This document shows positions 1 to 64,000 of a stretch of DNA of 64,000 nt, piece after piece. The notes beneath the pieces are model-generated. The model made no database searches. It saw nothing but the letters and a program-made list of their open reading frames with translations, and was not told the origin of the DNA. Origin of the DNA: Desulfatiglandales bacterium (GTDB lineage Bacteria > Desulfobacterota > DSM-4660 > Desulfatiglandales > Desulfatiglandaceae); contig OY762721.1 in the NCBI GenBank assembly GCA_963666345.1, positions 3,616,001 to 3,680,000 on the forward strand, read 5' to 3'. The number at the start of each line of letters is the position of its first letter. Positions within the stretch are counted from its first letter, which is position 1. The translations under genes and the position numbers were made by a program.

Positions 1-722
1 TAACAGGTGGTGGAAGTGGAATCGGAAAGGCAATATGCAAAAAACTCTATGATGATGGTGCAAGTGTTGTGGTTGCTGATATCTCACTGGATGGAGCTGA
101 TAAGGTTGTTTCAGAGTTGGCAGGAAATAACGGTAATGCCATTGGAATTAAAGTAGATGTCACAAAATCTAAAGAGACAGAGGAGATGACACAAAAGGTT
201 TTAGATAAATTTGGAAAAATTGATATTTTAGTAAATAATGCCGGGGGAAGCCATCCAGATAAAGGAGTATATTTTTGGGACTCAAAGGAAGAAGTATGGG
301 ATTGGACAATAGCACTTAATCTTAAAGGAGTCATAAATTCCACTAAAGCAATTATCAATAACTTCATCGAAAAAAGAGAAGGTAAAATAGTAAACATTGC
401 GTCTATAAGTGGTGTCATGGGAACTCTTACAAAAGTTGATTACTCAGCTGCAAAGGCTGCAGTGATAGGATTTACTAAAGCTCTTTCCAAAGAGGTTGCC
501 CCTTACAAAATATATGTAAATGCGGTTTCACCTGGCCCAACTGAAACGCCACTTTTTATTAGTAATACTGAAGAATTTAAAGATCGAATTCGAAATATAA
601 TTCCGCTTGGCAGATTTGGAAAACCAACCGATATTGCAGAAATGGTAGCTTATTTAGCATCGCCGAAAGCGGATTTCATAACTGGACAAAATTTTATCGT
701 TGATGGTGGTAGAAGTCTTTAA
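1..722 (+). CDS. SDR family oxidoreductase (FabG-like), 5'-truncated by window edge
   Basis: Frame open from position 3 (TGGGSGIG), NNAG, YSAAK catalytic motif, C-terminal ITGQNFIVDGG. Confidence 0.9.
   Translation, partial: TGGGSGIGKAICKKLYDDGASVVVADISLDGADKVVSELAGNNGNAIGIKVDVTKSKETEEMTQKVLDKFGKIDILVNNAGGSHPDKGVYFWDSKEEVWDWTIALNLKGVINSTKAIINNFIEKREGKIVNIASISGVMGTLTKVDYSAAKAAVIGFTKALSKEVAPYKIYVNAVSPGPTETPLFISNTEEFKDRIRNIIPLGRFGKPTDIAEMVAYLASPKADFITGQNFIVDGGRSL
3..240 (+). repeat. 238-bp direct repeat, copy 1 (SDR 5' half)
   Basis: Matches 1124-1361 with one mismatch seen (A167 vs G1288, synonymous Lys). Confidence 0.95.
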
Positions 723-740
723 TTCCAAAGGGGGTAAAAA

Positions 741-1079
741 ATGAAAAGCCAGGCCATAAATGATACTGAAAATGTTTATTTGCTTGTCAGAGTAACCATT
801 GCACCAAACCTAATCAAGGAATTTAATGACTTTTGGTCATCAGAGATCTTAGCTTTTTGGGAGAAATATGGGGCAAGTCATATCCGGTCATTTATCTATA
901 GTGTTGGTGGCCCAAGCAATCAACTCCTAAGGCTTTTTAAATTTGATAATTACGAAACATTTGGGAAGTTTAGAGAGGCACTTCGAAACACAGAAGAGGG
1001 AAGAGATATTTTGAAGATACTCTACTCAAAGAAATGGGATATTGTTGTAAAAATGAGTTTATTAAAGGCAATACTTTAA
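741..1079 (+). CDS. NIPSNAP-like small protein
   Basis: 112 aa with RBS (GGGGG); pattern resembles NIPSNAP dimeric alpha/beta barrel (VGGPSNQLLRLFKFDNYE). Confidence 0.55.
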   Translation: MKSQAINDTENVYLLVRVTIAPNLIKEFNDFWSSEILAFWEKYGASHIRSFIYSVGGPSNQLLRLFKFDNYETFGKFREALRNTEEGRDILKILYSKKWDIVVKMSLLKAIL

Positions 1080-1093
1080 AAAAAGGAGATGCC

Positions 1094-1843
1094 ATGTCAT
1101 TTCAATATAAAGTAGCGATTGTCACAGGTGGTGGAAGTGGAATCGGAAAGGCAATATGCAAAAAACTCTATGATGATGGTGCAAGTGTTGTGGTTGCTGA
1201 TATCTCACTGGATGGAGCTGATAAGGTTGTTTCAGAGTTGGCAGGAAATAACGGTAATGCCATTGGAATTAAAGTAGATGTCACAAAGTCTAAAGAGACA
1301 GAGGAGATGACACAAAAGGTTTTAGATAAATTTGGAAAAATTGATATTTTAGTAAATAATGTCGGAGGAACTCCTAGAGAAAAAGGCGGTCTTTTTCATG
1401 AATTGGAGGAAGGCATTTGGGATTGGCAGATAGATTTGAATTTAAAGTCAGTTCGAAACTGTACAAGGTCAATTATAGGACATATGATTGAAAGAAAAGC
1501 TGGGAAGATTGTTAACATTGCATCTGTTGCTGGTGTTAAGGGAACGCCGTCAAGAGTAGAATATTCAACTGCGAAGGCTGGCGTTATTGGTTTTACCATT
1601 GCTCTGGCGAAAGAAGTAGCTCAGTTTAATATAAATGTTAACTCTGTTTCACCTGGGCCTGTTGAAACCCCTCTTCTCAAGGCGGCTTCTTTGGAAAGAA
1701 GGGAAAACCTGCTAAATTCATTATATATAAAGCGATTTGGAGAACCTTGGGAAATAGCTGAAATGGTAGCGTACCTTGCATCAGAAAGCGCAGATTTTAT
1801 TACTGGACAAAACTATATCGTAGACGGAGGAAGAACGTTATAA
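1094..1843 (+). CDS. SDR family oxidoreductase (FabG-like)
   Basis: AGGAG RBS before ATG 1094; VAIVTGGGSGIG, YSTAK, ITGQNYIVDGG. Confidence 0.9.
   Translation: MSFQYKVAIVTGGGSGIGKAICKKLYDDGASVVVADISLDGADKVVSELAGNNGNAIGIKVDVTKSKETEEMTQKVLDKFGKIDILVNNVGGTPREKGGLFHELEEGIWDWQIDLNLKSVRNCTRSIIGHMIERKAGKIVNIASVAGVKGTPSRVEYSTAKAGVIGFTIALAKEVAQFNINVNSVSPGPVETPLLKAASLERRENLLNSLYIKRFGEPWEIAEMVAYLASESADFITGQNYIVDGGRTL
1124..1361 (+). repeat. 238-bp direct repeat, copy 2
   Basis: Near-identical to 3-240; similarity drops right after the NN codons. Confidence 0.95.
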
Positions 1844-2229
1844 AGTTAAATCAAAATAATTTGATAAGATAACATTTAAAATTAGATAAATAAGATAACC
1901 ATATATTAAAGGTTTGGAGAAGCGATGCCACCAGGATGGTTTATAGAGGCAAGGTAAAAATAGACTATGGTTCAAAAAAAGTCTATTTGAAGTGATTAGC
2001 ACCTTATTGGGGTATGGGTTATCTGACTCAATATCTGGGGAAGAAAAGGCTGGCTAAATGGAATAGTTAATGAAACTTAGAAAAAAAAGATTTTTGAAAC
2101 AAAACGATTGGATTTTCACTCTGTTTCAATTGATTAACAAACCAAATGGCCTAAAACCGGCAATCGTTAAATTAATTATGACAAAAAGTTATTTCATATT
2201 TTATGAAAATAAAATTGGTGGTGAGAAAA

Positions 2230-4152
2230 ATGAAGCTGTTTAAAAAAATAAATATCGGCCCTATGGAACTAAAGAACAGAATCGTAATGCCGGCAATGCA
2301 CACTGGCTTTGGTTCCGACGAAGGATACGTCACAGATAGGATGATACGCTATTATGAAGAAAGGGCAAAAGGAGGTGTAGCCTTAATCATTGTTGAATTT
2401 ACTGCTGTTGAAAGGAGAGGAAGATCTGCAACACATGAGCTATTAATTGATGATGACAAATATATTCCGATGCTAAGCAAGTTGGCCAGGGCAATACAGG
2501 GAAATGGAGCGAAAGCCTGTATACAATTGCATCATGGAGGAGGTAAAGTCACTGAAAGAGTAAGTAAGAATCAACCAATATGTCCATCGGTATTGGAAGA
2601 ATATAGAAATAACTATGGAAATAGACCTAGATTACTGACAAAGGGTGAGATTAGAAAATTAGTTTTGAGTTTTGGTGATGCTGCCGTAAGAGCAAAAGAA
2701 GCAGGGTTTGATTGTATTGAATTGCATTTTACCCATTCCTATCTAGTGGATCAATTTATATCTCCACGATTTAATAAAAGGAAAGATGCTTTTGGCGGAA
2801 ATATTGAAAACCGGATAAGGTTTGGATCTGAAATAATTGAGAATATAAGGAAAAGGGTAGGCAACTTTCCAATTATCTGTAGAGTTACAGGAAGCGACTA
2901 TATGAAAGGAGGAATAACAACTGAAGATGCTAAGGCAAACGCTGTTTTATTAGAACGGGCAGGTGCAGATTGCCTGCATGTCTCAGTTGGTATCTCAAAA
3001 AATGTTGTATCAACTCCCCCAATGTCGATTGAAAATGGATGTTTTGTATATCTGGCTCAACAGGTTAAAAAAGCTGTAAAACTTCCTGTTATCGCTGTAG
3101 GTAAATTAAGTGATCCTTGGCTAGCTGAAAAGGTAATAGTTGATAAAAAAGCTGATTGTATTGCTATCGGCAGAGGTTTAATTGCTGATCCCTTTTTACC
3201 GGAAAAGGTGGAAAATGGTGGAATTGAAGAAATTCAACAATGCCTCTATTGTAATCAAGGATGTATTTGCAAAGTTCTTGGAGGAGAGACTATAACCTGT
3301 GTTGTCAATCCATCTGTTGGGAAAGAAGATGCCTTTTCATATACTCAGTCTGATCATCCAAGAAGAGTACTAATAGTTGGCGGTGGACCTGCTGGAATGA
3401 AAGCTGCGATAGTTGCTAGAAGTAGAGGCCATGATGTTATATTGGCTGAAAGAAAAAGGGAATTAGGTGGTTTACTTAAATATGCAAATAGACCGCCCGG
3501 AAAAGATCAGTTTGATCAGTTGCGGATTGGGTTAATTAAGCAGATAAAGGAGTCAAAAATTGAGACGCATTTAAATCAAAATGTTGGTAAGGATTTTGTA
3601 GCCCAGATAAATCCAGATGTAATTGTTATGGCAACTGGATCTAAGCCTGTTATTCCGGTGATACCTGGGATAGAGGAAACCAAAATATACTTGCCTACTG
3701 AAATTCTGGAAATGGAACAAATCGATGCAAATTCGGCAATTATAATTGGAGGTGGCCAAACCGGTCTTGAAACTTCTGAATATCTTGCTCAAAAAGGACT
3801 GAAGGTAACAATATTGGAAATGTTATCAGAGGTTGGTGCGAATATACCCAAAAGAAATAGACAGGTTTTGTTAAATAGAATTGCTAAAGAAGAGATTAAA
3901 ATATGTGAAAATCGAAAAGTTACTGAAATCAACAAGAATGGCGTTTCCACGGTTCATTTTGGTAAGAGAGAAAAATATTATGGTGATATTTTGGTAGTGG
4001 CATCTGGAGCTAAACCTGAAAATGAATTGCTTGATGAATTGGAATCTATCTTACCCAAGCTAAAAAAATGTTTTCTAATAGGAGATTGTATTGAACCTAG
4101 AAGTGCCTTGGAAGCAATTTATGAGGGAGCTCTAGTGGGAATGGAAGTTTAA
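2230..4152 (+). CDS. NADH:flavin oxidoreductase (Old Yellow Enzyme family with 4Fe-4S and FAD domains, FadH/BaiCD-like)
   Basis: LKNRIVMPAM, RAKGGVALII, AGFDCIELH, CLYCNQGC Fe-S motif, GGGPAGM and GGGQTG Rossmann motifs. Confidence 0.88.
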   Translation: MKLFKKINIGPMELKNRIVMPAMHTGFGSDEGYVTDRMIRYYEERAKGGVALIIVEFTAVERRGRSATHELLIDDDKYIPMLSKLARAIQGNGAKACIQLHHGGGKVTERVSKNQPICPSVLEEYRNNYGNRPRLLTKGEIRKLVLSFGDAAVRAKEAGFDCIELHFTHSYLVDQFISPRFNKRKDAFGGNIENRIRFGSEIIENIRKRVGNFPIICRVTGSDYMKGGITTEDAKANAVLLERAGADCLHVSVGISKNVVSTPPMSIENGCFVYLAQQVKKAVKLPVIAVGKLSDPWLAEKVIVDKKADCIAIGRGLIADPFLPEKVENGGIEEIQQCLYCNQGCICKVLGGETITCVVNPSVGKEDAFSYTQSDHPRRVLIVGGGPAGMKAAIVARSRGHDVILAERKRELGGLLKYANRPPGKDQFDQLRIGLIKQIKESKIETHLNQNVGKDFVAQINPDVIVMATGSKPVIPVIPGIEETKIYLPTEILEMEQIDANSAIIIGGGQTGLETSEYLAQKGLKVTILEMLSEVGANIPKRNRQVLLNRIAKEEIKICENRKVTEINKNGVSTVHFGKREKYYGDILVVASGAKPENELLDELESILPKLKKCFLIGDCIEPRSALEAIYEGALVGMEV

Positions 4153-4206
4153 ATGTTTTTATAAAAAAATGCTGATATAGAAATTTGACAAAGTTTGGAG
4201 GACGAT

Positions 4207-5187
4207 TTGTACTATCCAAAATTGCGTTTGCGTCGATTAAGGAGAACTGAGAAGTTAAGAGGGCTTATAAGGGAAACAAGGGTATCCGTCAATGATATAA
4301 TCTATCCTCTTTTTGTGATCGAGGGTGATAATCTCAAAATGCCAATTTCAGCAATGCCTGATCAGTTTAGGTTTTCAATTGATTTGTTGTTGGAAGAAAT
4401 TGGACAAGTAGAAAAGGCGGGAATCCATGCAATAATACTATTTGGGTTACCCAAAGAGAAGGATGCAATCGGCTCTCAGGCATATGCGATAGATGGAATT
4501 ATACAAAGAGCACTTCGAAGCATAAAAAAGACATTTCCAGATATTGTCGTAATAACAGATGTTTGTTTGTGTGAATACACTGATCATGGCCATTGCGGTT
4601 TTATAAGAGATAATCAGATTGATAATGACGAGTCTACTAAGCTTTTAGCTGAAATCGCCTTGTCTCATGCACAGGCTGGGGCAGACATTGTTGCGCCTTC
4701 AGCTATGATGGATGGTCAAGTTGCCGAAATTAGGAAAAAATTAGATGAAAACGGTTTTCAAGAAACTGGAATAATGGCTTACTCGGCAAAATTTTCTTCG
4801 GCTTTCTATGGCCCTTTCCGGGAAGCTGCTGATTCATGCCCGAAATTTGGAGACAGGAAAAGTTATCAAATGGACATGGCAAACGGGAGGGAAGCCTTAA
4901 GGGAGGTTGAGTTAGATATAGCTGAGGGTGCTGATATGGTTATGATTAAGCCAGCACTCCCTTTTTTGGATGTAATTTATCGCGTCAGACAAATTTGCCA
5001 TTGTCCGATAGTCGCCTACAACGTCAGTGGTGAATATGCAATCATTAAGGCTGGAGGTTCAGCAAATTGGATTGACTATAAAGAAGCAATGTTAGAATGC
5101 ATGATATGTATCAAAAGGGCTGGTGCAGATCTAATTATTACCTATTTTGCCAAGGAATTAGCAAAATATCTGAATGAAGTAGAATAA
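4207..5187 (+). CDS. hemB: porphobilinogen synthase (delta-aminolevulinate dehydratase)
   Basis: RLRRLR N-terminus, DVCLCEYTDHGHCG Zn site, YGPFREAA, MIKPA, AYNVSGEY; TTG 4207 follows GGAGGA. Confidence 0.95.
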   Translation: MYYPKLRLRRLRRTEKLRGLIRETRVSVNDIIYPLFVIEGDNLKMPISAMPDQFRFSIDLLLEEIGQVEKAGIHAIILFGLPKEKDAIGSQAYAIDGIIQRALRSIKKTFPDIVVITDVCLCEYTDHGHCGFIRDNQIDNDESTKLLAEIALSHAQAGADIVAPSAMMDGQVAEIRKKLDENGFQETGIMAYSAKFSSAFYGPFREAADSCPKFGDRKSYQMDMANGREALREVELDIAEGADMVMIKPALPFLDVIYRVRQICHCPIVAYNVSGEYAIIKAGGSANWIDYKEAMLECMICIKRAGADLIITYFAKELAKYLNEVE

Positions 5188-5335
5188 ATAAACCTGGAAT
5201 ATTTTATAAATTGAATTATCTGATATAGATTGCAAATTGAAAAATTATTTAAGTTGTTTGATAAAAAAATATGCAAAGATATACGCAATAATAAGATGAT
5301 TTTAAAAGATCGAAATTGGTAAAAGGGCTTGGAGT

Positions 5336-6160
5336 ATGGCATTTTTACATATTGATAGGAAGAAATGTATTCAGGACGGTATTTGTGTTTCTGTCTGTCC
5401 TTCCCGTGTTATCCATATGAGACCAGAGGATGATTATCCTTCTGCTAAAAGGGAATTTGAAGAATTTTGCCTTAAATGTGGTCACTGTGTTGCGGTCTGT
5501 CCCTCTGGAGCTTTTAGTCTTGACTGGCTTTCACCTGAACAGTGTGAAGGCATTGAGGATATATTAAACATAACACCTGAGCAGGCTTGGCAATTTCTCT
5601 GTAAAAGACGATCCATCAGGAGATTCAAAAAAAATGCTGTCCCTCGATCTGTAATTTTTAACCTCCTTGAGGGGGCTTGTTTAGCTCCTTCAGCCAAAAA
5701 CCGGCAGCTCTGGCAGTGGGTTGTTGTAGAGAACCATTCAGAGGTTCAAAGGCTTGCCAATTTGGTTATCAGGTGGATGAAAAAAGTTATAAGAGAGAAT
5801 CCTAAACTTGCAAAAGAGAGAGGTTTTGAGCGTGCTGTTACCTTGTGGATGGAAGGAAATGACATTATTTGTCGAGGTGCACCTGATATCATAGTAGTTC
5901 ACGGCCAAAATGACTGGGGTTATGGGCCTGAGGACTGTGCCCTTGCTCTTAGCCAACTTAGTTTATATGCAACTAGTATGGGGCTGGGTTCCTGCTGGGG
6001 TGGGTATTTTTTTAAGGCAGTGAATTCTTATCTTCCTTTGTTCAAAGCACTAGATCTGCCTGAAGGCAATAGGGTTTTCGGAGCAATGATGGTGGGCTAC
6101 CCAAAATTTGAATATAGTCGTATTCCAGTACGCAATAAACCTCGTGTTAATTGGTTGTGA
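5336..6160 (+). CDS. nitroreductase family protein with N-terminal 4Fe-4S ferredoxin domain
   Basis: CIQDGICVSVCP and CLKCGHCVAVCP, RRSIRRF, APSAKN, GLGSCWGG. Confidence 0.88.
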   Translation: MAFLHIDRKKCIQDGICVSVCPSRVIHMRPEDDYPSAKREFEEFCLKCGHCVAVCPSGAFSLDWLSPEQCEGIEDILNITPEQAWQFLCKRRSIRRFKKNAVPRSVIFNLLEGACLAPSAKNRQLWQWVVVENHSEVQRLANLVIRWMKKVIRENPKLAKERGFERAVTLWMEGNDIICRGAPDIIVVHGQNDWGYGPEDCALALSQLSLYATSMGLGSCWGGYFFKAVNSYLPLFKALDLPEGNRVFGAMMVGYPKFEYSRIPVRNKPRVNWL

Positions 6161-6203
6161 TGCTCAATTCTAATAATTAGCGATACCTCTATTTTTATTT
6201 ATG

Positions 6204-6328
6204 CCTAGAAAACCCCGCCCTTTGGGTGGGGTGAGAGTAATTAGGCTTCGCCTGTAAAATGTTTTTGAAATCGCGGTGGCGAAGCCATGAATCGGGCGAA
6301 AAGCCATGGCCTCTGGCCGTGGATAGTC
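6204..6328. mobile_element. miniature non-autonomous IS200/IS605-like remnant (two end hairpins, no gene)
   Basis: AAACCCCGCCCTTTGGGTGGGG (~6209-6231) and AAGCCATGGCCTCTGGCCGTGG (6301-6322) resemble IS200/IS605 subterminal hairpins. Confidence 0.5.
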
Positions 6329-6415
6329 CGATTCAAGCGATTTCTTTACTTTATCTGAAAGTAAGATGTTAATTATAAAAATCATTTGTCATATAGATTG
6401 CTAGCTGGAGGAAAC

Positions 6416-7255
6416 ATGGGTAAAAGGATAATCATTACTGTGGCAGTTACAGGTTCCTTCCCGACTAAGGAAATGAATCCAGGGGTGCCTTATTCACCCA
6501 AAGAGATTGCAAAAGCGGCGGTTGAAAGTAATAAAGCTGGGGCATCTATTGCCCATATCCATGTTAGGGATCCTGAGACAGGAAAACCCGCATACGATAA
6601 AAAATTATTTAAAGAAGTCTTGGAACGTATCCGTGAAAAATGCAGCATGATAGTAAATTTGACAACAAGCGGTTTGAGGCTCACTGGCTCAGATGTTATC
6701 AAAAAGCGACTGCAACCAGTGGAACTTGAGCCTGAAATGTGCTCTTTGGACTTGGGTTCTATGAATTTCCATAATAAAGTATTCAATAACCCCCCTCAGT
6801 GGGGAGAGGAAGCTGCAAAAAGTATGCAGCGTGTTGGAGTAAAACCAGAGATAGAGGTATTTGAAGTAGGTCATATACGACAAGCCTTATACCTTATTGA
6901 ACAAGGATTTATAGATCCTCCACCATATTTTCAGCTCTGCATGGGTGTCAGATGGGGCATTGATGCTACAATTGAAAGCCTTCTTTTTATGAAAAGCAAA
7001 TTACCACCTGATGCACCATGGAGTGTCCTTGGTATTGGAGCGAGTCAAATACCCATGATCAACACTGGTATCCTTTTGGGGGGTAACATCAGGGTAGGCT
7101 TTGAGGACAATATTTACCTAGCAAAGAATAAGTTAGCTATTAATAATGCTCAAATGGTTGAAGTAGCAAGTGATTTAGCAGAACGTTTGGGAAGAAATGT
7201 TGTTGATGCCGATGAAGCGCGCGATATGCTAGGAATAAAAACGAATGGTGCCTAG
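6416..7255 (+). CDS. 3-keto-5-aminohexanoate cleavage enzyme family (BKACE/DUF849)
   Basis: [48 protein letters not shown] before ATG 6416. Confidence 0.9.
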
Positions 7256-7474
7256 AATTTTATCTATTTTTAGGTCAAGATATAGCAAATTCTAGGGTGC
7301 TTTTTAATGCTCTTTTTTAGTCAAGACCGATAGTTTATAATAATTAGGTTTTAAAAATAAGAATATAATTTGCAAGGATATTTTAAAAAAAGTTATATGA
7401 CCATGGCAAACGGAAAAAGTCATTATTTGCTTCTAAAGCGCATATGAGTTAAGTATTACCCAGGAGGGCTATTA

Positions 7475-7966
7475 ATGGAATATGATGGACGTTTAAAAGG
7501 AAAGAAAATACTAATAGTTGATGATGAGCCGGATGTATTGGCGACACTCGAAGAAATTCTAGATATGTGTGATTTAGTAAAATCAACCAATTTCGAAGAT
7601 TCAAAACGCTTAGTTGAGACCGAGAGCTATGATATCGTTATTCTGGATATTATGGGGGTTGACGGTTACAGGCTTTTAAATATTGCCAATAAAAGAAAAT
7701 TAACTGCTGTAATGCTAACTGCACATGCCTTAGACCCTGAAAATGCTGCTAAATCTTTTAATGAGGGGGCTTCATTCTATGTTCCGAAAGATAAGATTGG
7801 AAGCATTGCCAGTTATCTTGAGGACGTACTTGAAGCGAAAGAATCTGGTAAAAGTACTTGGTGGAGTTGGCTTGAGAGGATAGGAAACAATTATTTTGTA
7901 GACAGATTTGGGCCTAATTGGAAGGATCAGGACAAGGAGTTCTGGAAGAAACTTGATTATCACTAA
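7475..7966 (+). CDS. single receiver-domain response regulator with Trp-rich tail
   Basis: ILIVDDEPD, ILDIMG phosphoacceptor, MLTAH; paralog at 55787-56308. Confidence 0.85.
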   Translation: MEYDGRLKGKKILIVDDEPDVLATLEEILDMCDLVKSTNFEDSKRLVETESYDIVILDIMGVDGYRLLNIANKRKLTAVMLTAHALDPENAAKSFNEGASFYVPKDKIGSIASYLEDVLEAKESGKSTWWSWLERIGNNYFVDRFGPNWKDQDKEFWKKLDYH

Positions 7967-8039
7967 TCTGCAGTAGCTAAAATATGGTCGAAGCTTTTTG
8001 TTCTTCTTGAGTTTCTGAGCCGATTATATCTAGAAATTA

Positions 8040-8805
8040 TCAGCAATTTCCGGTTAGGTACTTGCATAAGGGTTTGAGTTTATTGAAGTCGGTTCCGATT
8101 ATTTCGGTAGAGCCTTCACGAAGCTCATTTTGGATTTGAATCCGAAGTTGTCGCACTCTCTTTATGCTGACTTTTTCGTTGTGCTGCTCGCAGCAGTAGA
8201 CGGAAAGCAGTATGTAGGTGATCAAACCGGCGAGTATTTGGGCCATCAAGCCATAGCGACTCCTGGCAATCAGATGGTAGACTCGAAGGTGGCGCTTCCA
8301 CCATCCGAAAAATTTCTCGATGTCCCATCTGAGCTTGTAGATGAAAGCAATTTGGTCAGCAGAAAGGTCGTATCGGCTTGTTGCAACCCAGTATTTTATG
8401 CCATCTACTACATATCCGACGACCCTGACAGGCTTTTTGGTCTGGTTGACTCCGGCGGTGCCGAGCAAGAGGATCGCATCGTAGAGACCACCGCCGTTAG
8501 GTTTGATCGGTTTGGCTTCAATGCAGGCTTTGCGTGTCTTGGCTTTGATACGGCATACAAAATGTTTTTTCTCCTCCTGCCATTGGTCAAACAGGTCGTG
8601 AGCCTTATACCCTAGGTCCAGAACACCTGTGTGCCCCGGAGAAAGAATCATTGAAACGAAGGGTCGTTGCGGGCCCTTGTCATCAGTGAGGAACACCTTG
8701 CGTGGAATCGAAAGGTTCAAGAGTCAAAGCCGATATGCACTTTGGCCTTCTTTGAGCCCTTTCTGTAGTCGGCCCGGTTCATTGAAAGCGATGCATCAAT
8801 CAATT
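8040..8805 (-). pseudogene. IS4-family transposase, 5'-truncated and frameshifted
   Basis: YKLRWDIEKFF (YREK-type motif); upstream frame LIDASLSM..DYRKGSKKAKVHIGFD joins by a frameshift near 8721; N-terminus missing. Confidence 0.8.
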
Positions 8806-8836
8806 ATCCGCCGATATCTAGTTTTTAGTGGCAATT

Positions 8837-8860
8837 TCTGTGTGAGAATCTGTGTGAGAA
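8837..8860 (+). repeat. tandem 12-bp direct repeat TCTGTGTGAGAA x2 (putative integrase arm-type sites)
   Basis: Exact duplication ~115 bp upstream of the tRNA fragment; the function is inferred. Confidence 0.6.
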
Positions 8861-8925
8861 AAACCTTCCAAAATCAGCAAAAACGTGGAAAATCTGCTAA
8901 AATCACTAAAAGTCAAAACCAATAA

Positions 8926-8938
8926 AATCAATTAGTTA
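8926..8938 (+). promoter_or_regulatory. IHF-binding consensus site
   Basis: AATCAATTAGTTA matches WATCAANNNNTTR; lies between the arm repeats and the att core. Confidence 0.55.
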
Positions 8939-8975
8939 AGTCTTTTGAGGAGGTTAGGAAACCAGGGGTTCATGG

Positions 8976-9020
<45 letters not shown>

Positions 9021-9028
9021 GTATTAGC

Positions 9029-9066
9029 AAAGGCTTTCACCGTATTAACGGCTGAAGGCTTTTTTT
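9029..9066 (+). terminator. rho-independent terminator after the tRNA fragment
   Basis: GCTTTCA-CCGT..ACGG-CTGAAGGC stem followed by a T run. Confidence 0.65.
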
Positions 9067-9346
9067 ATTTTATTGTCCATGAAAGCGCCTGTGTAATCAA
9101 ATTATAAAAATCCAGTTACAAACCAGCCTTAAAATAAAAACCCTCGATCTTTATCTTACGGATTTACCTTGTTAAATAATCAAAGCCTAACATCTTGACA
9201 AAAAGGGATATAAGTATGAACATGTCAAGCGTTCATTTATTTATGCTTGTCTGCATTAAATAAATACAATCGGAGGTATTCATTAGGCAATAAGACCCCG
9301 TTTCTTGGAAAGAGAGGTGGGGTTTTGTATTTTATAAGGATTAAAA

Positions 9347-10539
9347 ATGAACAATGCATTGTTTGAACAACTCCTATATGAAGAAGAAAGTAACACACTG
9401 GATTTTAAAGAAAAACAATATCGCTTTGCTAGGGCGACTAATGAAGAAAAGTCAGAGATTTTAAAGGACATTCTAGGTTTCGCAAATGCTTGGCGCCGAT
9501 CAGATGCCTACATTATCGTCGGTGTCAAAGAAATTAGGGGAGGGCGAAGCGTTGTCGTTGGCATATCAGCAAACGAGCATTTGGACGAGCATTCACTCCA
9601 GCAATTCGTTAATCACCTTACTAATCAACCAATTCATTTTAGCTATGAAGCATTTGGATTTGAGGGAAAACAGGTTGGGATAATCAAAATTGGTGCACAA
9701 AATCGACCCGTTTATCTCAGAAGAGACTATGGAAGGCTTAAAAAAGAAAAAGTCTTCATTCGCCGAGGAAGTTCAACAGATCCAACCAGCCCTGCATCGA
9801 TAGATGAAATAGCTATGATGCGCAGCCGTTTAGAAAATCTTCCCGCAGAATTACGTATCGAGTTTGCTCATGTAAATCGGGAAGAAGCGCTCGGAACAAA
9901 AATTGATTTGGAGACTGAGTTTTGTGAAATGCCCGAAAAAAACAGCATCCCTGACTTATCAGATCAGCAAAACCAAAATCCATTTGAAATAGGGATACCT
10001 CGTCTTAGTGATTTTATGATAAATATTAATAAAGATTATTTTCGTGAATTAGCTGATTATAAATCCAATCAATGTTGGTTCAAGCCTGTCCGTTTAGTAA
10101 TAACAAACGTAGGACACCTTGCAGCTAAAAAAATATTAGTCGAAGTGACAGTACCTATAGAATCGGGGGTAATTCTGCTTGATCAAGACGATATGCCTGC
10201 CCCCCCCAAATGCATTATGATTTTTCTGACATTACCGCTATCAAAAGTAATGTGTTCTCCAATCGCAGTCCAGGTGACATTGTTATCGAGCACAATGAAA
10301 AGCAGTATAAAATTGAAATTGACTGTGGCGATCTTCAACCCGGACGCCGAATTTTTTCAGATTTTATATATATTGGGAAGATGATTAGCGGAAATTTTTG
10401 TCTGTTTGGTTTATTGTACGCCGATAATCTTCCTAGTCCAAAGGAATTTGAGCTTAATGTAGCGGTAGAGGTTACTACAACATCCATGACAGTCGATGAA
10501 TTATGTTCCCTATCTGAAAAAGCAAATAAAGACGAATAG
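9347..10539 (+). pseudogene. Schlafen/AlbA_2-domain protein, split by a frameshift at a C8 tract
   Basis: EESNTLDFKE..KDILGFANA..GV motif and RRGSST; ORFs 9347-10384 and 10210-10539 fuse if one base is added at 10200-10210. Confidence 0.75.
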
Positions 10540-10577
10540 AGCTATCCAACTATTTGATGACACAGCCATCCATATAC

Positions 10578-10700
10578 GGCTAAACACGGCTGAGCCGGCA
10601 GATGGAAAATGCCTAGCCTTTTTTTGAGGTGGATCATCGCTAAAGCAAATCGGATCTGACAATCTTCGAACTATTCCAACGCCTGATCTTTGCGTTAGGA
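10578..10700 (+). other. attC-like integron recombination site (degenerate)
   Basis: GGCTAAAC (R''-like) ... CCTGATCTTTGC-GTTAGGA (R' GTTRRR-like), ~123 bp, ending 20 bp before the next start codon. Confidence 0.45.
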
Positions 10701-10719
10701 AAGCAAAGTGTGTTTTCAT

Positions 10720-13700
10720 ATGAGCCAACTATTTAACATAGATAAATCGTTCATTAAAGCCGTTGATGATGTGACGGCCCGGGAACTTGTTGCAAGATTA
10801 TGTCGTGCAGAGCTAAGAGGCCAAGGGCTTCCCGAATCTGCTGTAACTTGGGGTGGTGATCAACGAGCCAAAGATGGTGGCGTCGATGTGCTCGTGGACT
10901 GTCCCAGCCCGCTTTGGGAGCCGGACTTCGTCAAGACGTCCCACACCGTATTTCAGGTCAAGGCGGAGTCATTCCCACCCTCAAAAATTAAAGAGGAGAT
11001 GGCTCCGGATGGCACTCTACGGCCAGCCATCGCGGAACTCCAAGAAACTCGTGGTTCCTATATCATAGTTTCGACCAAAGATGATGATACTTACTTGGCC
11101 TTAAAGCCAAGACGCGATGCTATCCATAACTGCCTCAGTGACCATGGTCTAGGCACCTCTGTTCAATCTGACTTCTACGACAGCCGACGTCTTGCTGATT
11201 GGGTAGAACAGCATCCTCAAATTGCAGCATGGCTTAGGCACAAGATAGGCGAGCCAATTAAGGGTTGGCGCCCCTACGGCGCCTGGGCCTACGATGAGCA
11301 CGATCTTGAGGCAGAGTACCTCATTGATGATCAAGTTAGAGTTTTCGTGCCAAATGCCGATGAGGGATGGTGTATAGAGGATGCAATCGCACAGATGCGG
11401 CAGGAATTAAAGCAAAGAGTTTCGATTAGGATTGTCGGTCTGTCTGGTGTTGGTAAAACAAGACTTGTGCAGGCCTTGTTTGATTCACGTGTGTGTCCTG
11501 ATTCCGCCGTCCCATCGTCCGAGAATGTCTTCTATGTCGATCTCGCTGATGAACCTGAACCACAACCACAAACGATGCTGAACACTTTGCAGGATCGCCT
11601 ATCAGATTCGATCGTTATAATTGATAATTGCAGCCCAGAAACTCATAAACAACTGATTGAAATCATCAAGCGTAATGGTAGCAAACTGAAGCTAATCACC
11701 ATAGAATATGACATTCGCGATGATTTACCTGAAAGCACGCTTTGCTACCGGCTGGAAGGCTCGTCCCCCGAGATTATCACAAAGCTCTTGAAGGTCCGAT
11801 ATGAAAATCTTTCAAATAATGATGTGAAACGCATAGCCGAATTTTCTAATGGCAATGCTCGCATGGCTTTTGCACTGGCATCAAACGTTGAGACAGGGGG
11901 GGAACTCTCGAGTTTGCGAGACCGAGACCTCTTCGATCGAGTGTTTCAGCAAAAGAATGATCCAAATGATGAGCTACTGCGTTGCGCACAAGCTGCGAGC
12001 CTTCTTTATTCATTTGATGGTTCTGATCAATCTGAAAATGGAGAGATTTCGCAACTTTGCGGTTTCGCAGAAGTAACGCCTTTGGCTTTTTCAAGGAACA
12101 TAGCGGAGCTAGAAAGCCGTGGCTTATTGCAGAAACGGGGGCGATGGCGGGCTCTTTTACCCCATGCGATAGCAAATGGCTTGGCGATACGTATGCTCCG
12201 ATATCTGCCTTGGGATCGTTTATATGATGTGCTCATCAAACATGGCGGTGAGCGGATCGCTCGATCATTCAGCAAGAGGTTGGGCTTTCTACACGATTGC
12301 CCGGAAGCAGTGCGGATGGCATCGCGAATGCTTGCTGGCGATGGAATGCTTGGGAATTTGATGTTGCTAACCGATTTTGAGCAGCAAATGTTTGTGAATC
12401 TGGCACCTGTAGATCCTGGAGGAGCATTGGCCGCTATCAGGCGTGCATCGGAGAATAAAAACTTTCTATCGACATACAACAGTTCCCGAGCGCGATTTGC
12501 CCGTGTTGCACGATTAATTGCCTATTATCCTACTTATTTCGATGAAGCAGTATCGATCCTAATTATATTCGCCTTGGCTGAACCGGAGGACTACCATTAC
12601 GAACCCGTTCGAGATATTTTGAAATCACTGTTTTTTTGTAGTCTATCGGGTACGAAGGCAAGTCCTGGGCAGCGACATGAAGTGGTTAAAAACCTCTTTT
12701 TAACAGATGGCAAAAAGGAGCACGAGCTTGGATTTGATTTGATACATGCTGGACTAGAGACTTCGCATTTCAGCACGCACTACGGTTTTGAGTTTGGTGC
12801 GAGACGACGAGATTATGGGTGGCATCCGCGATTCCAGGCTGACATAAAAGATTGGTTTCAACCATGGATTGAAATAATTACTACCATCGGGGAGCAGGAT
12901 AATGAGGATGGCTCCAAAGCGCGGACTATGCTGGGAGAAGCATTACCAGGCCTCTGGCGAGTAGGACTTGATGATGAGTTGGTTGATGCTGCGAAATTTT
13001 TACGGCCCATAGATGGCTGGCCCGAAGGATGGTTGGGTGTGCGGAGAATACTGCATTGGGGTGCAGATCAGCTTTTGCCACCATCGCTTGGCCAATTGAG
13101 AAAACTCGAGAAGACACTTAAACCTTCTGATTTAATGTCTGAGATTCGTGCGCGTCTCCTTGCACATGGCTCATTTGCTTATGATATTGAAATCGAAGAT
13201 GAGCTTGAAGTTGAAGATCGCGAACCAGTTTCAGCATCTGGGAAGATCCAAAAGTCGCGGTTGAAAGCTGAGAAGCTTGGTGCTAAGGCAGCCATTTCAC
13301 CCCCGCTAATAGAAGTTCTAATTCCAGATCTTATTTCCACGGGCTGCAGCGCTGTGATCTACAACTTTGGCTTGGGAATCGGAAGGCATCATAATGATAT
13401 GGCTGGACTGTTGCAGGCTGTGCGGACCCATATCGAACGTATTGACTCTCGCGATCTGAGCCTGATCTGGGTGAGAGGTCTGATAGCAGGATGGAAGGAG
13501 ACTAATCCCGACGCTGTCGAATCTTTCTTGGATGGCGCAATCGATGATGTTGTATGGCGCGTTTGGTTTGTTGAGCTTCAATGTCAGGCAAGTCTTAATA
13601 CGAGAGCCTTTCATCGTCTTGTTCGAGTGCTAGATTCGAGGCATTGCCCGACGGGGCAATTCGGGTATCTTGCCTTAGGTCGTGTGACAGACCCTCTAAC

Positions 13701-14568
13701 TGTTTCACAGATTATGGAGCTATCAAAAAAATTGACGTTGAGACCCGACCATGGCCTATTAACAGCAATTGAGCTTCTTTCTATGGTTATTCACTGTTTA
13801 GACAAAAAAAATGATCAGTATAAAGACGAACTTGCCAAGGCGCTTTTAGAGTTTCTTGGCTACGTAGACTGGTCACTCTTGAACGAAGACAATGCAAAGA
13901 TGGACTATGATCTTCACGTTGTTTTGGAGTTTTCCTTGAAGTCGGCCAAATCTGTGGATAATATCGCCCCGATACTCAGAAGTATACTGCAAACGTTTGA
14001 TAACGATCAGCTACGTTACGACCAAGCTAGAAAGATTATTCTGAAGCTATTTTTTACGTATTTCCCGAAACTTGCATTGGAAATGATTTGCGTGCCGGAT
14101 GAAGATGGAACATTTCAACGGTTAGAGGAACTCGTCTCCGATGTACACTCAGACCGGAATGAAACAATCCTCGGAGTCGTCTCAAAAGATGCTTTAATTG
14201 ATTGGTGCAATGAAAAGCCGGATACTCGCTATTCGTTTGTTGCAAGTACCTGTAAATTGTTTGATAAGCAAGATGATGAAAAAATGTCTTTAACAATTTC
14301 TGACACCGCCAGGGCTCTTTTGGAAGCGGCCCCAAACAAGACGACCGTTATTAAGAAATTTGTCATACGTTTTTATCCGAGCGGTTGGTCTGGTTCACTC
14401 GCAGGCATTCTTGAAAAGAGGCTTCCCTTACTCGATTATTTGGCTATTAGTGGTGATGAAACTGTAAATCTGGAAATTGAGTCCGCTAAAGCAAAACTCC
14501 AAAACTACATTGATACGGTTAGAAAGCGTGAAACGAAGGAAGAGTCACAAAATTTAAGTTTTGAGTAA
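10720..14568 (+). CDS. large putative PD-(D/E)xK nuclease + STAND-like P-loop NTPase + helical C-terminal domain protein
   Basis: N-terminal DGGVD..FQVK, Walker A GLSGVGKT, Walker B IVIIDNC, long Leu/Ala-rich C-terminus; ~1282 aa. Confidence 0.7.
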   Translation: MSQLFNIDKSFIKAVDDVTARELVARLCRAELRGQGLPESAVTWGGDQRAKDGGVDVLVDCPSPLWEPDFVKTSHTVFQVKAESFPPSKIKEEMAPDGTLRPAIAELQETRGSYIIVSTKDDDTYLALKPRRDAIHNCLSDHGLGTSVQSDFYDSRRLADWVEQHPQIAAWLRHKIGEPIKGWRPYGAWAYDEHDLEAEYLIDDQVRVFVPNADEGWCIEDAIAQMRQELKQRVSIRIVGLSGVGKTRLVQALFDSRVCPDSAVPSSENVFYVDLADEPEPQPQTMLNTLQDRLSDSIVIIDNCSPETHKQLIEIIKRNGSKLKLITIEYDIRDDLPESTLCYRLEGSSPEIITKLLKVRYENLSNNDVKRIAEFSNGNARMAFALASNVETGGELSSLRDRDLFDRVFQQKNDPNDELLRCAQAASLLYSFDGSDQSENGEISQLCGFAEVTPLAFSRNIAELESRGLLQKRGRWRALLPHAIANGLAIRMLRYLPWDRLYDVLIKHGGERIARSFSKRLGFLHDCPEAVRMASRMLAGDGMLGNLMLLTDFEQQMFVNLAPVDPGGALAAIRRASENKNFLSTYNSSRARFARVARLIAYYPTYFDEAVSILIIFALAEPEDYHYEPVRDILKSLFFCSLSGTKASPGQRHEVVKNLFLTDGKKEHELGFDLIHAGLETSHFSTHYGFEFGARRRDYGWHPRFQADIKDWFQPWIEIITTIGEQDNEDGSKARTMLGEALPGLWRVGLDDELVDAAKFLRPIDGWPEGWLGVRRILHWGADQLLPPSLGQLRKLEKTLKPSDLMSEIRARLLAHGSFAYDIEIEDELEVEDREPVSASGKIQKSRLKAEKLGAKAAISPPLIEVLIPDLISTGCSAVIYNFGLGIGRHHNDMAGLLQAVRTHIERIDSRDLSLIWVRGLIAGWKETNPDAVESFLDGAIDDVVWRVWFVELQCQASLNTRAFHRLVRVLDSRHCPTGQFGYLALGRVTDPLTVSQIMELSKKLTLRPDHGLLTAIELLSMVIHCLDKKNDQYKDELAKALLEFLGYVDWSLLNEDNAKMDYDLHVVLEFSLKSAKSVDNIAPILRSILQTFDNDQLRYDQARKIILKLFFTYFPKLALEMICVPDEDGTFQRLEELVSDVHSDRNETILGVVSKDALIDWCNEKPDTRYSFVASTCKLFDKQDDEKMSLTISDTARALLEAAPNKTTVIKKFVIRFYPSGWSGSLAGILEKRLPLLDYLAISGDETVNLEIESAKAKLQNYIDTVRKRETKEESQNLSFE

Positions 14569-14871
14569 CTGACGGGAATTTGGATAGTCGAACATAATGG
14601 GAAAATATAATCAAGGCGCCCGGAAGGTTAATTTAATGGTCAGAAATAAGCACTAAGCAGATTAACCGACAAAGAATTAGTCGGTAGATTTTAACCCCCC
14701 TCCCTCATCATAGATATCCTTTGAAATTAAAACAAATAGAATAAAGAGTGTGCGATATTGCCAGAAGCTGTTCTATTTTCTTGCGCGCGACTTATCGCGC
14801 AAAATAAATCCGGTGGGTTTGTCGTGGAATTTCGGGAGTTCCACGACTACCTCCCTTTAGGGGCGCGGTAA

Positions 14872-15189
14872 TTCCCGGATATTTTCTTCATCCAGACCTA
14901 CCATGCGGCAGATAACCCATATTTTCTTTCCGCTATCACCCCCAGCCTGAACCAGGGCTTTGTCCTCTATCATGGCAGACCCACCGGGATCGAAGCCTAT
15001 GAAGAGGAAGGCTATATCCACTTAAAGAAGTACCTTAGAAGGAAAACAAGACCTGACGTCACAGTTACCTTTAAAGATGGCAGTACGTTTAAGAGCATCC
15101 GGGAAAACCCTCTTATCCTTGACTATTTGAAAAATGCTAAGGGCCTGCCTGGAAGGCAGATCCTTAAGATCGAAGGCTATGGTGAGTAG
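14872..15189 (+). pseudogene. 5'-truncated gene remnant of unknown function
   Basis: Stop-free frame of ~105 codons (DIFFIQTYHAADNPYF...KIEGYGE*) with no start near its 5' end; not in the ORF track. Confidence 0.5.
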
Positions 15190-15661
15190 GAAGCATGGGA
15201 TTGATCGGTTTTTCTGAAAATAGCAGCATGCGCCTCAAGTGCTTTCTTTTGCAATATATCATTAAGGTAAATGTAACATTATAAGTTTGCTACAAATTGG
15301 ATTTTTGAAATGGATGATATTTTCAATCTTTGGAAATACACCCCAAATGAATTAGCAGGAAAACCACGCATGCTTTGTCCATAATCCCTTATGGTTTAGG
15401 ATACCAAGCTATCGTCTGATTTATGTTTTTTATATTGTTTAAAATGCTTAGGAATGGTCTTAGTTTAGATTTAAAAAAAACCAAAGGAAAAATATTTCCT
15501 TGACATATTATAACATGTACTATAGTGTACGATCATGATATCATTTCATGCTGAAAAAAGTGCTATATGGTCTCCTGCTTTTTCCAAGAATGATAGAAGC
15601 GCAGTATTTTTATAAATCCTTAATAACAGGATTCGGTAGGCATAATTATGGAGGGAAAACT

Positions 15662-16921
15662 ATGAAGGGCAAGAATGTTATACTGATCACAATGGATGAA
15701 GTGCGCCATGACCATTTGAGTTGTTACGGATACACTAGAATAAATACTCCAAATTTGGACTATTTTGCGCATGATGGTGTCCTTTTTGAAACGGTCGCTT
15801 CTACAACCTGCTTTACTCCGATCAGTCATGCCACAATTTTGACGGGAGTTTACCCTAGTAAACACAATATGAGGGATCCTTTTTCTATGCCTGAATGGAA
15901 AATGATATCGGAAATTTTCAAGGAAAATGGATACGCTACAGCCGGTTTTGTTGGAGTTAATCTTATTGGGAAGGCAAACGGTTTTGACAAAGGTTTCCTG
16001 ACATTTGATGAACCTAAGCATGAAGAGGTCTGGAAAATTTCAGACTTTGCTGGAGATGATAGAGGTGAACTACTTTGGGGTAATTGGTGGATTCCACGTA
16101 TGCTGGAGTGGGTTAGATTTGTGGATAAACCGTTTTTCATATGGTGCCACTATTTCGATGTGCATCAAGCTGCAGAGAATATTTTATTGGAACTAGGTAA
16201 GATCAAGGAAGGAGTCATGCCCGAATACGGCTACTATGATCCAAAAATTGAATATATGGATAAGGCATTTTTCGGTCCTTTAAGGGAAGTGCTTTCCGAC
16301 CTTCAAATCGAAGATGAAACTACAGTTTTGATTACCTCTGACCACGGTACGAATCTTGAAGAACACGAGGTCCCTCCTTTCCCTCATCTGGATTTGGTCT
16401 ATCCACAGCATACAACTATGTATGATTGTGACTTGTTAGTCCCTCTTATTATAAAAGATATGGACGTCCCCAAGAATAAAGTGATCCCAGGAATGGTCCG
16501 AACAGTAGATATAGTGCCAACCTTACTCGATCTGGCGGGCATGGCTATTCCTGATGACTTAGATGGGGTATCGTTATGCTCATTTATTAAAAATGGAAAG
16601 GCGGAAGGACTGCTGGCATATGCTGAGGAGCTTTATGAGAAAAGAGGGCCAGGGGATTTTCAGGCAATTCGTGATGATTTGCATAAGTATATAATAGATC
16701 ATCGGAATGGTGGGCAGGAAGAATTTTACGATATAAAATCAGATCCAGTCGAGAAAACCAATTTAATGGATTCTTTATCAAAAAACCAAGAAAATATTTT
16801 AACGAATTGGAGAAATATTTGCGAAGAATACAGACCTCGAAAAGATTCTACTTTTAAAATGGACAATGAGGTAAAGGAAAAACTAACAGAAAGATTACAA
16901 ATGCTTGGATATATAGAATAA
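15662..16921 (+). CDS. sulfatase-like hydrolase (alkaline phosphatase superfamily), non-canonical motif
   Basis: NVILITMDEVR, TPISHATILTG, HYFDVH, SDHG, C-terminal LQMLGY; GGAGG RBS before ATG 15662. Confidence 0.85.
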   Translation: MKGKNVILITMDEVRHDHLSCYGYTRINTPNLDYFAHDGVLFETVASTTCFTPISHATILTGVYPSKHNMRDPFSMPEWKMISEIFKENGYATAGFVGVNLIGKANGFDKGFLTFDEPKHEEVWKISDFAGDDRGELLWGNWWIPRMLEWVRFVDKPFFIWCHYFDVHQAAENILLELGKIKEGVMPEYGYYDPKIEYMDKAFFGPLREVLSDLQIEDETTVLITSDHGTNLEEHEVPPFPHLDLVYPQHTTMYDCDLLVPLIIKDMDVPKNKVIPGMVRTVDIVPTLLDLAGMAIPDDLDGVSLCSFIKNGKAEGLLAYAEELYEKRGPGDFQAIRDDLHKYIIDHRNGGQEEFYDIKSDPVEKTNLMDSLSKNQENILTNWRNICEEYRPRKDSTFKMDNEVKEKLTERLQMLGYIE

Positions 16922-17103
16922 GAATATGGTGAAAGAATTATAACTGCAAAAGGTGCTAATAGGTGGAATGTTTATTAAGTATTCACAAAATGAAGAATAT
17001 CGTAATAAGGGGGTGATGCTAAAGCGCTTTATGAATTGGCTAAATGACAGTTAATAATTATTAAAGAGCCTGCACATTTGGCACAGGAAAAGGAGGTTTA
17101 AGC

Positions 17104-18165
17104 ATGGAAACGATGATTTCTGATAGAGGAAGTGGAAAGAGAAGTTTGGCTACTCTTGTTATTGTAATTCTTCTGTTGTTTGCGTTCAGTGTTACCTCAT
17201 TCGCAGGTCAAAAAGTTAAATTTGTTTATTCCAGTGTTCATATGGGATATCTGCCAAGAATTGTAGCCTTGGAGAATGATTTTTTTACTCAGGAAGGTTT
17301 GGAGGTTGAGGCTATAAATATTCCAGGTGGGTCCAAGGCAGCTGCAGCATTGTTGGGTGGAAGTGCGGACATTGTAAATCTTGCATATTTTCATGCTCTG
17401 AAGGCAGCCCGAAAAGGATTTGATGTGGTAGCCTTTGGCTGTCCGCTAAATCAGTGGCCTTTGGCATATTTGATGAAAGCAGAGATGATGGAAAAAAAGG
17501 GGATTACTGTCCAGTCAAGTATTGATGACAAAATACATGCAATGAAAGGCTTGGTTGTAGGATGCACATCACCTGGAAGCGGTACCGACTTAATCCCGCG
17601 CGCTTTTCTAAAAAATAGAGGTATTGATCCAGCTACTGAGGTAAAAATGGTGCCATTCGGAAAATGGAAAGCAGGGGTGGCTGCATTTGAAAAGGGCAAG
17701 ATTGATATATATCAATGGGTCTCTCCGATTCCTGAATTGCTTGAACAAAAGGGAACTGGAAAAATCTTATTCAGCATGGCTCGAGGCGATGTGCCGGAAT
17801 TTGATGGATATATGTGGGACAGCTATTTTACTACAAGAGAATATATGGACAAAAACCCTGAGGTGTTGGTTGCCTTCACCAAAGCAATAATAAAAGCAAT
17901 GGATTACATTCACAGTAATAAAGAAGGCACAATGAAAATTATTGCCAAGACATGGAAAGAGGCTGGCCCTGAACTTCTTGACGCAGCCTATGAAAATATA
18001 AACCGTGCTGTACCGAAGGATCCAAGACTTACAAAGGCCGGCTGGGAAATAAATATGAAGCTGCATTTTTCTGATGCAAAAGGAGTCGAAAAAGAAAGGA
18101 TAGCCTACGAAAAGACGGCAACAAATGAATTTGTGGAAAAGGCTTTGAAGGAATTAGGTAGGTGA
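17104..18165 (+). CDS. ABC transporter substrate-binding protein, NitT/TauT (SsuA/THI5-like)
   Basis: Signal peptide, FFTQEGLEVE, GGSKAAAALLGGSAD, GCTSPGSGTD. Confidence 0.85.
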   Translation: METMISDRGSGKRSLATLVIVILLLFAFSVTSFAGQKVKFVYSSVHMGYLPRIVALENDFFTQEGLEVEAINIPGGSKAAAALLGGSADIVNLAYFHALKAARKGFDVVAFGCPLNQWPLAYLMKAEMMEKKGITVQSSIDDKIHAMKGLVVGCTSPGSGTDLIPRAFLKNRGIDPATEVKMVPFGKWKAGVAAFEKGKIDIYQWVSPIPELLEQKGTGKILFSMARGDVPEFDGYMWDSYFTTREYMDKNPEVLVAFTKAIIKAMDYIHSNKEGTMKIIAKTWKEAGPELLDAAYENINRAVPKDPRLTKAGWEINMKLHFSDAKGVEKERIAYEKTATNEFVEKALKELGR

Positions 18166-18171
18166 ACAATA

Positions 18172-18207
18172 GGCGGAAGTGATTGCCATATCAGATTCTC
18201 TTCCGCC
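18172..18207 (+). terminator. intergenic stem-loop after the SBP gene
   Basis: GGCGGAAG ... CTTCCGCC inverted repeat. Confidence 0.45.
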
Positions 18208-18320
18208 ATTATTCCAATTAGAGACTGAAAATTTGTACTGCATTTAATTGTTCAAAACTAAAAAGAAATAGCAACACTTTAAGGTCAAATATTACAAAAA
18301 ATTAACTTCGTAGTTTATCG

Positions 18321-19175
18321 ATGGTACGAAAGAAAAGCATGGAATCAAAAGCATTACATGGTCACGATCCCTTAAACCCCCGAATACTTAGAAGTAATTT
18401 TGAAAGTAATTTGCGAAAACGGTCTCGAAATTTATGGGGCTTAAGGTTAGTTTTTGGTATTGGGATCATTTCGTTTTGGGAATTGGCGTCAAGATGTCTT
18501 ATCGATCCCTTTTGGATTAGCATGCCTTCTAATATTGTGGTTAGGCTGAGGCAATGGTATTTTACAGGATTCATATTTGAACATTTATGGATTACTTTAG
18601 CGGAAATGGCAGTCGGTTTCGCAATTGGATTAGTGTTGGCGGTAGCCGCAGGCCTTTTGTTGGGAACGAGAAAGAGCCTTGCTGAGGTATTGGATCCTTT
18701 TATGATGGCCATATGGAGCGTTCCGGGTATTGTGTTTGGCCCCCTTTTTATCCTCTACTTTGGGATTGGATTTACAGCCAAAATGGTTCTTGTAGCTGTA
18801 ACGGTATTTTTCCTGATTTTCTTTAATACCTTTACTGGGGTTAGAGAGGTGAATCAGGAGTGGATAAATGTAATGCGAATTATGGGCGCTTCCAATGGCA
18901 AGATATTTAGAAAAGTTGTTTTACCTGCTTCAGCTGTTTGGATTTTTGCAAGCTTTAAAAACGCAATTCCCTATACAATGGTCGCTGCAGTAGTGGGAGA
19001 ATTGATTGCCTCACAAAAAGGGCTCGGATTTTTAATTGAAGATGCCTCAAGCGTTATGGATACCACTGGAGTTTTTGCGGGGCTTTTTAACTTAATGGTT
19101 ATAGGATTGATTCTTAATCAAGTGGTTGAACATATCGAAAAAAAGGTTTTGCATTGGAAAAACAGAGAACAATGA
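18321..19175 (+). CDS. ABC transporter permease (NitT/TauT family)
   Basis: Hydrophobic helices, RIMGAS..IFRKVVLP EAA-like loop, AVVGELIAS..GLG. Confidence 0.88.
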   Translation: MVRKKSMESKALHGHDPLNPRILRSNFESNLRKRSRNLWGLRLVFGIGIISFWELASRCLIDPFWISMPSNIVVRLRQWYFTGFIFEHLWITLAEMAVGFAIGLVLAVAAGLLLGTRKSLAEVLDPFMMAIWSVPGIVFGPLFILYFGIGFTAKMVLVAVTVFFLIFFNTFTGVREVNQEWINVMRIMGASNGKIFRKVVLPASAVWIFASFKNAIPYTMVAAVVGELIASQKGLGFLIEDASSVMDTTGVFAGLFNLMVIGLILNQVVEHIEKKVLHWKNREQ

Positions 19176-19969
19176 ATACTAAAAAAGTCATCGATGTACA
19201 AAATGTCTATAAGTGGTTTATTACCCGCGCGAACGATATACTTGCCTTGGAAGACTGTTCGTTGACAATTAAAAAGGGTGAATTCTTTGCCTTTGTAGGA
19301 CCTTCCGGTTGCGGTAAATCAACTCTTTTGAACATAATTGCTGGTCTTATGTTTCCGACAGCAGGAAGAGTTATCTATGAGGGGGAAGAACTTAAAACTG
19401 TGAATCAAAAAGTTGGGTATATTACGCAGCACGATTCAATTTTTCCATGGCTTACTGTCGAAGAAAATGTCGGGATATCATTAGAAGTAAGAAAAAATGC
19501 TAAAAGCTACGATATCAATCCTTCAGATAAAATTCATGAATTCATAAAATTAGTAGGATTAGAAGGTTTTGAAAAGCATTTTCCTTCCCAGCTCTCTGGA
19601 GGTATGAGGAAACGAGTTGGACTAGCTAGAACGTTAATCTATGAACCACAAGCTTTGCTTCTTGATGAACCATTCGGCGCTTTAGATGCACAGTTAAAAT
19701 TAGTTCTACAAGGAGAACTTCTTAAAATATGGAATGCAACGAAAAAAACAATGGTTTTTGTAACACATGATTTGGGAGAGGCGATTGCTCTAGCTGATTA
19801 TGTTGTAGTTTTCACCGGTCGGCCAGGGAAAATTAAACTTATCAAAAAGATTCCTATACCAAGACCAAGAGATGTGTTTCAGATTAGGTTTTCCAAGGAA
19901 TTCGGCAACCTTTATGAGGAAATATGGGAGTCTCTGCAGCAAGAGGTCGCAAAAGGTGAAGAATTATGA
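19172..19969 (+). CDS. ABC transporter ATP-binding protein (NitT/TauT family)
   Basis: GPSGCGKST, LSGGMRKR, LLLDEPFGALD, VTHD; ATGA overlap with the upstream gene. Confidence 0.92.
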   Translation: MNTKKVIDVQNVYKWFITRANDILALEDCSLTIKKGEFFAFVGPSGCGKSTLLNIIAGLMFPTAGRVIYEGEELKTVNQKVGYITQHDSIFPWLTVEENVGISLEVRKNAKSYDINPSDKIHEFIKLVGLEGFEKHFPSQLSGGMRKRVGLARTLIYEPQALLLDEPFGALDAQLKLVLQGELLKIWNATKKTMVFVTHDLGEAIALADYVVVFTGRPGKIKLIKKIPIPRPRDVFQIRFSKEFGNLYEEIWESLQQEVAKGEEL

Positions 19970-20799
19970 GCAGTAAGAGTTCAATGGAAGTCCATGGTAT
20001 AGACCTTGAGGCCTTAAGGAAAGCTTCCCTGCCATCTTTTTATCAGCGCTATATCAAGATCCAGATCTATCGATTGATTTTACTTGGATGTTTCCTTTTA
20101 GTTTGGCAGCTGATTTCAGGCTGGATTATCCCTGCCAACTGGATTGCAAGTCCAATTCTTCTATTTGAAAAGGGATGGGAGTGGATATCAACGGGATTAC
20201 TTTTTTACCACTTGAAAGCAACGATTATTGAAATGGTGATAGGCGCGGTTTTGGGTACTTTTTTAGCTGTTTTTACGGGCTTTATTATGGGATCAAGCAA
20301 GCTGATAGCAGATGCTCTTCTACCATATGTCGCAGCAGTATATGGAATCCCAAGGATTGCTATGGCCCCGCTTTTTGTAATCTGGTTCGGCATTGGGATC
20401 ACTTCGAAGGTTGCCCTAGTAACGGTAGTAGTCTATTTCCTGGTATTCTTCAATGCCTTTGTAGGGGCGCGGAATGTTGAAGAGATTTATATTAACACTT
20501 TGCGTATTATGGGGGCATCTCGATTTAATATATTGAGAAGAGTCGTGCTTCCCCATGCAGCAGGATGGGTTTTCAGCGGTCTACGCCTTGCATTGCCTCG
20601 AGCTTTAATAGCTGCAGTGGTTGGAGAAATAATTTCATCGAACAAAGGCCTTGGATATCTAATCGAAGAATCAGGTGGTTTTTTTGATGTAGCTGGAATT
20701 TTGGTTGCAGTGAGTGTGCTGGCAGTATTGGGAGTTTTTCTCAATTCAATTGTAAATTGGATGGAAGTTAGAACCAATAGATACAGATTTATAGAATAA
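19966..20799 (+). CDS. second ABC transporter permease (NitT/TauT family)
   Basis: IPRIAMAPLFVIWFGIG, RIMGAS, AVVGEIISS..GLG. Confidence 0.88.
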   Translation: MSSKSSMEVHGIDLEALRKASLPSFYQRYIKIQIYRLILLGCFLLVWQLISGWIIPANWIASPILLFEKGWEWISTGLLFYHLKATIIEMVIGAVLGTFLAVFTGFIMGSSKLIADALLPYVAAVYGIPRIAMAPLFVIWFGIGITSKVALVTVVVYFLVFFNAFVGARNVEEIYINTLRIMGASRFNILRRVVLPHAAGWVFSGLRLALPRALIAAVVGEIISSNKGLGYLIEESGGFFDVAGILVAVSVLAVLGVFLNSIVNWMEVRTNRYRFIE

Positions 20800-21061
20800 T
20801 ACAATCACAGAACATACAGACTTATTAAAATAACTTTTAGAAGTGAAGCCAGTGTAAAAATATTTCATATAAATTAGGTATGAACTCTGTAAGTCATAAT
20901 AGTAATTTTTATAGTAGAAATGAGCAGTGATTAAGATAAATGTTACTTTGGTTTTATGATGAATATTAACAATAATTAGACTTGACTTTGTGATCTATGG
21001 ATATATGTCCAGATGATCAATATGGTGAGTCAGTTTAGAAAAGTAAAGATGTAGGTATGCA

Positions 21062-21880
21062 ATGAAGTTCTATGATTTAGAAAAAAGAAGTCCAATTCCG
21101 TTATATGTTCAGTTAGCTGATATTATTAAACGAAATATTCGTGAAGGCATTTTGAAGGAAAATGACCTAATTCCTTCTGAAGCACGCCTGATGGAAAAGT
21201 ATAAAATAAGTAGGATTACTGTAAGAAATGCCTTGCTCAGGCTTGAACATGACAGGGATATATTCAAGGTCCACGGACGAGGATCTTTTGTGGCTGCAAA
21301 AGAGAATATTATAATTACCTCGCCATTTTATTTCTTTAAAAGTCAGATGAGTAAATTAGGGATTGATATTACCGAGGAATTGATTGAATTCGAAAACGTT
21401 TATCCAACAGAAAGGGTTAGAAGTGAACTCAACCTCAAACCGGATGAGTTGGTCACAAAGGTAAAGCGAATAATGAAGATGGGCAATGAATCAATTGGCC
21501 TGAGAAGCTTTTTTGTGCCTCATAAGTTTGGAAATAAAATGAGATATGACGATGTAGAAAATCGTTCAATGCTAGATTATCTGAATGAGAATCCAGCAAC
21601 AAAAATAGCAAAAATGGAGGTTAAGGTTCAGGCTGCTGTAATCGCAGATGGTGATGCTGAAGTAATGGGCGTCGATAACAACAGCACTGTTTTAGTTCGC
21701 GGTGTAATATTTTGGACGCGGTTAGGTGTTCCTATCATGTCTGGAAGAGTTCTTTATTTGGCTCAGCATGCAATGTTTAAAATGCATCTTAATATTGAAA
21801 CTATTCCTATGGATGTTTCTGTTGAAGAAAGGCCCTTGGTAATTCCAGCGGAACATGATCAATTAGATATATTAAAATGA
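21062..21880 (+). CDS. GntR family (HutC/UTRA) transcriptional regulator
   Basis: PLYVQL, IPSEARL, SRITVRNAL, GRGSFV; UTRA-like C-terminus. Confidence 0.88.
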   Translation: MKFYDLEKRSPIPLYVQLADIIKRNIREGILKENDLIPSEARLMEKYKISRITVRNALLRLEHDRDIFKVHGRGSFVAAKENIIITSPFYFFKSQMSKLGIDITEELIEFENVYPTERVRSELNLKPDELVTKVKRIMKMGNESIGLRSFFVPHKFGNKMRYDDVENRSMLDYLNENPATKIAKMEVKVQAAVIADGDAEVMGVDNNSTVLVRGVIFWTRLGVPIMSGRVLYLAQHAMFKMHLNIETIPMDVSVEERPLVIPAEHDQLDILK

Positions 21881-21987
21881 TATTTTAATTTGTGAGAGCA
21901 TACACACAATTATTATGTGCTGACCAAACGGCTGCTTAAGGACACCATAATAATAAGTAAGAGTTAAGATGGGCCGGAGATAGTGAA

Positions 21988-23196
21988 ATGAAAAATGTAA
22001 TTTTACTGACAGTCGATGCATTGAGAAAAGATGCTTTGAATAATAGCTACAGTAGACGTCTTACGCCATTTTTGAAATCGATAGATAATCATATAATTAA
22101 GTTTGAAAATTGTTATTCCTCTGGGCCATATACACAAGCAGCTTTTCCCGGAATTCTGACTTCATCTTATTATCTGGAATACGGTAGACAGAAAGTGCTT
22201 TCCAAAAAGAGAGTTTTAGTTTCTGAAATACTTCAAAATAACGATATCGAAACAGCAGGCATACATTCAAATGCATATCTTTCAGATTATTTTGGATGGA
22301 ATAGAGGATGGGATTATTTTTATGATTCAATGGAAGACGAAGTTAATGAAAAACTTCCTTATATCGAAGCTAAAATGATAAACAAAAAAATAAATACATG
22401 GATAGAGAACAGAGATAAACCTGCGAAGCCATTTTTCCTTTGGGCTCATTATATGGATATTCATGAACCATATATTCCATCTAAAAATAGCCTTCAAGTT
22501 ATGAATGATTCTTTAAAATATGATGAAGATGAGATGCTTTCTTTGTTTACTGATGTTTTGTTAAAAAGGGATGTTTCCAATAAAACAAATGTTGAGAGTC
22601 TTCAGATGCTTTATCTGGCTCAACTAGTTGAACTTGACAGGGCAATTGAGGAGCTTTTCAAAAACTTAGAGGAAAATGGTTATCTGGAAAACACCGTTAT
22701 CATATTTACTTCCGATCATGGTGATGAATTCAACGAGCACGGTGGGTTGTCTCATGATGGTAAAATGTTCAATGAGCTATTAAGAGTCCCATTATTTGTA
22801 TATGACAAAGCTATTATGAAAAAAGAAATATGTGATACCCTTGTAACAACCGTTGATATACCACCAACAATTATAAAATTATTTGAACTAGAAGCAATCA
22901 AGAAGTTTGAAGGTGTTTCCCTTTTACCAACTTCAAACTATACAAATAAAGGAATATATAGTGAAGCAGTAGATAAACATGGAAGTCGAGAAACCGGTGA
23001 CGAAGAGGAAATATATTGCTATGTAGAAAACGGTTATAAACTTATTTATCAGGAATCAAATAAAGTTTGGAGATTGTATGATTTAAAAAAAGATCCGGAA
23101 GAAATGGAAAACATATTCGAAAAATCAGAGCGATCTGGGTATATGAAAGAAAAGTTAATCCCAAGGATTAAAAGATGGAAATATGACAGACAATGA
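21988..23196 (+). CDS. sulfatase-like hydrolase, non-canonical motif
   Basis: NVILLTVDALR, YTQAAFPGILTS, HYMDIHEPY, SDHGDEFNEHG. Confidence 0.85.
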   Translation: MKNVILLTVDALRKDALNNSYSRRLTPFLKSIDNHIIKFENCYSSGPYTQAAFPGILTSSYYLEYGRQKVLSKKRVLVSEILQNNDIETAGIHSNAYLSDYFGWNRGWDYFYDSMEDEVNEKLPYIEAKMINKKINTWIENRDKPAKPFFLWAHYMDIHEPYIPSKNSLQVMNDSLKYDEDEMLSLFTDVLLKRDVSNKTNVESLQMLYLAQLVELDRAIEELFKNLEENGYLENTVIIFTSDHGDEFNEHGGLSHDGKMFNELLRVPLFVYDKAIMKKEICDTLVTTVDIPPTIIKLFELEAIKKFEGVSLLPTSNYTNKGIYSEAVDKHGSRETGDEEEIYCYVENGYKLIYQESNKVWRLYDLKKDPEEMENIFEKSERSGYMKEKLIPRIKRWKYDRQ

Positions 23197-23235
23197 TAGG
23201 TAGTGATTGATTTATTAGCAATCCTGGAGGGCAAG

Positions 23236-24678
23236 ATGAATAAAACTCAAAAAATGACTTCTGGCAATCGCATCCTTTCCAGCGAACAAGTCGAAAAGGT
23301 CCATGAGTACTCAATAGAACTTCTTGAAAAGGTTGGAGTTTGGGTGCAGAGTGAGGAAGCCCTGCATGTTTTAAAAAAATCAGGATGTGATGTTGAAGAT
23401 GCGAAACGTGTAAAGATCTCAAGGAAATTGATTGAGCAGGCAATAGAATCGTCACCTGAAAAAATTGATGTTTTTAATCATAAAGGTGATCTTGTTATGG
23501 AGCTCAGGGAGGACCAGTGTTTTTATGGAACCGGTTCCGATTGCCCAACTCATATAGATATAAATTCTGGTGAAAGAAGAGAAACCACCAAGAATGATGT
23601 CGAGGAACTGACTAGGTTTTGTGACGCCCTACCTAATATTGACTTTTGTATGTCTTACGCGATCGCTTCTGACTCCCCTAAGGGAGGGAATTTTGTCCAT
23701 CAGTATGAAGCAATGCTATTGAATACGGATAAGCCAATAATTGTCACGGGGCATGGACGTAGTGATATGAAGACCATGGTGGATATGGCCGCCGCAAGAA
23801 TCGGAGGTTATGATAAGTTGAAGAATAAACCTCCATTGGTATTGTATTCAGAGCCGATGTCCCCTTTAATTCATACAGATATGGGAATTAGTAAATGTTT
23901 CGTATGTGCTGAATATGGAGTCCCGTTCATCTATATTGGAAGCCCATTTATGGGTGGAAATGGTCCAGTAACCCTGCCTGGAGTTTTGGTACAGGCGAAT
24001 GCCGAATGCCTCTCAGGTTTAGTAATTTGTCAATGTAAGCATCCAGGTGCAAAGTTTGTCTATGGTGGTGATGTCACCTCAATGGATATGAAAACTTCAA
24101 TCTTCGCCTATGGTGCTCCAGAATTGAATTTGTTAAATGCAGCTTTGTCAGATTTGGCGCATTATTATAAGCTTCCTCTATTTTGTATTGGAGGTGCCAC
24201 TGATTCCAGCAAACTTGATGCTCAAGCTGGAGTAGAATATGCACTATCAATTTATCTGGCTACCCTCAATGGGTGCAACATAATTCATGACTGTGGGTAT
24301 TTAGAAGCTGGGCTTACTTCAAGTTTTGAGTCAGTTCTTTTTGCGAATGAAGTGATTGATATGGTGAAATATATGCTACAGCCAATTGAAATAAATGATA
24401 AAACCGTACCGCTTGAAATGATGGACAGAGTAGGTCCTGGGGGAAGCTTTATTACTGAACCACACACAGCAGAAAACTTCAAAAAGACATTATGGATTCC
24501 GAAATTGATGGACAGATCAAGATTCAATGCTTCTGATATAGAGAAAAATAAGGATATGTTATCCCGATTAAATCATAAGGCGAAAGAGATAATCAAGTCG
24601 CATAAAGGACCATATATTCCAGAAGCTGTTATTGCCAAAATTGCAAAACTTGTCGAAGCGCATGTTCCAGATATTTAA
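23236..24678 (+). CDS. trimethylamine methyltransferase (MttB) superfamily, non-pyrrolysine
   Basis: VHEYSIELLEKVGV, GPVTLPGVLVQANAECLSG, YGAPE, DAQAGVE, NIIHDCGYLE, VGPGGSF; no in-frame TAG. Confidence 0.88.
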   Translation: MNKTQKMTSGNRILSSEQVEKVHEYSIELLEKVGVWVQSEEALHVLKKSGCDVEDAKRVKISRKLIEQAIESSPEKIDVFNHKGDLVMELREDQCFYGTGSDCPTHIDINSGERRETTKNDVEELTRFCDALPNIDFCMSYAIASDSPKGGNFVHQYEAMLLNTDKPIIVTGHGRSDMKTMVDMAAARIGGYDKLKNKPPLVLYSEPMSPLIHTDMGISKCFVCAEYGVPFIYIGSPFMGGNGPVTLPGVLVQANAECLSGLVICQCKHPGAKFVYGGDVTSMDMKTSIFAYGAPELNLLNAALSDLAHYYKLPLFCIGGATDSSKLDAQAGVEYALSIYLATLNGCNIIHDCGYLEAGLTSSFESVLFANEVIDMVKYMLQPIEINDKTVPLEMMDRVGPGGSFITEPHTAENFKKTLWIPKLMDRSRFNASDIEKNKDMLSRLNHKAKEIIKSHKGPYIPEAVIAKIAKLVEAHVPDI

Positions 24679-24786
24679 TTTTGAAGCAGGCGATGCTCAC
24701 TAGATAAAAAGTTCTATAAGAACTGAATCTTCAAAAATCTAATGATAAAGTGGTAACCTTAAAGGTTTTATAATGTGGAGGTTTTT

Positions 24787-25434
24787 ATGAATAGTGCCGA
24801 GATATGCAATGATGTGATAGCGAATAATTCAGAGAAACTAGTGGTAGATATTAGAAAAGGACTAGAATTAGGTTTAAGCCCTGATGATATCTTGAATGAA
24901 GGATTGATTAAGGCTATGGATATTGTAGGCGTAAAATATTCAGAAGGTGAACTGTTTGTTCCTGAGATGTTGCAAGCAGCAATCACCATGAAGCAAGGGC
25001 TAAATATTTTAAAACCAATGCTAGTTGATTCTGGAGCTTCTGAAAAATGCAAAATTGTGATTGGTAGTGTTAAAGGAGATCTTCATGATATCGGCAAAAA
25101 TTTGGTTGCAATGATGTTGGAAGGAGCTGGATTTGAAGTGTTTGATTTAGGAGTTGATGTAACACCTGAAAAGTTTGTTAATAAAGTTGCTGAACATCAA
25201 GCACAAATTTGTGCAATGTCAGCTCTTTTGACGACTACAATGCCAGGAATGAGAGACACTATAAATCTTATAAAAAAGGAATTTGATGATAGCTCAGTAA
25301 AAACTGTTATTGGTGGAGCGCCGGTATCCCAAAAATATGCAGATGATATTGGAGCTGATTGCTTTGCCTCAGATGCGGTTGCAGCTGTTGATGCAGTAAA
25401 GGAGATAATGAATATTAGTAAGTCATTACAATGA
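24787..25434 (+). CDS. corrinoid (cobalamin-binding) methyl-accepting protein
   Basis: ELFVPEMLQAA cap domain, GDLHDIGKNLV B12 motif, SALLTTTM, IGGAP. Confidence 0.92.
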   Translation: MNSAEICNDVIANNSEKLVVDIRKGLELGLSPDDILNEGLIKAMDIVGVKYSEGELFVPEMLQAAITMKQGLNILKPMLVDSGASEKCKIVIGSVKGDLHDIGKNLVAMMLEGAGFEVFDLGVDVTPEKFVNKVAEHQAQICAMSALLTTTMPGMRDTINLIKKEFDDSSVKTVIGGAPVSQKYADDIGADCFASDAVAAVDAVKEIMNISKSLQ

Positions 25435-25522
25435 TATAATTAAATTATAACAGATAGATCTCATTGAGAAATATGATAAATATAGTATTGGCAACTTATT
25501 TTTAACAGTGAGGAGAATGTTA

Positions 25523-26350
25523 ATGCTCGAAAAAAATAGAATTACAGATTTGGAAGATAAAATTGAAAAAGCAAAAGAAATATTTGATGAGGCTTTCAAA
25601 CGATTTTCTTCTGATGATATGAGAATTATTTGGTCGGGTGGAAAAGACAGCACACTTACTCTTTGGATTTGTTGTGAATACTGCAAAGAGAAGAGCCTCC
25701 AGTTACCTAAAGTGTTTACTATAGATGAGGGAGATAGCTTTGATGAGATTGAGAACTTTCTTAAAAAATATGAAAATGAATGGAAATTGAATCTTGACTG
25801 GGGAATAAATAGAGATGTCTTGGAGGCCTGTGGTTACCGGTTAAATGGAGATGTTAAAGTTAATGAACTCAATGAAAGAAATAGAGCTGAGATAAAACGC
25901 ATTGGCTTTGATTTAGAGTCGTTTCCATTTGAGGCAGAATCCTATGTGGGAAATCATTTAATGAAAACTGTAGTGTTTAATACCTATCTTGAAAGTAATG
26001 GTATAGAAGCCGTGTTCCAAGGCCTTCGGTGGGATGAACAACCTGCAAGAAAAAACGATCCGTACACAGAAGAAGTGGCTGGTGGTGAGATGACACCCCC
26101 GCATGTAAGATATCGACCTATTCTTCACTTTACAGAGAGAGATGTGTGGGATACCACTTTTCATTTTAAAATTCCTTTCTGCAAACTATATGAAGAAGGA
26201 TACCGTTCGCTCGGTGCGAAGACTACTAGTCAAAAATCATCTAATAACCCAGCATGGGAACAGGATCTGGAAAATACAGTGGAGCGTGCAGGAAGGCGCC
26301 AGGATAAAGAAAAAACCATGGCTCGACTGAGAATGCTAGGCTATATGTAA
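25523..26350 (+). CDS. PAPS-reductase superfamily protein, CysD-like (sulfate adenylyltransferase subunit 2)
   Basis: PP-loop WSGGKDS, GLRWDEQPAR, PILHFTE, GYRSLG, ERAGRRQDKE; lacks the ECG(L/I)H tail of CysH. Confidence 0.7.
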   Translation: MLEKNRITDLEDKIEKAKEIFDEAFKRFSSDDMRIIWSGGKDSTLTLWICCEYCKEKSLQLPKVFTIDEGDSFDEIENFLKKYENEWKLNLDWGINRDVLEACGYRLNGDVKVNELNERNRAEIKRIGFDLESFPFEAESYVGNHLMKTVVFNTYLESNGIEAVFQGLRWDEQPARKNDPYTEEVAGGEMTPPHVRYRPILHFTERDVWDTTFHFKIPFCKLYEEGYRSLGAKTTSQKSSNNPAWEQDLENTVERAGRRQDKEKTMARLRMLGYM

Positions 26351-26404
26351 TTAAACTATTTTAATAAAAACAGCCGATCTGTAGAAGGGATTGAAAAACA
26401 TTAG

Positions 26405-26893
26405 ATGAACGCAGAAAAGGTGGTATATAAAGTGTTCAACGAATTAAATATAACTTTCGTTGTGCATGAACATCCACCTGTTTATACAGTTGAAGAAGCA
26501 CAGAGATATGCAAGCCAGATAGAAGGTATGCATTGTAAGAATCTGTTCCTGAGAAACAAAAAGGGCAGTCAGCATTATCTTCTCACTTCAAAGCATGACA
26601 GATCGATAAAACTGGATTATGTTGCAAAAAGCCTTGGTGAAAAGCACTTAAGCTTTGCATCTGAAGAGCGGCTCTTCAGATATCTAGGTGTTAAAACAGG
26701 TAGCGTTTCTCCTTTAGCTCTTATAAACGACAAGGACCTTGGCACGATTCTTTTAATAGATAACTCCTTCCAATCAAAGCCTAAACTAAATTTTCACCCC
26801 AATGTTAATGATAAGACTGTGACTATTTCCTTTGAAGATTTTATGAAATTTATCAACCATTGTGGAAATCGATTTCACATCTTTCAATTTTGA
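26405..26893 (+). CDS. YbaK/ProXp-ala (PrdX) aminoacyl-tRNA editing domain protein
   Basis: HEHPPVYTVEEA, KNLFLRNKK, LSFAS, GSVSP, FHPNVN. Confidence 0.88.
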   Translation: MNAEKVVYKVFNELNITFVVHEHPPVYTVEEAQRYASQIEGMHCKNLFLRNKKGSQHYLLTSKHDRSIKLDYVAKSLGEKHLSFASEERLFRYLGVKTGSVSPLALINDKDLGTILLIDNSFQSKPKLNFHPNVNDKTVTISFEDFMKFINHCGNRFHIFQF

Positions 26894-26973
26894 TCAATTG
26901 GCGACTTCAGCAGAGATTTGAAAAGCATACTTCGTTGATCCTGATGATGAATTATTGATAGAAGGAACTAAAA

Positions 26974-28008
26974 ATGGAAAAGATGAAAGCGCTTGTAAAA
27001 GCAAAACCTGAGCCTGGGTTATGGCTTGAAGAGGTAGAGGTTCCTGATATCGGGATAAATGATGTACTCATCAAGATAGAAAAGACCGCAATATGCGGAA
27101 CCGATGTCCATATATACAACTGGAACGACTGGGCAAAAAAAACTATCCCGGTCCCAATGCAAACGGGACATGAGTTCGTGGGACGCATCGCTGAAATCGG
27201 AGCGAATGTTCACGATTTTAAACCCGGCGATCTTGTATCGGGCGAGGGCCACGTTGTATGCGGCCGCTGCAGAAACTGCCTTGCAGGCCGCAGGCACCTG
27301 TGTATGAACACAAGCGGAGTCGGAGTCAACAGACCTGGTGCCTTTGCCGAATATCTCTCGATTCCGGTTACCAATGTATGGTACTGCGATCCTAAGATTC
27401 CCACAGATATCATTTCATGTTTCGACCCCCTGGGAAATGCGACTCATACGGCCCTTTCCTTTGATCTTCTGGGAGAAGACGTGCTTATTACAGGAGCAGG
27501 TCCCATCGGATGTATGGCAACGGCAATCGCAAGGCACGCCGGTGCCAGGTATGTGGTGGTTACCGACATAAATGAATACCGCCTTGAGCTTGGCAGAAAA
27601 ATGGGAGCGACTCTTGCCATAAACGTGAGTCATGAGAAAATAGAAGAGGCTCAGAAACGGCTCTGCATGAAGGAAGGATTCGACGTAGGTCTCGAGATGT
27701 CGGGTAACCCCGCGGCCCTCACCTCCATGCTTGAAAACATGTGTCACGGCGGAAAGATCGCCATGCTCGGGCTCATGCCTGACAACACCCCCATAAACTG
27801 GGACCTGGTCGTGTTCAACGGAATTACCATCAAGGGCATCTACGGAAGGGAGATGTATGAAACCTGGTACAAGATGACCTCCATGATTCAGACCGGTCTG
27901 GACATATCACCTGTTATTACCCATCATTTCCCATACACTGAATTCAGAGACGGGTTTGAGGTTATGAGATCGGGTAATTCAGGCAAAGTCATACTTAATT
28001 GGGAATAG
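26974..28008 (+). CDS. tdh: L-threonine 3-dehydrogenase
   Basis: [53 protein letters not shown]. Confidence 0.95.
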
Positions 28009-28031
28009 AGGATATATAGGCGAAGATTTTG

Positions 28032-29942
28032 ATGAGTACTGAGAAGCTGGATACAGCATTAGACAGAGAGATTGAAATCCTGCAACAAGAAGGCCGTGCC
28101 AAACCTCCCGAAAGGATCATTACCGACTACATCGCTCCGAGCGGCAAAAATGGCCCCAGATATAGATTGAATGGGGTTGATGGTCAGTTTTATCAGGATG
28201 AATTCGAACAGCTATCTTTCCCTTTCAAACCACGAGGACCTGGCAGAAGCCGCCGATATCGCAACAAAGAGGTTCGGGGTGGGTCCCGGAGCGGTCAGAT
28301 TCATCGACGGGACGTTCGAAGCCCATATTACCCTTGAAAAACGAATCGCCCGGTTTGTGAAAAAGCCATGTGCAAAGATCTTCAATTCGGCCTACACCTC
28401 AAACTGCGGACTGGCCCTGGCCATTTCAAACAAAAAAACCTTCTGGGTAGGCGACCAGCTCAACCACAACAGTATTATCAGGGCGATGAGGATCGCAAAC
28501 ATCCCTGGCGCAAACAAAAAAATCTATGAACACAACAACATGCACTCCCTTGAGGAATGCCTCACTCAGGTACCGGAGGAGGCGGAAAGGGTGATAATCA
28601 TCTTTGACGGCATATTCAGCATGCGCGGGGACTATGCACCGATAGATGAGATACAGAAAACCGCCCTTCGCTTTGACGACAAATTCAAAGAAGGAGTGAT
28701 AACGGTTGTCGACGACTCACACGGTATAGGCGCATACGGACAAACCGGAAGGGGTACGGCCGAATACTCAGGCGCCAGTCCTGACGTGATAATAGGAACA
28801 TTCGGAAAGGCGTTCGGGGTAAACGGCGGTTTTATCGCGGCTAGCGACAGTGTTATAGAGGCGGTCAGACAGAAGGCGGACACATATATCTATACCAATC
28901 CTCTTGGTGTGGCTGATTGTGCCGCTGCCATAAAGGCGATAGACATCTGCGACAGCGCCGAAGGAGCAGGGCTTTTGCTGAACCTGAGGGAAAGGATCAC
29001 ACAATTCAGAAATGGAATAGAAGGATTGGGTCTTGAATCTATCCCAGGTCCTCATCCGGTTGTTCCGGTGCTTGTAAGGGATACGGATAAGGCGCACAGC
29101 ATGGTCAGGTTTCTCTTTGAGAGCGCCGATTAAAACCGGCAAGAAGTAGGGACTGAAAGTGTCCCATGATGAAGGGTTAGCCACCCGCATCAGCCTTGAG
29201 TCATGCGCTGGCAATGGTAACATTGTCGGCGAAGCATTGACAGGGGAAAGTGCAGGCTGAGTATTGAGCCTCGTAATAGACATAAACCCAAGCGCCGATG
29301 TGCTTCAAAGACACAGAAGGCAGTATCTGCAGGTCCGATATGGTGAGGAGATGCAGGGCTTGGCGGGGTCGGAGACCTCATACATGCACGGAAGCTTGTT
29401 GCGCGGGAATCGGGAGGCCCTGTAACTGGCCTTGATTAGATTGCAAAAGGTCCGTACTGAAAATCCCAAGGGAGTAAAGCAGTAATGAATGGTTACAGGG
29501 AGTCTGACAGCCCCATAGTATCTAGGAAGCCTTCGAACAAGACAGGCGACAACAAGTCTGAGGCGGAGAAGGTGGAGAAAAGGGGGTTGGCCAAGGGGAA
29601 TTCGGTAGAGCGAAACAAGGGCCGGGCACTGAACCGGGGAACCTTGCAAAGTGAGCTTACGAGAATACGGCAGAGTATGTTTACCAATAACTTTGTGCGT
29701 CATTACCCGAGGCAGGAGAGCAGTGCATTAGCAGTGCACGTCACGCCAGCGGCGTGATGCGGGGGGTGCCGAGCAATCGGCATTCCTACCGCGATCAGGG
29801 AATTCTTGTTGTCGGACTCACTTTTCCCGTTGTTCCCAAGGGTGATGAAACCTTGAGATTCCAGCTCAACGCGGCCCACACAGAGGCCGATGTCGACTAT
29901 GTGCTTAACATGATTTCCGAAGTGCTGAAACAGGAAGGATGA
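28032..29942 (+). pseudogene. kbl: glycine C-acetyltransferase (2-amino-3-ketobutyrate CoA ligase), frameshifted and intron-interrupted
   Basis: NSYLSL, DQLNHNSII, DGIFSMRG, VDDSHG, GTFGKAFG; extra T at 28188-28191; C-terminal exon GILVVGLTFPVVPKG resumes after 29795; follows tdh. Confidence 0.85.
29121..29795 (+). mobile_element. group II intron, ORF-less (IEP internally deleted), degenerate; resembles bacterial class E
   Basis: Starts GAGCG (cf. GUGYG), ends with D6-like GGGGGGTGCCGAGCAATCGGCATTCCTACCGCGAT; IEP start MNGYRESDSPIV..RGLAKGN fused to IEP end RHYPRQE, no RT domain. Confidence 0.85.
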
Positions 29943-29969
29943 ACACTAATCGTTAATTTAGTGATAGTC

Positions 29970-30600
29970 ATATACCTCCGGCATAGCCGGAGGCTTGAAA
30001 TATGTGAACCGCTCAAAGCGGTTGTAAAATCAAGGGCCACCTCAAAGGTGGCGGCTATTTAATATAAACTGAGTTGATCGAGTCTTCGATCCTCTCTTTC
30101 TTGTTCTTTGATATATTTGCGGATTGAATCCTCATCTTTACCTACAGTTGAAACATGGAAACCCCTGGCCCAAAACTTTTGACCTGTAAAATTCTTTCTG
30201 CGGCCAAAATACTGTCTCGCAATATGGATGGCACTTTTCCCCTTGATGAACCCTACCACTTGTGAAACCGAATATTTTGGTGGTATAGACAGCAACATAT
30301 GCGCGTGATCCGGCATCATATGGCCTTCCAACACTTCACAGTCTCGCCTCTTCGCCAGTTCATGGAAAACTTCACCCAAGTATTTACGCAAATCACCATA
30401 CATCTCCTTTTTTCGGTATTTCGGTATCCATGTTAGATGATATTTGCATTCCCATTTCGTATGACTTAAGCTGTTTACGTTGTTCATTGAAAGCCTCTCT
30501 TTCTGTGAATTTTGAGCGGTTCACTTTAGAGGGGCTTTCATATATTCCCGGAATTGTCAAACTCTGGGAGTCTCCCCGGCACAGCCGGGGGTTTACCCTG
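29970..30600 (-). mobile_element. IS200-like element (tnpA only), ends approximate
   Basis: Subterminal hairpins CCTCCGGC-ATA-GCCGGAGG (29975-29993) and CCCCGGC-ACA-GCCGGGG (30574-30590); inverted 14-mer at 30004-30017 and 30511-30524. Confidence 0.85.
30059..30487 (-). CDS. tnpA: IS200/IS605 family Y1 (HUH) transposase
   Basis: CKYHLTWIPKYR, DHAHML HUH motif, KGKSA, FWARG, IRKYIKEQ catalytic Tyr. Confidence 0.93.
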   Translation of the reverse strand: MNNVNSLSHTKWECKYHLTWIPKYRKKEMYGDLRKYLGEVFHELAKRRDCEVLEGHMMPDHAHMLLSIPPKYSVSQVVGFIKGKSAIHIARQYFGRRKNFTGQKFWARGFHVSTVGKDEDSIRKYIKEQEREDRRLDQLSLY

Positions 30601-30703
30601 GATTAATTAGTTGTATTTTAGGCGTTTTGAAATTAATGATATTGGCAAGTTTGAGCTATGTTTTATTATTGAAAGTGCGAAGAATGGAATTGGAGCTTAA
30701 AAA

Positions 30704-31870
30704 ATGGATCATCTTATTGAACCTCATGGAGAGAAAGAACAGTTAATGCCACTCTGTCTGGAGGGAAAAGACTGTAAGAATGAGATAAAAAAGGCAAACA
30801 GTCTAAGAAAAATGAGAATTACGTCACGGGAAACCTGTGATATTATAATGATGGGAATTGGTGCTTTTAGTCCTTTAGCAGGTTTTATGAATAAACTTGA
30901 TTGGGAAGGGGTTTGTGATGATTTCACTATGTCAGATGGGACTTTTTGGCCTATTCCCATTACTCTTTCGACAGATGACGAAGTTATCCGGGAAGGAGAC
31001 GAAATTTCGCTCGTAGATGATGAGTCTAACACAATTGTCGCCACGATGAGGATATCGGAAAAATATTGTATTGATAAGGTGCATGAATGCCAACGTATTT
31101 ATTATACTACGGATCAACAACACCCTGGTGTCGCTAAGGTAATTTCGCAAGGAAAATACAATCTTGGTGGGCCGGTAAAAGTAGTGAGCGAAGGTTTATA
31201 TCCAGACCAATTCAAGGGTATTTATCAAACGCCTATGGAGGCTAGGGAAATATTTAACAGGTTTGGTTGGAAACGGGTATCAGCTATGCAATTGCGAAAT
31301 CCTATGCATCGTTCCCATGAGTATTTGGCAAAGATAGCGTTAGAGATTTCGGATGGAATATATATTCATCAACCCCTTGGTAAGCTAAAAGATGGTGATA
31401 TCCCTGCAAATGTTCGCGTAAAAGCTGTGCAGGCAGTATTGGATAATTATTTTGCAAAAGGAACTACCATTCAAGGGGGTTACCCGATGGAGATGCGTTA
31501 CGCTGGGCCTAGGGAAGCCCTTTTGCACGCTATCATTCGTCAGAATTATGGTTGCAGCAATCTGGTAATTGGGCGAGACCACGCAGGTGTAGGCAGTTAT
31601 TATGGTCCCTTTGATTCCCAGCGAATATTTGATGAAATCCCAAGGGGAGCATTAAAGTGCAAAAATCTTAATATTGATGTGTCATTTTATTGCTATAAAT
31701 GTGGTACCATGGCTTCAGTTAAAACTTGTCCTCATGGCAAGGAAAATCATCTCATCTTGTCTGGAACAAAAGTGAGGGAAATATTGTCCCGAGGTGGTAA
31801 GTTACCTCCAGAATTTTCAAGACCTGAAGTTGTAGAGATTTTAGAACAATATTACAAGGGTATTTCGTAG
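30704..31870 (+). CDS. sat: sulfate adenylyltransferase (ATP sulfurylase)
   Basis: [57 protein letters not shown]. Confidence 0.95.
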
Positions 31871-31977
31871 AACGTAAAAAAGTCTTTAAGAACCTTTGAT
31901 ACTGCAATTGAAAAGCCGTAATATTTTTGCGATTATGCAGAATAAAGATAATTTATAGCGAGAACTCTAAAAAATGG

Positions 31978-32164
31978 ATGGCTAAAGGAAAGCTGAAACT
32001 GGGAAGATGTCTTGATTTCAGGTTTTGGTAGGTTTGCAGTTAAGGAAAAGCGCCCTAGAAAGGGGAGAAACCCTGCCACAGGCAAATCCATAATGCTTGA
32101 TGGCAGAAGAGTAGTTAGTTTTAAGTGCTCCAGTGTCTTGAAAGAAAAGCTTAATAGGCTATAA
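31978..32164 (+). pseudogene. IHF/HU DNA-binding protein remnant
   Basis: From 32003 reads EDVLISGFGRFAVKEKRPRKGRNPATGKSIMLDGRRVVSFK; N-terminal helices missing or frameshifted; not in the ORF track. Confidence 0.75.
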
Positions 32165-32678
32165 CTCGCTTAACATATCTTTATAGTTGATCCATATGCG
32201 GGATAATGAGGTTTTGTCCCATATAAAACCACTCGATTTTTTCTTCTCGCAAGGCCTTTATTCATAATTTCAAGACTAAAAACATGCGACTGATGCTTTA
32301 AAATACCAGTTTACGGTTAAAAATGTGATGATTCATGCATCTTTTTCACAGTTTCTCACTCAAAACCGCCTGATTGATCGTAAAAACACCCTTCTGTGAG
32401 AAAACTTCAAAACTATTAATATCAGGGACCTGGACCTGCCTAAAGAATTACTGTTTTTTGTACTTGATAAGTCATTTTGTCAGGTCAACTGATCAATCTT
32501 TCCCAACAACTCATGGATAAACCAATTGAAGCAGGTAGTTGAAGAAATATCAAAATAGTTTATCATTGGTTTTTGCAGTTTAAATTATATTTTATTTACT
32601 ATAGCATGGGTATTAAGGCCTATAATTTACGCAGTTAAGAGCGCAGTTATGGCTGTCTAGTAAAAACGTTATTGGGAT

Positions 32679-32973
32679 CTAATGTTTCAAAAGACCTTGT
32701 AACTCCTTTATCCATTCCTTGAATGCCTGATCCTTCCCGTCCTTGTTCCAGCAGTTATGTTTCTTGATATTTACCTCTACCTTGGGCTCAAGGTCAGGGA
32801 AGTGGCCTTTGACAGTCTGACACATCACTTTTTTGGTCAGTTTGGCTACTTTTTTCAAATTATCTATAGGGCACTCAAAGACGAATGAGTCATGGAGTGG
32901 GACAATGATTGAAGCATTATATTTGGGGTACAACCGATATAATTTGTTCCCTGCCGATTTGAATATGGCCCCT
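32679..32973 (-). pseudogene. C-terminal remnant of a family A DNA polymerase
   Basis: AIFKSAGNKL..IIVPLHDSFVFE resembles PolA motif C (VHDE); the rest of the gene is absent. Confidence 0.6.
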
Positions 32974-33103
32974 AACCCCTACCGTACCTTTTGAAAACCC
33001 GATTCCTTTGAATTTCTTTTCTATTGATACATTGTGAAAAACCTCATATATATTACCCCCTATAATACATCTTTCAAATAAACCGACTTAAGTTGATATC
33101 TCT

Positions 33104-34561
33104 ATGAACTATCGTACTATCGCACATATATTAGGGACCCTGCTGATCGTAATCGGATGCTCAATGGTTTTTCCGGTGCTGTGTTCCATATATTACGATG
33201 AAGGAGATCTCAACTCGATCCTTTTTTCTGTGTTGATCTGCATTTCACTCGGTCTGGTTTTGCATCTGGTTTTTCAAAAAAGTCATGAGCTGGGGATCAA
33301 AGACGGGTTTTTTATTGCGTTTTTCGGATGGATTCTGGTCTCTTCAGTCTCCGGGCTTCCTTTTATGTTCCACGGTTCAATCCCTTCATTTACAGATGCG
33401 TTCTTTGAAATGATGTCCGGTTATACGACCAGCGGGGCCACAATACTGACCGACATCGAGATAGTACCCCACGGACTGATTTTTTGGCGCAGCCAGACGC
33501 ATCTGCTTGGAGGAATGGGATTTCTGACCCTGACCGTCATCTTCCTTCCCCATGGGATCGGCGGGCTTCACCTGTTTCGAGCCGAGTCCAGTCCGGGGCA
33601 GATCATCACGAAGGAAAAATTCAAGCCCCGCAATAAGGATACCATGGTCTGGCTGTGGGGGATCTATCTGTTCCTGAATCTTGCCGAGACAATTCTCCTG
33701 ATGCTTGGCGGGATGTCCCTTTTTGATTCATTGTGTCATTCGTTCGGAACCGTGTCCACTTCCGGGTATTCCCCTAAAAACGCAAGCATCGGTTTTTATG
33801 ACAGCGCCTACTTCGACTGGGTAATCATCCTGTTCATGTTCCTTGGCGGAATGACCTTCATGCTCTTTTATCACATCTGGAGGGGAGACTGGAAGACCCT
33901 GAAAAATAACACGGAATTCAGGTGGTATGTCGGTTTCCTGCTGTTTTTCTGCGGAGCTGTTTCATTGATCCTCTGGCAGAACAACACCTATGCCACTTTT
34001 GCCGATTCCTTGAGATACGGCACGTTCCAGGTCATGTCCCTTTTGACCACAACCGGTTTTACAAGCGCGGATTATGAGCTGTGGCCCCAGGCCGCCCAGA
34101 TGTTTCTGTTTGCAGTCTGCTTTGTAGGTGCGTGTGCCGGATCAACCACCAGCGGCATCAAGGTGGTCCACTATGTGTTGATCTGGAAATTCATGGTTGT
34201 GGCGGTAAAGAAGATCTTTTTGCAGCCCCTTTATGTGAAAGCGATAAAGCTGAACAAAAGACCTGTCAGTTCCTCAATCGTGGATCTTGCCATCTGTTAT
34301 TTTATCGTGAACATATTCATGGTGCTGGGCGGGGGCTGCTTCATGGTGCTTGTGGATAATATGGATTATCTTACGGCAATGAGCTCGGTAATAGCAACGC
34401 TCATGAATATCGGCCCCGGATTCGGTGCAGTGGGACCTTCTGAAAACTACGCATTCATATCTGACGCGGGCAAGTGGTTCCTGTCCTGGAACATGCTTGT
34501 GGGCAGGCTGGAAATGTTTTCCGCGTTAGTTATTTTTTATCCATCCTTTTGGAAGAGATAG
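33104..34561 (+). CDS. trkH: Trk potassium uptake membrane protein
   Basis: FFEMMSGYTTSGAT, VSTSGYS, TTTGF, GACAGSTTSGIK, NIGPG, GRLE. Confidence 0.92.
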   Translation: MNYRTIAHILGTLLIVIGCSMVFPVLCSIYYDEGDLNSILFSVLICISLGLVLHLVFQKSHELGIKDGFFIAFFGWILVSSVSGLPFMFHGSIPSFTDAFFEMMSGYTTSGATILTDIEIVPHGLIFWRSQTHLLGGMGFLTLTVIFLPHGIGGLHLFRAESSPGQIITKEKFKPRNKDTMVWLWGIYLFLNLAETILLMLGGMSLFDSLCHSFGTVSTSGYSPKNASIGFYDSAYFDWVIILFMFLGGMTFMLFYHIWRGDWKTLKNNTEFRWYVGFLLFFCGAVSLILWQNNTYATFADSLRYGTFQVMSLLTTTGFTSADYELWPQAAQMFLFAVCFVGACAGSTTSGIKVVHYVLIWKFMVVAVKKIFLQPLYVKAIKLNKRPVSSSIVDLAICYFIVNIFMVLGGGCFMVLVDNMDYLTAMSSVIATLMNIGPGFGAVGPSENYAFISDAGKWFLSWNMLVGRLEMFSALVIFYPSFWKR

Positions 34562-35977
34562 GCCTGTATCAGCCTCATAACCGGATCGGAAAAGCTCCCG
34601 AACCTTTTTCAGATAGGTGGAAGTGCAGACCGCGATAACCCGTTCACCTTCTTTGATATGGGTATCTCCCATTGCTATTTTCCAGTTCCCATCCCGAAAC
34701 AGGGCGCCGATAAGGATCTTCCCCATTGAAGAGATGTGCTGCCCGGAAAGAGGTGCGCCGGTAATCGGGGATTTCGGCTCAGCTACCAGCTCAACGACTT
34801 CCGTATCAAATCCATGGATGTGGGCCACGGAGATCAGTTCCCCCCGCTGGATGAATTTGAGTATCTGATCCCCTGCCAGGATCTTTTTGCTCAGGGCGAT
34901 ATCAGGGCCGATGGTTGAGGCCAGTACCAGATGGTCTTCCCGGTTAACCATGGCTATTGTCTTCGCTATATTGTGGTGGTCCTTTTTATTCATCCTTTTT
35001 TTTGCCAGCATGCAGATCAGGATATTGAATTGATTCTCCGCCGTGGTTGTCACAAAGGTATCCACATCCGCGAGTCCCGCCATGTCCAGGATATCCTCTT
35101 CCCTTCCGTCGCCATGAAGGATCTCTGTGTTTTCCAGCCTGTAGGAAAGCTCCTCGGCCCGCTTGAAATCTTTCTCAACCAGTTTCACCTCAACGGTTTT
35201 TTCCAGCAACTCAGCCACCCGGCTCCCAACCAGCCCTCCTCCCAGGATCATGACTCCACGGCGCCGGTTGTGCTTTTCTCCGGTAATTTCCATTAAAAGG
35301 GATTTATATTTATTGCGGGCCATTATGAGTACATGGTCCTGGGGAAGCAGTATGTCTTCTCCGCCTGGTACGATCGTATCGATCCCTCTGGTAACGGCAA
35401 CAACCCTGAAAGGCAGCCCCTCATGCATGCGGGAAATATCTTTCAGCTTTTTATGGGCAAGGGGGGAGTTTTCATGGATACGGGTAGCCATGACCTGAAG
35501 CTGTCCCTCGGCGATATCTATTATTTCATTTCCCGCCGTGCGTTTGATAAACCTTACAATCTCCTGGGCCGCCAGTTCTTCAGGGCGGATGATCAGATCG
35601 ATTTTTAAATCACTTGTGCTTAGTATGCCGGTGCCGTAGCCGAAATCCCGGGATCGAATACGGGCGATCTTGCGGGAAATGCCGAAGCGATCGGCGATCA
35701 TCGAAGATACTATGTTAACCGCGTCATTATCCGTCACGGCTATGAGGATGTCCACATCCCCTGCTTCGGCAGTCCTCCAGCAATCCACATCCATGGCGTC
35801 GCCCTTGATAAGCAGGGCATCGATATTTTCAGCCGCGTTGCTTAAGAGATCACCATCTGATTCTATGACGGTAATATTATATCCCTCATGGGACAGCCGC
35901 TTGGTCAGGTAGGAGCCTACTCCCCCAAGTCCCAGTATCAGGATATTCTCAGCCTTGTTGTCTTTTTTACCGAACAT
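34526..35977 (-). CDS. trkA: Trk potassium uptake NAD-binding subunit
   Basis: Two RCK_N (GLGGVG, GGGLVG) plus RCK_C repeats, AVTDNDAVN. Confidence 0.9.
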   Translation of the reverse strand: MFGKKDNKAENILILGLGGVGSYLTKRLSHEGYNITVIESDGDLLSNAAENIDALLIKGDAMDVDCWRTAEAGDVDILIAVTDNDAVNIVSSMIADRFGISRKIARIRSRDFGYGTGILSTSDLKIDLIIRPEELAAQEIVRFIKRTAGNEIIDIAEGQLQVMATRIHENSPLAHKKLKDISRMHEGLPFRVVAVTRGIDTIVPGGEDILLPQDHVLIMARNKYKSLLMEITGEKHNRRRGVMILGGGLVGSRVAELLEKTVEVKLVEKDFKRAEELSYRLENTEILHGDGREEDILDMAGLADVDTFVTTTAENQFNILICMLAKKRMNKKDHHNIAKTIAMVNREDHLVLASTIGPDIALSKKILAGDQILKFIQRGELISVAHIHGFDTEVVELVAEPKSPITGAPLSGQHISSMGKILIGALFRDGNWKIAMGDTHIKEGERVIAVCTSTYLKKVRELFRSGYEADTGLSLPKGWIKNN

Positions 35978-36257
35978 GGAAACTCCCGATTATTTAATAT
36001 TTGATCAGCTTATATAATATATATTAAACCAAATAGCCAAAATTTCTTTGACCAGGTTCAAAAGGGGCTATCTTCTTTATCGGTCGGGAAAATATGTGCC
36101 GGTCAAAAGACATATATGTCTGCGGCAATACTTGTGTAAGCAAAAGGGCTTTTGTGTTAGGATACAATTTCATTTGATAAGACTTATCAAAGAAGTAAAA
36201 ATATTCCGATTATAATTTTGGCTGAACCGGCCTGAGCCTAGTGAAAAGGAGCAGCGA

Positions 36258-37082
36258 ATGGGCTTTATTGTTGTTGATCAGGAAAAATGCAACCGCGACG
36301 GTATCTGTGTGGCCGAGTGCCCGGCTCATGTAATCCTTATGAACTCAAGGGAAGATTATCCGACTCCGGTCTCGGATTTTGAAGAATACTGTCTGAGATG
36401 CGGTCACTGTGTTGCCGTCTGCCCCACCGGAGCCGTCAGACTGGACTGGCTCAGGCCTGAAGACTGTGAAAAAATAAAAGGGGACCTGACAATAACACCG
36501 GAACAGGCCGGGCAGTTTCTGCGCGCAAGGCGTTCCATTAGGACCTTCAAGAAAAAGACTGTTGCGCGATCAATCCTGCGAAATCTCCTGGAGGTGGCCT
36601 GTTCAGCCCCTTCGGCCAAAAACAGTCAACCCTGGCATTGGGTTGTGGTTCAGGACCCATCAAAAGTTCAAGGGTTTGCGAATATTGCCATTGAATGGAT
36701 GCGAACGGTTGCCCGGGACAACCCGGAAGAGGCTGTGAACAGAGGGTTTACCCGTGCTGTGGCATACTGGGATGAAGGATATGACAGTATCTGCCGGGGT
36801 GCGCCTCATATCATAGTGGTTCATGGTGAAAGGGACTGGCTGTTCGGCCCTGAAGACAGCGCCCTGGCCTTGAGCCTGCTTGATTTGTACGCAGCAGGCA
36901 TCGGGCTTGGGGCCTGCTGGGGAGGGTATTTTTACAAGGCAGTAAACGCCTGTCCCCCATTGTTTGAGGCACTGGGTCTGCCGGATGACCACCAGGCGTA
37001 CGGGGCTATGATGGTGGGTTACCCGAAATTCAAATACCACCGTATTCCCAATCGCAACCGGCTTGAGGTCAGGTGGAAGTAA
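36258..37082 (+). CDS. nitroreductase family protein with 4Fe-4S domain (paralog of 5336-6160)
   Basis: CNRDGICVAECP, CLRCGHCVAVCP, RRSIRTF, APSAKN; also 274 aa. Confidence 0.88.
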   Translation: MGFIVVDQEKCNRDGICVAECPAHVILMNSREDYPTPVSDFEEYCLRCGHCVAVCPTGAVRLDWLRPEDCEKIKGDLTITPEQAGQFLRARRSIRTFKKKTVARSILRNLLEVACSAPSAKNSQPWHWVVVQDPSKVQGFANIAIEWMRTVARDNPEEAVNRGFTRAVAYWDEGYDSICRGAPHIIVVHGERDWLFGPEDSALALSLLDLYAAGIGLGACWGGYFYKAVNACPPLFEALGLPDDHQAYGAMMVGYPKFKYHRIPNRNRLEVRWK

Positions 37083-37467
37083 TTGTGCTGTCTGTAAAAG
37101 CTGATATTTTCAGCACATCAGATGAAATAAGCGGATTATCCGCAACCGAGTAGTCGAGATCCAGGAGGATTTAAAGGGGTCGAGGAACCGTCGAAGGATT
37201 TATGAATTTGAAGCTCTGGCGGAAGGCATGGAAACTCTGTTTAGAGATACATGGAATAACGGTAAAATTTCGAATAATAAAGGATAGGGCAGAGATGAAA
37301 AGGATTTCAAAAGCGGTGAAGTCTCAAGGAAAACAAACACCTGGTAAAATGAATCCTTGAACCCTTTCCTCCAGTTAAATTGGGAAAGAACCGATCTTCT
37401 TAATCTTTTCAGACAATTCAGATCCCTGTATAACATATCTCATTCACCGTGACCGGAGGCGCAAAAG

Positions 37468-38544
37468 ATGTATGCAGTTATAATGTCCGGGGGCTCAGGG
37501 ACCAGGTTCTGGCCCCTGAGCCGAAAGAAAACGCCCAAACAGTTTTTGAATATAACCGGCAAGGGCTCCCTGGTAGTGGAGACCTGTGACAGGCTCAAAG
37601 GCCTTTGCAGTGACACCGAAACTATCCTTGTCATGGGCAGGGGGCATCTTGATCAGGCGGAAAAGTTATTTAAAGACCGGGGCGTCCATATGATCGGTGA
37701 ACCGGTCGGACGGAATACCGGGCCCGCCATCGGGCTCGGGGCTATATACGCAAGACACCTCGGCCATGAAGGGGCGGTCGCCTTTCTGCCTGCAGATCAC
37801 TATATCGCCGATCCTTCCGCCTTTGTCGATGCGCTTAAAAGGGCGGGGGATATGGCCGAGTCAGGCGGAATAGTCACCCTGGGCATAGTGCCTGTGCGTC
37901 CTGAGACAGGCTACGGATATATCCGCAAAAAACGCGCTTCAGGCAGCCATGGAAAAGACGAGGCCTATCGGGTAGATAAATTTGTCGAAAAACCTGATCC
38001 TGGAACCGCACTCAGGTATCTTAAAAGCGGGGAATACTACTGGAACGCGGGGATCTTTGTTGCCACACCTGAGACGATACTGAAGGAAATAAGTGTTTGT
38101 ATCCCTGATCTTCACAAGGCGCTCATGCGCATCTGGGAGTTACTCGGTAGCCCCGGTTTTGAAGAGGAATTTCTCGAGATCTATGAGCGGATTGAGGCTG
38201 TCTCCTTTGACTACGGCGTCATGGAAAAGACAAAGGAGGATGTGTTTGTCATACCGTGTGAGTGCGGCTGGAGCGACGTGGGGTCCTGGAACTCCCTTTA
38301 TGAACTGAAGCAGGGGCATCATGACGCGGATAAAAACCTGGCCGATCAAGACACCCTGCTGATCGACTGCAGGGAAAATTTTATCTCGGCAAAGGGAGGC
38401 CGTTTCATAGCCTGCCTGGGGATAAAAAACTGCCTGGTGGTGGACACGGAAGATGTACTGCTGGTTGCCGATATAGATCGCAGCCAGGATATCAGGAAAG
38501 TCGTCGAGGAGCTTAAAAAGAGGGGCAGGGCCGAACTGCTGTGA
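37468..38544 (+). CDS. manC: mannose-1-phosphate guanylyltransferase
   Basis: GGSGTRFWPLSR..PKQF, EPVGRNT, PADH, PETGYGY, FVEKP, WNAGIF, WSDVGSW. Confidence 0.92.
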   Translation: MYAVIMSGGSGTRFWPLSRKKTPKQFLNITGKGSLVVETCDRLKGLCSDTETILVMGRGHLDQAEKLFKDRGVHMIGEPVGRNTGPAIGLGAIYARHLGHEGAVAFLPADHYIADPSAFVDALKRAGDMAESGGIVTLGIVPVRPETGYGYIRKKRASGSHGKDEAYRVDKFVEKPDPGTALRYLKSGEYYWNAGIFVATPETILKEISVCIPDLHKALMRIWELLGSPGFEEEFLEIYERIEAVSFDYGVMEKTKEDVFVIPCECGWSDVGSWNSLYELKQGHHDADKNLADQDTLLIDCRENFISAKGGRFIACLGIKNCLVVDTEDVLLVADIDRSQDIRKVVEELKKRGRAELL

Positions 38545-38652
38545 AAGATAGCGGTAATTCAGACGCCAAATTAAACCTTGGGGTTAGGGGCGGAATCCGA
38601 CTGAGCGGATAAGAATAAACCGGTTTTAAGAGGCCAATTCGAGGAGAAACGT

Positions 38653-39858
38653 GTGATCGGCATAAGCCTGATGGAAAATAGTGTAATGGAGTACGGCTGG
38701 GGCTCTCAAAGGGAGATCCAGGAGTTCCTGGGAATGCCTGATGAGGTTGGAAGATCCATGGCGGAGCTCTGGATGGGGGCACATCCTAAAGCGCCTTCAA
38801 AGGTTATGGTGAACGGGAAATGGAGGTCTCTTGAGCGGGTCATAAGCGAAGACCCTGAGACAGTCCTTGGAAGCGCGGTATCAGAGGGCTTTGGTGCCGC
38901 ATTGCCCTTTCTTTTCAAACTGCTTGCAATTGAAAGTCCTCTGTCAATTCAGGTGCATCCGGAGATGGGCAGGGCGGAACTGGGATATATGAGAGAAAAC
39001 AGAACCGGGATACCGCTGGGCGCGCCAGAGAGAAATTACAGAGATAAAAACCACAAGCATGAGATTATCTGTGCCCTTACCGATTTTTGCGGATTGATCG
39101 GGTTTAGGGAGATCAAAGAGATTATCGAACTTTTTGAAGAGGCATTCGCTTCTGTTCTGGATGCGGAACTGGCCATGCTCCGGGATTTGAAGGAACCAAA
39201 GGGCCTTGAGAAGTTTTTTACCTCCCTTATAAAAATGAAAGGAAAAAGTAAGGCCGGTATTCTGGGTATGGCCGGCGAGATTTCCGCAAAAAGGGGCGGA
39301 ACCGACCCTGCCTTTTTCTGGGTCAGACAACTTTGTGAAAAATTCCCCGGTGATACGGCGGCCCTTTTTCCGCTCATGCTTAATGTTGTCGAGCTTAAGC
39401 CGGGTGAGGCCGTCTATATCGCGCCAGGTGAGCTTCACGCCTATCTTAACGGTATGGGAATCGAACTGATGTCAAATTCGGACAATGTATTAAGGGGCGG
39501 TCTGACGAATAAACATGTGGATGTCGAGGAACTCCTGAAGATCGTGGATTTCAGGGAGCGGCCTGTTGACCGTATCGTGCCCTCTGTATTAGGGAAAGGC
39601 GAAATCCGGTATTCAACACCTGCAAAGGAGTTCCTCCTTTCAATCCTTACCATAAAAGAAAAAGGGATTTTCAGGAGCAGGCCGAATCAAGGTCCGGAAA
39701 TACTTTTGTGCACCGGGGGAAGTGCTGATATAAGAGATTCGAAAAATGGAGAGTGCCTGTCTCTTAAAAAAGGACAGGCCGCTTTTGTGCCCGCTTCGGT
39801 GTCACAATACGAAGTAGGGGGCGCGACCATCCTTTTCAGGGCATCTGTTCCCATATAA
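38653..39858 (+). CDS. manA: mannose-6-phosphate isomerase, class I
   Basis: YGWGS, AELWMGAHP, LSIQVHP, NYRDKNHK, HAYLNG, NSDNVLRGGLT. Confidence 0.92.
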   Translation: MIGISLMENSVMEYGWGSQREIQEFLGMPDEVGRSMAELWMGAHPKAPSKVMVNGKWRSLERVISEDPETVLGSAVSEGFGAALPFLFKLLAIESPLSIQVHPEMGRAELGYMRENRTGIPLGAPERNYRDKNHKHEIICALTDFCGLIGFREIKEIIELFEEAFASVLDAELAMLRDLKEPKGLEKFFTSLIKMKGKSKAGILGMAGEISAKRGGTDPAFFWVRQLCEKFPGDTAALFPLMLNVVELKPGEAVYIAPGELHAYLNGMGIELMSNSDNVLRGGLTNKHVDVEELLKIVDFRERPVDRIVPSVLGKGEIRYSTPAKEFLLSILTIKEKGIFRSRPNQGPEILLCTGGSADIRDSKNGECLSLKKGQAAFVPASVSQYEVGGATILFRASVPI

Positions 39859-40101
39859 GGCCCGTTTCATGAAGCGCCAGGGCATGGACTGAGTACCTTC
39901 CAGGGGTGAATCACTACCCGTTCAGCGGAGCCGGGTTTCTTTATCCCCTGAAGATGTCATTTAAACTTCCGGAAAATCCTGCAGGTCATTTTCGAAAACT
40001 TGAAAAAAATCTTTCAGTAATTATAAGTAATAGGGTGCTATTTTATAGCTGCTCCAACCTGTTTGATAAAATGATTGGCTGAATGAGCCGGGTAAGTGGT
40101 C

Positions 40102-40140
40102 AAAGTGACTAAAGTGACTAGAGTGACTAGAGTGACTAAA
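40102..40140 (+). repeat. 9-bp tandem repeat A(A/G)AGTGACT x4
   Basis: Directly visible; the same unit recurs at 57721-57778. Confidence 0.9.
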
Positions 40141-40191
40141 ATTGTGGGGTTATTTGCCTTTAGCTATTATATCTAATCCTGGGAGTCTTTA

Positions 40192-41133
40192 ATGAAGAAA
40201 TTTATGCTACCTATACTCATATGTCCATCCTGCCTGCCTGATGAAATCGAACCGGAATGCAGGGTCATTGAAGAGGAAGGTGATGATATAATTGAGGGGT
40301 CGCTTTACTGCCCCGGATGTAAAAGGTCTTACGAGATCAAGGAGGGAGTGGCGTTTCTGGATACTGCAAACCGTGAAGGAGAGACGGTTTCAGGTTCAAA
40401 ATATGAAGATGAATCAGTCCTTTCATCCTATCTCTGGAGTCACTATTGCGATATCCTGAAAGACCCTGATGAGTCCGAGGCCTACAGGCAGTGGTCGGAA
40501 CTTGTCAGGAGCGGTTCAGGAGTATCCCTTGACGCGGGATGCGCCGTGGGGCGCTTTACCTTTGAAATGGCCCTTAAAAGTGAATTTTCAATAGGCATTG
40601 ACAACTCGATGAGTTTTATCAGGGCATCACGGGAACTCATGAAAAAAAGACGCATGACCCTGAGGCTCAAGCAGGAGGGAATGATTGAAAAATATGAGGA
40701 GTTAGCCCTTCCGGAGACATGGAACTTTGATAATGTTGAATTCATTGTGGGAGATGCTCAGGCCCTTCCAATAAGGTCTGAAAGCATATCCAGTTTCGGT
40801 TGCCTCAACCTGGTTGACAAACTCCCTGCCCCTGTCAGGCATATCGAGGAGATGAACCGTATGACAAAGAAAAGGCAGGCCCAGTTTCTCCTGTCCGATC
40901 CTTTTTCCTGGTCAACGGATGTGGCGGAACAAAAGGCGTGGCTGGGGGGTACTGATAAGGGCCCTTATGCGGGCAGGGGGATGGAAAACATCGTGAAGCT
41001 CCTGAAGGGCGAAAAGGGCGACCTTTCACCTGTATGGGACATTGAAGAGCAGGGGCATGTCTGGTGGAAGATCAGGACCCATTCAAACCACTTCGAACTT
41101 ATCAGAAGCTGTTTTATAAAAGCCGCAAGATAA
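40192..41133 (+). CDS. class I SAM-dependent methyltransferase-like protein with Trm112-like Zn-knuckle
   Basis: LICPSC..LYCPGC..YEIKEGV N-terminus; LDAGCAVGR, GIDNS, FIVGDAQALP. Confidence 0.75.
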   Translation: MKKFMLPILICPSCLPDEIEPECRVIEEEGDDIIEGSLYCPGCKRSYEIKEGVAFLDTANREGETVSGSKYEDESVLSSYLWSHYCDILKDPDESEAYRQWSELVRSGSGVSLDAGCAVGRFTFEMALKSEFSIGIDNSMSFIRASRELMKKRRMTLRLKQEGMIEKYEELALPETWNFDNVEFIVGDAQALPIRSESISSFGCLNLVDKLPAPVRHIEEMNRMTKKRQAQFLLSDPFSWSTDVAEQKAWLGGTDKGPYAGRGMENIVKLLKGEKGDLSPVWDIEEQGHVWWKIRTHSNHFELIRSCFIKAAR

Positions 41134-41163
41134 TAACATTCCATTTAAAGACAAGAGGTTCCC

Positions 41164-43224
41164 ATGAAAACAAATACGGTCTGCCGGTTATGTTCATCCT
41201 GCTGTCCTGTGGAGGTGGAGATAGAGACCGAAAGGCTTATCGCCGGTGCCAGGCGCTCCCCCCTGCAGACTGCTGAACGTACCTTCTGCCCCAAGCTCAA
41301 GGCGGCACCAGATATAGTATATTCACCGGAAAGGCTCAAAAAGCCGCTGGTCAGGAAAAAGGGAAAAAGGGGAAATCCCTTTGTAGAATCCTCCTGGGAA
41401 GACGCCCTCGGTCTGGTGGCGGAAAAATTCTTGTCATTCAGGCAGAGATATGGAGCGGAATCGGTCTGCTGGCTGAGGGGCATGGCCTCCGACTGGGGGG
41501 CGCCCTGGGACTATGCAAACAGGCTTATGAGCGTTTTCGGATCACCCAACACCATAGGAAACGGCTCCGTATGTCATGTGGGAAGGGAAATGGCGCATAC
41601 CTACACATACGGGGCAATGACATTTCCCGATATAAAAAATTCGAGGTGTATTGTCGTCTGGGGGAAAAACGACAGCGATACCAACCCACAGGCCTTTGAG
41701 GCGATCCTTTATGCGAGAGGTAAGGGCGCAAAGCTGATCGTAATCGATCCGGTCAGGACAAAGCTTGCCGCAATGGCCGATATCTGGCTTCAGGTAAAGC
41801 CGGGTCACGACGGCCTGCTTGCAATGGCCGTTATAAACGAGATCATATCCTGCGGACTCTATGACCATGACATGGTCGAAAATTACTCAACCGGTTTTGA
41901 ACGGCTTAAGGAGGCGGCAGCCCGCTACAGGGCCGGGGATATTGCCCGGGCAATCTGGCTTGAACCTGAAAGGATCAAAGATGCGGCACGAATCTATGCG
42001 GAAACAAAGCCCGCCTGCATAATAGAGGGCAACGGGCTCGACATGCAGATAAACGCCTTTCAGCACACCAGGGCGGTATGTATCCTGAGGGCGCTTACCG
42101 GGAATCTGGATCAAAAAGGGGGGGACCTTATCCCCCAGCCCATACCGGTAAGAAATCTGCAGCTTAGGGAGCGTTTGCCTGAAGGGGTAAAACCTGTCAC
42201 CCATGAGTATCCGCTCTTTAATGAATTTCATGAGACCTGGGGGAAAAACGCCCAGTCCTGCATCATTGACGCTATCCTGGCTGAAAGGCCTTATCCTCTC
42301 AAGATGCTCATGGTTCAGTCGGCAAATCCGGTTGTGACCATGGCGGACTCAAACAGGGTGCTAAAGGCGCTTGAAAAACTGGAATTCCTGGCGGTAGTCG
42401 ATCTTTTCATGACACGCACCGCCCGGATGGCTGATGTCGTGCTTCCCGCGACCAGCTCGTTTGAAAAGACGCAGCTCAACCGGGCCTACATACGAAACAA
42501 CATGGTAATGATTCAAAATCAGGTCATAGACTGGATAGGGGAGAGCCGGCCCGACTGGAAGATCACATTCGAGCTTGCAAGACGGCTCGGCATGGAAAAG
42601 GAATTTCCATGGCAGACCGCGGAAGAGGCCATAGACTATCAGCTTGAGCCTGCAGGTATCACGGTCGAGATGCTGAGGGAAAAACCTGAGGGAATCAGGG
42701 TGGGCGAGACGATCTTTGAAAAATACAAGACGATCGGCGTGGCAACCCCTTCAGGCAGGGTGGAGCTTTATTCGAAGAGGCTTGAAGAACATGGACACTC
42801 CGGTGTGCCTGTCTTTGAGGGGAGGGCTAGAAATCCGATAAGCTTCAGTGACAGAAAAGATGAGTTTCCGCTGATAGGTATGAGCGGGGCACGTCAGAAC
42901 AGGTTTACCCATTCCCAGTTCAGAAACATCCCCTCTCTTTCAAGGAAAGGGGAGGAGTGCCATGTGGAAATCAATGAGAAAGACGCTGAAATTTACGGTA
43001 TCTCAGTCGGAGGCAGGGTAAAGGTTGAGACCCCGCGCGGGCATGTCATAATGAAGGCCAAGATCTCGGAGCTGGTCCATCCCGGATCTATAAGAATCGC
43101 CTGGGGGTGGGGAGATGTAAGCCCCGACTACAATCTCAACAACCTTACCGACGATAACATAAGAGACGAGGTCATCTGCACTCCATCGAGCAGAAACTTC
43201 ATGTGCAGGGTAAGCAGATGTTAG
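41164..43224 (+). CDS. molybdopterin/tungsten bis-PGD oxidoreductase catalytic subunit
   Basis: CRLCSSCC..FCPK 4Fe-4S motif, SWEDAL, SVCH, ADVVLPA, C-terminal MopB domain; no Tat signal. Confidence 0.88.
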   Translation: MKTNTVCRLCSSCCPVEVEIETERLIAGARRSPLQTAERTFCPKLKAAPDIVYSPERLKKPLVRKKGKRGNPFVESSWEDALGLVAEKFLSFRQRYGAESVCWLRGMASDWGAPWDYANRLMSVFGSPNTIGNGSVCHVGREMAHTYTYGAMTFPDIKNSRCIVVWGKNDSDTNPQAFEAILYARGKGAKLIVIDPVRTKLAAMADIWLQVKPGHDGLLAMAVINEIISCGLYDHDMVENYSTGFERLKEAAARYRAGDIARAIWLEPERIKDAARIYAETKPACIIEGNGLDMQINAFQHTRAVCILRALTGNLDQKGGDLIPQPIPVRNLQLRERLPEGVKPVTHEYPLFNEFHETWGKNAQSCIIDAILAERPYPLKMLMVQSANPVVTMADSNRVLKALEKLEFLAVVDLFMTRTARMADVVLPATSSFEKTQLNRAYIRNNMVMIQNQVIDWIGESRPDWKITFELARRLGMEKEFPWQTAEEAIDYQLEPAGITVEMLREKPEGIRVGETIFEKYKTIGVATPSGRVELYSKRLEEHGHSGVPVFEGRARNPISFSDRKDEFPLIGMSGARQNRFTHSQFRNIPSLSRKGEECHVEINEKDAEIYGISVGGRVKVETPRGHVIMKAKISELVHPGSIRIAWGWGDVSPDYNLNNLTDDNIRDEVICTPSSRNFMCRVSRC

Positions 43225-43288
43225 TCAGATGAATTTTAAAATACCTGTTAAGATATTAATTATCTCAGAAACATCCCCTTTTATCCAC

Positions 43289-43322
43289 AAGCCTTGCCAT
43301 TTATTTGGTGGGGCTTTTTTTT
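43289..43322 (+). terminator. rho-independent terminator
   Basis: AAGCCTTGCCA..TGGTGGGGCTT stem with a T run. Confidence 0.7.
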
Positions 43323-43639
43323 GATGTGAGTAAGTAACCACAGTAATTTCTTGAAATCAATAAATATGTTCATTGGGAATTGTCTCTAACTAGGAATCAT
43401 TTCACCATTATCCCTTGCGCCCATAAATTTATGAATTTGCCCTTATAAGAGTGAAAAAGATAGATATAAAAATTTACCATCTCTCCTTCCTATTTTTATC
43501 ATCAGTCTTGGGCAATGGGCGCCAAATATCATATGCCTAAATACATGAATAGAACAGTGATACTAGTAACATTAACATAACACTTCATAAATAGAGTAAT
43601 AACATATTTTATAATAATATAAGTCGGCTAAAAAAATAC

Positions 43640-43679
43640 TTGACAGGGCTTATGTCTTACTTTATTGTTACCGGTAACA
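43640..43679 (+). promoter_or_regulatory. sigma70 promoter overlapped by a LacI-type operator
   Basis: TTGACA (43640) - 17 bp - TATTGT (43663); perfect palindrome TGTTACCGGTAACA at 43666-43679. Confidence 0.75.
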
Positions 43680-43737
43680 TTTCTCTGGCTCTCATTTTTG
43701 AGCCGAAACTTAGCAAATACTTTCAAAAAAGTATCCC

Positions 43738-44760
43738 ATGTCGAAAAAATTAACAATAAGAGATATTGCAAAACTCGCAAAAGTTTCTCATATGACCGTT
43801 TCTAGGGTTTTAAATAATGACCCAAAGGTTAAAGAGGAAACCAAAAATAGGGTTGTAGAAGTTATCCACAAATATAAATACCGTCCCGACCCTACCGCTC
43901 GAATGTTTGCAAACAGAAAGTCCTTTCTTCTCGGCATAATAGTAGCCGACATACGAAACCCATTCTACGCAGAACTTGCCAGAGGAATTGAGGACAGGAC
44001 ATTTGAAAACGGGTATAGCACAATATTTTGCAGCACCGATAATAAGCCTGAAAGGACAGCACGCTACGTTGAACACATGCTGGATGCTGGAGTAGAAGGA
44101 ATTGTTTTTGCTTCTGTGCGGTTAAATGAACCTGTTGTCGAAGAACTCATTAGAGATAAATTTCCTCTTGTTGTCGTAAATCGTAAACTCAGTGGAGAGT
44201 CATATAATTACGTAGTAGTTGACAATTTTAAGGGCGCTTATGAGATGACAAACTATTTGGTGGAATGCGGTTATAAGCGAATAGCAATAATATCCGGTCC
44301 TCCGATACTTTCGACAGGTTTGGATCGTTTGAAAGGATATGAAAAAGCGTTGGAAGATAACTCTGTTAAAATTTCCGATGATTACCTTTTGCAGGGATCT
44401 TTTACAAAAGAAACAGGTTATGAAGGAACGAAAAAATTATTAGAGTGTGCTGAAAGGCCTGACGTTATTTTTGCGGGAAATGACTTTATTGCCATGGGGG
44501 TTATCGATGCACTTGAGGAGGCTTGTTTGCGTATCCCGGAGGATATTGCAGTTGTAGGTTTTGACGACACTGAATTTGCTTCAAACAGAAGAATTAACCT
44601 GACAACGGTAAGCCAAAATCAATATGAAATGGGAAAATTAGGGGCAGACATCTTGGTGAATTGCATCGAGACAAAAGGTGCAGAATATTTTCATCGAATC
44701 ACTATGGAGCCAAAGTTAATTATCAGGGGTTCATCCACAATAAAACAACAAAATAACTAA
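43738..44760 (+). CDS. LacI family transcriptional regulator
   Basis: TIRDIAKLAKVSHMTVSRVLN HTH, NPFYAEL, IPEDIAVVGFDD. Confidence 0.93.
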   Translation: MSKKLTIRDIAKLAKVSHMTVSRVLNNDPKVKEETKNRVVEVIHKYKYRPDPTARMFANRKSFLLGIIVADIRNPFYAELARGIEDRTFENGYSTIFCSTDNKPERTARYVEHMLDAGVEGIVFASVRLNEPVVEELIRDKFPLVVVNRKLSGESYNYVVVDNFKGAYEMTNYLVECGYKRIAIISGPPILSTGLDRLKGYEKALEDNSVKISDDYLLQGSFTKETGYEGTKKLLECAERPDVIFAGNDFIAMGVIDALEEACLRIPEDIAVVGFDDTEFASNRRINLTTVSQNQYEMGKLGADILVNCIETKGAEYFHRITMEPKLIIRGSSTIKQQNN

Positions 44761-44829
44761 ATATATCAAAAACATATAATTGCGCACCAATTTTACTTTA
44801 ATAAATAATTGATAACGAGGAGTAGATGA

Positions 44830-46101
44830 ATGGCCAAATATTTAAAAAATGCTGTTGTGAGAAAAGAAGAAGATACCAAATATGTTCAGGATGCAGTGAG
44901 AGAAATATTAGGTAAAGTTCGTAATGAAGGTGAATCAGCTGTTAGGTATTACTCTGAAAAATTTGATAATTGGAGCCCTAAGAGGTTCAAGATATCTGAA
45001 GAGGAAAAAAATGAAGCCAAAAAATCCCTTCCAACAAGTGAAATTGAAGATATCGACTTTTGCCAAAAGCAAGTCAAATATTTTGCGGAAGAGCAAATGA
45101 AGCGATTGGTGGATTTTGAGGTTGAATCAATTCCCGGAGTCCATCTTGGGCAAAAGATAATTCCAATAGCAGCAAGCGGGTCATATATCCCGGGTGGTCG
45201 TTATCCCATGTTGGGGTCTGCCCATATGACTATTATCACGCCAAAAGTTGCTGGTGTAAAGAGAATCGTTGCTTGTTCCCCACCTGTGAAGGGTCAAGGT
45301 ATGTGGCCAGCGACACTCTATTCAATGGTTGCAGCTGGAGCGGAAGAAATATACTGCATGGGAGGGGTTCACGCTCTTGCATCTATGGCTTATGGCATGG
45401 AAGGGCTCGAACCTGTCGATATGATAGTGGGAGCCGGAAACAAGTTTGTTGCTGAGGCCAAAAGGCAAATTTTTGGTGATGCCGGAATTGATCTGCTTGC
45501 CGGACCAACCGAAATCTTAATTATCGCAGATGATACCGCTGACCCTGTAATTGTCGCTGGAGATCTTCTAGGACAGGCAGAGCATGATCCTAATTCCAGA
45601 CAGGCCCTTATAGCTCTTTCCGAAAATATTGCTGAGGCAACCATCAAGGAGGTTGATTCTCAGTTGAAAGATTTGCCTACGCGAGATGTAGCCGGGATTG
45701 CTTGGAGAGACAACGGAGAGGTCATCGTAGTTGACAGCGCTGATGAAGCAATAGAAATATCAGATAAATGGGCGCCTGAACATCTGGAGGTTCAGACAGA
45801 GGATTGGAAGTATTATTTAGATAACCTGACTAATTATGGGTCACTATTTTTGGGGGAAGAAACAACCGTTGCCTATGGGGATAAAACGATCGGTACTAAT
45901 CATGTGCTGCCTACTATGCGATCGGCGCGCTATACCGGGGGGTTGTATGTTGGTAAGTTTGTTAAGACAGTTACATATCAGTATGCAAACAGGGAAGGTT
46001 CTGCAAAGATTGCAGATGTATGTGAAAGGGCCTGTAATTATGAAAATATGCTTGCTCATGGGATCACATGTAAAATGAGAAAGGAGAAGTATCTGGGATA
46101 A
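44830..46101 (+). CDS. histidinol dehydrogenase paralog, HpsN (sulfopropanediol dehydrogenase)-like
   Basis: YIPGGRYP..SAHM, GIDLLAGPTE, QAEHDP, APEHL, AYGDKTIGTNHVLPT; catabolic context with no his genes nearby. Confidence 0.75.
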   Translation: MAKYLKNAVVRKEEDTKYVQDAVREILGKVRNEGESAVRYYSEKFDNWSPKRFKISEEEKNEAKKSLPTSEIEDIDFCQKQVKYFAEEQMKRLVDFEVESIPGVHLGQKIIPIAASGSYIPGGRYPMLGSAHMTIITPKVAGVKRIVACSPPVKGQGMWPATLYSMVAAGAEEIYCMGGVHALASMAYGMEGLEPVDMIVGAGNKFVAEAKRQIFGDAGIDLLAGPTEILIIADDTADPVIVAGDLLGQAEHDPNSRQALIALSENIAEATIKEVDSQLKDLPTRDVAGIAWRDNGEVIVVDSADEAIEISDKWAPEHLEVQTEDWKYYLDNLTNYGSLFLGEETTVAYGDKTIGTNHVLPTMRSARYTGGLYVGKFVKTVTYQYANREGSAKIADVCERACNYENMLAHGITCKMRKEKYLG

Positions 46102-46147
46102 AGCTGCTTTTAACAATAAATGCAAATTAGACAAGGAGGAATATTTC

Positions 46148-47131
46148 ATGAAACACATGGTTAATATCTTAGTGTTGGTGCTTGGAATTTCATTCGCCAT
46201 CGGTTCCTTTGGTACAGCAATGGCAGGATCGTCCTACCCGGAAAAACCGATAAAAGCAATTATTCCATTTGGTGCTGGAGGGTTTGTCGATTCGACAGCC
46301 AGAATCCTTCAGAAATCTCTCGAAAAAATTCTTCCTCAACCCGTGGTCATATTAAATGTTCCTGGTGGTGGTGCTGTTATCGGGAGTAGGCAAGGGAAGG
46401 ATGCTGATCCAAACGGCTATACATATTTGATGCAGATTGCTGCCATGATGACGGCGCAAACACTTGGTGTAGCAGATTTTGGTCCGGAAGACTTCGAGCC
46501 AGTAGCACAAACTGGAAGGGCTCCTTGTATGATATGTGTTAGATCAGATTCTCGCTTTAAAAATCTTGAGGATTTTGTTCAAGAAGTAAAAAAGAATCCA
46601 AATACTGTAAGAGAAGCAATCAACATTGGAGCAATAGTGCACTTTATCTCGCTATCTTTCTGTGACGCAGCAGGAGGACTGAAGATGAGATATGTTCAAA
46701 CTGGAGGTGGTGCGAAGAGGCTTGCTGCTATCCTAGGAGGCCACGCTGATGTTGCCATACTTGGTACAGCAGAAGCCAAAGCAACCTATGATTCTGGAGA
46801 CATTCGCATTCTTGGATATTTAGGATCAGAGCGCAATCGTTTTTATCCGAAGGTTGCAACGGCTGGAGAACAAGGATACCCAGGTAGCTTTCTAGCTATG
46901 AATCTTTGGTGGTTTGCTCCTAAGGGTACTCCAAAAGCGAAAATTGAAGTAATGGCTGATGCCCTTGAAAAGGCAATGAAAGATCCTGAAGTATTGAAAT
47001 CGCTTGAGGCTAGGACTACCGACGCAATATTTTATCGTGGTGAAGATGTCATAAAAAGCATTAAAGCTGACAAAGATGCAATAGACAGACTTGCTAAAAA
47101 ATACAATATCACCAAGCCAAAGAAAAAATAG
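46148..47131 (+). CDS. tctC: tripartite tricarboxylate transporter substrate-binding protein
   Basis: Signal peptide, YPEKPIKAIIPFGAGG, NVPGGG, FAPKGTP. Confidence 0.88.
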   Translation: MKHMVNILVLVLGISFAIGSFGTAMAGSSYPEKPIKAIIPFGAGGFVDSTARILQKSLEKILPQPVVILNVPGGGAVIGSRQGKDADPNGYTYLMQIAAMMTAQTLGVADFGPEDFEPVAQTGRAPCMICVRSDSRFKNLEDFVQEVKKNPNTVREAINIGAIVHFISLSFCDAAGGLKMRYVQTGGGAKRLAAILGGHADVAILGTAEAKATYDSGDIRILGYLGSERNRFYPKVATAGEQGYPGSFLAMNLWWFAPKGTPKAKIEVMADALEKAMKDPEVLKSLEARTTDAIFYRGEDVIKSIKADKDAIDRLAKKYNITKPKKK

Positions 47132-47214
47132 TTGTCTAATTCACAGAGCGCTTCTTGCTTTTGTTAAAGCAAGGAGCGTGACCTTAACCTATAAAATATT
47201 TAATCGGTGCCTCT

Positions 47215-47718
47215 ATGCTTAAAGAATATTCAAATATTATAAAGGATATAATTCTTTCTCTTTCTATCCTTTTTGTATGTGCCTTAGCATATATTGGCTG
47301 TATGAGCCTAAGTGAATCACCTTATGAGCCCCTCGGAGCAGGCTTTATTCCAAAAACAATCAGTATTGTTCTTGCATTACTTTCACTTATATTATTGGGG
47401 AAATCAGTCCGCAATGTATTTAAAAATCACCAAGGTAATGTCGAAGGCGTTAGTCAATCAGAGCCTTTGCCGGCGGTTTTTAAAAGGCGACCAGGACTTG
47501 CTGTTTTAGGCGTTATATTAACGATATTATATATCAATGTTCTTTACTTTAGAATAATGGGATTCAGAATATCAACCGTTCTATTTGGTGTTTTTCTAGG
47601 GACGCTGTTGTCAAGGTTCAATTATAAGAATAGTTTGATCTCTATTATAATAGCGGTGGTTATGGGGCTTGGCTTGCATTATATATTCACAAACGTATTC
47701 ATAATCGATCTTCCTTAG
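47215..47718 (+). CDS. tctB: tripartite tricarboxylate transporter small membrane subunit
   Basis: LGAGFIP, hydrophobic helices, C-terminal FIIDLP; lies between tctC and tctA. Confidence 0.8.
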   Translation: MLKEYSNIIKDIILSLSILFVCALAYIGCMSLSESPYEPLGAGFIPKTISIVLALLSLILLGKSVRNVFKNHQGNVEGVSQSEPLPAVFKRRPGLAVLGVILTILYINVLYFRIMGFRISTVLFGVFLGTLLSRFNYKNSLISIIIAVVMGLGLHYIFTNVFIIDLP

Positions 47719-47787
47719 GTACTTTCAAAATACAAACAAAAGCACTGGAAATATCTTAAGCAGTTAATATGAGGGGGTTGTCTATAA

Positions 47788-49263
47788 ATGCTTTTATCAT
47801 CGTTACTCAGTCTATTTGCTCCTGTTCCATTTTTTTACCTGGTTATTGGTGTCGTCTTAGGTTGCACGGTAGGCGCTATTCCTGGTCTTACAGGATCAAT
47901 GCTGATAGTTCTTACTTTGCCGATGACTTTTTACATGGACAGCACGCTTGCAATGATTCTACTGGTTGCGATGTATGTTGGAGCCATTAGTGGAGGACTA
48001 ATCACTGCAACATTACTTCGCATGCCTGGAACGCCTTCTTCAATAATGACCACTTTTGACGGTTATCCAATGGCCAAAAATGGAATGGCAGGAAGGGCTA
48101 TAGGGATAGGAATAACCGCATCTTTTGTGGGCGGATTAGTGTCATGGATATTCCTTGCTGTGCTCGCTCCTGTACTGGGTAGACTTGCTGTAAGATTTGG
48201 ACCTTTTGAATATTTTTCCATGGTTTTAATGGCGCTGGTGCTTATAGCATCTGTGAGTGAAGGGTCGTTATTAAAAGGTTTCATTGCTGGTCTTTTAGGC
48301 TTGCTTGTTGCTACGCCAGGAATAGATCCTGTAACTGCTATGCAAAGACTTGATTTCGGATTTCATGAGATGGCTGGAGGTTTTGACATTTTACCTGTGC
48401 TAATTGGGCTATTTGGTGTTAGCCAGATTATTTCGGATATGGTTAATATCGAACAAAGGCCTGAAAAAGTCCCATTTAGATTTAAAAGCATGTTTATGTC
48501 TTTCAAAGAATTGAAGAGTCAGGCAGTCAATATGATAAGATCTTCAGTTATTGGAACATGGATCGGCATTCTTCCCGGGATAGGTGCAAATATAGGCTCA
48601 ATAATCGCGTATGGGGCTGCTAAAAACACATCGAAGTCGCCGGAAAAATTTGGGACTGGTTCTGAAGAAGGCATCGTAGCATCTGAATCTGCCAATAATG
48701 CTACCGTTGGAGGCGCATTAATTCCGCTTATTACTCTCGGGATTCCAGGAAGTATTATTGATGCAGTTCTTCTTGGTGCCATGTTTATTCATAACGTTCA
48801 GCCAGGACCACTTTTATTCAAAACTCATCCCGAAATGGCATATGGTGTAATATCAGCCTGTCTAGTGGCTAATATAATAATGTTTATTGTAATGATTTTT
48901 GCCACTGTATTGATAGCCAAGATAATTGATGTGCCTAAAGAGTTCATTATTCCGGTTGTTATTGCTTTTTGTGTGGTAGGAGCTTTTGCTTTACATAACA
49001 GAATGTTTGATGTTTGGGTCATGTTCGGCTTTGGACTTGTGGGCTATTTATTGGAAAGGGCATCAGTTCCGCTTGCTCCTTTTATTATTGGTTTAATACT
49101 ATGTCCGCTTGCAGAATTACCGTTACGTCAGGGTTTGATGGCGTCTGCCGGTGATTATTCTCCTTTCATAACTAGACCGGTGTCTCTATTTTTCCTGATA
49201 GTAGCAGTGGGAACTTTTATCTTTAGTTTACGAAGAGAGCTTAAAGGGCAAAAAAACAACTAA
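47788..49263 (+). CDS. tctA: tripartite tricarboxylate transporter large membrane subunit
   Basis: GAIPGL, PGTPSS..TFDGYPMA, ESANNA, LTLGIPG-type motif (ITLGIPGS). Confidence 0.92.
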   Translation: MLLSSLLSLFAPVPFFYLVIGVVLGCTVGAIPGLTGSMLIVLTLPMTFYMDSTLAMILLVAMYVGAISGGLITATLLRMPGTPSSIMTTFDGYPMAKNGMAGRAIGIGITASFVGGLVSWIFLAVLAPVLGRLAVRFGPFEYFSMVLMALVLIASVSEGSLLKGFIAGLLGLLVATPGIDPVTAMQRLDFGFHEMAGGFDILPVLIGLFGVSQIISDMVNIEQRPEKVPFRFKSMFMSFKELKSQAVNMIRSSVIGTWIGILPGIGANIGSIIAYGAAKNTSKSPEKFGTGSEEGIVASESANNATVGGALIPLITLGIPGSIIDAVLLGAMFIHNVQPGPLLFKTHPEMAYGVISACLVANIIMFIVMIFATVLIAKIIDVPKEFIIPVVIAFCVVGAFALHNRMFDVWVMFGFGLVGYLLERASVPLAPFIIGLILCPLAELPLRQGLMASAGDYSPFITRPVSLFFLIVAVGTFIFSLRRELKGQKNN

Positions 49264-49313
49264 TTTAATAACTTTATAATGTTATATTTAATACTTTTGT
49301 TAAGGAGTAAAAG

Positions 49314-50702
49314 ATGAAAAATGTAATTTTAATTGTGCTTGACAGTTTAAGGAAAGATCATGTCGGTAGCTATGGCAACGAATGGATAAAGACTCCGAAC
49401 CTCGACAAATTTTATTCTGAGAGCTTCAGCTTTTCACAAGCATACCCAGAGACTCTTGCGACGTTACCCGTAAGAAGAGGTATTATGACCGGTCGGAGGG
49501 TTTACCCATTCAAAGATTGGAAAGGCTCTGCTTTAGGGGATTTTATATCAGCGCCTGGATGGCAACCATTAGCTGATGATGATGTTACATTGTCAGAAGT
49601 ATTTTTTGAAGCTGGGTATCAAACTTCCTTCATTACAGATGTATATCATCTTTTTAAACCCTCAATGAATTTTCATAGAGGTTTTTGTGAATGGAGATTC
49701 ATCCGAGGACAGGAACTTGATCTCCTGGATTGCTCCCGTCCTGAGGTAAATTTGGATCATTATATAACTCCCAGGATGAAGGGCCTGGTATCTGAAAATC
49801 AAACAGCCCAATATCTCACAAATGTTAGACACAGAAAGGGAGAAGAAGATCATTTTGCGCCAACGGTGTTCCAGGAGGCCATAAATTGGATAGATAGGAA
49901 TAAAGATAACGGTCCTTTTTATCTACATTTAGATAGCTTTGATCCTCATGAACCTTGGGACCCACCAGCAAAGTATTGGGGTTTGTACCATGATCCAGAT
50001 TATAAAGGTCATCAGGTCATCTGCCCTGACTATGGCGATCCTCTCACATTTATGACTGAGGAGGAATTAACTCATACAAAAGCCCTTTATGCTGGAGAGG
50101 TTACCATGGTTGATACCTGGTTCGGCAAGTTCATGGAAAAGATGTCTGAATTGGGCTTAGATGAAAATACTCTTGTAGTTGTATTGTCTGACCATGGCCA
50201 TCCTCTAGGAGAGCACAATCTAATACGAAAAACTCCTGCTGCAATGTATCCCGAATTGTTGGATATCCCGCTCATGATTCGTCATCCTTCAGGCTTAAAA
50301 GCAGGTGAACAGACTGATGGTTATGTCTATAACCATGATTTGTTCACAACTATGCTTAATTTTGCAGATATACCGGTTAACTGGTCTGTGGATGGAATTG
50401 ATTTGATGAATATGACGAATAAGAGAGATTACGCTACCTGTGCATTTAAGGGAACTGTCTGGGCAAAGACGAATGATTATGCGTATTTTTCACTTATGGA
50501 TGGCGAAAATGCGAAACTATTTGATCTAAAAGAGGATCCGGGTCAATACGACAATATCGCTGATAAAAAGCCGAACGTGGTAAAAGAAATGTTTGGCCTC
50601 ACTCTGGCTGATGCCGACGGGGCTCTTCCCGATTTTTCCAGTCTTAAGGGGCAGCTTACGGCGCCTAGATTTAGCACGGCTTTGAGCATAAATAGAAAGT
50701 AA
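49314..50702 (+). CDS. sulfatase-like hydrolase with T-x-P-x-R motif
   Basis: NVILIVLDSLRKD, TLPVRRGIMTG, FDPHEPWDPP, SDHG. Confidence 0.85.
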   Translation: MKNVILIVLDSLRKDHVGSYGNEWIKTPNLDKFYSESFSFSQAYPETLATLPVRRGIMTGRRVYPFKDWKGSALGDFISAPGWQPLADDDVTLSEVFFEAGYQTSFITDVYHLFKPSMNFHRGFCEWRFIRGQELDLLDCSRPEVNLDHYITPRMKGLVSENQTAQYLTNVRHRKGEEDHFAPTVFQEAINWIDRNKDNGPFYLHLDSFDPHEPWDPPAKYWGLYHDPDYKGHQVICPDYGDPLTFMTEEELTHTKALYAGEVTMVDTWFGKFMEKMSELGLDENTLVVVLSDHGHPLGEHNLIRKTPAAMYPELLDIPLMIRHPSGLKAGEQTDGYVYNHDLFTTMLNFADIPVNWSVDGIDLMNMTNKRDYATCAFKGTVWAKTNDYAYFSLMDGENAKLFDLKEDPGQYDNIADKKPNVVKEMFGLTLADADGALPDFSSLKGQLTAPRFSTALSINRK

Positions 50703-50767
50703 GCGAAAATTTGATATGTGCTCACTGATATTGTTTGTTAAGTGTGGTAAGAGAGCAGAGGTTCAAT

Positions 50768-51523
50768 ATGTTTGATTTAGACGGAAAAGTTGCATTGGTA
50801 ACCGGAGCCAATCGAGGGATAGGGCGGAAGATTGCCCTTACTCTTGCCGAGGCGGGCGCCAATATAGCTCTTGTGGCCAGAGATAAAGACAAACTCAATT
50901 TAGTCGCGGATGAAATACGGGCTTTAGGGAAAAGTGCTGAGGTGTTTTCAGCCGATTTGAATCTGATAGGGAGTTTAGCATCTTTGGCGCAAGATGTAGA
51001 TAGAATGATGGGCGGTATAGATATCCTTGTCAATAACGCCGGGATCAACATACCTCAGGAATCCATAGATGTTACTGAAGATGCATGGGATGCCATAATG
51101 GATCTTAACCTTAAATCTGCATTTTTTCTAGCTCAGGCAGTTGGAAAGCTGATGATTTTGCGCGAAGGTGGGGGAAGAATAATCAATATCAGTTCGCAGA
51201 CAGGATCTGTTGCACTCGCAAAAAGAGCTGTATATTGTGCCAGCAAGGCAGGAATGAATCTTATCACAAAGGTCCTGGCAGTTGATTGGGCACAATATGG
51301 GATTCTTGTCAATGCGGTGGCCCCCACCTTTATAGAAACTGATTTTACCAAGGATGCTTTGGCTGATCCAGACTTTCGGGAATATGCATTGTCAAAAAAT
51401 GTTTTAAAACGTTTGGGAAAACCCGAGGATGTAGCTGGCGCAGTTCTCTATCTTTCAACGGATGCTGCAAAATTGGTAACGGGGCATGTGCTTATGGTAG
51501 ATGGTGGCTGGACTGCACATTAA
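50768..51523 (+). CDS. SDR family oxidoreductase (KduD/gluconate 5-dehydrogenase-like)
   Basis: MFDLDGKVALVTGANRGIG, NNAG, YCASK, VDGGWTA. Confidence 0.88.
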   Translation: MFDLDGKVALVTGANRGIGRKIALTLAEAGANIALVARDKDKLNLVADEIRALGKSAEVFSADLNLIGSLASLAQDVDRMMGGIDILVNNAGINIPQESIDVTEDAWDAIMDLNLKSAFFLAQAVGKLMILREGGGRIINISSQTGSVALAKRAVYCASKAGMNLITKVLAVDWAQYGILVNAVAPTFIETDFTKDALADPDFREYALSKNVLKRLGKPEDVAGAVLYLSTDAAKLVTGHVLMVDGGWTAH

Positions 51524-51587
51524 ACTTTGATTAAAGCATAGTTACTTCAAAAAAAATCGAGAGAACAAAAAATCTAAGGGATTTGGT

Positions 51588-52556
51588 ATGATCAATAGAA
51601 AAACTGAAAAGAAAATTCAGCAGGCAACTGTAATCGGTGCTGGAGTTATGGGGCATGGTATAGCTCAGTTCCTTGCCTATAATGGTTTGAAGGTAACATT
51701 AGTTGATAATAATGAGAAAAATTTAGAGCAGGCAAAAAAATGGATTGATGACAACTTAAAAGTAATGGTTGATCTCGGAGAGATCAAAGAAACCGAAATT
51801 TCAAGTTTGTTGTCTAGAATTGTTTTCGCTACAGAATTGAGTGAAAGCATAAAAGGTTCTAAATACGTTTTAGAAGCAATTACTGAAAATTTGGAAATAA
51901 AGAAAAAGATATGGAAAATAATGGGAGAATATTCAGATGGCGATGCCATTTTGGCTTCAAATACATCATCATATGATATAAATGAACTTGGCAAAGGGGT
52001 TCCCAATGAGGAACGGGTTATTGGCACACATTGGTTCCACCCCCCACCCATTACGCCTTGTGTCGAGGTCATTCCTTCCGAAAAGACAAATGATAGCACG
52101 ATTCACTTTGTAGTGGATTTTCTCAAGGATATAGGAAAAATTCCAACAAAATGCGAAAGCGCCCCAGGTTTTGTAGCTAATCGTCTCCAAATGGCACTAG
52201 CCGCAGAAGCAATCGCTTTGGTTGAAAATGGTCTTGCAACCCCAAATGAAGTAGATCAAATCGTAAAAACATCATTCGGCTTCCGTTTGAGTGCCTATGG
52301 CCCTTTTGAAATAATTGACCAAGCAGGAGCAGACACTTATCTAAGCATCTTTGAATATCTTTATGAAAAATTGGGGAAAAAGCACTTTAAACCTCCTCGC
52401 CTTTTAACTGATCAGGTTAAGGCTGGTTGCTTAGGACTTAAAGTTTCAAAGGGTTTTTATGACTATACAGAAGGGGCTGCCGATTCTGTTAGGCGCAACC
52501 GTGATCGTAAGCTGTATGCAAGGCTAAGACTCTTTAATAAAGAGGCCATAGATTGA
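51588..52556 (+). CDS. 3-hydroxyacyl-CoA dehydrogenase family protein
   Basis: IGAGVMGHGIA, EAITE, ASNTSS, GTHWFHP, PGFVANRLQ. Confidence 0.88.
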   Translation: MINRKTEKKIQQATVIGAGVMGHGIAQFLAYNGLKVTLVDNNEKNLEQAKKWIDDNLKVMVDLGEIKETEISSLLSRIVFATELSESIKGSKYVLEAITENLEIKKKIWKIMGEYSDGDAILASNTSSYDINELGKGVPNEERVIGTHWFHPPPITPCVEVIPSEKTNDSTIHFVVDFLKDIGKIPTKCESAPGFVANRLQMALAAEAIALVENGLATPNEVDQIVKTSFGFRLSAYGPFEIIDQAGADTYLSIFEYLYEKLGKKHFKPPRLLTDQVKAGCLGLKVSKGFYDYTEGAADSVRRNRDRKLYARLRLFNKEAID

Positions 52557-52891
52557 AACAAGCTCTCTCTTAATTGGTACCCGCTCATTCATTTGGATTG
52601 ATACTTTACTCCTATCATGGGAGGAATCAGGGGGAAATGAAATGCCTTTTCACCCTGATGATATTGGATGGCCTCTTCATTAAACTGTATGCTTTTTTCT
52701 CTTTTTGGTGTATTATGGGATTATTACGGCAGTGCTCTCCTTCCTGTGGCTCAATCGTTTTTTGTCAATTCAATTGATACCACATGGGGACACTGCCGTC
52801 CCTTTCAAAAAAAGCTAAACTTGATTATACGTTATCACCAGTTGGGTTTTTCCGCATTCTTTATCTATTCAATGTCAGGTGCCCGGCCTTC

Positions 52892-53842
52892 TCAGGCCCC
52901 CTTTACAGGCAGGGCCGGTTCCTCATTTACCGTGAGAGTGAATATGTCTGCCCTTGCGTAGTGGCCTGTTACGTCAAAATCGACCCTTGCCCTTACGACT
53001 TCGGCCATATCCAGTTCGGCATAGAGTATGCCATCCCTGTCATACAGGGGTCCTTCAATCACCTCCCCGAACGGGGATATGATAGCGCTTCCACCTCTGG
53101 TGATTATATCAGGCTGGTCTTTTAGTTCCTCAAGATTCCTTATCTCCTCAGGATACATATCCTTTGTCATGAACTGGTTACAGGAAAGCACAAAACAGCG
53201 GCTTTCGCACGCAATATGCCTCATGCTGGCGTGCCAGGAATCCCTTGAGTCGGCGGTGGGGGCAAGATATATGTCCAGTCCTTTGCCGTACATGGCCATT
53301 CTTGCAAGAGGCATGTAGTTTTCCCAGCATATGAGTCCGCCTACCCTTCCAAATGGGGTATCTATGACCGTCAGGGTGCTTCCGTCCCCCTCGCCCCATA
53401 TGAGTCTTTCGGAACCTGTGGGTTTGAGTTTCCTGTGTTTTCCGAGCAGTTCTCCATGGGGCCCGAAATAGACAAGGGTACAGTAAAGTGTCCCGCGGCT
53501 GAAGGTCGAATCGCGCTCAATGACCCCGATAGCAGCAAACACGCCTGCTTCCCTTGCCGCCTTTCCGATCAGCTCGGTCTGCCTGCCCGGTACGTCAACC
53601 GCTGTTTCCCAGTAACGCTGCCACACCTTTCTTCCTTCAGGACTCCTGCTTCCCACAACCATCCCGAAATTGAGTCCCCTCGGGTAGGCGGGTATGAGCG
53701 CCTCGGGAAAGAGTATGAATTTGGCCCCTTCAGATGCGGCCTCATGAATGAGTTCGCACACCCTATCCGTTATGGCGTCCCTGTCAAAGGGAACAGGAGC
53801 TGCCTGTACCACCGCGACCTTCACAGGAGATGGTGATGTCAT
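52892..53842 (-). CDS. nitrilase (carbon-nitrogen hydrolase)
   Basis: E-K-C triad in FPEA, HRKLKPT, LICWENYMP; FDVTGHYAR. Confidence 0.9.
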   Translation of the reverse strand: MTSPSPVKVAVVQAAPVPFDRDAITDRVCELIHEAASEGAKFILFPEALIPAYPRGLNFGMVVGSRSPEGRKVWQRYWETAVDVPGRQTELIGKAAREAGVFAAIGVIERDSTFSRGTLYCTLVYFGPHGELLGKHRKLKPTGSERLIWGEGDGSTLTVIDTPFGRVGGLICWENYMPLARMAMYGKGLDIYLAPTADSRDSWHASMRHIACESRCFVLSCNQFMTKDMYPEEIRNLEELKDQPDIITRGGSAIISPFGEVIEGPLYDRDGILYAELDMAEVVRARVDFDVTGHYARADIFTLTVNEEPALPVKGA

Positions 53843-53957
53843 ATTTTTTATTACCTCCTCGGCCCGGTCCTTAAGACCGGGATTTTTTTACTCAGTATCT
53901 CTTTAAAAAGATTTCGCATGACTTTTGCAGGGGCTTCAACTCTTTTGGGTTCTTCTC

Positions 53958-54359
53958 TCAATTAGTTGGGAGAAAGGGTCCAAGGGTTCCAGGATTCAAG
54001 AGTTTGGTTTCCAGGGATTTGATCATTGCTTTCAGCATTGTCTCGACATCCCCGATTTTCCCCCTTAATTCCTGAAGCCTCTGTTTTTTCAAATAACCCA
54101 AGTCACCTGATATCCTGGCCTGGGTTTCCAATTCACAGACTGAACCATATGCAATATAGAGAAATCTCACATACTCTATAGTCGTTTTTCTCCCATACCC
54201 TTAGGCGATATTCGATGGTATGGAAACAGCGGATCTTCTGATTCGGGAGGTCAAAGCGTACCGCTCATCTTTTGAAAAACGTTTTGTTTCCTTATAAATA
54301 TGAAAACAAAGCGTATACGATTTTTGCCGAATGTTTAACTCTTTATGATTTTTAAGCAT
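53958..54359 (-). pseudogene. four-helix-bundle protein (23S rRNA-IVP/Avd-like family) with a nonsense mutation
   Basis: MLKNHKEL..RRSAVSIPSNIA*GYGR..IAYGSVCELETQ; TAA at 54203-54201 replaces the conserved Glu; CCTTGA-type short repeats upstream (54364-54389). Confidence 0.85.
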
Positions 54360-54567
54360 TTCACTTGACCCCTTGACCCCTTGAATCCTATTTGATCACA
54401 ATTAATCAAATGATGTTCCCTGAAGCTTAACAGAGCAATCCTGGATTATCAAGACCGGTCGGAAAGAGATACCGATTTGGCATTTTTCCTTTTTGATGGT
54501 ACATTTATGTCTGATTTTTTTACAGGCTTACGGATCGATCCTTCATACTTCACATCAGGGGAGGACA

Positions 54568-55767
54568 ATGAACCGGATGAAGACCATAGCCGTGGTAGGC
54601 ACCTTTGACTCGAAGGGGGAGGAGCATCTCTTTTTAAAGGAGCGGATAGAGAAAAGAGGCTTTTCAGCCCTCACCATAAACGTGGGCACAAAAGGACCCG
54701 GGACCTTCAAGGCGGATATCGATCTGTTCATCCGGCTTGAAAAAGTGGACGGGCTTGACCATGAAAGCAGAGACAGAGCCATCGCAGCCATGCTTCAAAG
54801 GGCAAAGGAGCTTGTAAGACAACTCCATGAAAGAAAGGAAATCTGTGGAATAATCTCCGCCGGCGGGGGCACCGGCACGCATCTGGGCACCGGCATAATG
54901 AGGGCGGTTCCGATGGGTGTTCCCAAGGTAATGGTATCTACTGTGGCATCAAGGGATATGTCGAAGGTGGTGGGTACCAGGGATATCACCATGATGCACA
55001 GTGTGGCTGACCTTCTGGGGGTAAACAGCATATCAGGAGCCGTGCTTGACAGGGCCGCGGCCGCGGTCTGCGCAATGACGGGTAACGGCTGGAGTCCGGG
55101 GATTGAAAAGAAAAGGATCGCGCTCACGTTTTTCGGTTTTATCACTCCGGCGGCTGAAATGATAAAGGAGCGGCTTGAGCGGCTTGACTACGAGGTGATC
55201 GCCTTTCATGCCAACGGCACGGGCGGCATGGCAATGGAGGAGCTTGCGTCCGAAGGCTATTTCAGCGGCATTCTCGATCTTGGGACACATGAACTGGCCG
55301 ATGAACTGAAAGGGGGATACTGCTCCGGCATAGGGCCTGAAAGGCTTGTCCTCCCGCCGGGCATTGTTTTGCCGAGGCTCGTGGTTCCGGGGGGTCTTGA
55401 CTGCGCGGTCCTTGAGTTTACAAGAGAAAAGATCCCTGAAAAATACAGGGGCAGGAAGATATTTTTCTATGATTTCCGTTCGGCCGTCCGTTTGAATGAA
55501 AAGGAGAGTCTTTTCATTGCCGCGCAGCTTTCGGAAAAATTGAACAAGTCACCTGCCGGGACAAGGGTTCTTGTCCCCCTGGATGGATGGTCAGAGGCGG
55601 ACAGGCAGGGAGGTCCTCTTTACGACCCGGCATTGAGTGGGCTTTTCCTTGATAGATTGAAGCGGACCCTTGATCCTGAAATAGAGGTCATGGAGGTCGG
55701 GATGCATATTAATGATCCTGCGTTTGCGCGGCTTGCCGCCCGAATCATGCATAAGATGATCGGATGA
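54568..55767 (+). CDS. Tm-1-like ATP-binding domain protein (UPF0261)
   Basis: VGTFDSKGEE, GGGTGT, GVPKVMVSTVAS, FHANGTGG, HINDPAFA; GGAGG RBS before ATG 54568. Confidence 0.85.
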   Translation: MNRMKTIAVVGTFDSKGEEHLFLKERIEKRGFSALTINVGTKGPGTFKADIDLFIRLEKVDGLDHESRDRAIAAMLQRAKELVRQLHERKEICGIISAGGGTGTHLGTGIMRAVPMGVPKVMVSTVASRDMSKVVGTRDITMMHSVADLLGVNSISGAVLDRAAAAVCAMTGNGWSPGIEKKRIALTFFGFITPAAEMIKERLERLDYEVIAFHANGTGGMAMEELASEGYFSGILDLGTHELADELKGGYCSGIGPERLVLPPGIVLPRLVVPGGLDCAVLEFTREKIPEKYRGRKIFFYDFRSAVRLNEKESLFIAAQLSEKLNKSPAGTRVLVPLDGWSEADRQGGPLYDPALSGLFLDRLKRTLDPEIEVMEVGMHINDPAFARLAARIMHKMIG

Positions 55768-55786
55768 TCGAACGGCGGCAGGCGAG

Positions 55787-56308
55787 TCAGGCATCATGCG
55801 CTTTCCCCTTGGATTTTAAGCCCTGTTTGAAACTTTCCCAGAACTCCTTGTCATTGTCCTGCCACGCAGCCCCGAATCTTCTTTCAAAATAGGATGAAGG
55901 CAGTTTCTCCTGCCATTTTCCCCAGGGGTCTTCCCCCTTTTTCTTGGCCTCGATAATGTCATTTATAAAAGAGGCGATATCCGCGATCTCATCTTTCGGT
56001 ATATAGGAGTCTGCACCCTGTTTTATCGATTTTACCAGGTTGTCGGGCGTAAACGCATGGGCTGTGAGCATGACGGCCGTTGTGCCTTTACTGTTGCAGA
56101 TTTCAAGAAGTCGGTAACCGTTGACCCCCATGATATCAAGCACTGCTACGTCGAATTCCTCTTTTTCAAGCAGTTCCCGCGCCTCCTCAAACGTGGAGGC
56201 ACTGACCACGTCACACATGAATAAAAGTTCTTCCAGTACCTGCAGAATGTCAGGTTCATCATCGACTATCAAGACCCTTTTACCGTCAAGCAAAGCGGTT
56301 TCAGACAT
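55787..56308 (-). CDS. single receiver-domain response regulator (paralog of 7475-7966)
   Basis: VLIVDDEPD, VLDIMGV, MLTAHA, FGAAWQDNDKEFW tail. Confidence 0.85.
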   Translation of the reverse strand: MSETALLDGKRVLIVDDEPDILQVLEELLFMCDVVSASTFEEARELLEKEEFDVAVLDIMGVNGYRLLEICNSKGTTAVMLTAHAFTPDNLVKSIKQGADSYIPKDEIADIASFINDIIEAKKKGEDPWGKWQEKLPSSYFERRFGAAWQDNDKEFWESFKQGLKSKGKAHDA

Positions 56309-56453
56309 GAATTATCCTCCTTTTATAAAATGACGCCCGATCAGTAAACAGTCAAGCGGTCGACTCAAGAACCTATCACATGATCCGGGAATATTCCACT
56401 GAATAGATAAGCAGTCCCATGCCTGATCGTGGATGACGAACCTGTTGCCCGCC

Positions 56454-57401
56454 TTACCTCCTTCTTGCAAGTATCCTGTTCATGAGCGCCCCTATCCCCT
56501 GGGGCGTCATGTCTTTCGGGGTCAGCTTGAGGAGTATGTCCACAAATGCCCGGGCCGCCATTGAAAGATACTGCCCCTCCAAAAAGGCGATGCTCACGTC
56601 AAGAAATATCCTGCCTCCTTCAAGGGGCACGGTTGAAAGGCTTTTCCCCTTGAGCTCAAGGGCGACCGCCTCCTTTACCAGAAAGGAGATCCCTTCTCCC
56701 CTTTGAACCAGCTGTTTGATAAATTCCGTGTTGCTGGTATCCATGAGTATGTCGGGTGTGCAGCCGTTTCGAGTGAAAAGCTCGTTTACCAGCCTCCTAG
56801 TGCCTGATCCGGTCTCCTTCATGATGACCGGCTCTCTGGCCAGATCCCTTATGGAGACGGTCTTTTCTGCGGCCAGCGGGTGATCAGGTGCGAGTATCAC
56901 GACCAGCTCTTCCTCGCTGAAGGGAATGAAACGGACATCGGGGTTTTCCTCCGCCTTGGCGATGATGGCCACTTCGTTTTTGAAGTCCAGCAGGCTGTGA
57001 ATCATGTCAAGGGAGCTTCCCTCATCCAGGTAGATCCTAACCTGAGGGTAGGTTTCATGAAAACCGGTAAGAAGATAAGGCATGAAGTAGCGGGCATAGG
57101 TCTTTGTCGTTCCAAGCCTCAGGACTCCCCTTTTGAGTTCCTTCATCTCCTCTATCAGGTGCTCAAGGTCCCTTTCATAATCAAATACCTTTACGGCGTA
57201 TTCAAAAAGTGTCTTACCCTCGTCCGTAAGATATATGCTGCGGCCCTTTCTCTTAAAGAGCTTGAAGCTGCAGTGTTCTTCAAGGAGCCTTATCTGGGCG
57301 GTAACGGCCGGCTGGGTGATGTATAGACTTTTGGCTGCAAGGGTAAAACTGAGGTGCCTTGCTGTGTGGTAAAAGACCCTGAGTTGATTGAAATTGATCA
57401 T
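56454..57401 (-). CDS. LysR family transcriptional regulator
   Basis: NQLRVF..SFTLAAKSLYITQPAVTAQIR HTH; KETGSGTR. Confidence 0.93.
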   Translation of the reverse strand: MINFNQLRVFYHTARHLSFTLAAKSLYITQPAVTAQIRLLEEHCSFKLFKRKGRSIYLTDEGKTLFEYAVKVFDYERDLEHLIEEMKELKRGVLRLGTTKTYARYFMPYLLTGFHETYPQVRIYLDEGSSLDMIHSLLDFKNEVAIIAKAEENPDVRFIPFSEEELVVILAPDHPLAAEKTVSIRDLAREPVIMKETGSGTRRLVNELFTRNGCTPDILMDTSNTEFIKQLVQRGEGISFLVKEAVALELKGKSLSTVPLEGGRIFLDVSIAFLEGQYLSMAARAFVDILLKLTPKDMTPQGIGALMNRILARRR

Positions 57402-57425
57402 GTGCCTGTCCTTTAAAAATAAAGC

Positions 57426-57489
57426 CTAAGCAAAATTTATGGATCAGGGTGATGCATAAGTAAAATTTATGTATATCATAAATATTATG
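57426..57489. promoter_or_regulatory. LysR-type T-N11-A boxes in the divergent promoter
   Basis: CATAAGTAAAATTTATG (57455-57471), near copy CTAAGCAAAATTTATG (57426-57441), CATAAATATTATG (57477-57489). Confidence 0.6.
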
Positions 57490-57720
57490 AAGTTGACAGA
57501 CACTTTTCAGTAATAAATTATAAGACTTATTTCCATAACAAGAACCTGGTACCGATCCCTCCACCAGTCCTGAGACCTTATCAAAAAGGATTCCTCATTA
57601 AGCGAAAACGCAGGTCGCTTCCTGAAAGCCTTATCTGAACGTGTTTTTTCTGTCCTGACGTAACGGAATTCCCGGCTCTGTGGGCCTCAAAAAAACAGCA
57701 GTGCCTTAATGGAACGGGAA

Positions 57721-57797
57721 AAGTGAGCTGAAGTGACTAAAGTGACTAAAGTTGGAAGTGACTAAAGTGACTAAAGTTATGGAGTCGCTTCGCTCCG
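57721..57797 (+). repeat. AAGTGACTA-type short tandem repeats followed by a GGAG-TCGCTTCG-CTCC hairpin
   Basis: Directly visible; same unit as 40102-40140. Confidence 0.85.
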
Positions 57798-58087
57798 CTT
57801 TCTTAGAGGTTCCATAGCCCTTTGAATCTGGGTTTTTTAGGCATTGCAAAGTCCGGAAGAGCAGGGTGTTTATTTTTCCCGTCCAATTGCAGAATGCAGT
57901 TTTCCTTAAACGTAAGAACCGGAATCAAGAAAGATAAAAAGAAAAAAACAGGAAAGAGGAGCCCCTCCACCTGACCCCCCGGCCCCTCAAATCCCTGTCC
58001 CCTATTTAAGATTTATTTCCCCGGTTTGGGAGTGCATCGACGCTCCACGCAACCATTCCAACCAACAACATCACAGGAGGGGGAAAA

Positions 58088-59947
58088 ATGGCAGATCAAA
58101 AGGCAGGAAGATTTCCGGATCCTCACGATTTCAAGGTGCCTCCCGGCCTGGAGGGCTGGGAAGAGATGTATCCATCGCACTATCTTTTTTCAAAGGAGAG
58201 GGGGGAATGGGAAAAGCAGCAGTTCTGGTATCAGGACAAGATTCATGCCCCTGAACCGGTGCCCCCCCTGGACCTGATCTTCCAGGAGGCCTGGCAGATC
58301 TCCCTTTCACAGTACACCACAAGGGTGTTCTGCATCCCCCCTGCCCAGGGAATCGCCCAGAGGATGGTCGGGTGCTACATGTACATCTGTGCCATCGCGC
58401 CGCCGCCCGATAAGGTTATCGGAGAAAAGGCGGCCCATTTCGAAAAGCGCGTTTTCTACGTGTTCGAGCACTATGACGAACTGTGGGACAAGTGGCTCAA
58501 CAAATTCAAGGCCCTCGGCAACGAGATGTCCGCGGTTGAGATCCCGGAGCAGATGCCCAAATTCGTGCCTGAAGATCAGGTGCTTCCCGCGCCCAGGGGC
58601 TACTACATATCCTATGACGTGATGGAGGCATTCGACAGGCTCGTAAACATGATGTTCAAGGGATGGCAGTACCACTTCGAGATGCTTAACCTCACTTATC
58701 TTGCCTACCTCATGTTCGGCGACGTATCAAGAAAGCTCTTTCCGGGAATCAGCGAGAGTGCCATCGGCAAGATGGTGGCAGGCGCCTATGTGTCGATGTT
58801 CAGGCCGGAGGAGGAGCTGTGCAGACTCGCAAGGCTAGCCTCTTCATCCCGCGGCGTTGCGGATATTCTGAAGACCGATATGTCGGTAGGGCAGAAGGTC
58901 TCCAAGCTTAACAAGATAACCGACGGCAAACACTGGCTGGAGGAGTTTGAGAAATCAAAGGACCCCTGGTTCTACGTGTCCTGCGGAAGCGGGTGGCTGC
59001 ATCATGAGGGAAGCTGGATTACCAACCTTGAAATACCCTACAGCTATATAAAGGGCTATGTGGAAAGCCTTGAAAGGGGCGAGAAGATCGAGCGCTCCCT
59101 TGACCAGATAGACAAAGAAAGGGACCAGATAGTAGAAGAGTACCGCAAACTGATCAAAACCGATGAAGACCGAAAATCGTTTGACGACGCCTACAAGACC
59201 ATCCGGACCATATACCGGTACGCGGAGGATCATCTGTTCTGGGTGGAGCACTGGTTTCACACCATCTGGTATGAAAAGATAAGGAGATTCGGAAGCCTTC
59301 TCAAAGGAAACGGAATGCTCAACGAGGTGGACGATATATTCATGTTCACCCGCTATGAGATCCCGGAGATGCTGACCGAGCTTTCCACCGGCTGGGCCCT
59401 GGGAGTGGACATACCTTTAAGGGGCGATTTTTACAAGGCAAAGGCAAAAAAGAGGAGGAAGATCCTGGATGCTGCATCCGAATGGGCACCCACCCCCGCG
59501 CTCGGCGTACCACCCGAGGAGGTGGCGGAACCCTTCACGATCATGCTCTGGGGCGTGACGACCGATAAGGTAAAGGAATGGCTCAAGGGTGTGGAGGTCC
59601 CGAAAGGAACTGAGATCAGCGAGATAAAGGGATTTGCGGCTTCGGCAGGGGCCGCGGAAGGTCCGGCCAGGGTGCTCAAGCTCTTAAAGGAGATCGTCGA
59701 CATAAAACCGGGTGAGATTATCGTGTGCCCGTCGACCAATCCCTCGTGGGCGCCGGTGTTTACCAAGATCAAGGCGGCTGTCACGGACATCGGCGGGCTT
59801 ACAAGTCATGCGGCCATAGTCTGCCGGGAATACGGAGTACCATCGGTCACGGGAACGGGAGTGGCCACATCCGTGATTAAAACCGGAGACATAATCAGGG
59901 TCGACGGAGACACAGGGCTGGTAACCATAGTGAAGCGGGCGCAGTGA
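58088..59947 (+). CDS. ppsA: phenylphosphate synthase subunit A-like (PEP-utilising phospho-His subunit)
   Basis: FPDPHD..GLEGWEEMYP N-terminus, C-terminal TDIGGLTSHAAIVCREYG; adjacent to ppsB and ppcB homologs. Confidence 0.8.
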   Translation: MADQKAGRFPDPHDFKVPPGLEGWEEMYPSHYLFSKERGEWEKQQFWYQDKIHAPEPVPPLDLIFQEAWQISLSQYTTRVFCIPPAQGIAQRMVGCYMYICAIAPPPDKVIGEKAAHFEKRVFYVFEHYDELWDKWLNKFKALGNEMSAVEIPEQMPKFVPEDQVLPAPRGYYISYDVMEAFDRLVNMMFKGWQYHFEMLNLTYLAYLMFGDVSRKLFPGISESAIGKMVAGAYVSMFRPEEELCRLARLASSSRGVADILKTDMSVGQKVSKLNKITDGKHWLEEFEKSKDPWFYVSCGSGWLHHEGSWITNLEIPYSYIKGYVESLERGEKIERSLDQIDKERDQIVEEYRKLIKTDEDRKSFDDAYKTIRTIYRYAEDHLFWVEHWFHTIWYEKIRRFGSLLKGNGMLNEVDDIFMFTRYEIPEMLTELSTGWALGVDIPLRGDFYKAKAKKRRKILDAASEWAPTPALGVPPEEVAEPFTIMLWGVTTDKVKEWLKGVEVPKGTEISEIKGFAASAGAAEGPARVLKLLKEIVDIKPGEIIVCPSTNPSWAPVFTKIKAAVTDIGGLTSHAAIVCREYGVPSVTGTGVATSVIKTGDIIRVDGDTGLVTIVKRAQ

Positions 59948-59963
59948 TACGAATTTAACCGGA

Positions 59964-60018
59964 AAGCCCCTTTCCCATTCAGGTCACTTTTTCGCTTCCT
60001 GTCTGTTGAAAGGGGCTT
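59964..60018 (+). terminator. intergenic stem-loop
   Basis: AAGCCCCTTTC ... GAAAGGGGCTT 11-bp inverted repeat. Confidence 0.45.
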
Positions 60019-60035
60019 CTAGGTGAAAAGAGATC

Positions 60036-61106
60036 ATGGAACATATACTCGGTTTTGAAAGACTTGACAGGGGTTCCCTCGCCCTTGTGGGGGGAAAGAA
60101 CGCGAGCCTGGGTGAGATGATAAAAAGCGGGGTCCGCGTGCCTCCCGGTTTTGCCGTTACAACCGACAGTTATCTTGGTTTTATAACAAAGACCGGTATA
60201 AAGGAGAAGATCTATGAGGCCCTCGCAGGTCTTGATCCTGAGGATGTGGAATCGCTCGACCGGGCAAGCGGCAAGGCGCGCGGGCTTATCATGGATTCAT
60301 CCATGACAAGGGAGGGGAGGGATGCAATCGCAGGCGGTTATAAAACACTGTGCCGGGATTGCAATAAAGATTACCTGCCTGTGGCGGTCAGATCAAGCGC
60401 AACGGCCGAGGACCTCCCGACCGCCAGTTTCGCCGGCCAGCAGGATACATTCCTCTGGGTCCTTGGGGCGGATAAGGTCATAGGCAATGTCCAGGCCTGC
60501 TGGGCAAGCCTGTTTACCCCCCGTGCCGTCAGCTACAGGATTAGGAACAAGTTTTCCCATGAAAAGGTACTCATAAGCGTCGGTGTCCAGAAGATGGTCA
60601 ATTCGAGGAGCGCCGGTGTCATGTTTACCCTCAATCCGACCAACGGGGACCCTTCAAAGGTGGTCATAGAGGCAAGCTGGGGGCTGGGCGAGACGGTTGT
60701 TTCAGGTTCGGTTAATCCGGACAAGTTCGTGGTGGACAAGGTGATGCTGGAGATCAATGAAAGGGACATATCCAAAAAGCATATAGAATGCCTGTATGAC
60801 CCGGATGAAAAAAAGGTGGTCAACATCGAGGTGGAGCCGGAAAGACAGCAGAAATGCTGCCTGGAGGGCCGTGAGGTAAGGGAACTGGCCAGACTGGCAA
60901 AGGAAATAGAGGTCCATTACGGATGCCCCATGGACATCGAGTGGGCCATAGAAGAAGACGCGTCCTTTCCCGAGAACATATTTATCGTTCAGGCACGGCC
61001 CGAGACCGTCTGGAGCCGGAAGGAGTCAAAGCCCGTCATAGGGGCGAAGAGCGGCTATCAGCTTTTGATGGAAAAGGCGATGACAAGGATAAAGCTGAGG
61101 ACATGA
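60036..61106 (+). CDS. ppsB: phenylphosphate synthase subunit B-like (ATP-binding PEP synthase N-terminal domain)
   Basis: VGGKNASLGEM, VAVRSSATAED, SFAGQQDT, DIEWA, VQARPETVWS; stand-alone 356 aa. Confidence 0.8.
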   Translation: MEHILGFERLDRGSLALVGGKNASLGEMIKSGVRVPPGFAVTTDSYLGFITKTGIKEKIYEALAGLDPEDVESLDRASGKARGLIMDSSMTREGRDAIAGGYKTLCRDCNKDYLPVAVRSSATAEDLPTASFAGQQDTFLWVLGADKVIGNVQACWASLFTPRAVSYRIRNKFSHEKVLISVGVQKMVNSRSAGVMFTLNPTNGDPSKVVIEASWGLGETVVSGSVNPDKFVVDKVMLEINERDISKKHIECLYDPDEKKVVNIEVEPERQQKCCLEGREVRELARLAKEIEVHYGCPMDIEWAIEEDASFPENIFIVQARPETVWSRKESKPVIGAKSGYQLLMEKAMTRIKLRT

Positions 61107-61266
61107 ATGAGATAAAATCCCCTTGTCCGATTAAGCTGGAGAAGAACCTTTTCAATAATCCGGCATTCAGGGAAAACCAGGATAGAAGGATTTTGCATTT
61201 AAGGGTCATCTCCAAAAGAGTTGATTTAAATGAAGGAGTCTTTGCTCTTCTTATTCCTCGCTCAGT

Positions 61267-61293
61267 CCCACCCTTCGACAAGCTCAGGGCGGG
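61267..61293. repeat. REP-like palindrome CCCTTCGACAAGCTCAGGG
   Basis: Hairpin-forming motif that I recognise as a widespread bacterial intergenic repeat; one copy here. Confidence 0.55.
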
Positions 61294-61318
61294 TTCCCGG
61301 AAGGGGCCAAGGGTTCTA

Positions 61319-61578
61319 GGTATGGGAGGAAAACGAGTATAGAGTATGTGAGATTTCTCTATATTGCATATGGTTCAGTCTGTGAATCGGAAATTCGGGC
61401 CATGATATCAGCTGAATTGGGTTATTTGAAAGAAGTAAGGCTTCAGGAATTAAGGGGGAAAATCGGGGATGTCGAGACAATGCTCAAAGCGTTGATCAAA
61501 TCCCCGGAAAGAAAACCCTCGAATCCTTGACTCCTGGAACCCTTGGACCCTTTCTCCCAACTAATTGGGAGAAGAACC
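61319..61578 (+). pseudogene. 3' half of a four-helix-bundle gene cassette (inverted copy of 53948-54199)
   Basis: YVRFLYIAYGSVCE..QELRGKIGDVETMLKA and the shared tail ACCCTTGGACCCTTTCTCCCAACTAATTG. Confidence 0.85.
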
Positions 61579-61616
61579 GCATTTTTAACCGGCAGAAAGG
61601 GAGGTAAACAGGATCG

Positions 61617-63017
61617 ATGAAAGACATGAGAGATTTTATCCAAGAGGCGGAAGCCCGGGGCCTGCTCCACAGGATAAAGGCCGAGGTGGACTGGAACCTT
61701 GAGCTGTCCCATATCGCAAAACTTAACGAGGAAAACCAGGGACCGGCACTGCTTTTCGAAAACGTCAAGGATTACGACTCCCCAGTCATCACGAGCGTGT
61801 GCACCACCACCGAAAGACTTGCCCTCATAATGGGCATGCCGGGGGAATCGTCCTTGGTGGACATCATGAGGATGTGGGTGGAGAAAAATGAAGACAGGAT
61901 TCCCCCCAGATATGTGGACAATGCGCCGTGCAAGGAAAACATCATGATGGGTGATGATGTGGATCTTTTCAGGTTTCCCGCGCCCAAGTTTTATCCGATG
62001 GACGGCGGGCGTTTTTTCGGTACCGCCCATTTCGTGGTCACAAAAGACCCTGATACCGGGTGGGTCAACCTTGGCACATACAGGCTCCAGCTCCTGGACA
62101 AAAATCATCTCGGAACCCAGTTCATAAAGGGAAAGCATGCGGATATCATGCTCAAGAAATACCAGAAGCTGAAGGAGCCGATGCCTGTTGCGGTAGTGGT
62201 GGGATGCGACCCGATACTCTTTCTGATGGGGGCCTCAAGGCTCTCGGCCTTTGAAAGTGAATATGATTTCGCAGGCTCCATAAGGGGTGAGGCAATAGAT
62301 GTAATAAAGGCTGAGACAAACGACCTGCCGGTTCCGGCCACGGCCGAGATCGTGGTGGAAGGGGAGGTGGACGCGGACACATTCATGGACGAAGGCCCGT
62401 TCGGCGAGTACACAGGCTACTATTCAGGTGTGGGGACCGACCCGAGAAATTTCATAGACGTAAAGTGCGTGACCCACAGGACAAATCCCGTGTTCTGGTC
62501 CACCACGGTGGGACGCGCGGTGACGGACACCCACATGACCATGGCGCTTACCTACGGCGCGACCCTGTGGCAGCAGCTTGTCGCCATGAAAATCCCCGGC
62601 ATAAAGGCGGTCTACTGCCCGCCCGAGGGCTCGGGACGCTTTCTTGCCATAATTTCCATGACCCAGATGTATCCGGGACACGCGGATCAGGTCCTTACCG
62701 CCGCCATATCGACCGAGATGGGCGCCTACGGCCTCAAGACCGTTATCGTGGTGGATGATGATATCGACCCGTGGGATATATCAAGGGTCATGTATGCGCT
62801 CAGCTTCAGGTTTCAGCCTAACAGGAGTCAGGTAATAAAAAGAGGGAGGTCCACCCCGCTTGATCCTTCTCTTCCCTTAAACGCAAGGGAGATCACAGGC
62901 AGGCTCCTGCTGGACGCCACCATACCGTATGACTGGAAGGAAAAGCCGATCCCTATTGAGCTTGATCCGGAGCTGGTGGAAAAGATAAAGGGCCGATGGT
63001 CTGAACTGGGGTTTTAG
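61617..63017 (+). CDS. ppcB: UbiD-family carboxylase, phenylphosphate carboxylase beta-like
   Basis: EVDWNLELSHIAKL..GPALLFE, NLGTYR, EGPFGEYTGYY, RGRSTPLDPSL. Confidence 0.82.
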   Translation: MKDMRDFIQEAEARGLLHRIKAEVDWNLELSHIAKLNEENQGPALLFENVKDYDSPVITSVCTTTERLALIMGMPGESSLVDIMRMWVEKNEDRIPPRYVDNAPCKENIMMGDDVDLFRFPAPKFYPMDGGRFFGTAHFVVTKDPDTGWVNLGTYRLQLLDKNHLGTQFIKGKHADIMLKKYQKLKEPMPVAVVVGCDPILFLMGASRLSAFESEYDFAGSIRGEAIDVIKAETNDLPVPATAEIVVEGEVDADTFMDEGPFGEYTGYYSGVGTDPRNFIDVKCVTHRTNPVFWSTTVGRAVTDTHMTMALTYGATLWQQLVAMKIPGIKAVYCPPEGSGRFLAIISMTQMYPGHADQVLTAAISTEMGAYGLKTVIVVDDDIDPWDISRVMYALSFRFQPNRSQVIKRGRSTPLDPSLPLNAREITGRLLLDATIPYDWKEKPIPIELDPELVEKIKGRWSELGF

Positions 63018-63034
63018 ACAGGGGGAGAATCGAT

Positions 63035-64000
63035 ATGAAGCCTATCCGCTATGATCCGGAAGAGATAGAGAAAAATTTGAGGGAGGGTTTCTGGGATAAG
63101 ACCATCCTGCCCGACTTTTGGGAGAAAAACGCCAGGCTGTGGCCTGACAGGGAGGCCCTTGTCGATTCCCTCGGATCCAGGCTGACCTGGGCCGAGGCCG
63201 CGCAGAGGATCGACAGGATCGCGTTCGGGCTTATAAAGGAGGCGGGTGTTAAGAGGGATGACAGGCTCATGGTGCAGCTTCCTAACTGCGTGGAGCAGGT
63301 CCTTGTTCGCCTTGCCTGTGAAAAGGCGGGGGTCCTTTCCATACCCGAGATGACCACCTTCAGGCAGACGGAGCTTGCGGACATCGCAAAAAGGACGGAC
63401 GCGGCGGGCATGGTAATTGCCAGGAGCTACAGAAACTTCGACCACCATGAAATGGCAAGGGAACTTCAGGCTCAGCTGCCGGGACTCAGGCACATCATAG
63501 TGGCGGGGGACGACGTGCCTCAAGGCTGCATCTCGTTGAACGAGATCATGGCTCACCCATATGAGAAGGAGTTCGACATCCTGGAGCTTATCGCCAGGAA
63601 GCTTGACGCGGTGGAAGAGGTGGGCTTTCTTATCACGACCACCGGCACCACAGGCCTTCCGAAGCTTATCGAGCACAGGATAGCGGCGCGCGAGATCTGG
63701 ACCGCAAGATCGCATGTGAAAAACTGGAAGCTCGGCCCTGATGACTGCGTGATCGCCATCGCCCCGCTCGCAGGGGCCGCCGGGGGCACGCCCGCCTATG
63801 TTACGGCACCGGTGGGGGGAGCCAAAATCGCCCTTGAATACCAGTACAGGGGAGAGGAAACGCTCGCCTTCATGGAACAGGAGCGGGTCACGGTGATCGC
63901 CCTTGTGCCGACCCAGCTCGCAAGGCTGCTGGAACTTCCCACCGGCAAATATGACCTTTCATCTTTAAGGATAATAAAGACCGCCGGAGGGTACCTGCCG
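63035..64000 (+). CDS. AMP-forming acyl/aryl-CoA ligase, 3'-truncated by window edge
   Basis: Frame open from ATG 63035 (MKPIRYDPEE..); VQLPNC, TTTGTTGLPK AMP-binding motif; missing from the ORF track because it has no stop. Confidence 0.85.
   Translation, partial: MKPIRYDPEEIEKNLREGFWDKTILPDFWEKNARLWPDREALVDSLGSRLTWAEAAQRIDRIAFGLIKEAGVKRDDRLMVQLPNCVEQVLVRLACEKAGVLSIPEMTTFRQTELADIAKRTDAAGMVIARSYRNFDHHEMARELQAQLPGLRHIIVAGDDVPQGCISLNEIMAHPYEKEFDILELIARKLDAVEEVGFLITTTGTTGLPKLIEHRIAAREIWTARSHVKNWKLGPDDCVIAIAPLAGAAGGTPAYVTAPVGGAKIALEYQYRGEETLAFMEQERVTVIALVPTQLARLLELPTGKYDLSSLRIIKTAGGYLP

Follow-up and report, generated by a model that had tools for sequence, protein, structure and literature searches.

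Two genes that run in the same direction lie directly after a fragment of a tRNA-Arg gene in the genome of a Desulfatiglandales bacterium, and they raise the question of whether they make up one anti-phage system or two, and whether either belongs to a type that has been described. The window analysed is one continuous stretch of 64,000 nucleotides; positions below refer to it unless a genome position is given. The first-pass annotation, made from the sequence alone, had placed two co-directional genes after a tRNA-Arg att fragment, and the listing of open reading frames bears this out. The locus very probably consists of two unrelated single-gene defence modules, an intact and divergent Avs8A and a broken copy of a Schlafen/AlbA_2 gene (Table 1). 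Nothing in the window itself is categorically new; the locus, though real, is for the most part ordinary. A more open lead comes from the widespread family to which the broken gene belongs, a Schlafen domain with a preserved catalytic-type motif joined to a beta-sandwich.

Table 1. Features of the locus, in window coordinates, with the basis of each assignment
Feature	Position	Strand	Basis
IS4-type DDE transposase gene fragment	8040..8720	-	Pfam DDE_Tnp_1, E 2.4e-14, profile positions 76-200 of 200
tRNA-Arg(ACG) 3'-end direct repeat, 48 nt	8976..9023	+	47/48 bases identical to genome 3559412-3559459
sRNA-like element, five copies in the genome	9194..9336	+	-35-like box, two hairpins, T run
Frameshifted Schlafen/AlbA_2 + beta-sandwich gene	9347..10539	+	PF04326 and alignment A1
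C8 homopolymer at the AlbA_2 break point	10200..10207	+	sequence and frame arithmetic
Avs8A (PD-lambda-4_A) homologue, 1282 aa, intact	10720..14568	+	PADLOC PDLC03991, E 9.7e-268
N-terminal effector region, residues 1-205	10720..11334	+	presumed Mrr-type PD-(D/E)xK-like motif D52-G-G-V-D56 ... Q79-V-K81
STAND-type P-loop NTPase region, residues 206-420	11335..11979	+	Walker A G240-LSGVGKT-R248, Walker B D302-N-C304, G378-N-A-R381
C-terminal sensor region, residues 421-1282	11980..14565	+	alignment with E. coli Avs8A and the PADLOC profile runs to the C-terminal end
Gene 3'-end remnant	14887..15192	+	87% identity over 306 nt to a 263-aa gene, genome 2939360-2940151

The Avs8A homologue and its expected mode of action

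Judged by its sequence, the large protein is a full-length, divergent member of PD-lambda-4_A, that is, Avs8A. In PADLOC the PD-Lambda-4_A profile aligns, over positions 3-1277 of 1283, with residues 8-1281 of a 1286-aa ORF (10708-14568), in which a GTG at 10708 provides an alternative start four residues upstream of the one adopted in Table 1. A BLASTP alignment with the E. coli protein is colinear from residue 4 to residue 1264, with 30% identity over 1281 aligned columns (E 7e-172), and the reading frame has no internal stop. The two proteins are of near-equal length (1282 aa here, 1283 aa in E. coli) and have the motifs DGGxD...QxK, GLSGVGKTR, DNC and GNAR in common. The E. coli sequence used for comparison is the copy in NZ_CP065152.1 (locus L012), where PD-Lambda-4_A is found at 2517.8 bits with PD-Lambda-4_B downstream; the characterised system is that of ECOR07. 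No other Avs model in PADLOC, including those of the Avs1-4-type families, matched the large protein at E ≤ 0.1. Searches elsewhere gave little: nothing useful from NCBIfam, P-loop matches only from sequence and profile searches of the PDB, and one weak partial match from a search of genome contigs with the protein as lone query.

The motifs quoted in the first-pass annotation for the second gene (DGGVD, FQVK, GLSGVGKT and IIDN) are all present, and its proposal of an effector-STAND-sensor build of the Avs type agrees with the full-length match to Avs8A. It had also held that the protein could not be assigned to a named type, and this is overturned. PADLOC, one of the checks it suggested, returns a full-length match to a described system, so the large gene is not novel.

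Conservation differs among the three regions of the protein. In the effector region, 33.8% identical to that of E. coli Avs8A, all 29 aligned homologues, E. coli included, have D52, G54, D56, Q79 and K81 (alignment A2), and the region is presumed to be a Mrr-type PD-(D/E)xK-like nuclease. The first 230 residues match no Pfam family even at E ≤ 1, and none of the 29 family members matches a Pfam nuclease family at E ≤ 0.01. The Walker A, Walker B and GNAR motifs of the NTPase region are likewise invariant in the 29 sequences. This region is 42.3% identical to its E. coli counterpart, and its Pfam matches, to nSTAND6, AAA_16, AAA_22 and NACHT, are all weak and sub-threshold. Pfam searches with all 29 members likewise gave weak P-loop matches only. 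The sensor region is 26.1% identical to that of E. coli, and many of its positions are invariant across the 29 sequences. The stretch of about 800 aa that the first-pass annotation took for a probable helical sensor is colinear to its end with the sensor of E. coli Avs8A.

Other Avs (AVAST) families, for example Avs1-4, carry Mrr-like or other effectors and sense terminase or portal proteins. Avs8 is like them in joining an effector, a STAND NTPase and a repeat sensor, and in recognising a conserved phage protein with a single protein. It differs in its reported target, which is the major capsid protein and not terminase or portal (10.64898/2026.01.04.697583). In the passages drawn on here, one study of the E. 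coli protein describes Avs8A as a single-protein Mrr-nuclease/STAND sensor of the HK97 major capsid protein. Avs8A alone is reported there to give full defence against lambda, Avs8B being dispensable; it binds gpE with a Kd of about 127 nM, the capsid protein triggers Mg- and ATP-dependent cleavage of dsDNA, and active-site mutants lose defence (10.1101/2025.07.02.662641). Sensing of the major capsid protein by Avs8 has been reported independently by a second group (10.64898/2026.01.04.697583). From models and assays, the corresponding passages of both preprints place binding on the A-domain of the HK97 capsid protein and describe recognition of diverse capsid proteins of low identity through their common fold (10.1101/2025.07.02.662641; 10.64898/2026.01.04.697583). 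Tetramer-type activation has been reported for Avs3/4 and predicted by modelling for Avs8A (10.1101/2025.07.02.662641). Capsid-protein activation, ATP-dependent dsDNA cleavage and phage protection are documented for the E. coli protein and for the homologues that the two preprints screened. The description of PD-lambda-4 followed here is that of these two preprints; the passages of Vassallo et al. 2022 (PMC9519451) drawn on do not carry that name.

What has been published on E. coli Avs8A allows a trigger, an oligomerisation step and DNA cleavage to be proposed for the homologue in the window. Its homology to a characterised protein suggests that it most likely acts alone. During infection, the C-terminal, repeat-like sensor would bind newly made HK97-fold major capsid protein in its monomeric form. 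ATP-dependent assembly, probably of a tetramer, would follow, driven by the STAND NTPase, after which the N-terminal Mrr-type nuclease would degrade phage and host double-stranded DNA, with abortive infection as the outcome.

The window protein shares 30% of its residues with the characterised one overall and 26% in the sensor, so the trigger could differ. The protein might belong to the Avs8 family and yet respond to something other than the HK97 capsid protein, or its N-terminal region might do something other than cleave DNA, a reading that would fit both the divergent sensor and the lack of any nuclease family detectable in Pfam. It is unlikely, as the protein can be aligned colinearly with both the profile and E. 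coli Avs8A almost to its C-terminus, the nuclease motif and many sensor positions are invariant across the 29 sequences, and Avs8 is reported to recognise diverse capsid proteins of low identity through their common fold. A copy this distant could help to ask how far capsid-fold recognition tolerates divergence of the sensor.

The E. coli Avs8 locus has Avs8B downstream, whereas here there is none, either downstream or elsewhere in the genome. The PD-Lambda-4_B profile (PDLC03992) has no match in this genome at E ≤ 1, and phmmer with E. coli Avs8B finds none among the six-frame ORFs of the 64-kb window. Since Avs8B is reported to be dispensable, its absence has no bearing on the membership of protein A. 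Among the other Avs8A-type loci examined, 26 in number, only two have Avs8B, one being the E. coli reference locus and the other a viral contig, and this confinement to a few loci is consistent with the reported dispensability. The neighbourhood comparisons cover these 26 loci, outside which lie the close Avs8A homologues of 58-71% identity.

The family is rare among the sampled genomes of the lineage from which this divergent member comes. Among 41 relatives examined, this genome alone has the gene. Six of 401 genomes in a sample of the phylum match Avs8A at E ≤ 1e-20, and two of the 401, this genome included, match the profile from end to end. The gene would appear, from such sequence comparisons, to be of horizontal origin.

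The broken Schlafen/AlbA_2 gene and its family

The first gene had been called Schlafen/AlbA_2, with a hint of a frameshift, and both points hold. The first ORF (9347-10384, plus strand) encodes 345 aa, of which residues 14-146 match the Pfam family SLFN_AlbA_2 (PF04326) with a score of 60.5 bits, well over the threshold of 25.3 (E 2.9e-16). Homology ends at about position 10210. The C-terminal part of the protein is found in a second ORF of 109 aa (10210-10539), in frame +2 (alignment A1), and the gene is therefore frameshifted. The two pieces align to residues 1-303 and 286-399 of the homologue P0002 with 51-59% identity. The change of frame falls at the C8 run and fits one base lost or two gained. 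A slip in this run probably truncates the copy, which for that reason is probably inactive.

The break could instead be something other than a dead end, either an error common to the assemblies or, if the C8 run acts as a reversible phase-variable switch, one of two states of the gene. It lies exactly within a homopolymer of a slip-prone type, and apart from it the protein is well preserved in both halves and in its catalytic-like motif. The break is identical in 5974-nt contigs from two sequencing runs, which show zero differences over 9300-10800 at depths of 7.75 and 17.2, although both runs come from one sample, from which the assembly may itself derive, and contigs hide rare variants. No RNA run was listed in a search of sequencing runs. 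A run of seven or more G or C residues occurs in none of 80 homologous AlbA_2 genes, so the family does not conserve the C8 tract, and the genome as a whole holds 97 G or C runs of eight or more. Set against this evidence, an error or a switch is quite improbable, and a silencing slip is the reading preferred here.

The family itself is large, with 689 homologues of the AlbA_2 ORF counted as cluster representatives. Among the best homologues listed, most are 387-400 aa long and 51-62% identical over 79-100% of the ORF. In intact members, of about 398 aa, the motif E-x4-D-x-K falls in a Schlafen-like domain, after which comes a beta-sandwich domain. An alignment of 34 full-length homologues shows no variation at E14 and K21 and at least 90% conservation at D19, and the copy in the window keeps E14...D19-F-K21. 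The predicted structure of P0002 (pLDDT 79.3) resembles the AlbA_2 structures 2kyy and 3lmm in its N-terminal domain (Z 9.4) and generic beta-sandwiches in its C-terminal part (Z 8-10). An ESM Atlas search with the C-terminal part returned unnamed clusters only, at 0.90 or below.

Two described groups come close to this family. CbCash and other prokaryotic Schlafen nucleases likewise carry an N-terminal Schlafen/AlbA_2 domain and occur in defence islands, and the spacing of the E-x4-D-x-K motif is equal to that of E17/D22/K24, given as the catalytic residues of CbCash in the passages drawn on (PMC13462974). The family differs from CbCash in having a predicted beta-sandwich as its C-terminal part in place of the Csx15/CARF-like sensor, and no type III CRISPR link was seen in the loci examined. 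The PADLOC candidate PDC-S50 has the AlbA_2 domain in common with it (the window ORF matches at E 8.8e-20, intact homologues at 1e-19 to 7e-22). Membership of PDC-S50 was rejected, since neither the window ORF nor any of three intact homologues aligns with more of its 387-position profile than positions 7-162; over the C-terminal two thirds the proteins are unlike, and this is a different family with a common domain. PADLOC has no model that treats the Schlafen + beta-sandwich family as a separate system, and no experimental report on the family was found in the literature searched.

The first-pass annotation had suggested scoring the neighbourhoods of homologues for defence genes, and these are indeed enriched. 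Defence genes account for 37 of 148 neighbour ORFs (25 of 54 loci) against 4 of 73 control ORFs (Fisher p 3.6e-4), figures that leave out 17 of 165 selected neighbour ORFs on grounds of size and should be read with the knowledge that the loci are related (among them one CBASS-linked subclade), that the control comes from one genome, and that PADLOC includes ATPase and methyltransferase models of a generic kind. The neighbours include Thoeris, CBASS, restriction-modification and AbiE genes. An obligate link to CBASS was considered and rejected: the five CBASS-adjacent copies form one subclade, and a close relative has Thoeris neighbours.

The domain by itself would make an RNA (tRNA) nuclease effector with a beta-sandwich regulator or sensor the likely role of the family. 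A fuller proposal, tentative and rather less than even in its chances, is that the family is an uncharacterised, stand-alone abortive-infection nuclease in which a phage cue detected by the beta-sandwich would set free a Schlafen domain that cleaves RNA (tRNA). On that proposal the copy here would have been recently silenced, or would possibly be switchable, beside an independent Avs8 sensor.

Relationship between the two genes

Whether the locus held one two-gene system or two single-gene systems had been left as alternatives, of which the second has stood up. An Avs8A gene is found in none of 80 loci of AlbA_2 homologues, a count that is weak for short contigs, since at least 3 kb of downstream sequence is available in only 18 of 76 loci. 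In the other direction, the AlbA_2 family is found in none of the 26 other Avs8A-type loci (0/10 and 0/16 in two sets). A conserved AlbA_2-Avs8A operon was rejected on these two results. That the Schlafen-like protein replaces Avs8B as the partner of Avs8A, or serves as a second effector, is highly improbable: the genes are adjacent and co-directional, only 180 nt apart, Avs8 was originally defined as a two-gene operon (10.1101/2025.07.02.662641, in the passages drawn on), and both types of gene are found in defence contexts, but co-occurrence in the loci examined is nil from either side, G+C content is 0.37-0.39 in one gene and 0.46 in the other, the AlbA_2 copy is frameshifted, and E. coli Avs8A works alone.

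Position beside the tRNA-Arg repeat

The presence of a tRNA att site had also been claimed, and here the picture is mixed. The 48-nt repeat is real and marks an integration hotspot. The window itself holds no tRNA gene according to ARAGORN, Rfam finds no tRNA in 8500-15600, and the two genes lie just outside the element concerned. The repeat has the same orientation as the intact tRNA-Arg(ACG) gene at genome 3559380-3559456, and the match can be extended to 66 nt at 90.9% identity. A tyrosine integrase adjoins this intact tRNA gene (L014:3561-4868). The repeat is the distal, attR-like end of an integrated element of 65.5 kb, whose tRNA-proximal end is at genome 3559456. The AlbA_2 and Avs8A genes are thus not within the element bounded by the tRNA repeat; they are directly downstream of the original 3' end of tRNA-Arg(ACG), at a tRNA integration hotspot.

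The pairing of a cytidylyltransferase gene with tRNA-Arg is conserved in relatives, as a synteny comparison indicates. The right-hand border of the foreign DNA is not fixed by synteny, the downstream genes in four relatives mapping elsewhere in this genome. The gene remnant that follows Avs8A matches no Pfam family. At the other side, the IS4-type transposase fragment is the final gene of the 65.5-kb island.

The sRNA-like element is situated directly upstream of the AlbA_2 start. It matches no Rfam family, and none of its 31 pairs covaries (alignment A6). The sole terminator-like site within 8900-15600 is inside this element, and its four further copies in the genome are 81-86% identical to it.

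An Avs8 protein in the window

The large gene of the locus (see the table) encodes an Avs-type, NLR-like defence protein of a described and mechanistically studied family, Avs8 (PD-lambda-4). Residues 8-1281 of the 1286-aa product match positions 3-1277 of the 1283 in the PADLOC PD-Lambda-4_A profile (E 9.7e-268), and no other Avs model of PADLOC is listed for it at E <= 0.1. The first-pass annotation had recognized the Avs-like kind correctly and had found the protein impossible to assign to a named type; the full-length match now supplies that assignment. The motifs it had read, DGGVD, QVK, GLSGVGKT and IIDN, are all present in the translation.

Features of the locus and of related sites (window positions unless marked)
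Feature	Coordinates	Remark
tRNA-Arg(ACG), intact	genome 3559380-3559456	
Integrated element, 65.5 kb	genome 3559457-3625023	three stretches left of the window (L014-L016) plus window 1-9023
Tyrosine integrase gene	L014:3561-4868	directly after intact tRNA-Arg(ACG)
42-nt repeat	L014:2700-2741 (genome 3558700-3558741)	just upstream of a cytidylyltransferase-like gene
Response-regulator gene	7475-7966	left boundary of locus
IS4-type transposase gene fragment	8040-8720	minus strand
tRNA piece	8976-9023	
~140-nt element, window copy	9194-9336	
~140-nt element, other copies	genome 3096916-3097057, 3100487-3100627, 1360029-1360171, 3774637-3774780	third copy on minus strand
Schlafen/AlbA_2 ORF	9347-10384	345 aa
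C8 run	10200-10207	
Second ORF	10210-10539	109 aa; other frame than Schlafen/AlbA_2 ORF
1286-aa ORF (Avs8A)	10708-14568	
G7 run	11896-11902	within Avs8A gene
Stretch without long ORF		~1 kb, 3' of 1286-aa ORF
Remnant of 263-aa ORF	14887-15192	last ~100 codons, 87% identical
263-aa ORF, full copy	genome 2939360-2940151	
Sulfatase gene	15548-16921	right boundary of locus

An E. coli reference locus (NZ_CP065152.1), reached via an Enterobacter plasmid homologue, encodes a 1283-aa protein scoring 2517.8 bits on PD-Lambda-4_A, followed by a 303-aa PD-Lambda-4_B (Avs8B). Aligned with the E. coli protein over residues 4-1264, the window protein is 30% identical to it (E 7e-172); by region, identity is 33.8% (1-205), 42.3% (206-420) and 26.1% (421-1282). 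Among 29 aligned homologues, including those of E. coli, Enterobacter, Bacillus and Rhizobium (numbering from ATG 10720), D52, G54, D56, Q79 and K81 are invariant, as are the Walker A stretch G240-LSGxGKTR, D302-N303-C304, G378-N379-x-R381 and numerous residues in the C-terminal region. No stop codon interrupts the reading frame. Two starts are candidates: GTG 10708, with a GGA-rich stretch 7 nt upstream, and ATG 10720, which yields the family consensus N-terminus MxxIF. The gene contains a slippage-prone G7 tract, in frame and without a break.

Residues 1-230 have no Pfam match at E <= 1, none of the 29 aligned proteins matches a nuclease family at E <= 0.01, and PDB sequence and profile searches returned P-loop matches alone, with E of 0.05 or more. 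Support for a putative Mrr-type nuclease in the N-terminal domain therefore comes from the conserved motif and two preprints. In these, PD-lambda-4 is renamed Avs8, and Avs8A is reported to combine a Mrr-family nuclease at its N-terminus with a STAND NTPase (10.1101/2025.07.02.662641; 10.64898/2026.01.04.697583). The first describes protection against lambda by Avs8A alone equal to that of the two-gene operon, so that Avs8B is dispensable; binding of lambda gpE (Kd about 127 nM) and of other HK97-fold capsid proteins; Mg- and ATP-dependent degradation of linear dsDNA after capsid binding; loss of defence in active-site mutants; and modelling that favours a tetramer (10.1101/2025.07.02.662641). 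A second group counts Avs8 as one of three families that wrap around the capsid protein's A-domain (10.64898/2026.01.04.697583). By homology, the window's Avs8A would sense capsid protein, cleave DNA in an ATP-dependent manner and defend against phage.

The Avs8A gene occurs in one of 41 relatives, the carrier being this genome; across 401 genomes of the phylum six match at E <= 1e-20, only two of them end to end on the profile. Matches were found in 46 PLSDB plasmid records (28 cover at least 80% of the protein, all at under 60% identity), relatives are encoded on 16 viral contigs, and in a large protein collection 2707 of 7999 scored candidates match at E <= 0.001, the top one with 71% identity. 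The Avs8B profile (PDLC03992) has no match in this genome at E <= 1, and phmmer with the E. coli Avs8B as query found none in the window, one among the 16 viral-contig loci and, among six other loci, only the E. coli locus from which the query came.

A broken Schlafen-like gene

The gene upstream was correctly called Schlafen/AlbA_2 from its sequence: it matches PF04326 and belongs to a family found in defence islands, but this copy is broken. At E <= 0.001, 689 of 2579 candidates are homologous to the 345-aa ORF; the best 120, mostly of 387-400 aa, are 51-62% identical to it over 79-100% of the ORF. In their alignment (A1) the ORF tracks the homologues to ...DMPAPPK and diverges thereafter, and the 109-aa ORF (frame +2) aligns to the last ~95 columns. 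In a genome search the two pieces correspond to residues 1-303 and 286-399 of an intact homologue, P0002. The frames join at the C8 run, and the change is compatible with one base lost or two gained. Logan contigs from two runs, each of 5974 nt (depths 7.75 and 17.2), show no differences over 9300-10800, so an error in the deposited assembly alone does not account for the break. Both runs are from one sample, which may be the assembly's source, and such contigs cannot reveal rare length variants. G or C runs of 7 or more are found in none of 80 homologous AlbA_2 genes; this genome contains 97 runs of 8 or more.

Only the N-terminal part of the family is recognized: PF04326 matches, PADLOC PDC-S50 matches the window ORF and three intact homologues at positions 7-162 of 387, and NCBIfam has no match. 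An AlphaFold model of P0002 was made with 34 sequences (mean pLDDT 79.3). Its residues 1-162 resemble AlbA_2 structures, with Z 9.4 for both 2kyy (rmsd 3.9 over 128 residues) and 3lmm (rmsd 3.4 over 137). Residues 163-381 have many beta-sandwich or Ig-like matches (Z 7-10; best YcnI, Z 9.9), a common arrangement that says little about function. Across 34 homologues E14 and K21 never vary and D19 is conserved in at least 90%, and all three are kept in the window copy. The E-x4-D-x-K spacing is that of catalytic E17, D22 and K24 in CbCash, a Schlafen nuclease of prokaryotes that cuts tRNAs in the T-loop; the same paper also lists, near restriction-modification systems, Schlafen clusters whose C-terminal domains are unknown (PMC13462974). 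The literature searched held no experimental report on the Schlafen plus beta-sandwich family. Of 401 genomes of the phylum, three match P0002 at E <= 1e-30, and past the AlbA_2 domain the match is confined to this genome.

The neighbourhoods of homologues are enriched in defence genes, something the first-pass annotation had proposed looking for. From 80 metagenome loci, less four near-duplicates, neighbouring ORFs of at least 140 aa and no more than 3 kb away were taken (165 in 60 loci); 148 from 54 loci were scanned against PADLOC at E <= 1e-8, leaving out 17. Matches were obtained for 37 of the 148, in 25 loci. They include restriction-modification (six loci), CBASS genes directly upstream of the AlbA_2 gene (five), Thoeris ThsA/ThsB (three), AbiE (two) and PDC-S02 (two), with LmuB, DUF4238-Pers, a PD-T4-6-like kinase and others. 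The control, ORFs of the window and the 65.5-kb element, gave 4 of 73, all generic ATPase, WYL or HNH models (Fisher test, p 3.6e-4, with related rather than independent loci and a control from one genome).

The CBASS-adjacent copies (loci L070, L075, L078, L084 and L087) form a subclade, 70-94% identical to one another, in which the AlbA_2 gene directly follows the CBASS genes; a close relative (L081) has Thoeris neighbours instead. Among the ORFs scanned, cyclase and 4TM effector both lie upstream in L070, L078 and L087, L075 has the cyclase only, and one locus has the effector only. The gap between effector and AlbA_2 gene in L070, L078, L084 and L087 is 23-28 nt, or a 4-nt overlap, which suggests co-transcription.

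Two unrelated genes

The first-pass annotation had left open one two-gene system or two single-gene systems. The evidence argues against one system. The Avs8A alignment has no match in the 80 AlbA_2 loci (hmmsearch), although only 18 of 76 extend 3 kb or more downstream. In reverse, hmmsearch with the AlbA_2 alignment found that family in none of ten Avs8A-type loci (five clear end-to-end Avs8A, one unscanned plasmid locus, four weaker relatives), and hmmsearch likewise found it in none of the 16 viral-contig loci. The G+C contents also differ: the two AlbA_2 pieces have 0.39 and 0.37, while Avs8A has 0.46 and its flanks 0.37-0.40. The Schlafen-like gene belongs to a separate family, is broken, and is unrelated to Avs8A. 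The proposed kinds of gene and the tRNA hotspot thus stand, but the family of the large protein was already described and its neighbour is a damaged, independent gene.

The tRNA-Arg integration site

The arrangement of a Schlafen/AlbA_2 gene and a large STAND gene after a tRNA fragment, noted at first reading, is confirmed. The window covers positions 3616001-3680000 of the genome, a single 4.16-Mb contig with G+C 0.48. ARAGORN calls no tRNA gene in the 64-kb window and Rfam finds none in 8500-15600; in the whole genome there are 47 genes for tRNAs and one for tmRNA. The fragment equals the 3' end of tRNA-Arg(ACG) at 47 of 48 bases in the same orientation, and the match reaches 66 nt at 90.9%. 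Because it repeats the tRNA 3' end and an integrase lies by the intact tRNA, the fragment is the distal, attR-like end of an integrated element, 65.5 kb long, that lies between tRNA-Arg(ACG) and the 48-nt repeat. The element carries the tyrosine integrase, three identical IS21 copies (IstA 505 aa, IstB 243 aa), genes for three HNH endonucleases and one BglII-like endonuclease, a regulator of the WYL/WCX type, a C10 peptidase and an extensive metabolic cargo: TRAP transporters, flavin oxidoreductases and BKACE enzymes.

When an element integrates at a tRNA 3' end, the DNA past the distal repeat is what immediately followed the tRNA gene before integration. By this usual logic both the AlbA_2 and Avs8A genes sit in DNA once adjoining tRNA-Arg(ACG). 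G+C is low (0.35-0.45) from ~3560000 to ~3642500, on either side of the fragment, so the part to the right is possibly an older island. In relatives tRNA-Arg and its upstream gene are kept in place; the genes downstream of it in four relatives map elsewhere in this genome. G003, a relative from another genus, has its own pair, an intact tRNA-Arg (C1:1872168-1872248) and a 53-nt repeat (C1:1881916-1881968) 9.7 kb apart; the site is therefore a recurrent integration hotspot.

Several smaller repeats were also observed. The full copy of the 263-aa ORF, which is without known family and whose end remains in the window, adjoins a gene for a PDDEXK_4 nuclease and a further copy of IS21. The five-copy ~140-nt element consists of a TTGACA box, an AT-rich hairpin, a 14-bp GC-rich hairpin and a T run; it matches no Rfam family, covariation was seen in none of 31 pairs, and one copy adjoins an integron-integrase-like ORF. 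It resembles a gene for a small RNA or a cassette of promoter and terminator. The 42-nt repeat recurs at ~18 other places in the genome (88-95% identity) and looks like a REP-like dispersed repeat.

Follow-up and report, generated by a model that had tools for sequence, protein, structure and literature searches.

The window, a 64,000-nt stretch from the 4.16-Mb genome of a marine, sulfate-reducing member of the Desulfobacterales (GC 47.95%), carries a block of 12 low-GC genes, all co-directional on the + strand and spaced at −22 to 262 bp (Table 1). Every gene named in the original prediction was found in place and in this orientation, and the AT-rich block it described is real and unusual, as its genes have a GC content of 0.32–0.41 and a GC3 of 0.25–0.37, against 48% GC for the genome, where a GC content under 40% is found in only 1.6% of 5-kb windows. 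The island, foreign in composition, interleaves a B12-dependent methyl-harvesting pair (MttB and its corrinoid protein) and an importer with an undescribed set of sulfatase-like and sulfate-activating genes. Shared GC3, co-direction and tight gaps suggest that this interleaved order probably came from one donor, and the same low GC3 in all island genes suggests that the arrangement is older than its arrival in the host genome. AP1 starts 6 nt downstream of a GGAGGG ribosome-binding site, and the 16-mer 5′ of it is a possible candidate operator for the GntR/UTRA regulator; it occurs once in the window, and at least one match arose in 9 of 100 shuffles, which on its own is not significant.

Table 1. 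Genes and sequence features of the island and of the segment inserted ahead of Sat.
Feature	Position	Strand	Evidence
Promoter-like TTGACA and single, partly palindromic 16-mer	15500..15531	+	Sequence upstream of AP1
AP1, cytoplasmic sulfatase-family enzyme	15662..16921	+	PF00884 115.7 bits
Substrate-binding protein (SBP) of NitT/TauT-type ABC importer	17104..18165	+	NMT1_2 80.9 bits; NMT1
Permease of ABC importer	18321..19175	+	BPD_transp_1
ATPase of ABC importer	19154..19969	+	ABC_tran
Permease of ABC importer	19966..20799	+	BPD_transp_1
GntR/UTRA (HutC-type) regulator	21062..21880	+	PF00392 and PF07702
AP2, cytoplasmic sulfatase-family enzyme	21988..23196	+	PF00884 139.5 bits
Non-pyrrolysine MttB-superfamily methyltransferase	23236..24678	+	PF06253 283.7 bits; no in-frame stop
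Cognate corrinoid protein	24787..25434	+	B12-binding and B12-binding_2
PAPS-reductase-fold PP-loop protein, conserved AP2 partner	25508..26350	+	PF01507 83.7 bits
YbaK/ProX-like protein, tRNA_edit domain	26405..26893	+	PF04073 96.1 bits
L-threonine 3-dehydrogenase (Tdh)	26974..28008	+	NF003808 574.8 bits (cut-off 380)
Kbl/BioF-family gene, broken (Kbl′)	28171..29906	+	NF005394 246.7 bits (cut-off 460)
IS200/IS605 Y1 transposase	30059..30487	−	PF01797 128.4 bits; NF033573 137.4 bits (cut-off 55)
Sat, second, island-borne ATP sulfurylase	30704..31870	+	NF003166 478.6 bits (cut-off 387)

The YbaK-like gene (GC3 0.34) is the last low-GC gene ahead of the insertion that, as predicted, split Sat from the rest of the island at a later time. 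The Tdh segment is native-like in composition and is not island DNA: GC3 is 0.545 for Tdh and 0.54–0.58 for Tdh, Kbl′ and orf132 together, vs 0.33 for Sat, and contigs of relatives match only 26970–29922, from 26970 onwards, at ~89% identity. The Kbl/BioF-family gene is broken by a further 678-bp insertion (29120–29797) carrying orf132 on the − strand, so that residues 49–347 align to 28204–29124 and residues 346–383 to 29793–29906 in a different frame; contigs of X1, X3 and X4 contain the joint 29119→29798, which skips these 678 bases. Sat has its QLRNP, HRSH and GRD motifs, fits the island genes in GC3 and is 68% identical to the genome's other Sat, located at 704 kb.

The reading of two sulfatase-like hydrolases held for the PF00884 fold and failed at the active site, where AP1 and AP2, which share 25% identity, each have a Thr in place of the formylglycine Cys/Ser, and alignment to solved sulfatases revealed no formylglycine CxPxR motif in either. 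AP1 reads T-P-I-S-H at this site, with the Thr opposite the formylglycine Cys of 6hr5 and the His opposite its Arg. In AP2 the nucleophile position is Thr49, within G-P-Y-T-Q-A-A-F, and Asp10, the DHG and HEPY motifs and the Lys of D-G-K are retained; among solved structures it comes closest to formylglycine sulfatases (5g2v, 8e-25), whose nucleophile the Thr faces in the alignment. This Thr and the metal- and anion-binding residues are invariant across 7 orthologues, and of the 38 AP/PP-loop fusion proteins that cover the nucleophile column, 35 have a Thr there. Both enzymes also match PF01663 (Phosphodiest). Within the AP superfamily a Thr nucleophile typically marks enzymes that transfer phosphoryl groups; no characterised Thr-nucleophile member is known to do otherwise or has been proven to be a sulfatase, which counts against a sulfate ester as substrate. 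A literature search found no paper on sulfuryl transfer by a Thr-type AP-superfamily enzyme.

The PP-loop protein had been called CysD-like, a resemblance that stands at the level of the family and no further, as the protein scores below every CysD and CysH cut-off (63.6 bits vs 195 for the CysD-type model) and profile scoring found no CysN in the genome above cut-off. Its predicted model (pLDDT 88.9) is about as close to FMN adenylyltransferase/FAD synthase as to APS and PAPS reductases and to CysD in Foldseek (E 2e-13 to 1e-7, ~20% identity), and an Atlas feature search returned NodP/CysD-like clusters. In 16 homologues the S/T-G-G-K-D-S loop is present and the C-terminus is strongly conserved.

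The prediction that Sat forms a set with the sulfatase-like enzymes and the PAPS-reductase-fold protein was borne out in other genomes. The PP-loop gene lies immediately 3′ of AP2 in 8 of 8 related loci, either adjacent or fused (L122), and an AP domain is fused to 41 of the 42 longer PP-loop homologues. In 7 of 21 module loci the next gene downstream is Sat, with orthologues (57–64% identity) directly 3′ of the PP-loop gene in L120 and L128–L132. Genes for ASST-like proteins, TauE and importers are frequent company: ASST-like proteins were matched by Pfam in 9 of 14 class-A loci, and by tblastn only in a tenth, L133, while TauE occurs in 3 loci and a sulphur-transport protein and an APS kinase in 1 locus each. 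PP-loop homologues also occur within anabolic glycan clusters with APS kinase, annotated sulfotransferase and agl genes, and plasmids carrying a homologue also carry sulfotransferase or glycan genes. L131 has GntR/UTRA genes too, and L127 and L132 contain weaker matches. Elsewhere the module adjoins substrate-specific genes that differ from locus to locus (HpaB, a pyrogallol-hydroxytransferase-like protein, Tct or TRAP importers), which suggests that it is a portable sulfate-ester unit.

A NitT/TauT-type ABC importer accompanies the AP2/PP-loop unit only in this window. Its SBP falls below the family cut-offs (SsuA_fam 70.1 bits vs 163.5; TauA 30.8 vs 304) and is closest among solved proteins to 3qsl (4e-23), TauA reaching only 8.6e-5. 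NitT/TauT-family SBPs are known to bind sulfonates and other anions or zwitterions, which counts for a zwitterionic sulfate-ester substrate. SBP orthologues occur in metagenomes at 58–80% identity, and the 208 other genomes of the order contain no match at E ≤ 1e-30. The permease, ATPase and permease genes have overlapping ends, and their best NCBIfam names (SaoP/SaoA, TauC, SsuC) are all under cut-off. The predicted link between importer and MttB/corrinoid genes recurs by sequence in G551, where 67–68% identical permease and ATPase orthologues adjoin an SBP orthologue, lie beside MttB′/corrinoid genes and have a 47% identical GntR/UTRA orthologue nearby; two short metagenome contigs probably carry SBP and clade MttB orthologues as well, judged only by a match in contig number and length. 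The G551 locus contains no AP or PP-loop gene.

Judged by its sequence, the window MttB is a member of an uncharacterised non-Pyl clade (TIGR02369 398.9 bits vs a cut-off of 525), with an Ala opposite the Pyl of M. barkeri MttB and a Phe aligned opposite Arg312 of MtgB. An Arg312-type residue is reported to be conserved in all MttB members with known, acidic quaternary-amine substrates (PMC13080624), and its absence here counts against an acidic, esterified substrate. The corrinoid protein has the DLHDIG motif (MtgC_2 195.5 bits vs 370). More than 100 relatives of the MttB are present in metagenomes at 57–73% identity; those of its clade adjoin Kbl/Tdh, TMADH-like flavoproteins with AOR, peptidases and oligopeptide importers, amino-acid and amine contexts rather than sulfur ones, which weakens the proposed sulfur link of MttB. 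The full gene combination was not found elsewhere, an outcome that had been named beforehand as one that would refute the prediction. MttB is absent from all 21 other module loci, and 101 other MttB loci contain none of the AP2, PP-loop, Sat and SBP genes (100 plus L143; 21 at 58–74% identity, many being short contigs). At L022, the closest MttB relative with downstream sequence (74%), what comes after the corrinoid gene is not a PP-loop gene but unrelated to the module. Only in this window does the MttB/corrinoid pair lie inside the AP2/PP-loop module, exactly between two genes that are intact.

We tentatively propose, as a possibility that we would not put at even chances, that 15662–26893 together with Sat is one horizontally acquired catabolic island acting on a small zwitterionic N-methylated compound with an O-sulfate ester. 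Among natural compounds choline-O-sulfate is the obvious choice, plausible yet unproven, and naming it is a guess of about the same standing. The compound would be taken up by the ABC importer under control of the GntR/UTRA regulator, and MttB would move one N-methyl group to the corrinoid protein, from which a methyltransferase would pass it on with the help of a reductive activase, both encoded elsewhere in the genome. The sulfuryl group would be handled by the two Thr-type enzymes, the PP-loop protein and the dedicated Sat, and either released or moved into the adenylyl-sulfate pool of the sulfate reducer; both this direction and the order of steps are ones that we infer. Action of both gene sets on one substrate is favoured by their common GC3, the position of the MttB pair between AP2 and PP-loop genes, the sulfur-related company of the module, the importer orthologues beside MttB/corrinoid genes, and the genome's two RACo/RamA-type activases and three pterin-binding proteins. 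It also has a precedent in MthB of E. limosum, which demethylates an O-esterified choline, phosphocholine, and leaves the ester group to a partner enzyme (PMC12155760). Against it count the missing co-occurrence in both directions, L022, the G551 locus, the contexts of the MttB clade, and the island's lack of a methyl-corrinoid:THF methyltransferase or activase. The methylated-sulfate-ester pathway as first predicted keeps its sulfate module and its importer–MttB link, and is weakened by the missing co-occurrence, the missing formylglycine motif and the MttB without the Arg. Identical fragments are present in a run labelled marine sediment metagenome, and as sulfate is usually plentiful in such a habitat, the rationale of a sulfate source is weakened too.

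The main rival, which we consider somewhat unlikely, holds that the island is a mosaic of a methylamine unit (importer, GntR, MttB, corrinoid protein) and an independent Thr-type sulfatase-fold/PP-loop/Sat module with its own substrate. The two units do occur apart, in the module and MttB loci surveyed and in G551, and module loci are served by Tct or TRAP importers with no MttB; rearrangement is also visible at the locus (the IS200 element, the 678-bp insertion in Kbl, the native Tdh–Kbl segment inside the island), and an MttB without the Arg that an acidic, esterified substrate would call for fits a separate function. However, the A-B-A-B-A gene order demands several insertions, each sparing orientation and reading frames and one splitting an otherwise invariant AP2/PP-loop pair; the uniform low GC3 places the arrangement before its arrival in this genome; and the module would be left without an importer of its own, which most class-A loci have.

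Two further readings change the chemistry of the substrate. A hydroxylated quaternary amine such as choline might be imported and O-sulfated inside the cell before demethylation, with Sat and the PP-loop protein activating sulfate, AP2 acting as transferase, AP1 recycling or removing the sulfuryl group and MttB demethylating the resulting acidic amine. This would mirror MthK/MthB, where MthB requires prior esterification of choline and MthK recycles the ester group (PMC12155760). The anabolic glycan clusters point away from hydrolysis and towards sulfate activation and transfer, Sat is a canonical ATP sulfurylase and the ASST-like partners are transferases by family; but the SBP family suggests a ligand that is anionic or zwitterionic, not cationic, the MttB is without the acid-group-binding Arg of characterised members, the reaction costs ATP, and the literature search found no report of sulfuryl transfer by a Thr-type enzyme. 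We regard sulfation as improbable. Least probable, and in our view a long shot, is the import of a phosphorylated methylamine (phosphocholine or glycerophosphocholine, for example) with AP1 and AP2 as phosphatases or phosphodiesterases and the link to Sat incidental. The Thr nucleophile, the PF01663 matches and a weak, below-cut-off Phosphonate-bd match of the SBP (E 4.5e-4) would suit such a substrate, but the partners of AP2 (PP-loop protein, Sat, ASST-like proteins, TauE) are sulfur-related and its closest solved relatives are sulfatases, not phosphodiesterases. Phosphocholine is a proven MttB-superfamily substrate (PMC12155760), whereas the reported conservation of the Arg should by its wording include the phosphocholine enzyme (PMC13080624), and the window MttB does not have it.

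Several known systems resemble parts of the sulfate-ester pathway proposed here. Type I formylglycine sulfatases, including the choline-O-sulfatase BetC (6fny, 6g5z, 7pth), have the PF00884 fold in common with AP1 and AP2, along with the N-terminal metal-binding Asp and the SDHG and G-K motifs, and are their nearest solved relatives by sequence, but differ in having C/S-x-P-x-R where AP1 and AP2 have the Thr; AP1 and AP2 also reach only 78–91 bits against the choline sulfatase model TIGR03417 (cut-off 433), and they are cytoplasmic proteins of a type that has a PP-loop protein as partner or is joined to one in a fusion. CysD of the CysDN ATP sulfurylase (1zun) and other PAPS-reductase-fold enzymes have the PP-loop and fold in common with the window protein, which in contrast is under all curated cut-offs, shows no redox Cys motif and has an AP-superfamily or ASST-like protein as its constant partner. 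The glycine betaine system MtgB/MtgC of Desulfitobacterium hafniense (2qne, 9yce; PMC13080624) is of the same fold and family as the window MttB (E 4e-65), the alignment spanning residues 23–482 and pairing His348 of MtgB with His362, and in both cases a corrinoid protein adjoins, the one here resembling MtgC while falling under the cut-off for MtgC models. In the HMMER alignment, the betaine-site residues Tyr97, Arg312 and Phe356 of MtgB are replaced by Ser, Phe and Gly. The MthK/MthB/MthC/MthA system of Eubacterium limosum (Jiang et al. 2025, PMC12155760) differs in having a kinase where the window has two Thr-type sulfatase-fold enzymes, the PP-loop protein and Sat, in its MthA-type methyltransferase, which the window cluster lacks, and in its MttB homologue, the window MttB being without the conserved Arg and MthB being compared by description only. 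Both have a non-Pyl MttB-superfamily enzyme with an adjacent corrinoid protein, clustered with an enzyme, in the window a putative one, for an O-ester group on the amine, and the two systems would share the logic of an esterified amino alcohol as the substrate for demethylation.

The genes that the original prediction assigned to one island are all present between 15.6 and 31.9 kb, where it had placed them, and all lie on the plus strand; the IS200 transposase gene in the same stretch is on the minus strand. The surrounding genome is a single contig of 4.16 Mb (the window being positions 3,616,001–3,680,000) with a GC content of 47.95%, and only 1.6% of its 5-kb windows fall below 40% GC. GC3 is 0.25–0.37 for the genes from AP1 to YbaK and for Sat, and 0.54–0.58 for Tdh, Kbl and orf132, a small open reading frame within the insertion described below. 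The low GC3 of the AP1-to-YbaK block therefore marks a foreign island, of which Sat is a member by composition. A run labelled marine sediment metagenome contains short contigs whose sequence is identical to the MttB and corrinoid genes.

Features of the island and its insertion, in window coordinates (AP1 and AP2, sulfatase-fold proteins; SBP, substrate-binding protein of the importer; MttB, non-Pyl methyltransferase; Sat, ATP sulfurylase)
Feature	Position	Strand	Family or profile
AP1	15662–16921	+	PF00884
SBP	17104–18165	+	NitT/TauT type
Permease / ATPase / permease	18321–20799	+	BPD_transp_1, ABC_tran
GntR/UTRA regulator	21062–21880	+	PF00392, PF07702
AP2	21988–23196	+	PF00884
MttB	23236–24678	+	PF06253
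Corrinoid protein	24787–25434	+	B12-binding domains
PAPS_reduct (PP-loop) protein	25508–26350	+	PF01507
YbaK-like	26405–26893	+	PF04073
Tdh	26974–28008	+	NF003808
Kbl-like	from 28171	+	NF005394, below cut-off
IS200 transposase	30059–30487	-	PF01797
Sat	30704–31870	+	NF003166

Sat does follow an insertion, as had been proposed, and what was inserted is native-like Tdh-Kbl DNA together with a 678-bp element and the IS200. The Kbl-like gene lies in two pieces (residues 49–347 at 28204–29124 and residues 346–383 at 29793–29906), split by the 678-bp insertion at 29120–29797. Contigs from three runs contain a joint from 29119 to 29798 that skips these 678 bases, so relatives at about 89% identity have an unbroken Kbl-like gene; the contigs of these relatives match the window between 26970 and 29922 only. 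The element bears a 132-aa ORF (minus strand, 29305–29703) with no Pfam or NCBIfam match, and it is possibly a small non-autonomous element tied to the nearby IS200. Because the MttB clade of the window often neighbours Tdh and Kbl elsewhere, we considered these two as pathway members, and dropped them given their native-like composition and the broken Kbl.

Promoter and terminator scans showed no excess over shuffled sequence (52 sites vs 51.1, and 10 vs 14.7), and operon structure is read here from gene spacing. A repeat search, a tRNA search (0 genes) and a search for an operator-like 16-mer (1 copy) revealed neither island boundaries nor a regulon. An ORF of 1286 aa (10708–14568, GC 46%) lies just upstream of the island and matched nothing in Pfam or NCBIfam at the thresholds applied. 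Two further AT-rich stretches lie in the window. The block at 1–7255 encodes two SDRs, a TMADH-like flavoprotein (2203–4152), ALAD, a ferredoxin-nitroreductase fusion and a beta-keto-acid cleavage enzyme (BKACE, 6386–7255), followed by a DDE transposase fragment (8040–8720, minus strand). The cluster at 43738–52556 encodes LacI, a histidinol-dehydrogenase-like protein, TctCBA, a sulfatase-family protein (AP3), an SDR and a 3-hydroxyacyl-CoA dehydrogenase (3HCDH, at 51588), which together with BKACE is reminiscent of carnitine-type catabolism.

Both AP1 and AP2 match the sulfatase fold PF00884 (115.7 and 139.5 bits; cut-off 25), and their closest solved relatives by sequence are formylglycine sulfatases (6hr5 for AP1, 3e-20; 5g2v for AP2, 8e-25). 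The C/S-x-P-x-R motif is absent from both, with T-P-I-S-H in AP1 and T-Q-A-A-F in AP2 at that place; in the alignments Thr faces the nucleophile Cys/Ser of solved sulfatases, and the motif Arg faces His (AP1) or Phe (AP2). Across an alignment of 54 sequences, Thr occupies the nucleophile position in all 12 unfused proteins (AP1, AP2, a third paralogue from the window and nine proteins from related loci), and among the 38 of 42 fusion proteins that cover this column it is Thr in 35, Ser in two and unclear in one. The metal/anion residues Asp10, D-H-G, H-E-P-Y and the Lys of D-G-K are invariant in seven AP2 orthologues. Neither protein reaches the cut-off for choline sulfatase (TIGR03417, 77.7 and 90.7 vs 433.45 bits) or for arylsulfatase (NF010322, 137.8 and 118.8 vs 481 bits), and because both begin directly with the catalytic domain they are predicted to be cytoplasmic. 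Judged by these residues, AP1 and AP2 are sulfatase-fold enzymes predicted to be unable to make formylglycine. The structure model of AP2 was poor (mean pLDDT 61.3, from an alignment of seven sequences). AP3 (49314–50702), a third cytoplasmic sulfatase-family protein with a relative at 42% identity in locus L116, carries T-L-P-V-R, in which Thr is the one departure from an intact C-x-P-x-R motif. The whole genome has eight PF00884 matches, and at C1:2589927–2592575 another sulfatase-family gene directly adjoins an ASST-like gene.

The gene originally described as CysD-like encodes a protein with the PP-loop motif S-G-G-K-D-S (residues 43–48), of which all 16 homologues compared keep G, K, D and S, as well as a C-terminal end strongly conserved across the same set. 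It falls below all CysD and CysH cut-offs (for CysD, NF003587 63.6 vs 195 bits and TIGR02039 32.9 vs 396.6 bits), and no protein of the genome passes the CysN cut-off of TIGR02034 (best 97.3 vs 336.1 bits). Its nearest solved relatives by sequence are FAD synthase (8.7e-10), APS reductase (3.7e-6) and CysD (4.6e-4), and an Atlas feature search gives NodP/CysD-like clusters. The predicted model is confident (pLDDT 88.9); a fold search with it gave matches of similar strength, at about 20% identity, to FMN adenylyltransferase/FAD synthase, APS/PAPS reductases and CysD, and did not separate CysD from the others. The relatives of this protein all bind an adenine nucleotide beside a sulfate or phosphate group, and PAPS-reductase-fold PP-loop protein is the safe name.

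AP2 and the PP-loop protein recur together in other genomes. AP2 orthologues at 47–56% identity occur in six other genomes, and 15 of the 209 genomes searched in the order (G000 included; the class-level search covers the same 209) match AP2 at E≤1e-20. A PP-loop orthologue (52–72% identity) comes next after AP2 in all seven fetched loci and in L127, from a phylum-level search that found the PP-loop protein in 14 of 400 other sampled genomes. In L122 they form a single 707-residue protein, and 41 of 42 longer PP-loop homologues bear an AP-superfamily domain; from the adjacency and the fusions we infer that AP2 and the PP-loop protein may bind each other. The pair of Thr-type sulfatase-fold and PP-loop proteins ranges from Desulfobacterota to haloarchaea and Patescibacteria; its two members are often fused, and Sat is often the neighbouring gene. 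The 21 loci with this module fall into two classes, A (14 loci, 52–72% identity) and B (seven loci, 42–53%). Every class A locus has an importer (Tct, TRAP or TAXI-type) together with an ASST-like beta-propeller, an AP enzyme or both, and often a GntR/UTRA regulator; the ASST-like Pfam match is present in nine of the 14 and a tenth (L133) was found by tblastn only, Sat lies directly downstream of the PP-loop gene in seven (L120, L121, L128–L132), and TauE is present in three. Class B loci lie in glycan clusters, with a Phosphodiest-type AP enzyme in 5/7 and APS kinase in 1/7. Plasmid homologues of the PP-loop protein adjoin an annotated sulfotransferase in Desulfolutivibrio and agl glycosylation genes in Natrinema.

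In L128, L130, L131 and L132 (also L120, L122–L124 and L127), ASST-like proteins of about 450 aa (arylsulfotransferase/NHL beta-propeller) stand where AP2 would, immediately before the PP-loop gene and Sat, with TctCBA and GntR/UTRA genes on the flanks; the PP-loop protein therefore partners two unrelated kinds of putative sulfuryl-transfer enzyme. ASST-like genes occur at four other places in the genome and none within the window, and a tblastn search of the window and the genome with a TauE from L120 gave no match. The Sat that follows the PP-loop gene is broken into two or three frames in L121 (7564–8254) and L128 (9415–10588), which may reflect frameshifts or assembly errors. The island Sat passes NF003166 (478.6 vs 387 bits) and bears the canonical catalytic motifs QLRNP, HRSH and GRD; it is one of two Sat genes in the genome and is 68% identical to the other.

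MttB matches PF06253 (283.7 bits) in an open frame without in-frame UAG, and Ala332 faces the Pyl position (X) of Methanosarcina barkeri MttB (7xcl), which makes it a non-Pyl member. It scores about alike against MtgB (223.6 bits) and Pyl-MttB (203.6 bits). The available text of PMC13080624 describes MtgB as holding glycine betaine via Tyr97, Phe356, Arg312 and His348, with Arg312 conserved in all members with known, acidic substrates. The window residues opposite these four are Ser, Gly, Phe327 and His362, as read from a pairwise HMMER alignment to 2qne/9yce rather than from a structure, with the 2qne chain counted at an offset of 16, which brings Y, R, H and F to their published positions. 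In this alignment the Arg equivalent to Arg312 is thus absent, Phe327 standing there, and M. barkeri MttB has Tyr at the same position. The corrinoid gene lies 96–108 bp downstream, depending on the start chosen, and its product has B12-binding domains and the cobalamin-binding motif DLHDIG. Candidates for a methylcorrinoid:THF methyltransferase or a reductive activase are absent from the island, and elsewhere in the genome there are three Pterin_bind and two RACo_C_ter matches. MttB is a member of a large uncharacterised clade that includes over 100 metagenome proteins of 57–73% identity. The genome has a second non-Pyl MttB, 35% identical and with its own corrinoid protein (C1:1536740–1538137; L021:10729–12871), and next to this pair are a sodium:solute symporter, an M20 peptidase and a protein of 280 aa that matches no family; this cluster contains no methyl-THF methyltransferase gene.

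The expectation that the whole cluster would recur elsewhere was not borne out: the complete combination was found in none of the compared loci, and AP2, PP-loop, Sat and SBP genes were present in 0 of 21 loci with an MttB 58–74% identical and in 0 of 80 loci with a more distant one. Clade MttB genes at 58–64% identity repeatedly adjoin canonical Kbl (580–645 bits) and Tdh, in L025, L030, L035 and L143 (genome G594) and in L001, which has a Tdh fragment; L035 and L143 share the order SecA-ArgJ-MttB-Kbl-Tdh, and in L092 a 32% identical MttB lies directly upstream of a Tdh 81% identical to that of the window. Five metagenome loci (L024, L026, L031, L036 and L038) have the order cyclase-like proteins, TMADH-like flavoprotein (Oxidored_FMN and Pyr_redox_2), MttB at 58–63%, a second MttB at about 40% and aldehyde:ferredoxin oxidoreductase (AOR), with a URO-D-like methyltransferase also downstream in the longer L024, L031 and L036; this arrangement looks like a putative anaerobic methylamine pathway. 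We considered the TMADH-like flavoprotein of the window as a member of the system and rejected it, its identity to the flavoproteins that adjoin MttB orthologues being only about 31%. Other neighbours in the compared MttB loci are AsnC with oligopeptide importers (L029, L034, L037) and a dipeptidase with a D-Glu-cyclase-like protein (L027, L077).

The importer offers a link between transport and MttB in another genome. SBP matches only the broader NitT/TauT (NMT1) family, below the cut-offs for SsuA (TIGR01728, 70.1 vs 163.5 bits) and TauA (TIGR01729, 30.8 vs 304.25 bits), and it has no relatives at E≤1e-30 in the 208 other genomes of the order, with relatives of 58–80% identity in metagenomes. 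G551, a genome from another family of the phylum, encodes SBP (74%), permease (67%), ATPase (68%) and permease (68%) together, with a GntR/UTRA regulator (47%) about 3.5 kb upstream of SBP and an MttB-family gene (33%) and corrinoid protein (58%) about 2.7 kb downstream of the importer; no AP or PP-loop genes are present at this locus. Two SBP and two clade MttB relatives from metagenomes match in contig statistics (four contigs, longest 13,269 bp; two contigs, longest 10,637 bp), and from these identical counts and lengths they probably lie on the same short contigs.

The gene order of the island reads A-B-A-B-A-(Y)-insertion-A, where A stands for AP1, AP2, the PP-loop protein and Sat (unit A) and B for the importer, GntR, MttB and the corrinoid protein (unit B). 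We tentatively read it as a coupled 'O-sulfated methylamine' pathway, a possible though doubtful assignment that follows the original idea of importing a methylated sulfate ester such as choline-O-sulfate and using both its methyl groups and its sulfate. This reading is favoured by the foreign composition common to both units, by the short gaps between genes and by where MttB and the corrinoid gene sit, precisely between two partners that in other loci are invariably neighbours or fused; moreover, unit A keeps sulfur-related company, and the SBP family suits sulfonate- or sulfate-bearing zwitterions. It also has a precedent in MthB, which according to the available text of PMC12155760 demethylates O-phosphorylated choline while a partner enzyme deals with the ester group. 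Weighing against one pathway are the complete absence of co-occurrence in the compared loci, the Thr nucleophiles of AP1 and AP2, the lack of Arg in MttB, the amino-acid-type contexts of its clade, and G551, which has unit-B-like genes without unit A. The main rival is a mosaic of independent units, which we consider rather unlikely. An MttB without this Arg would fit demethylation of the free amine once the ester is removed, as first proposed.

Two other readings concern the chemistry. Activation of an imported amino alcohol by sulfation is distinctly unlikely. Thr nucleophiles in this superfamily are, to our knowledge, known from phosphoryl-transfer enzymes only, and a phosphoester substrate is in our judgement very improbable, the neighbours of unit A being sulfur-related. 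For the coupled pathway we also formulated a scheme, highly unlikely as it stands, in which one O-sulfated methylammonium compound (for example choline-O-sulfate) would serve a sulfate reducer as electron donor and, at the same time, as pre-activated electron acceptor. Its N-methyl groups would be harvested by MttB with the corrinoid protein, and the Thr-type sulfatase-fold enzymes with their PP-loop partner would pass the sulfuryl group to AMP, yielding APS without hydrolysis of the ester. APS would then enter APS reductase or be converted to ATP via the dedicated Sat in reverse, and sulfuryl transfer to AMP would conserve the energy of the sulfate-ester bond.

If this AMP-transfer scheme were true, its enzyme chemistry would be new, the MttB superfamily would gain a substrate class, and energy would be conserved in a way not described before. 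Coupling of the two units, if real, would add to the carboxylated and phosphorylated quaternary amines that the MttB superfamily is known to use; characterised substrates are all acidic so far, and the window clade is without the acid-binding Arg. Such coupling would also provide a first concrete small-molecule handle on the widespread sulfatase-fold/PP-loop pair and show how sediment sulfate reducers exploit organosulfate osmolytes. If the mosaic were true, the island would still be a clean natural example of a module moving by horizontal transfer. Choline-O-sulfate has been proposed as a source of sulfate and methyl groups at the ecosystem or community level in the available portions of PMC12296737 and PMC5103831. 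Our literature searches on choline sulfate with MttB or corrinoid enzymes found no paper joining both in one cluster, and found none describing the sulfatase-fold/PP-loop module, which may itself be new enzymology. We know of no single gene cluster shown to yield both sulfate and methyl groups from choline-O-sulfate.

In comparison with known systems, AP1 and AP2 share their fold with type I formylglycine sulfatases, including the choline sulfatase BetC, whereas the C/S-x-P-x-R motif has no counterpart in them. Likewise, the PP-loop motif is common to CysD and the window protein, although the latter scores below the CysD cut-offs in a genome without a CysN above its own. Corrinoid-dependent clusters for quaternary-amine demethylation are known, and the new element is the MttB pair nested within an undescribed sulfatase-fold/PP-loop/Sat module.
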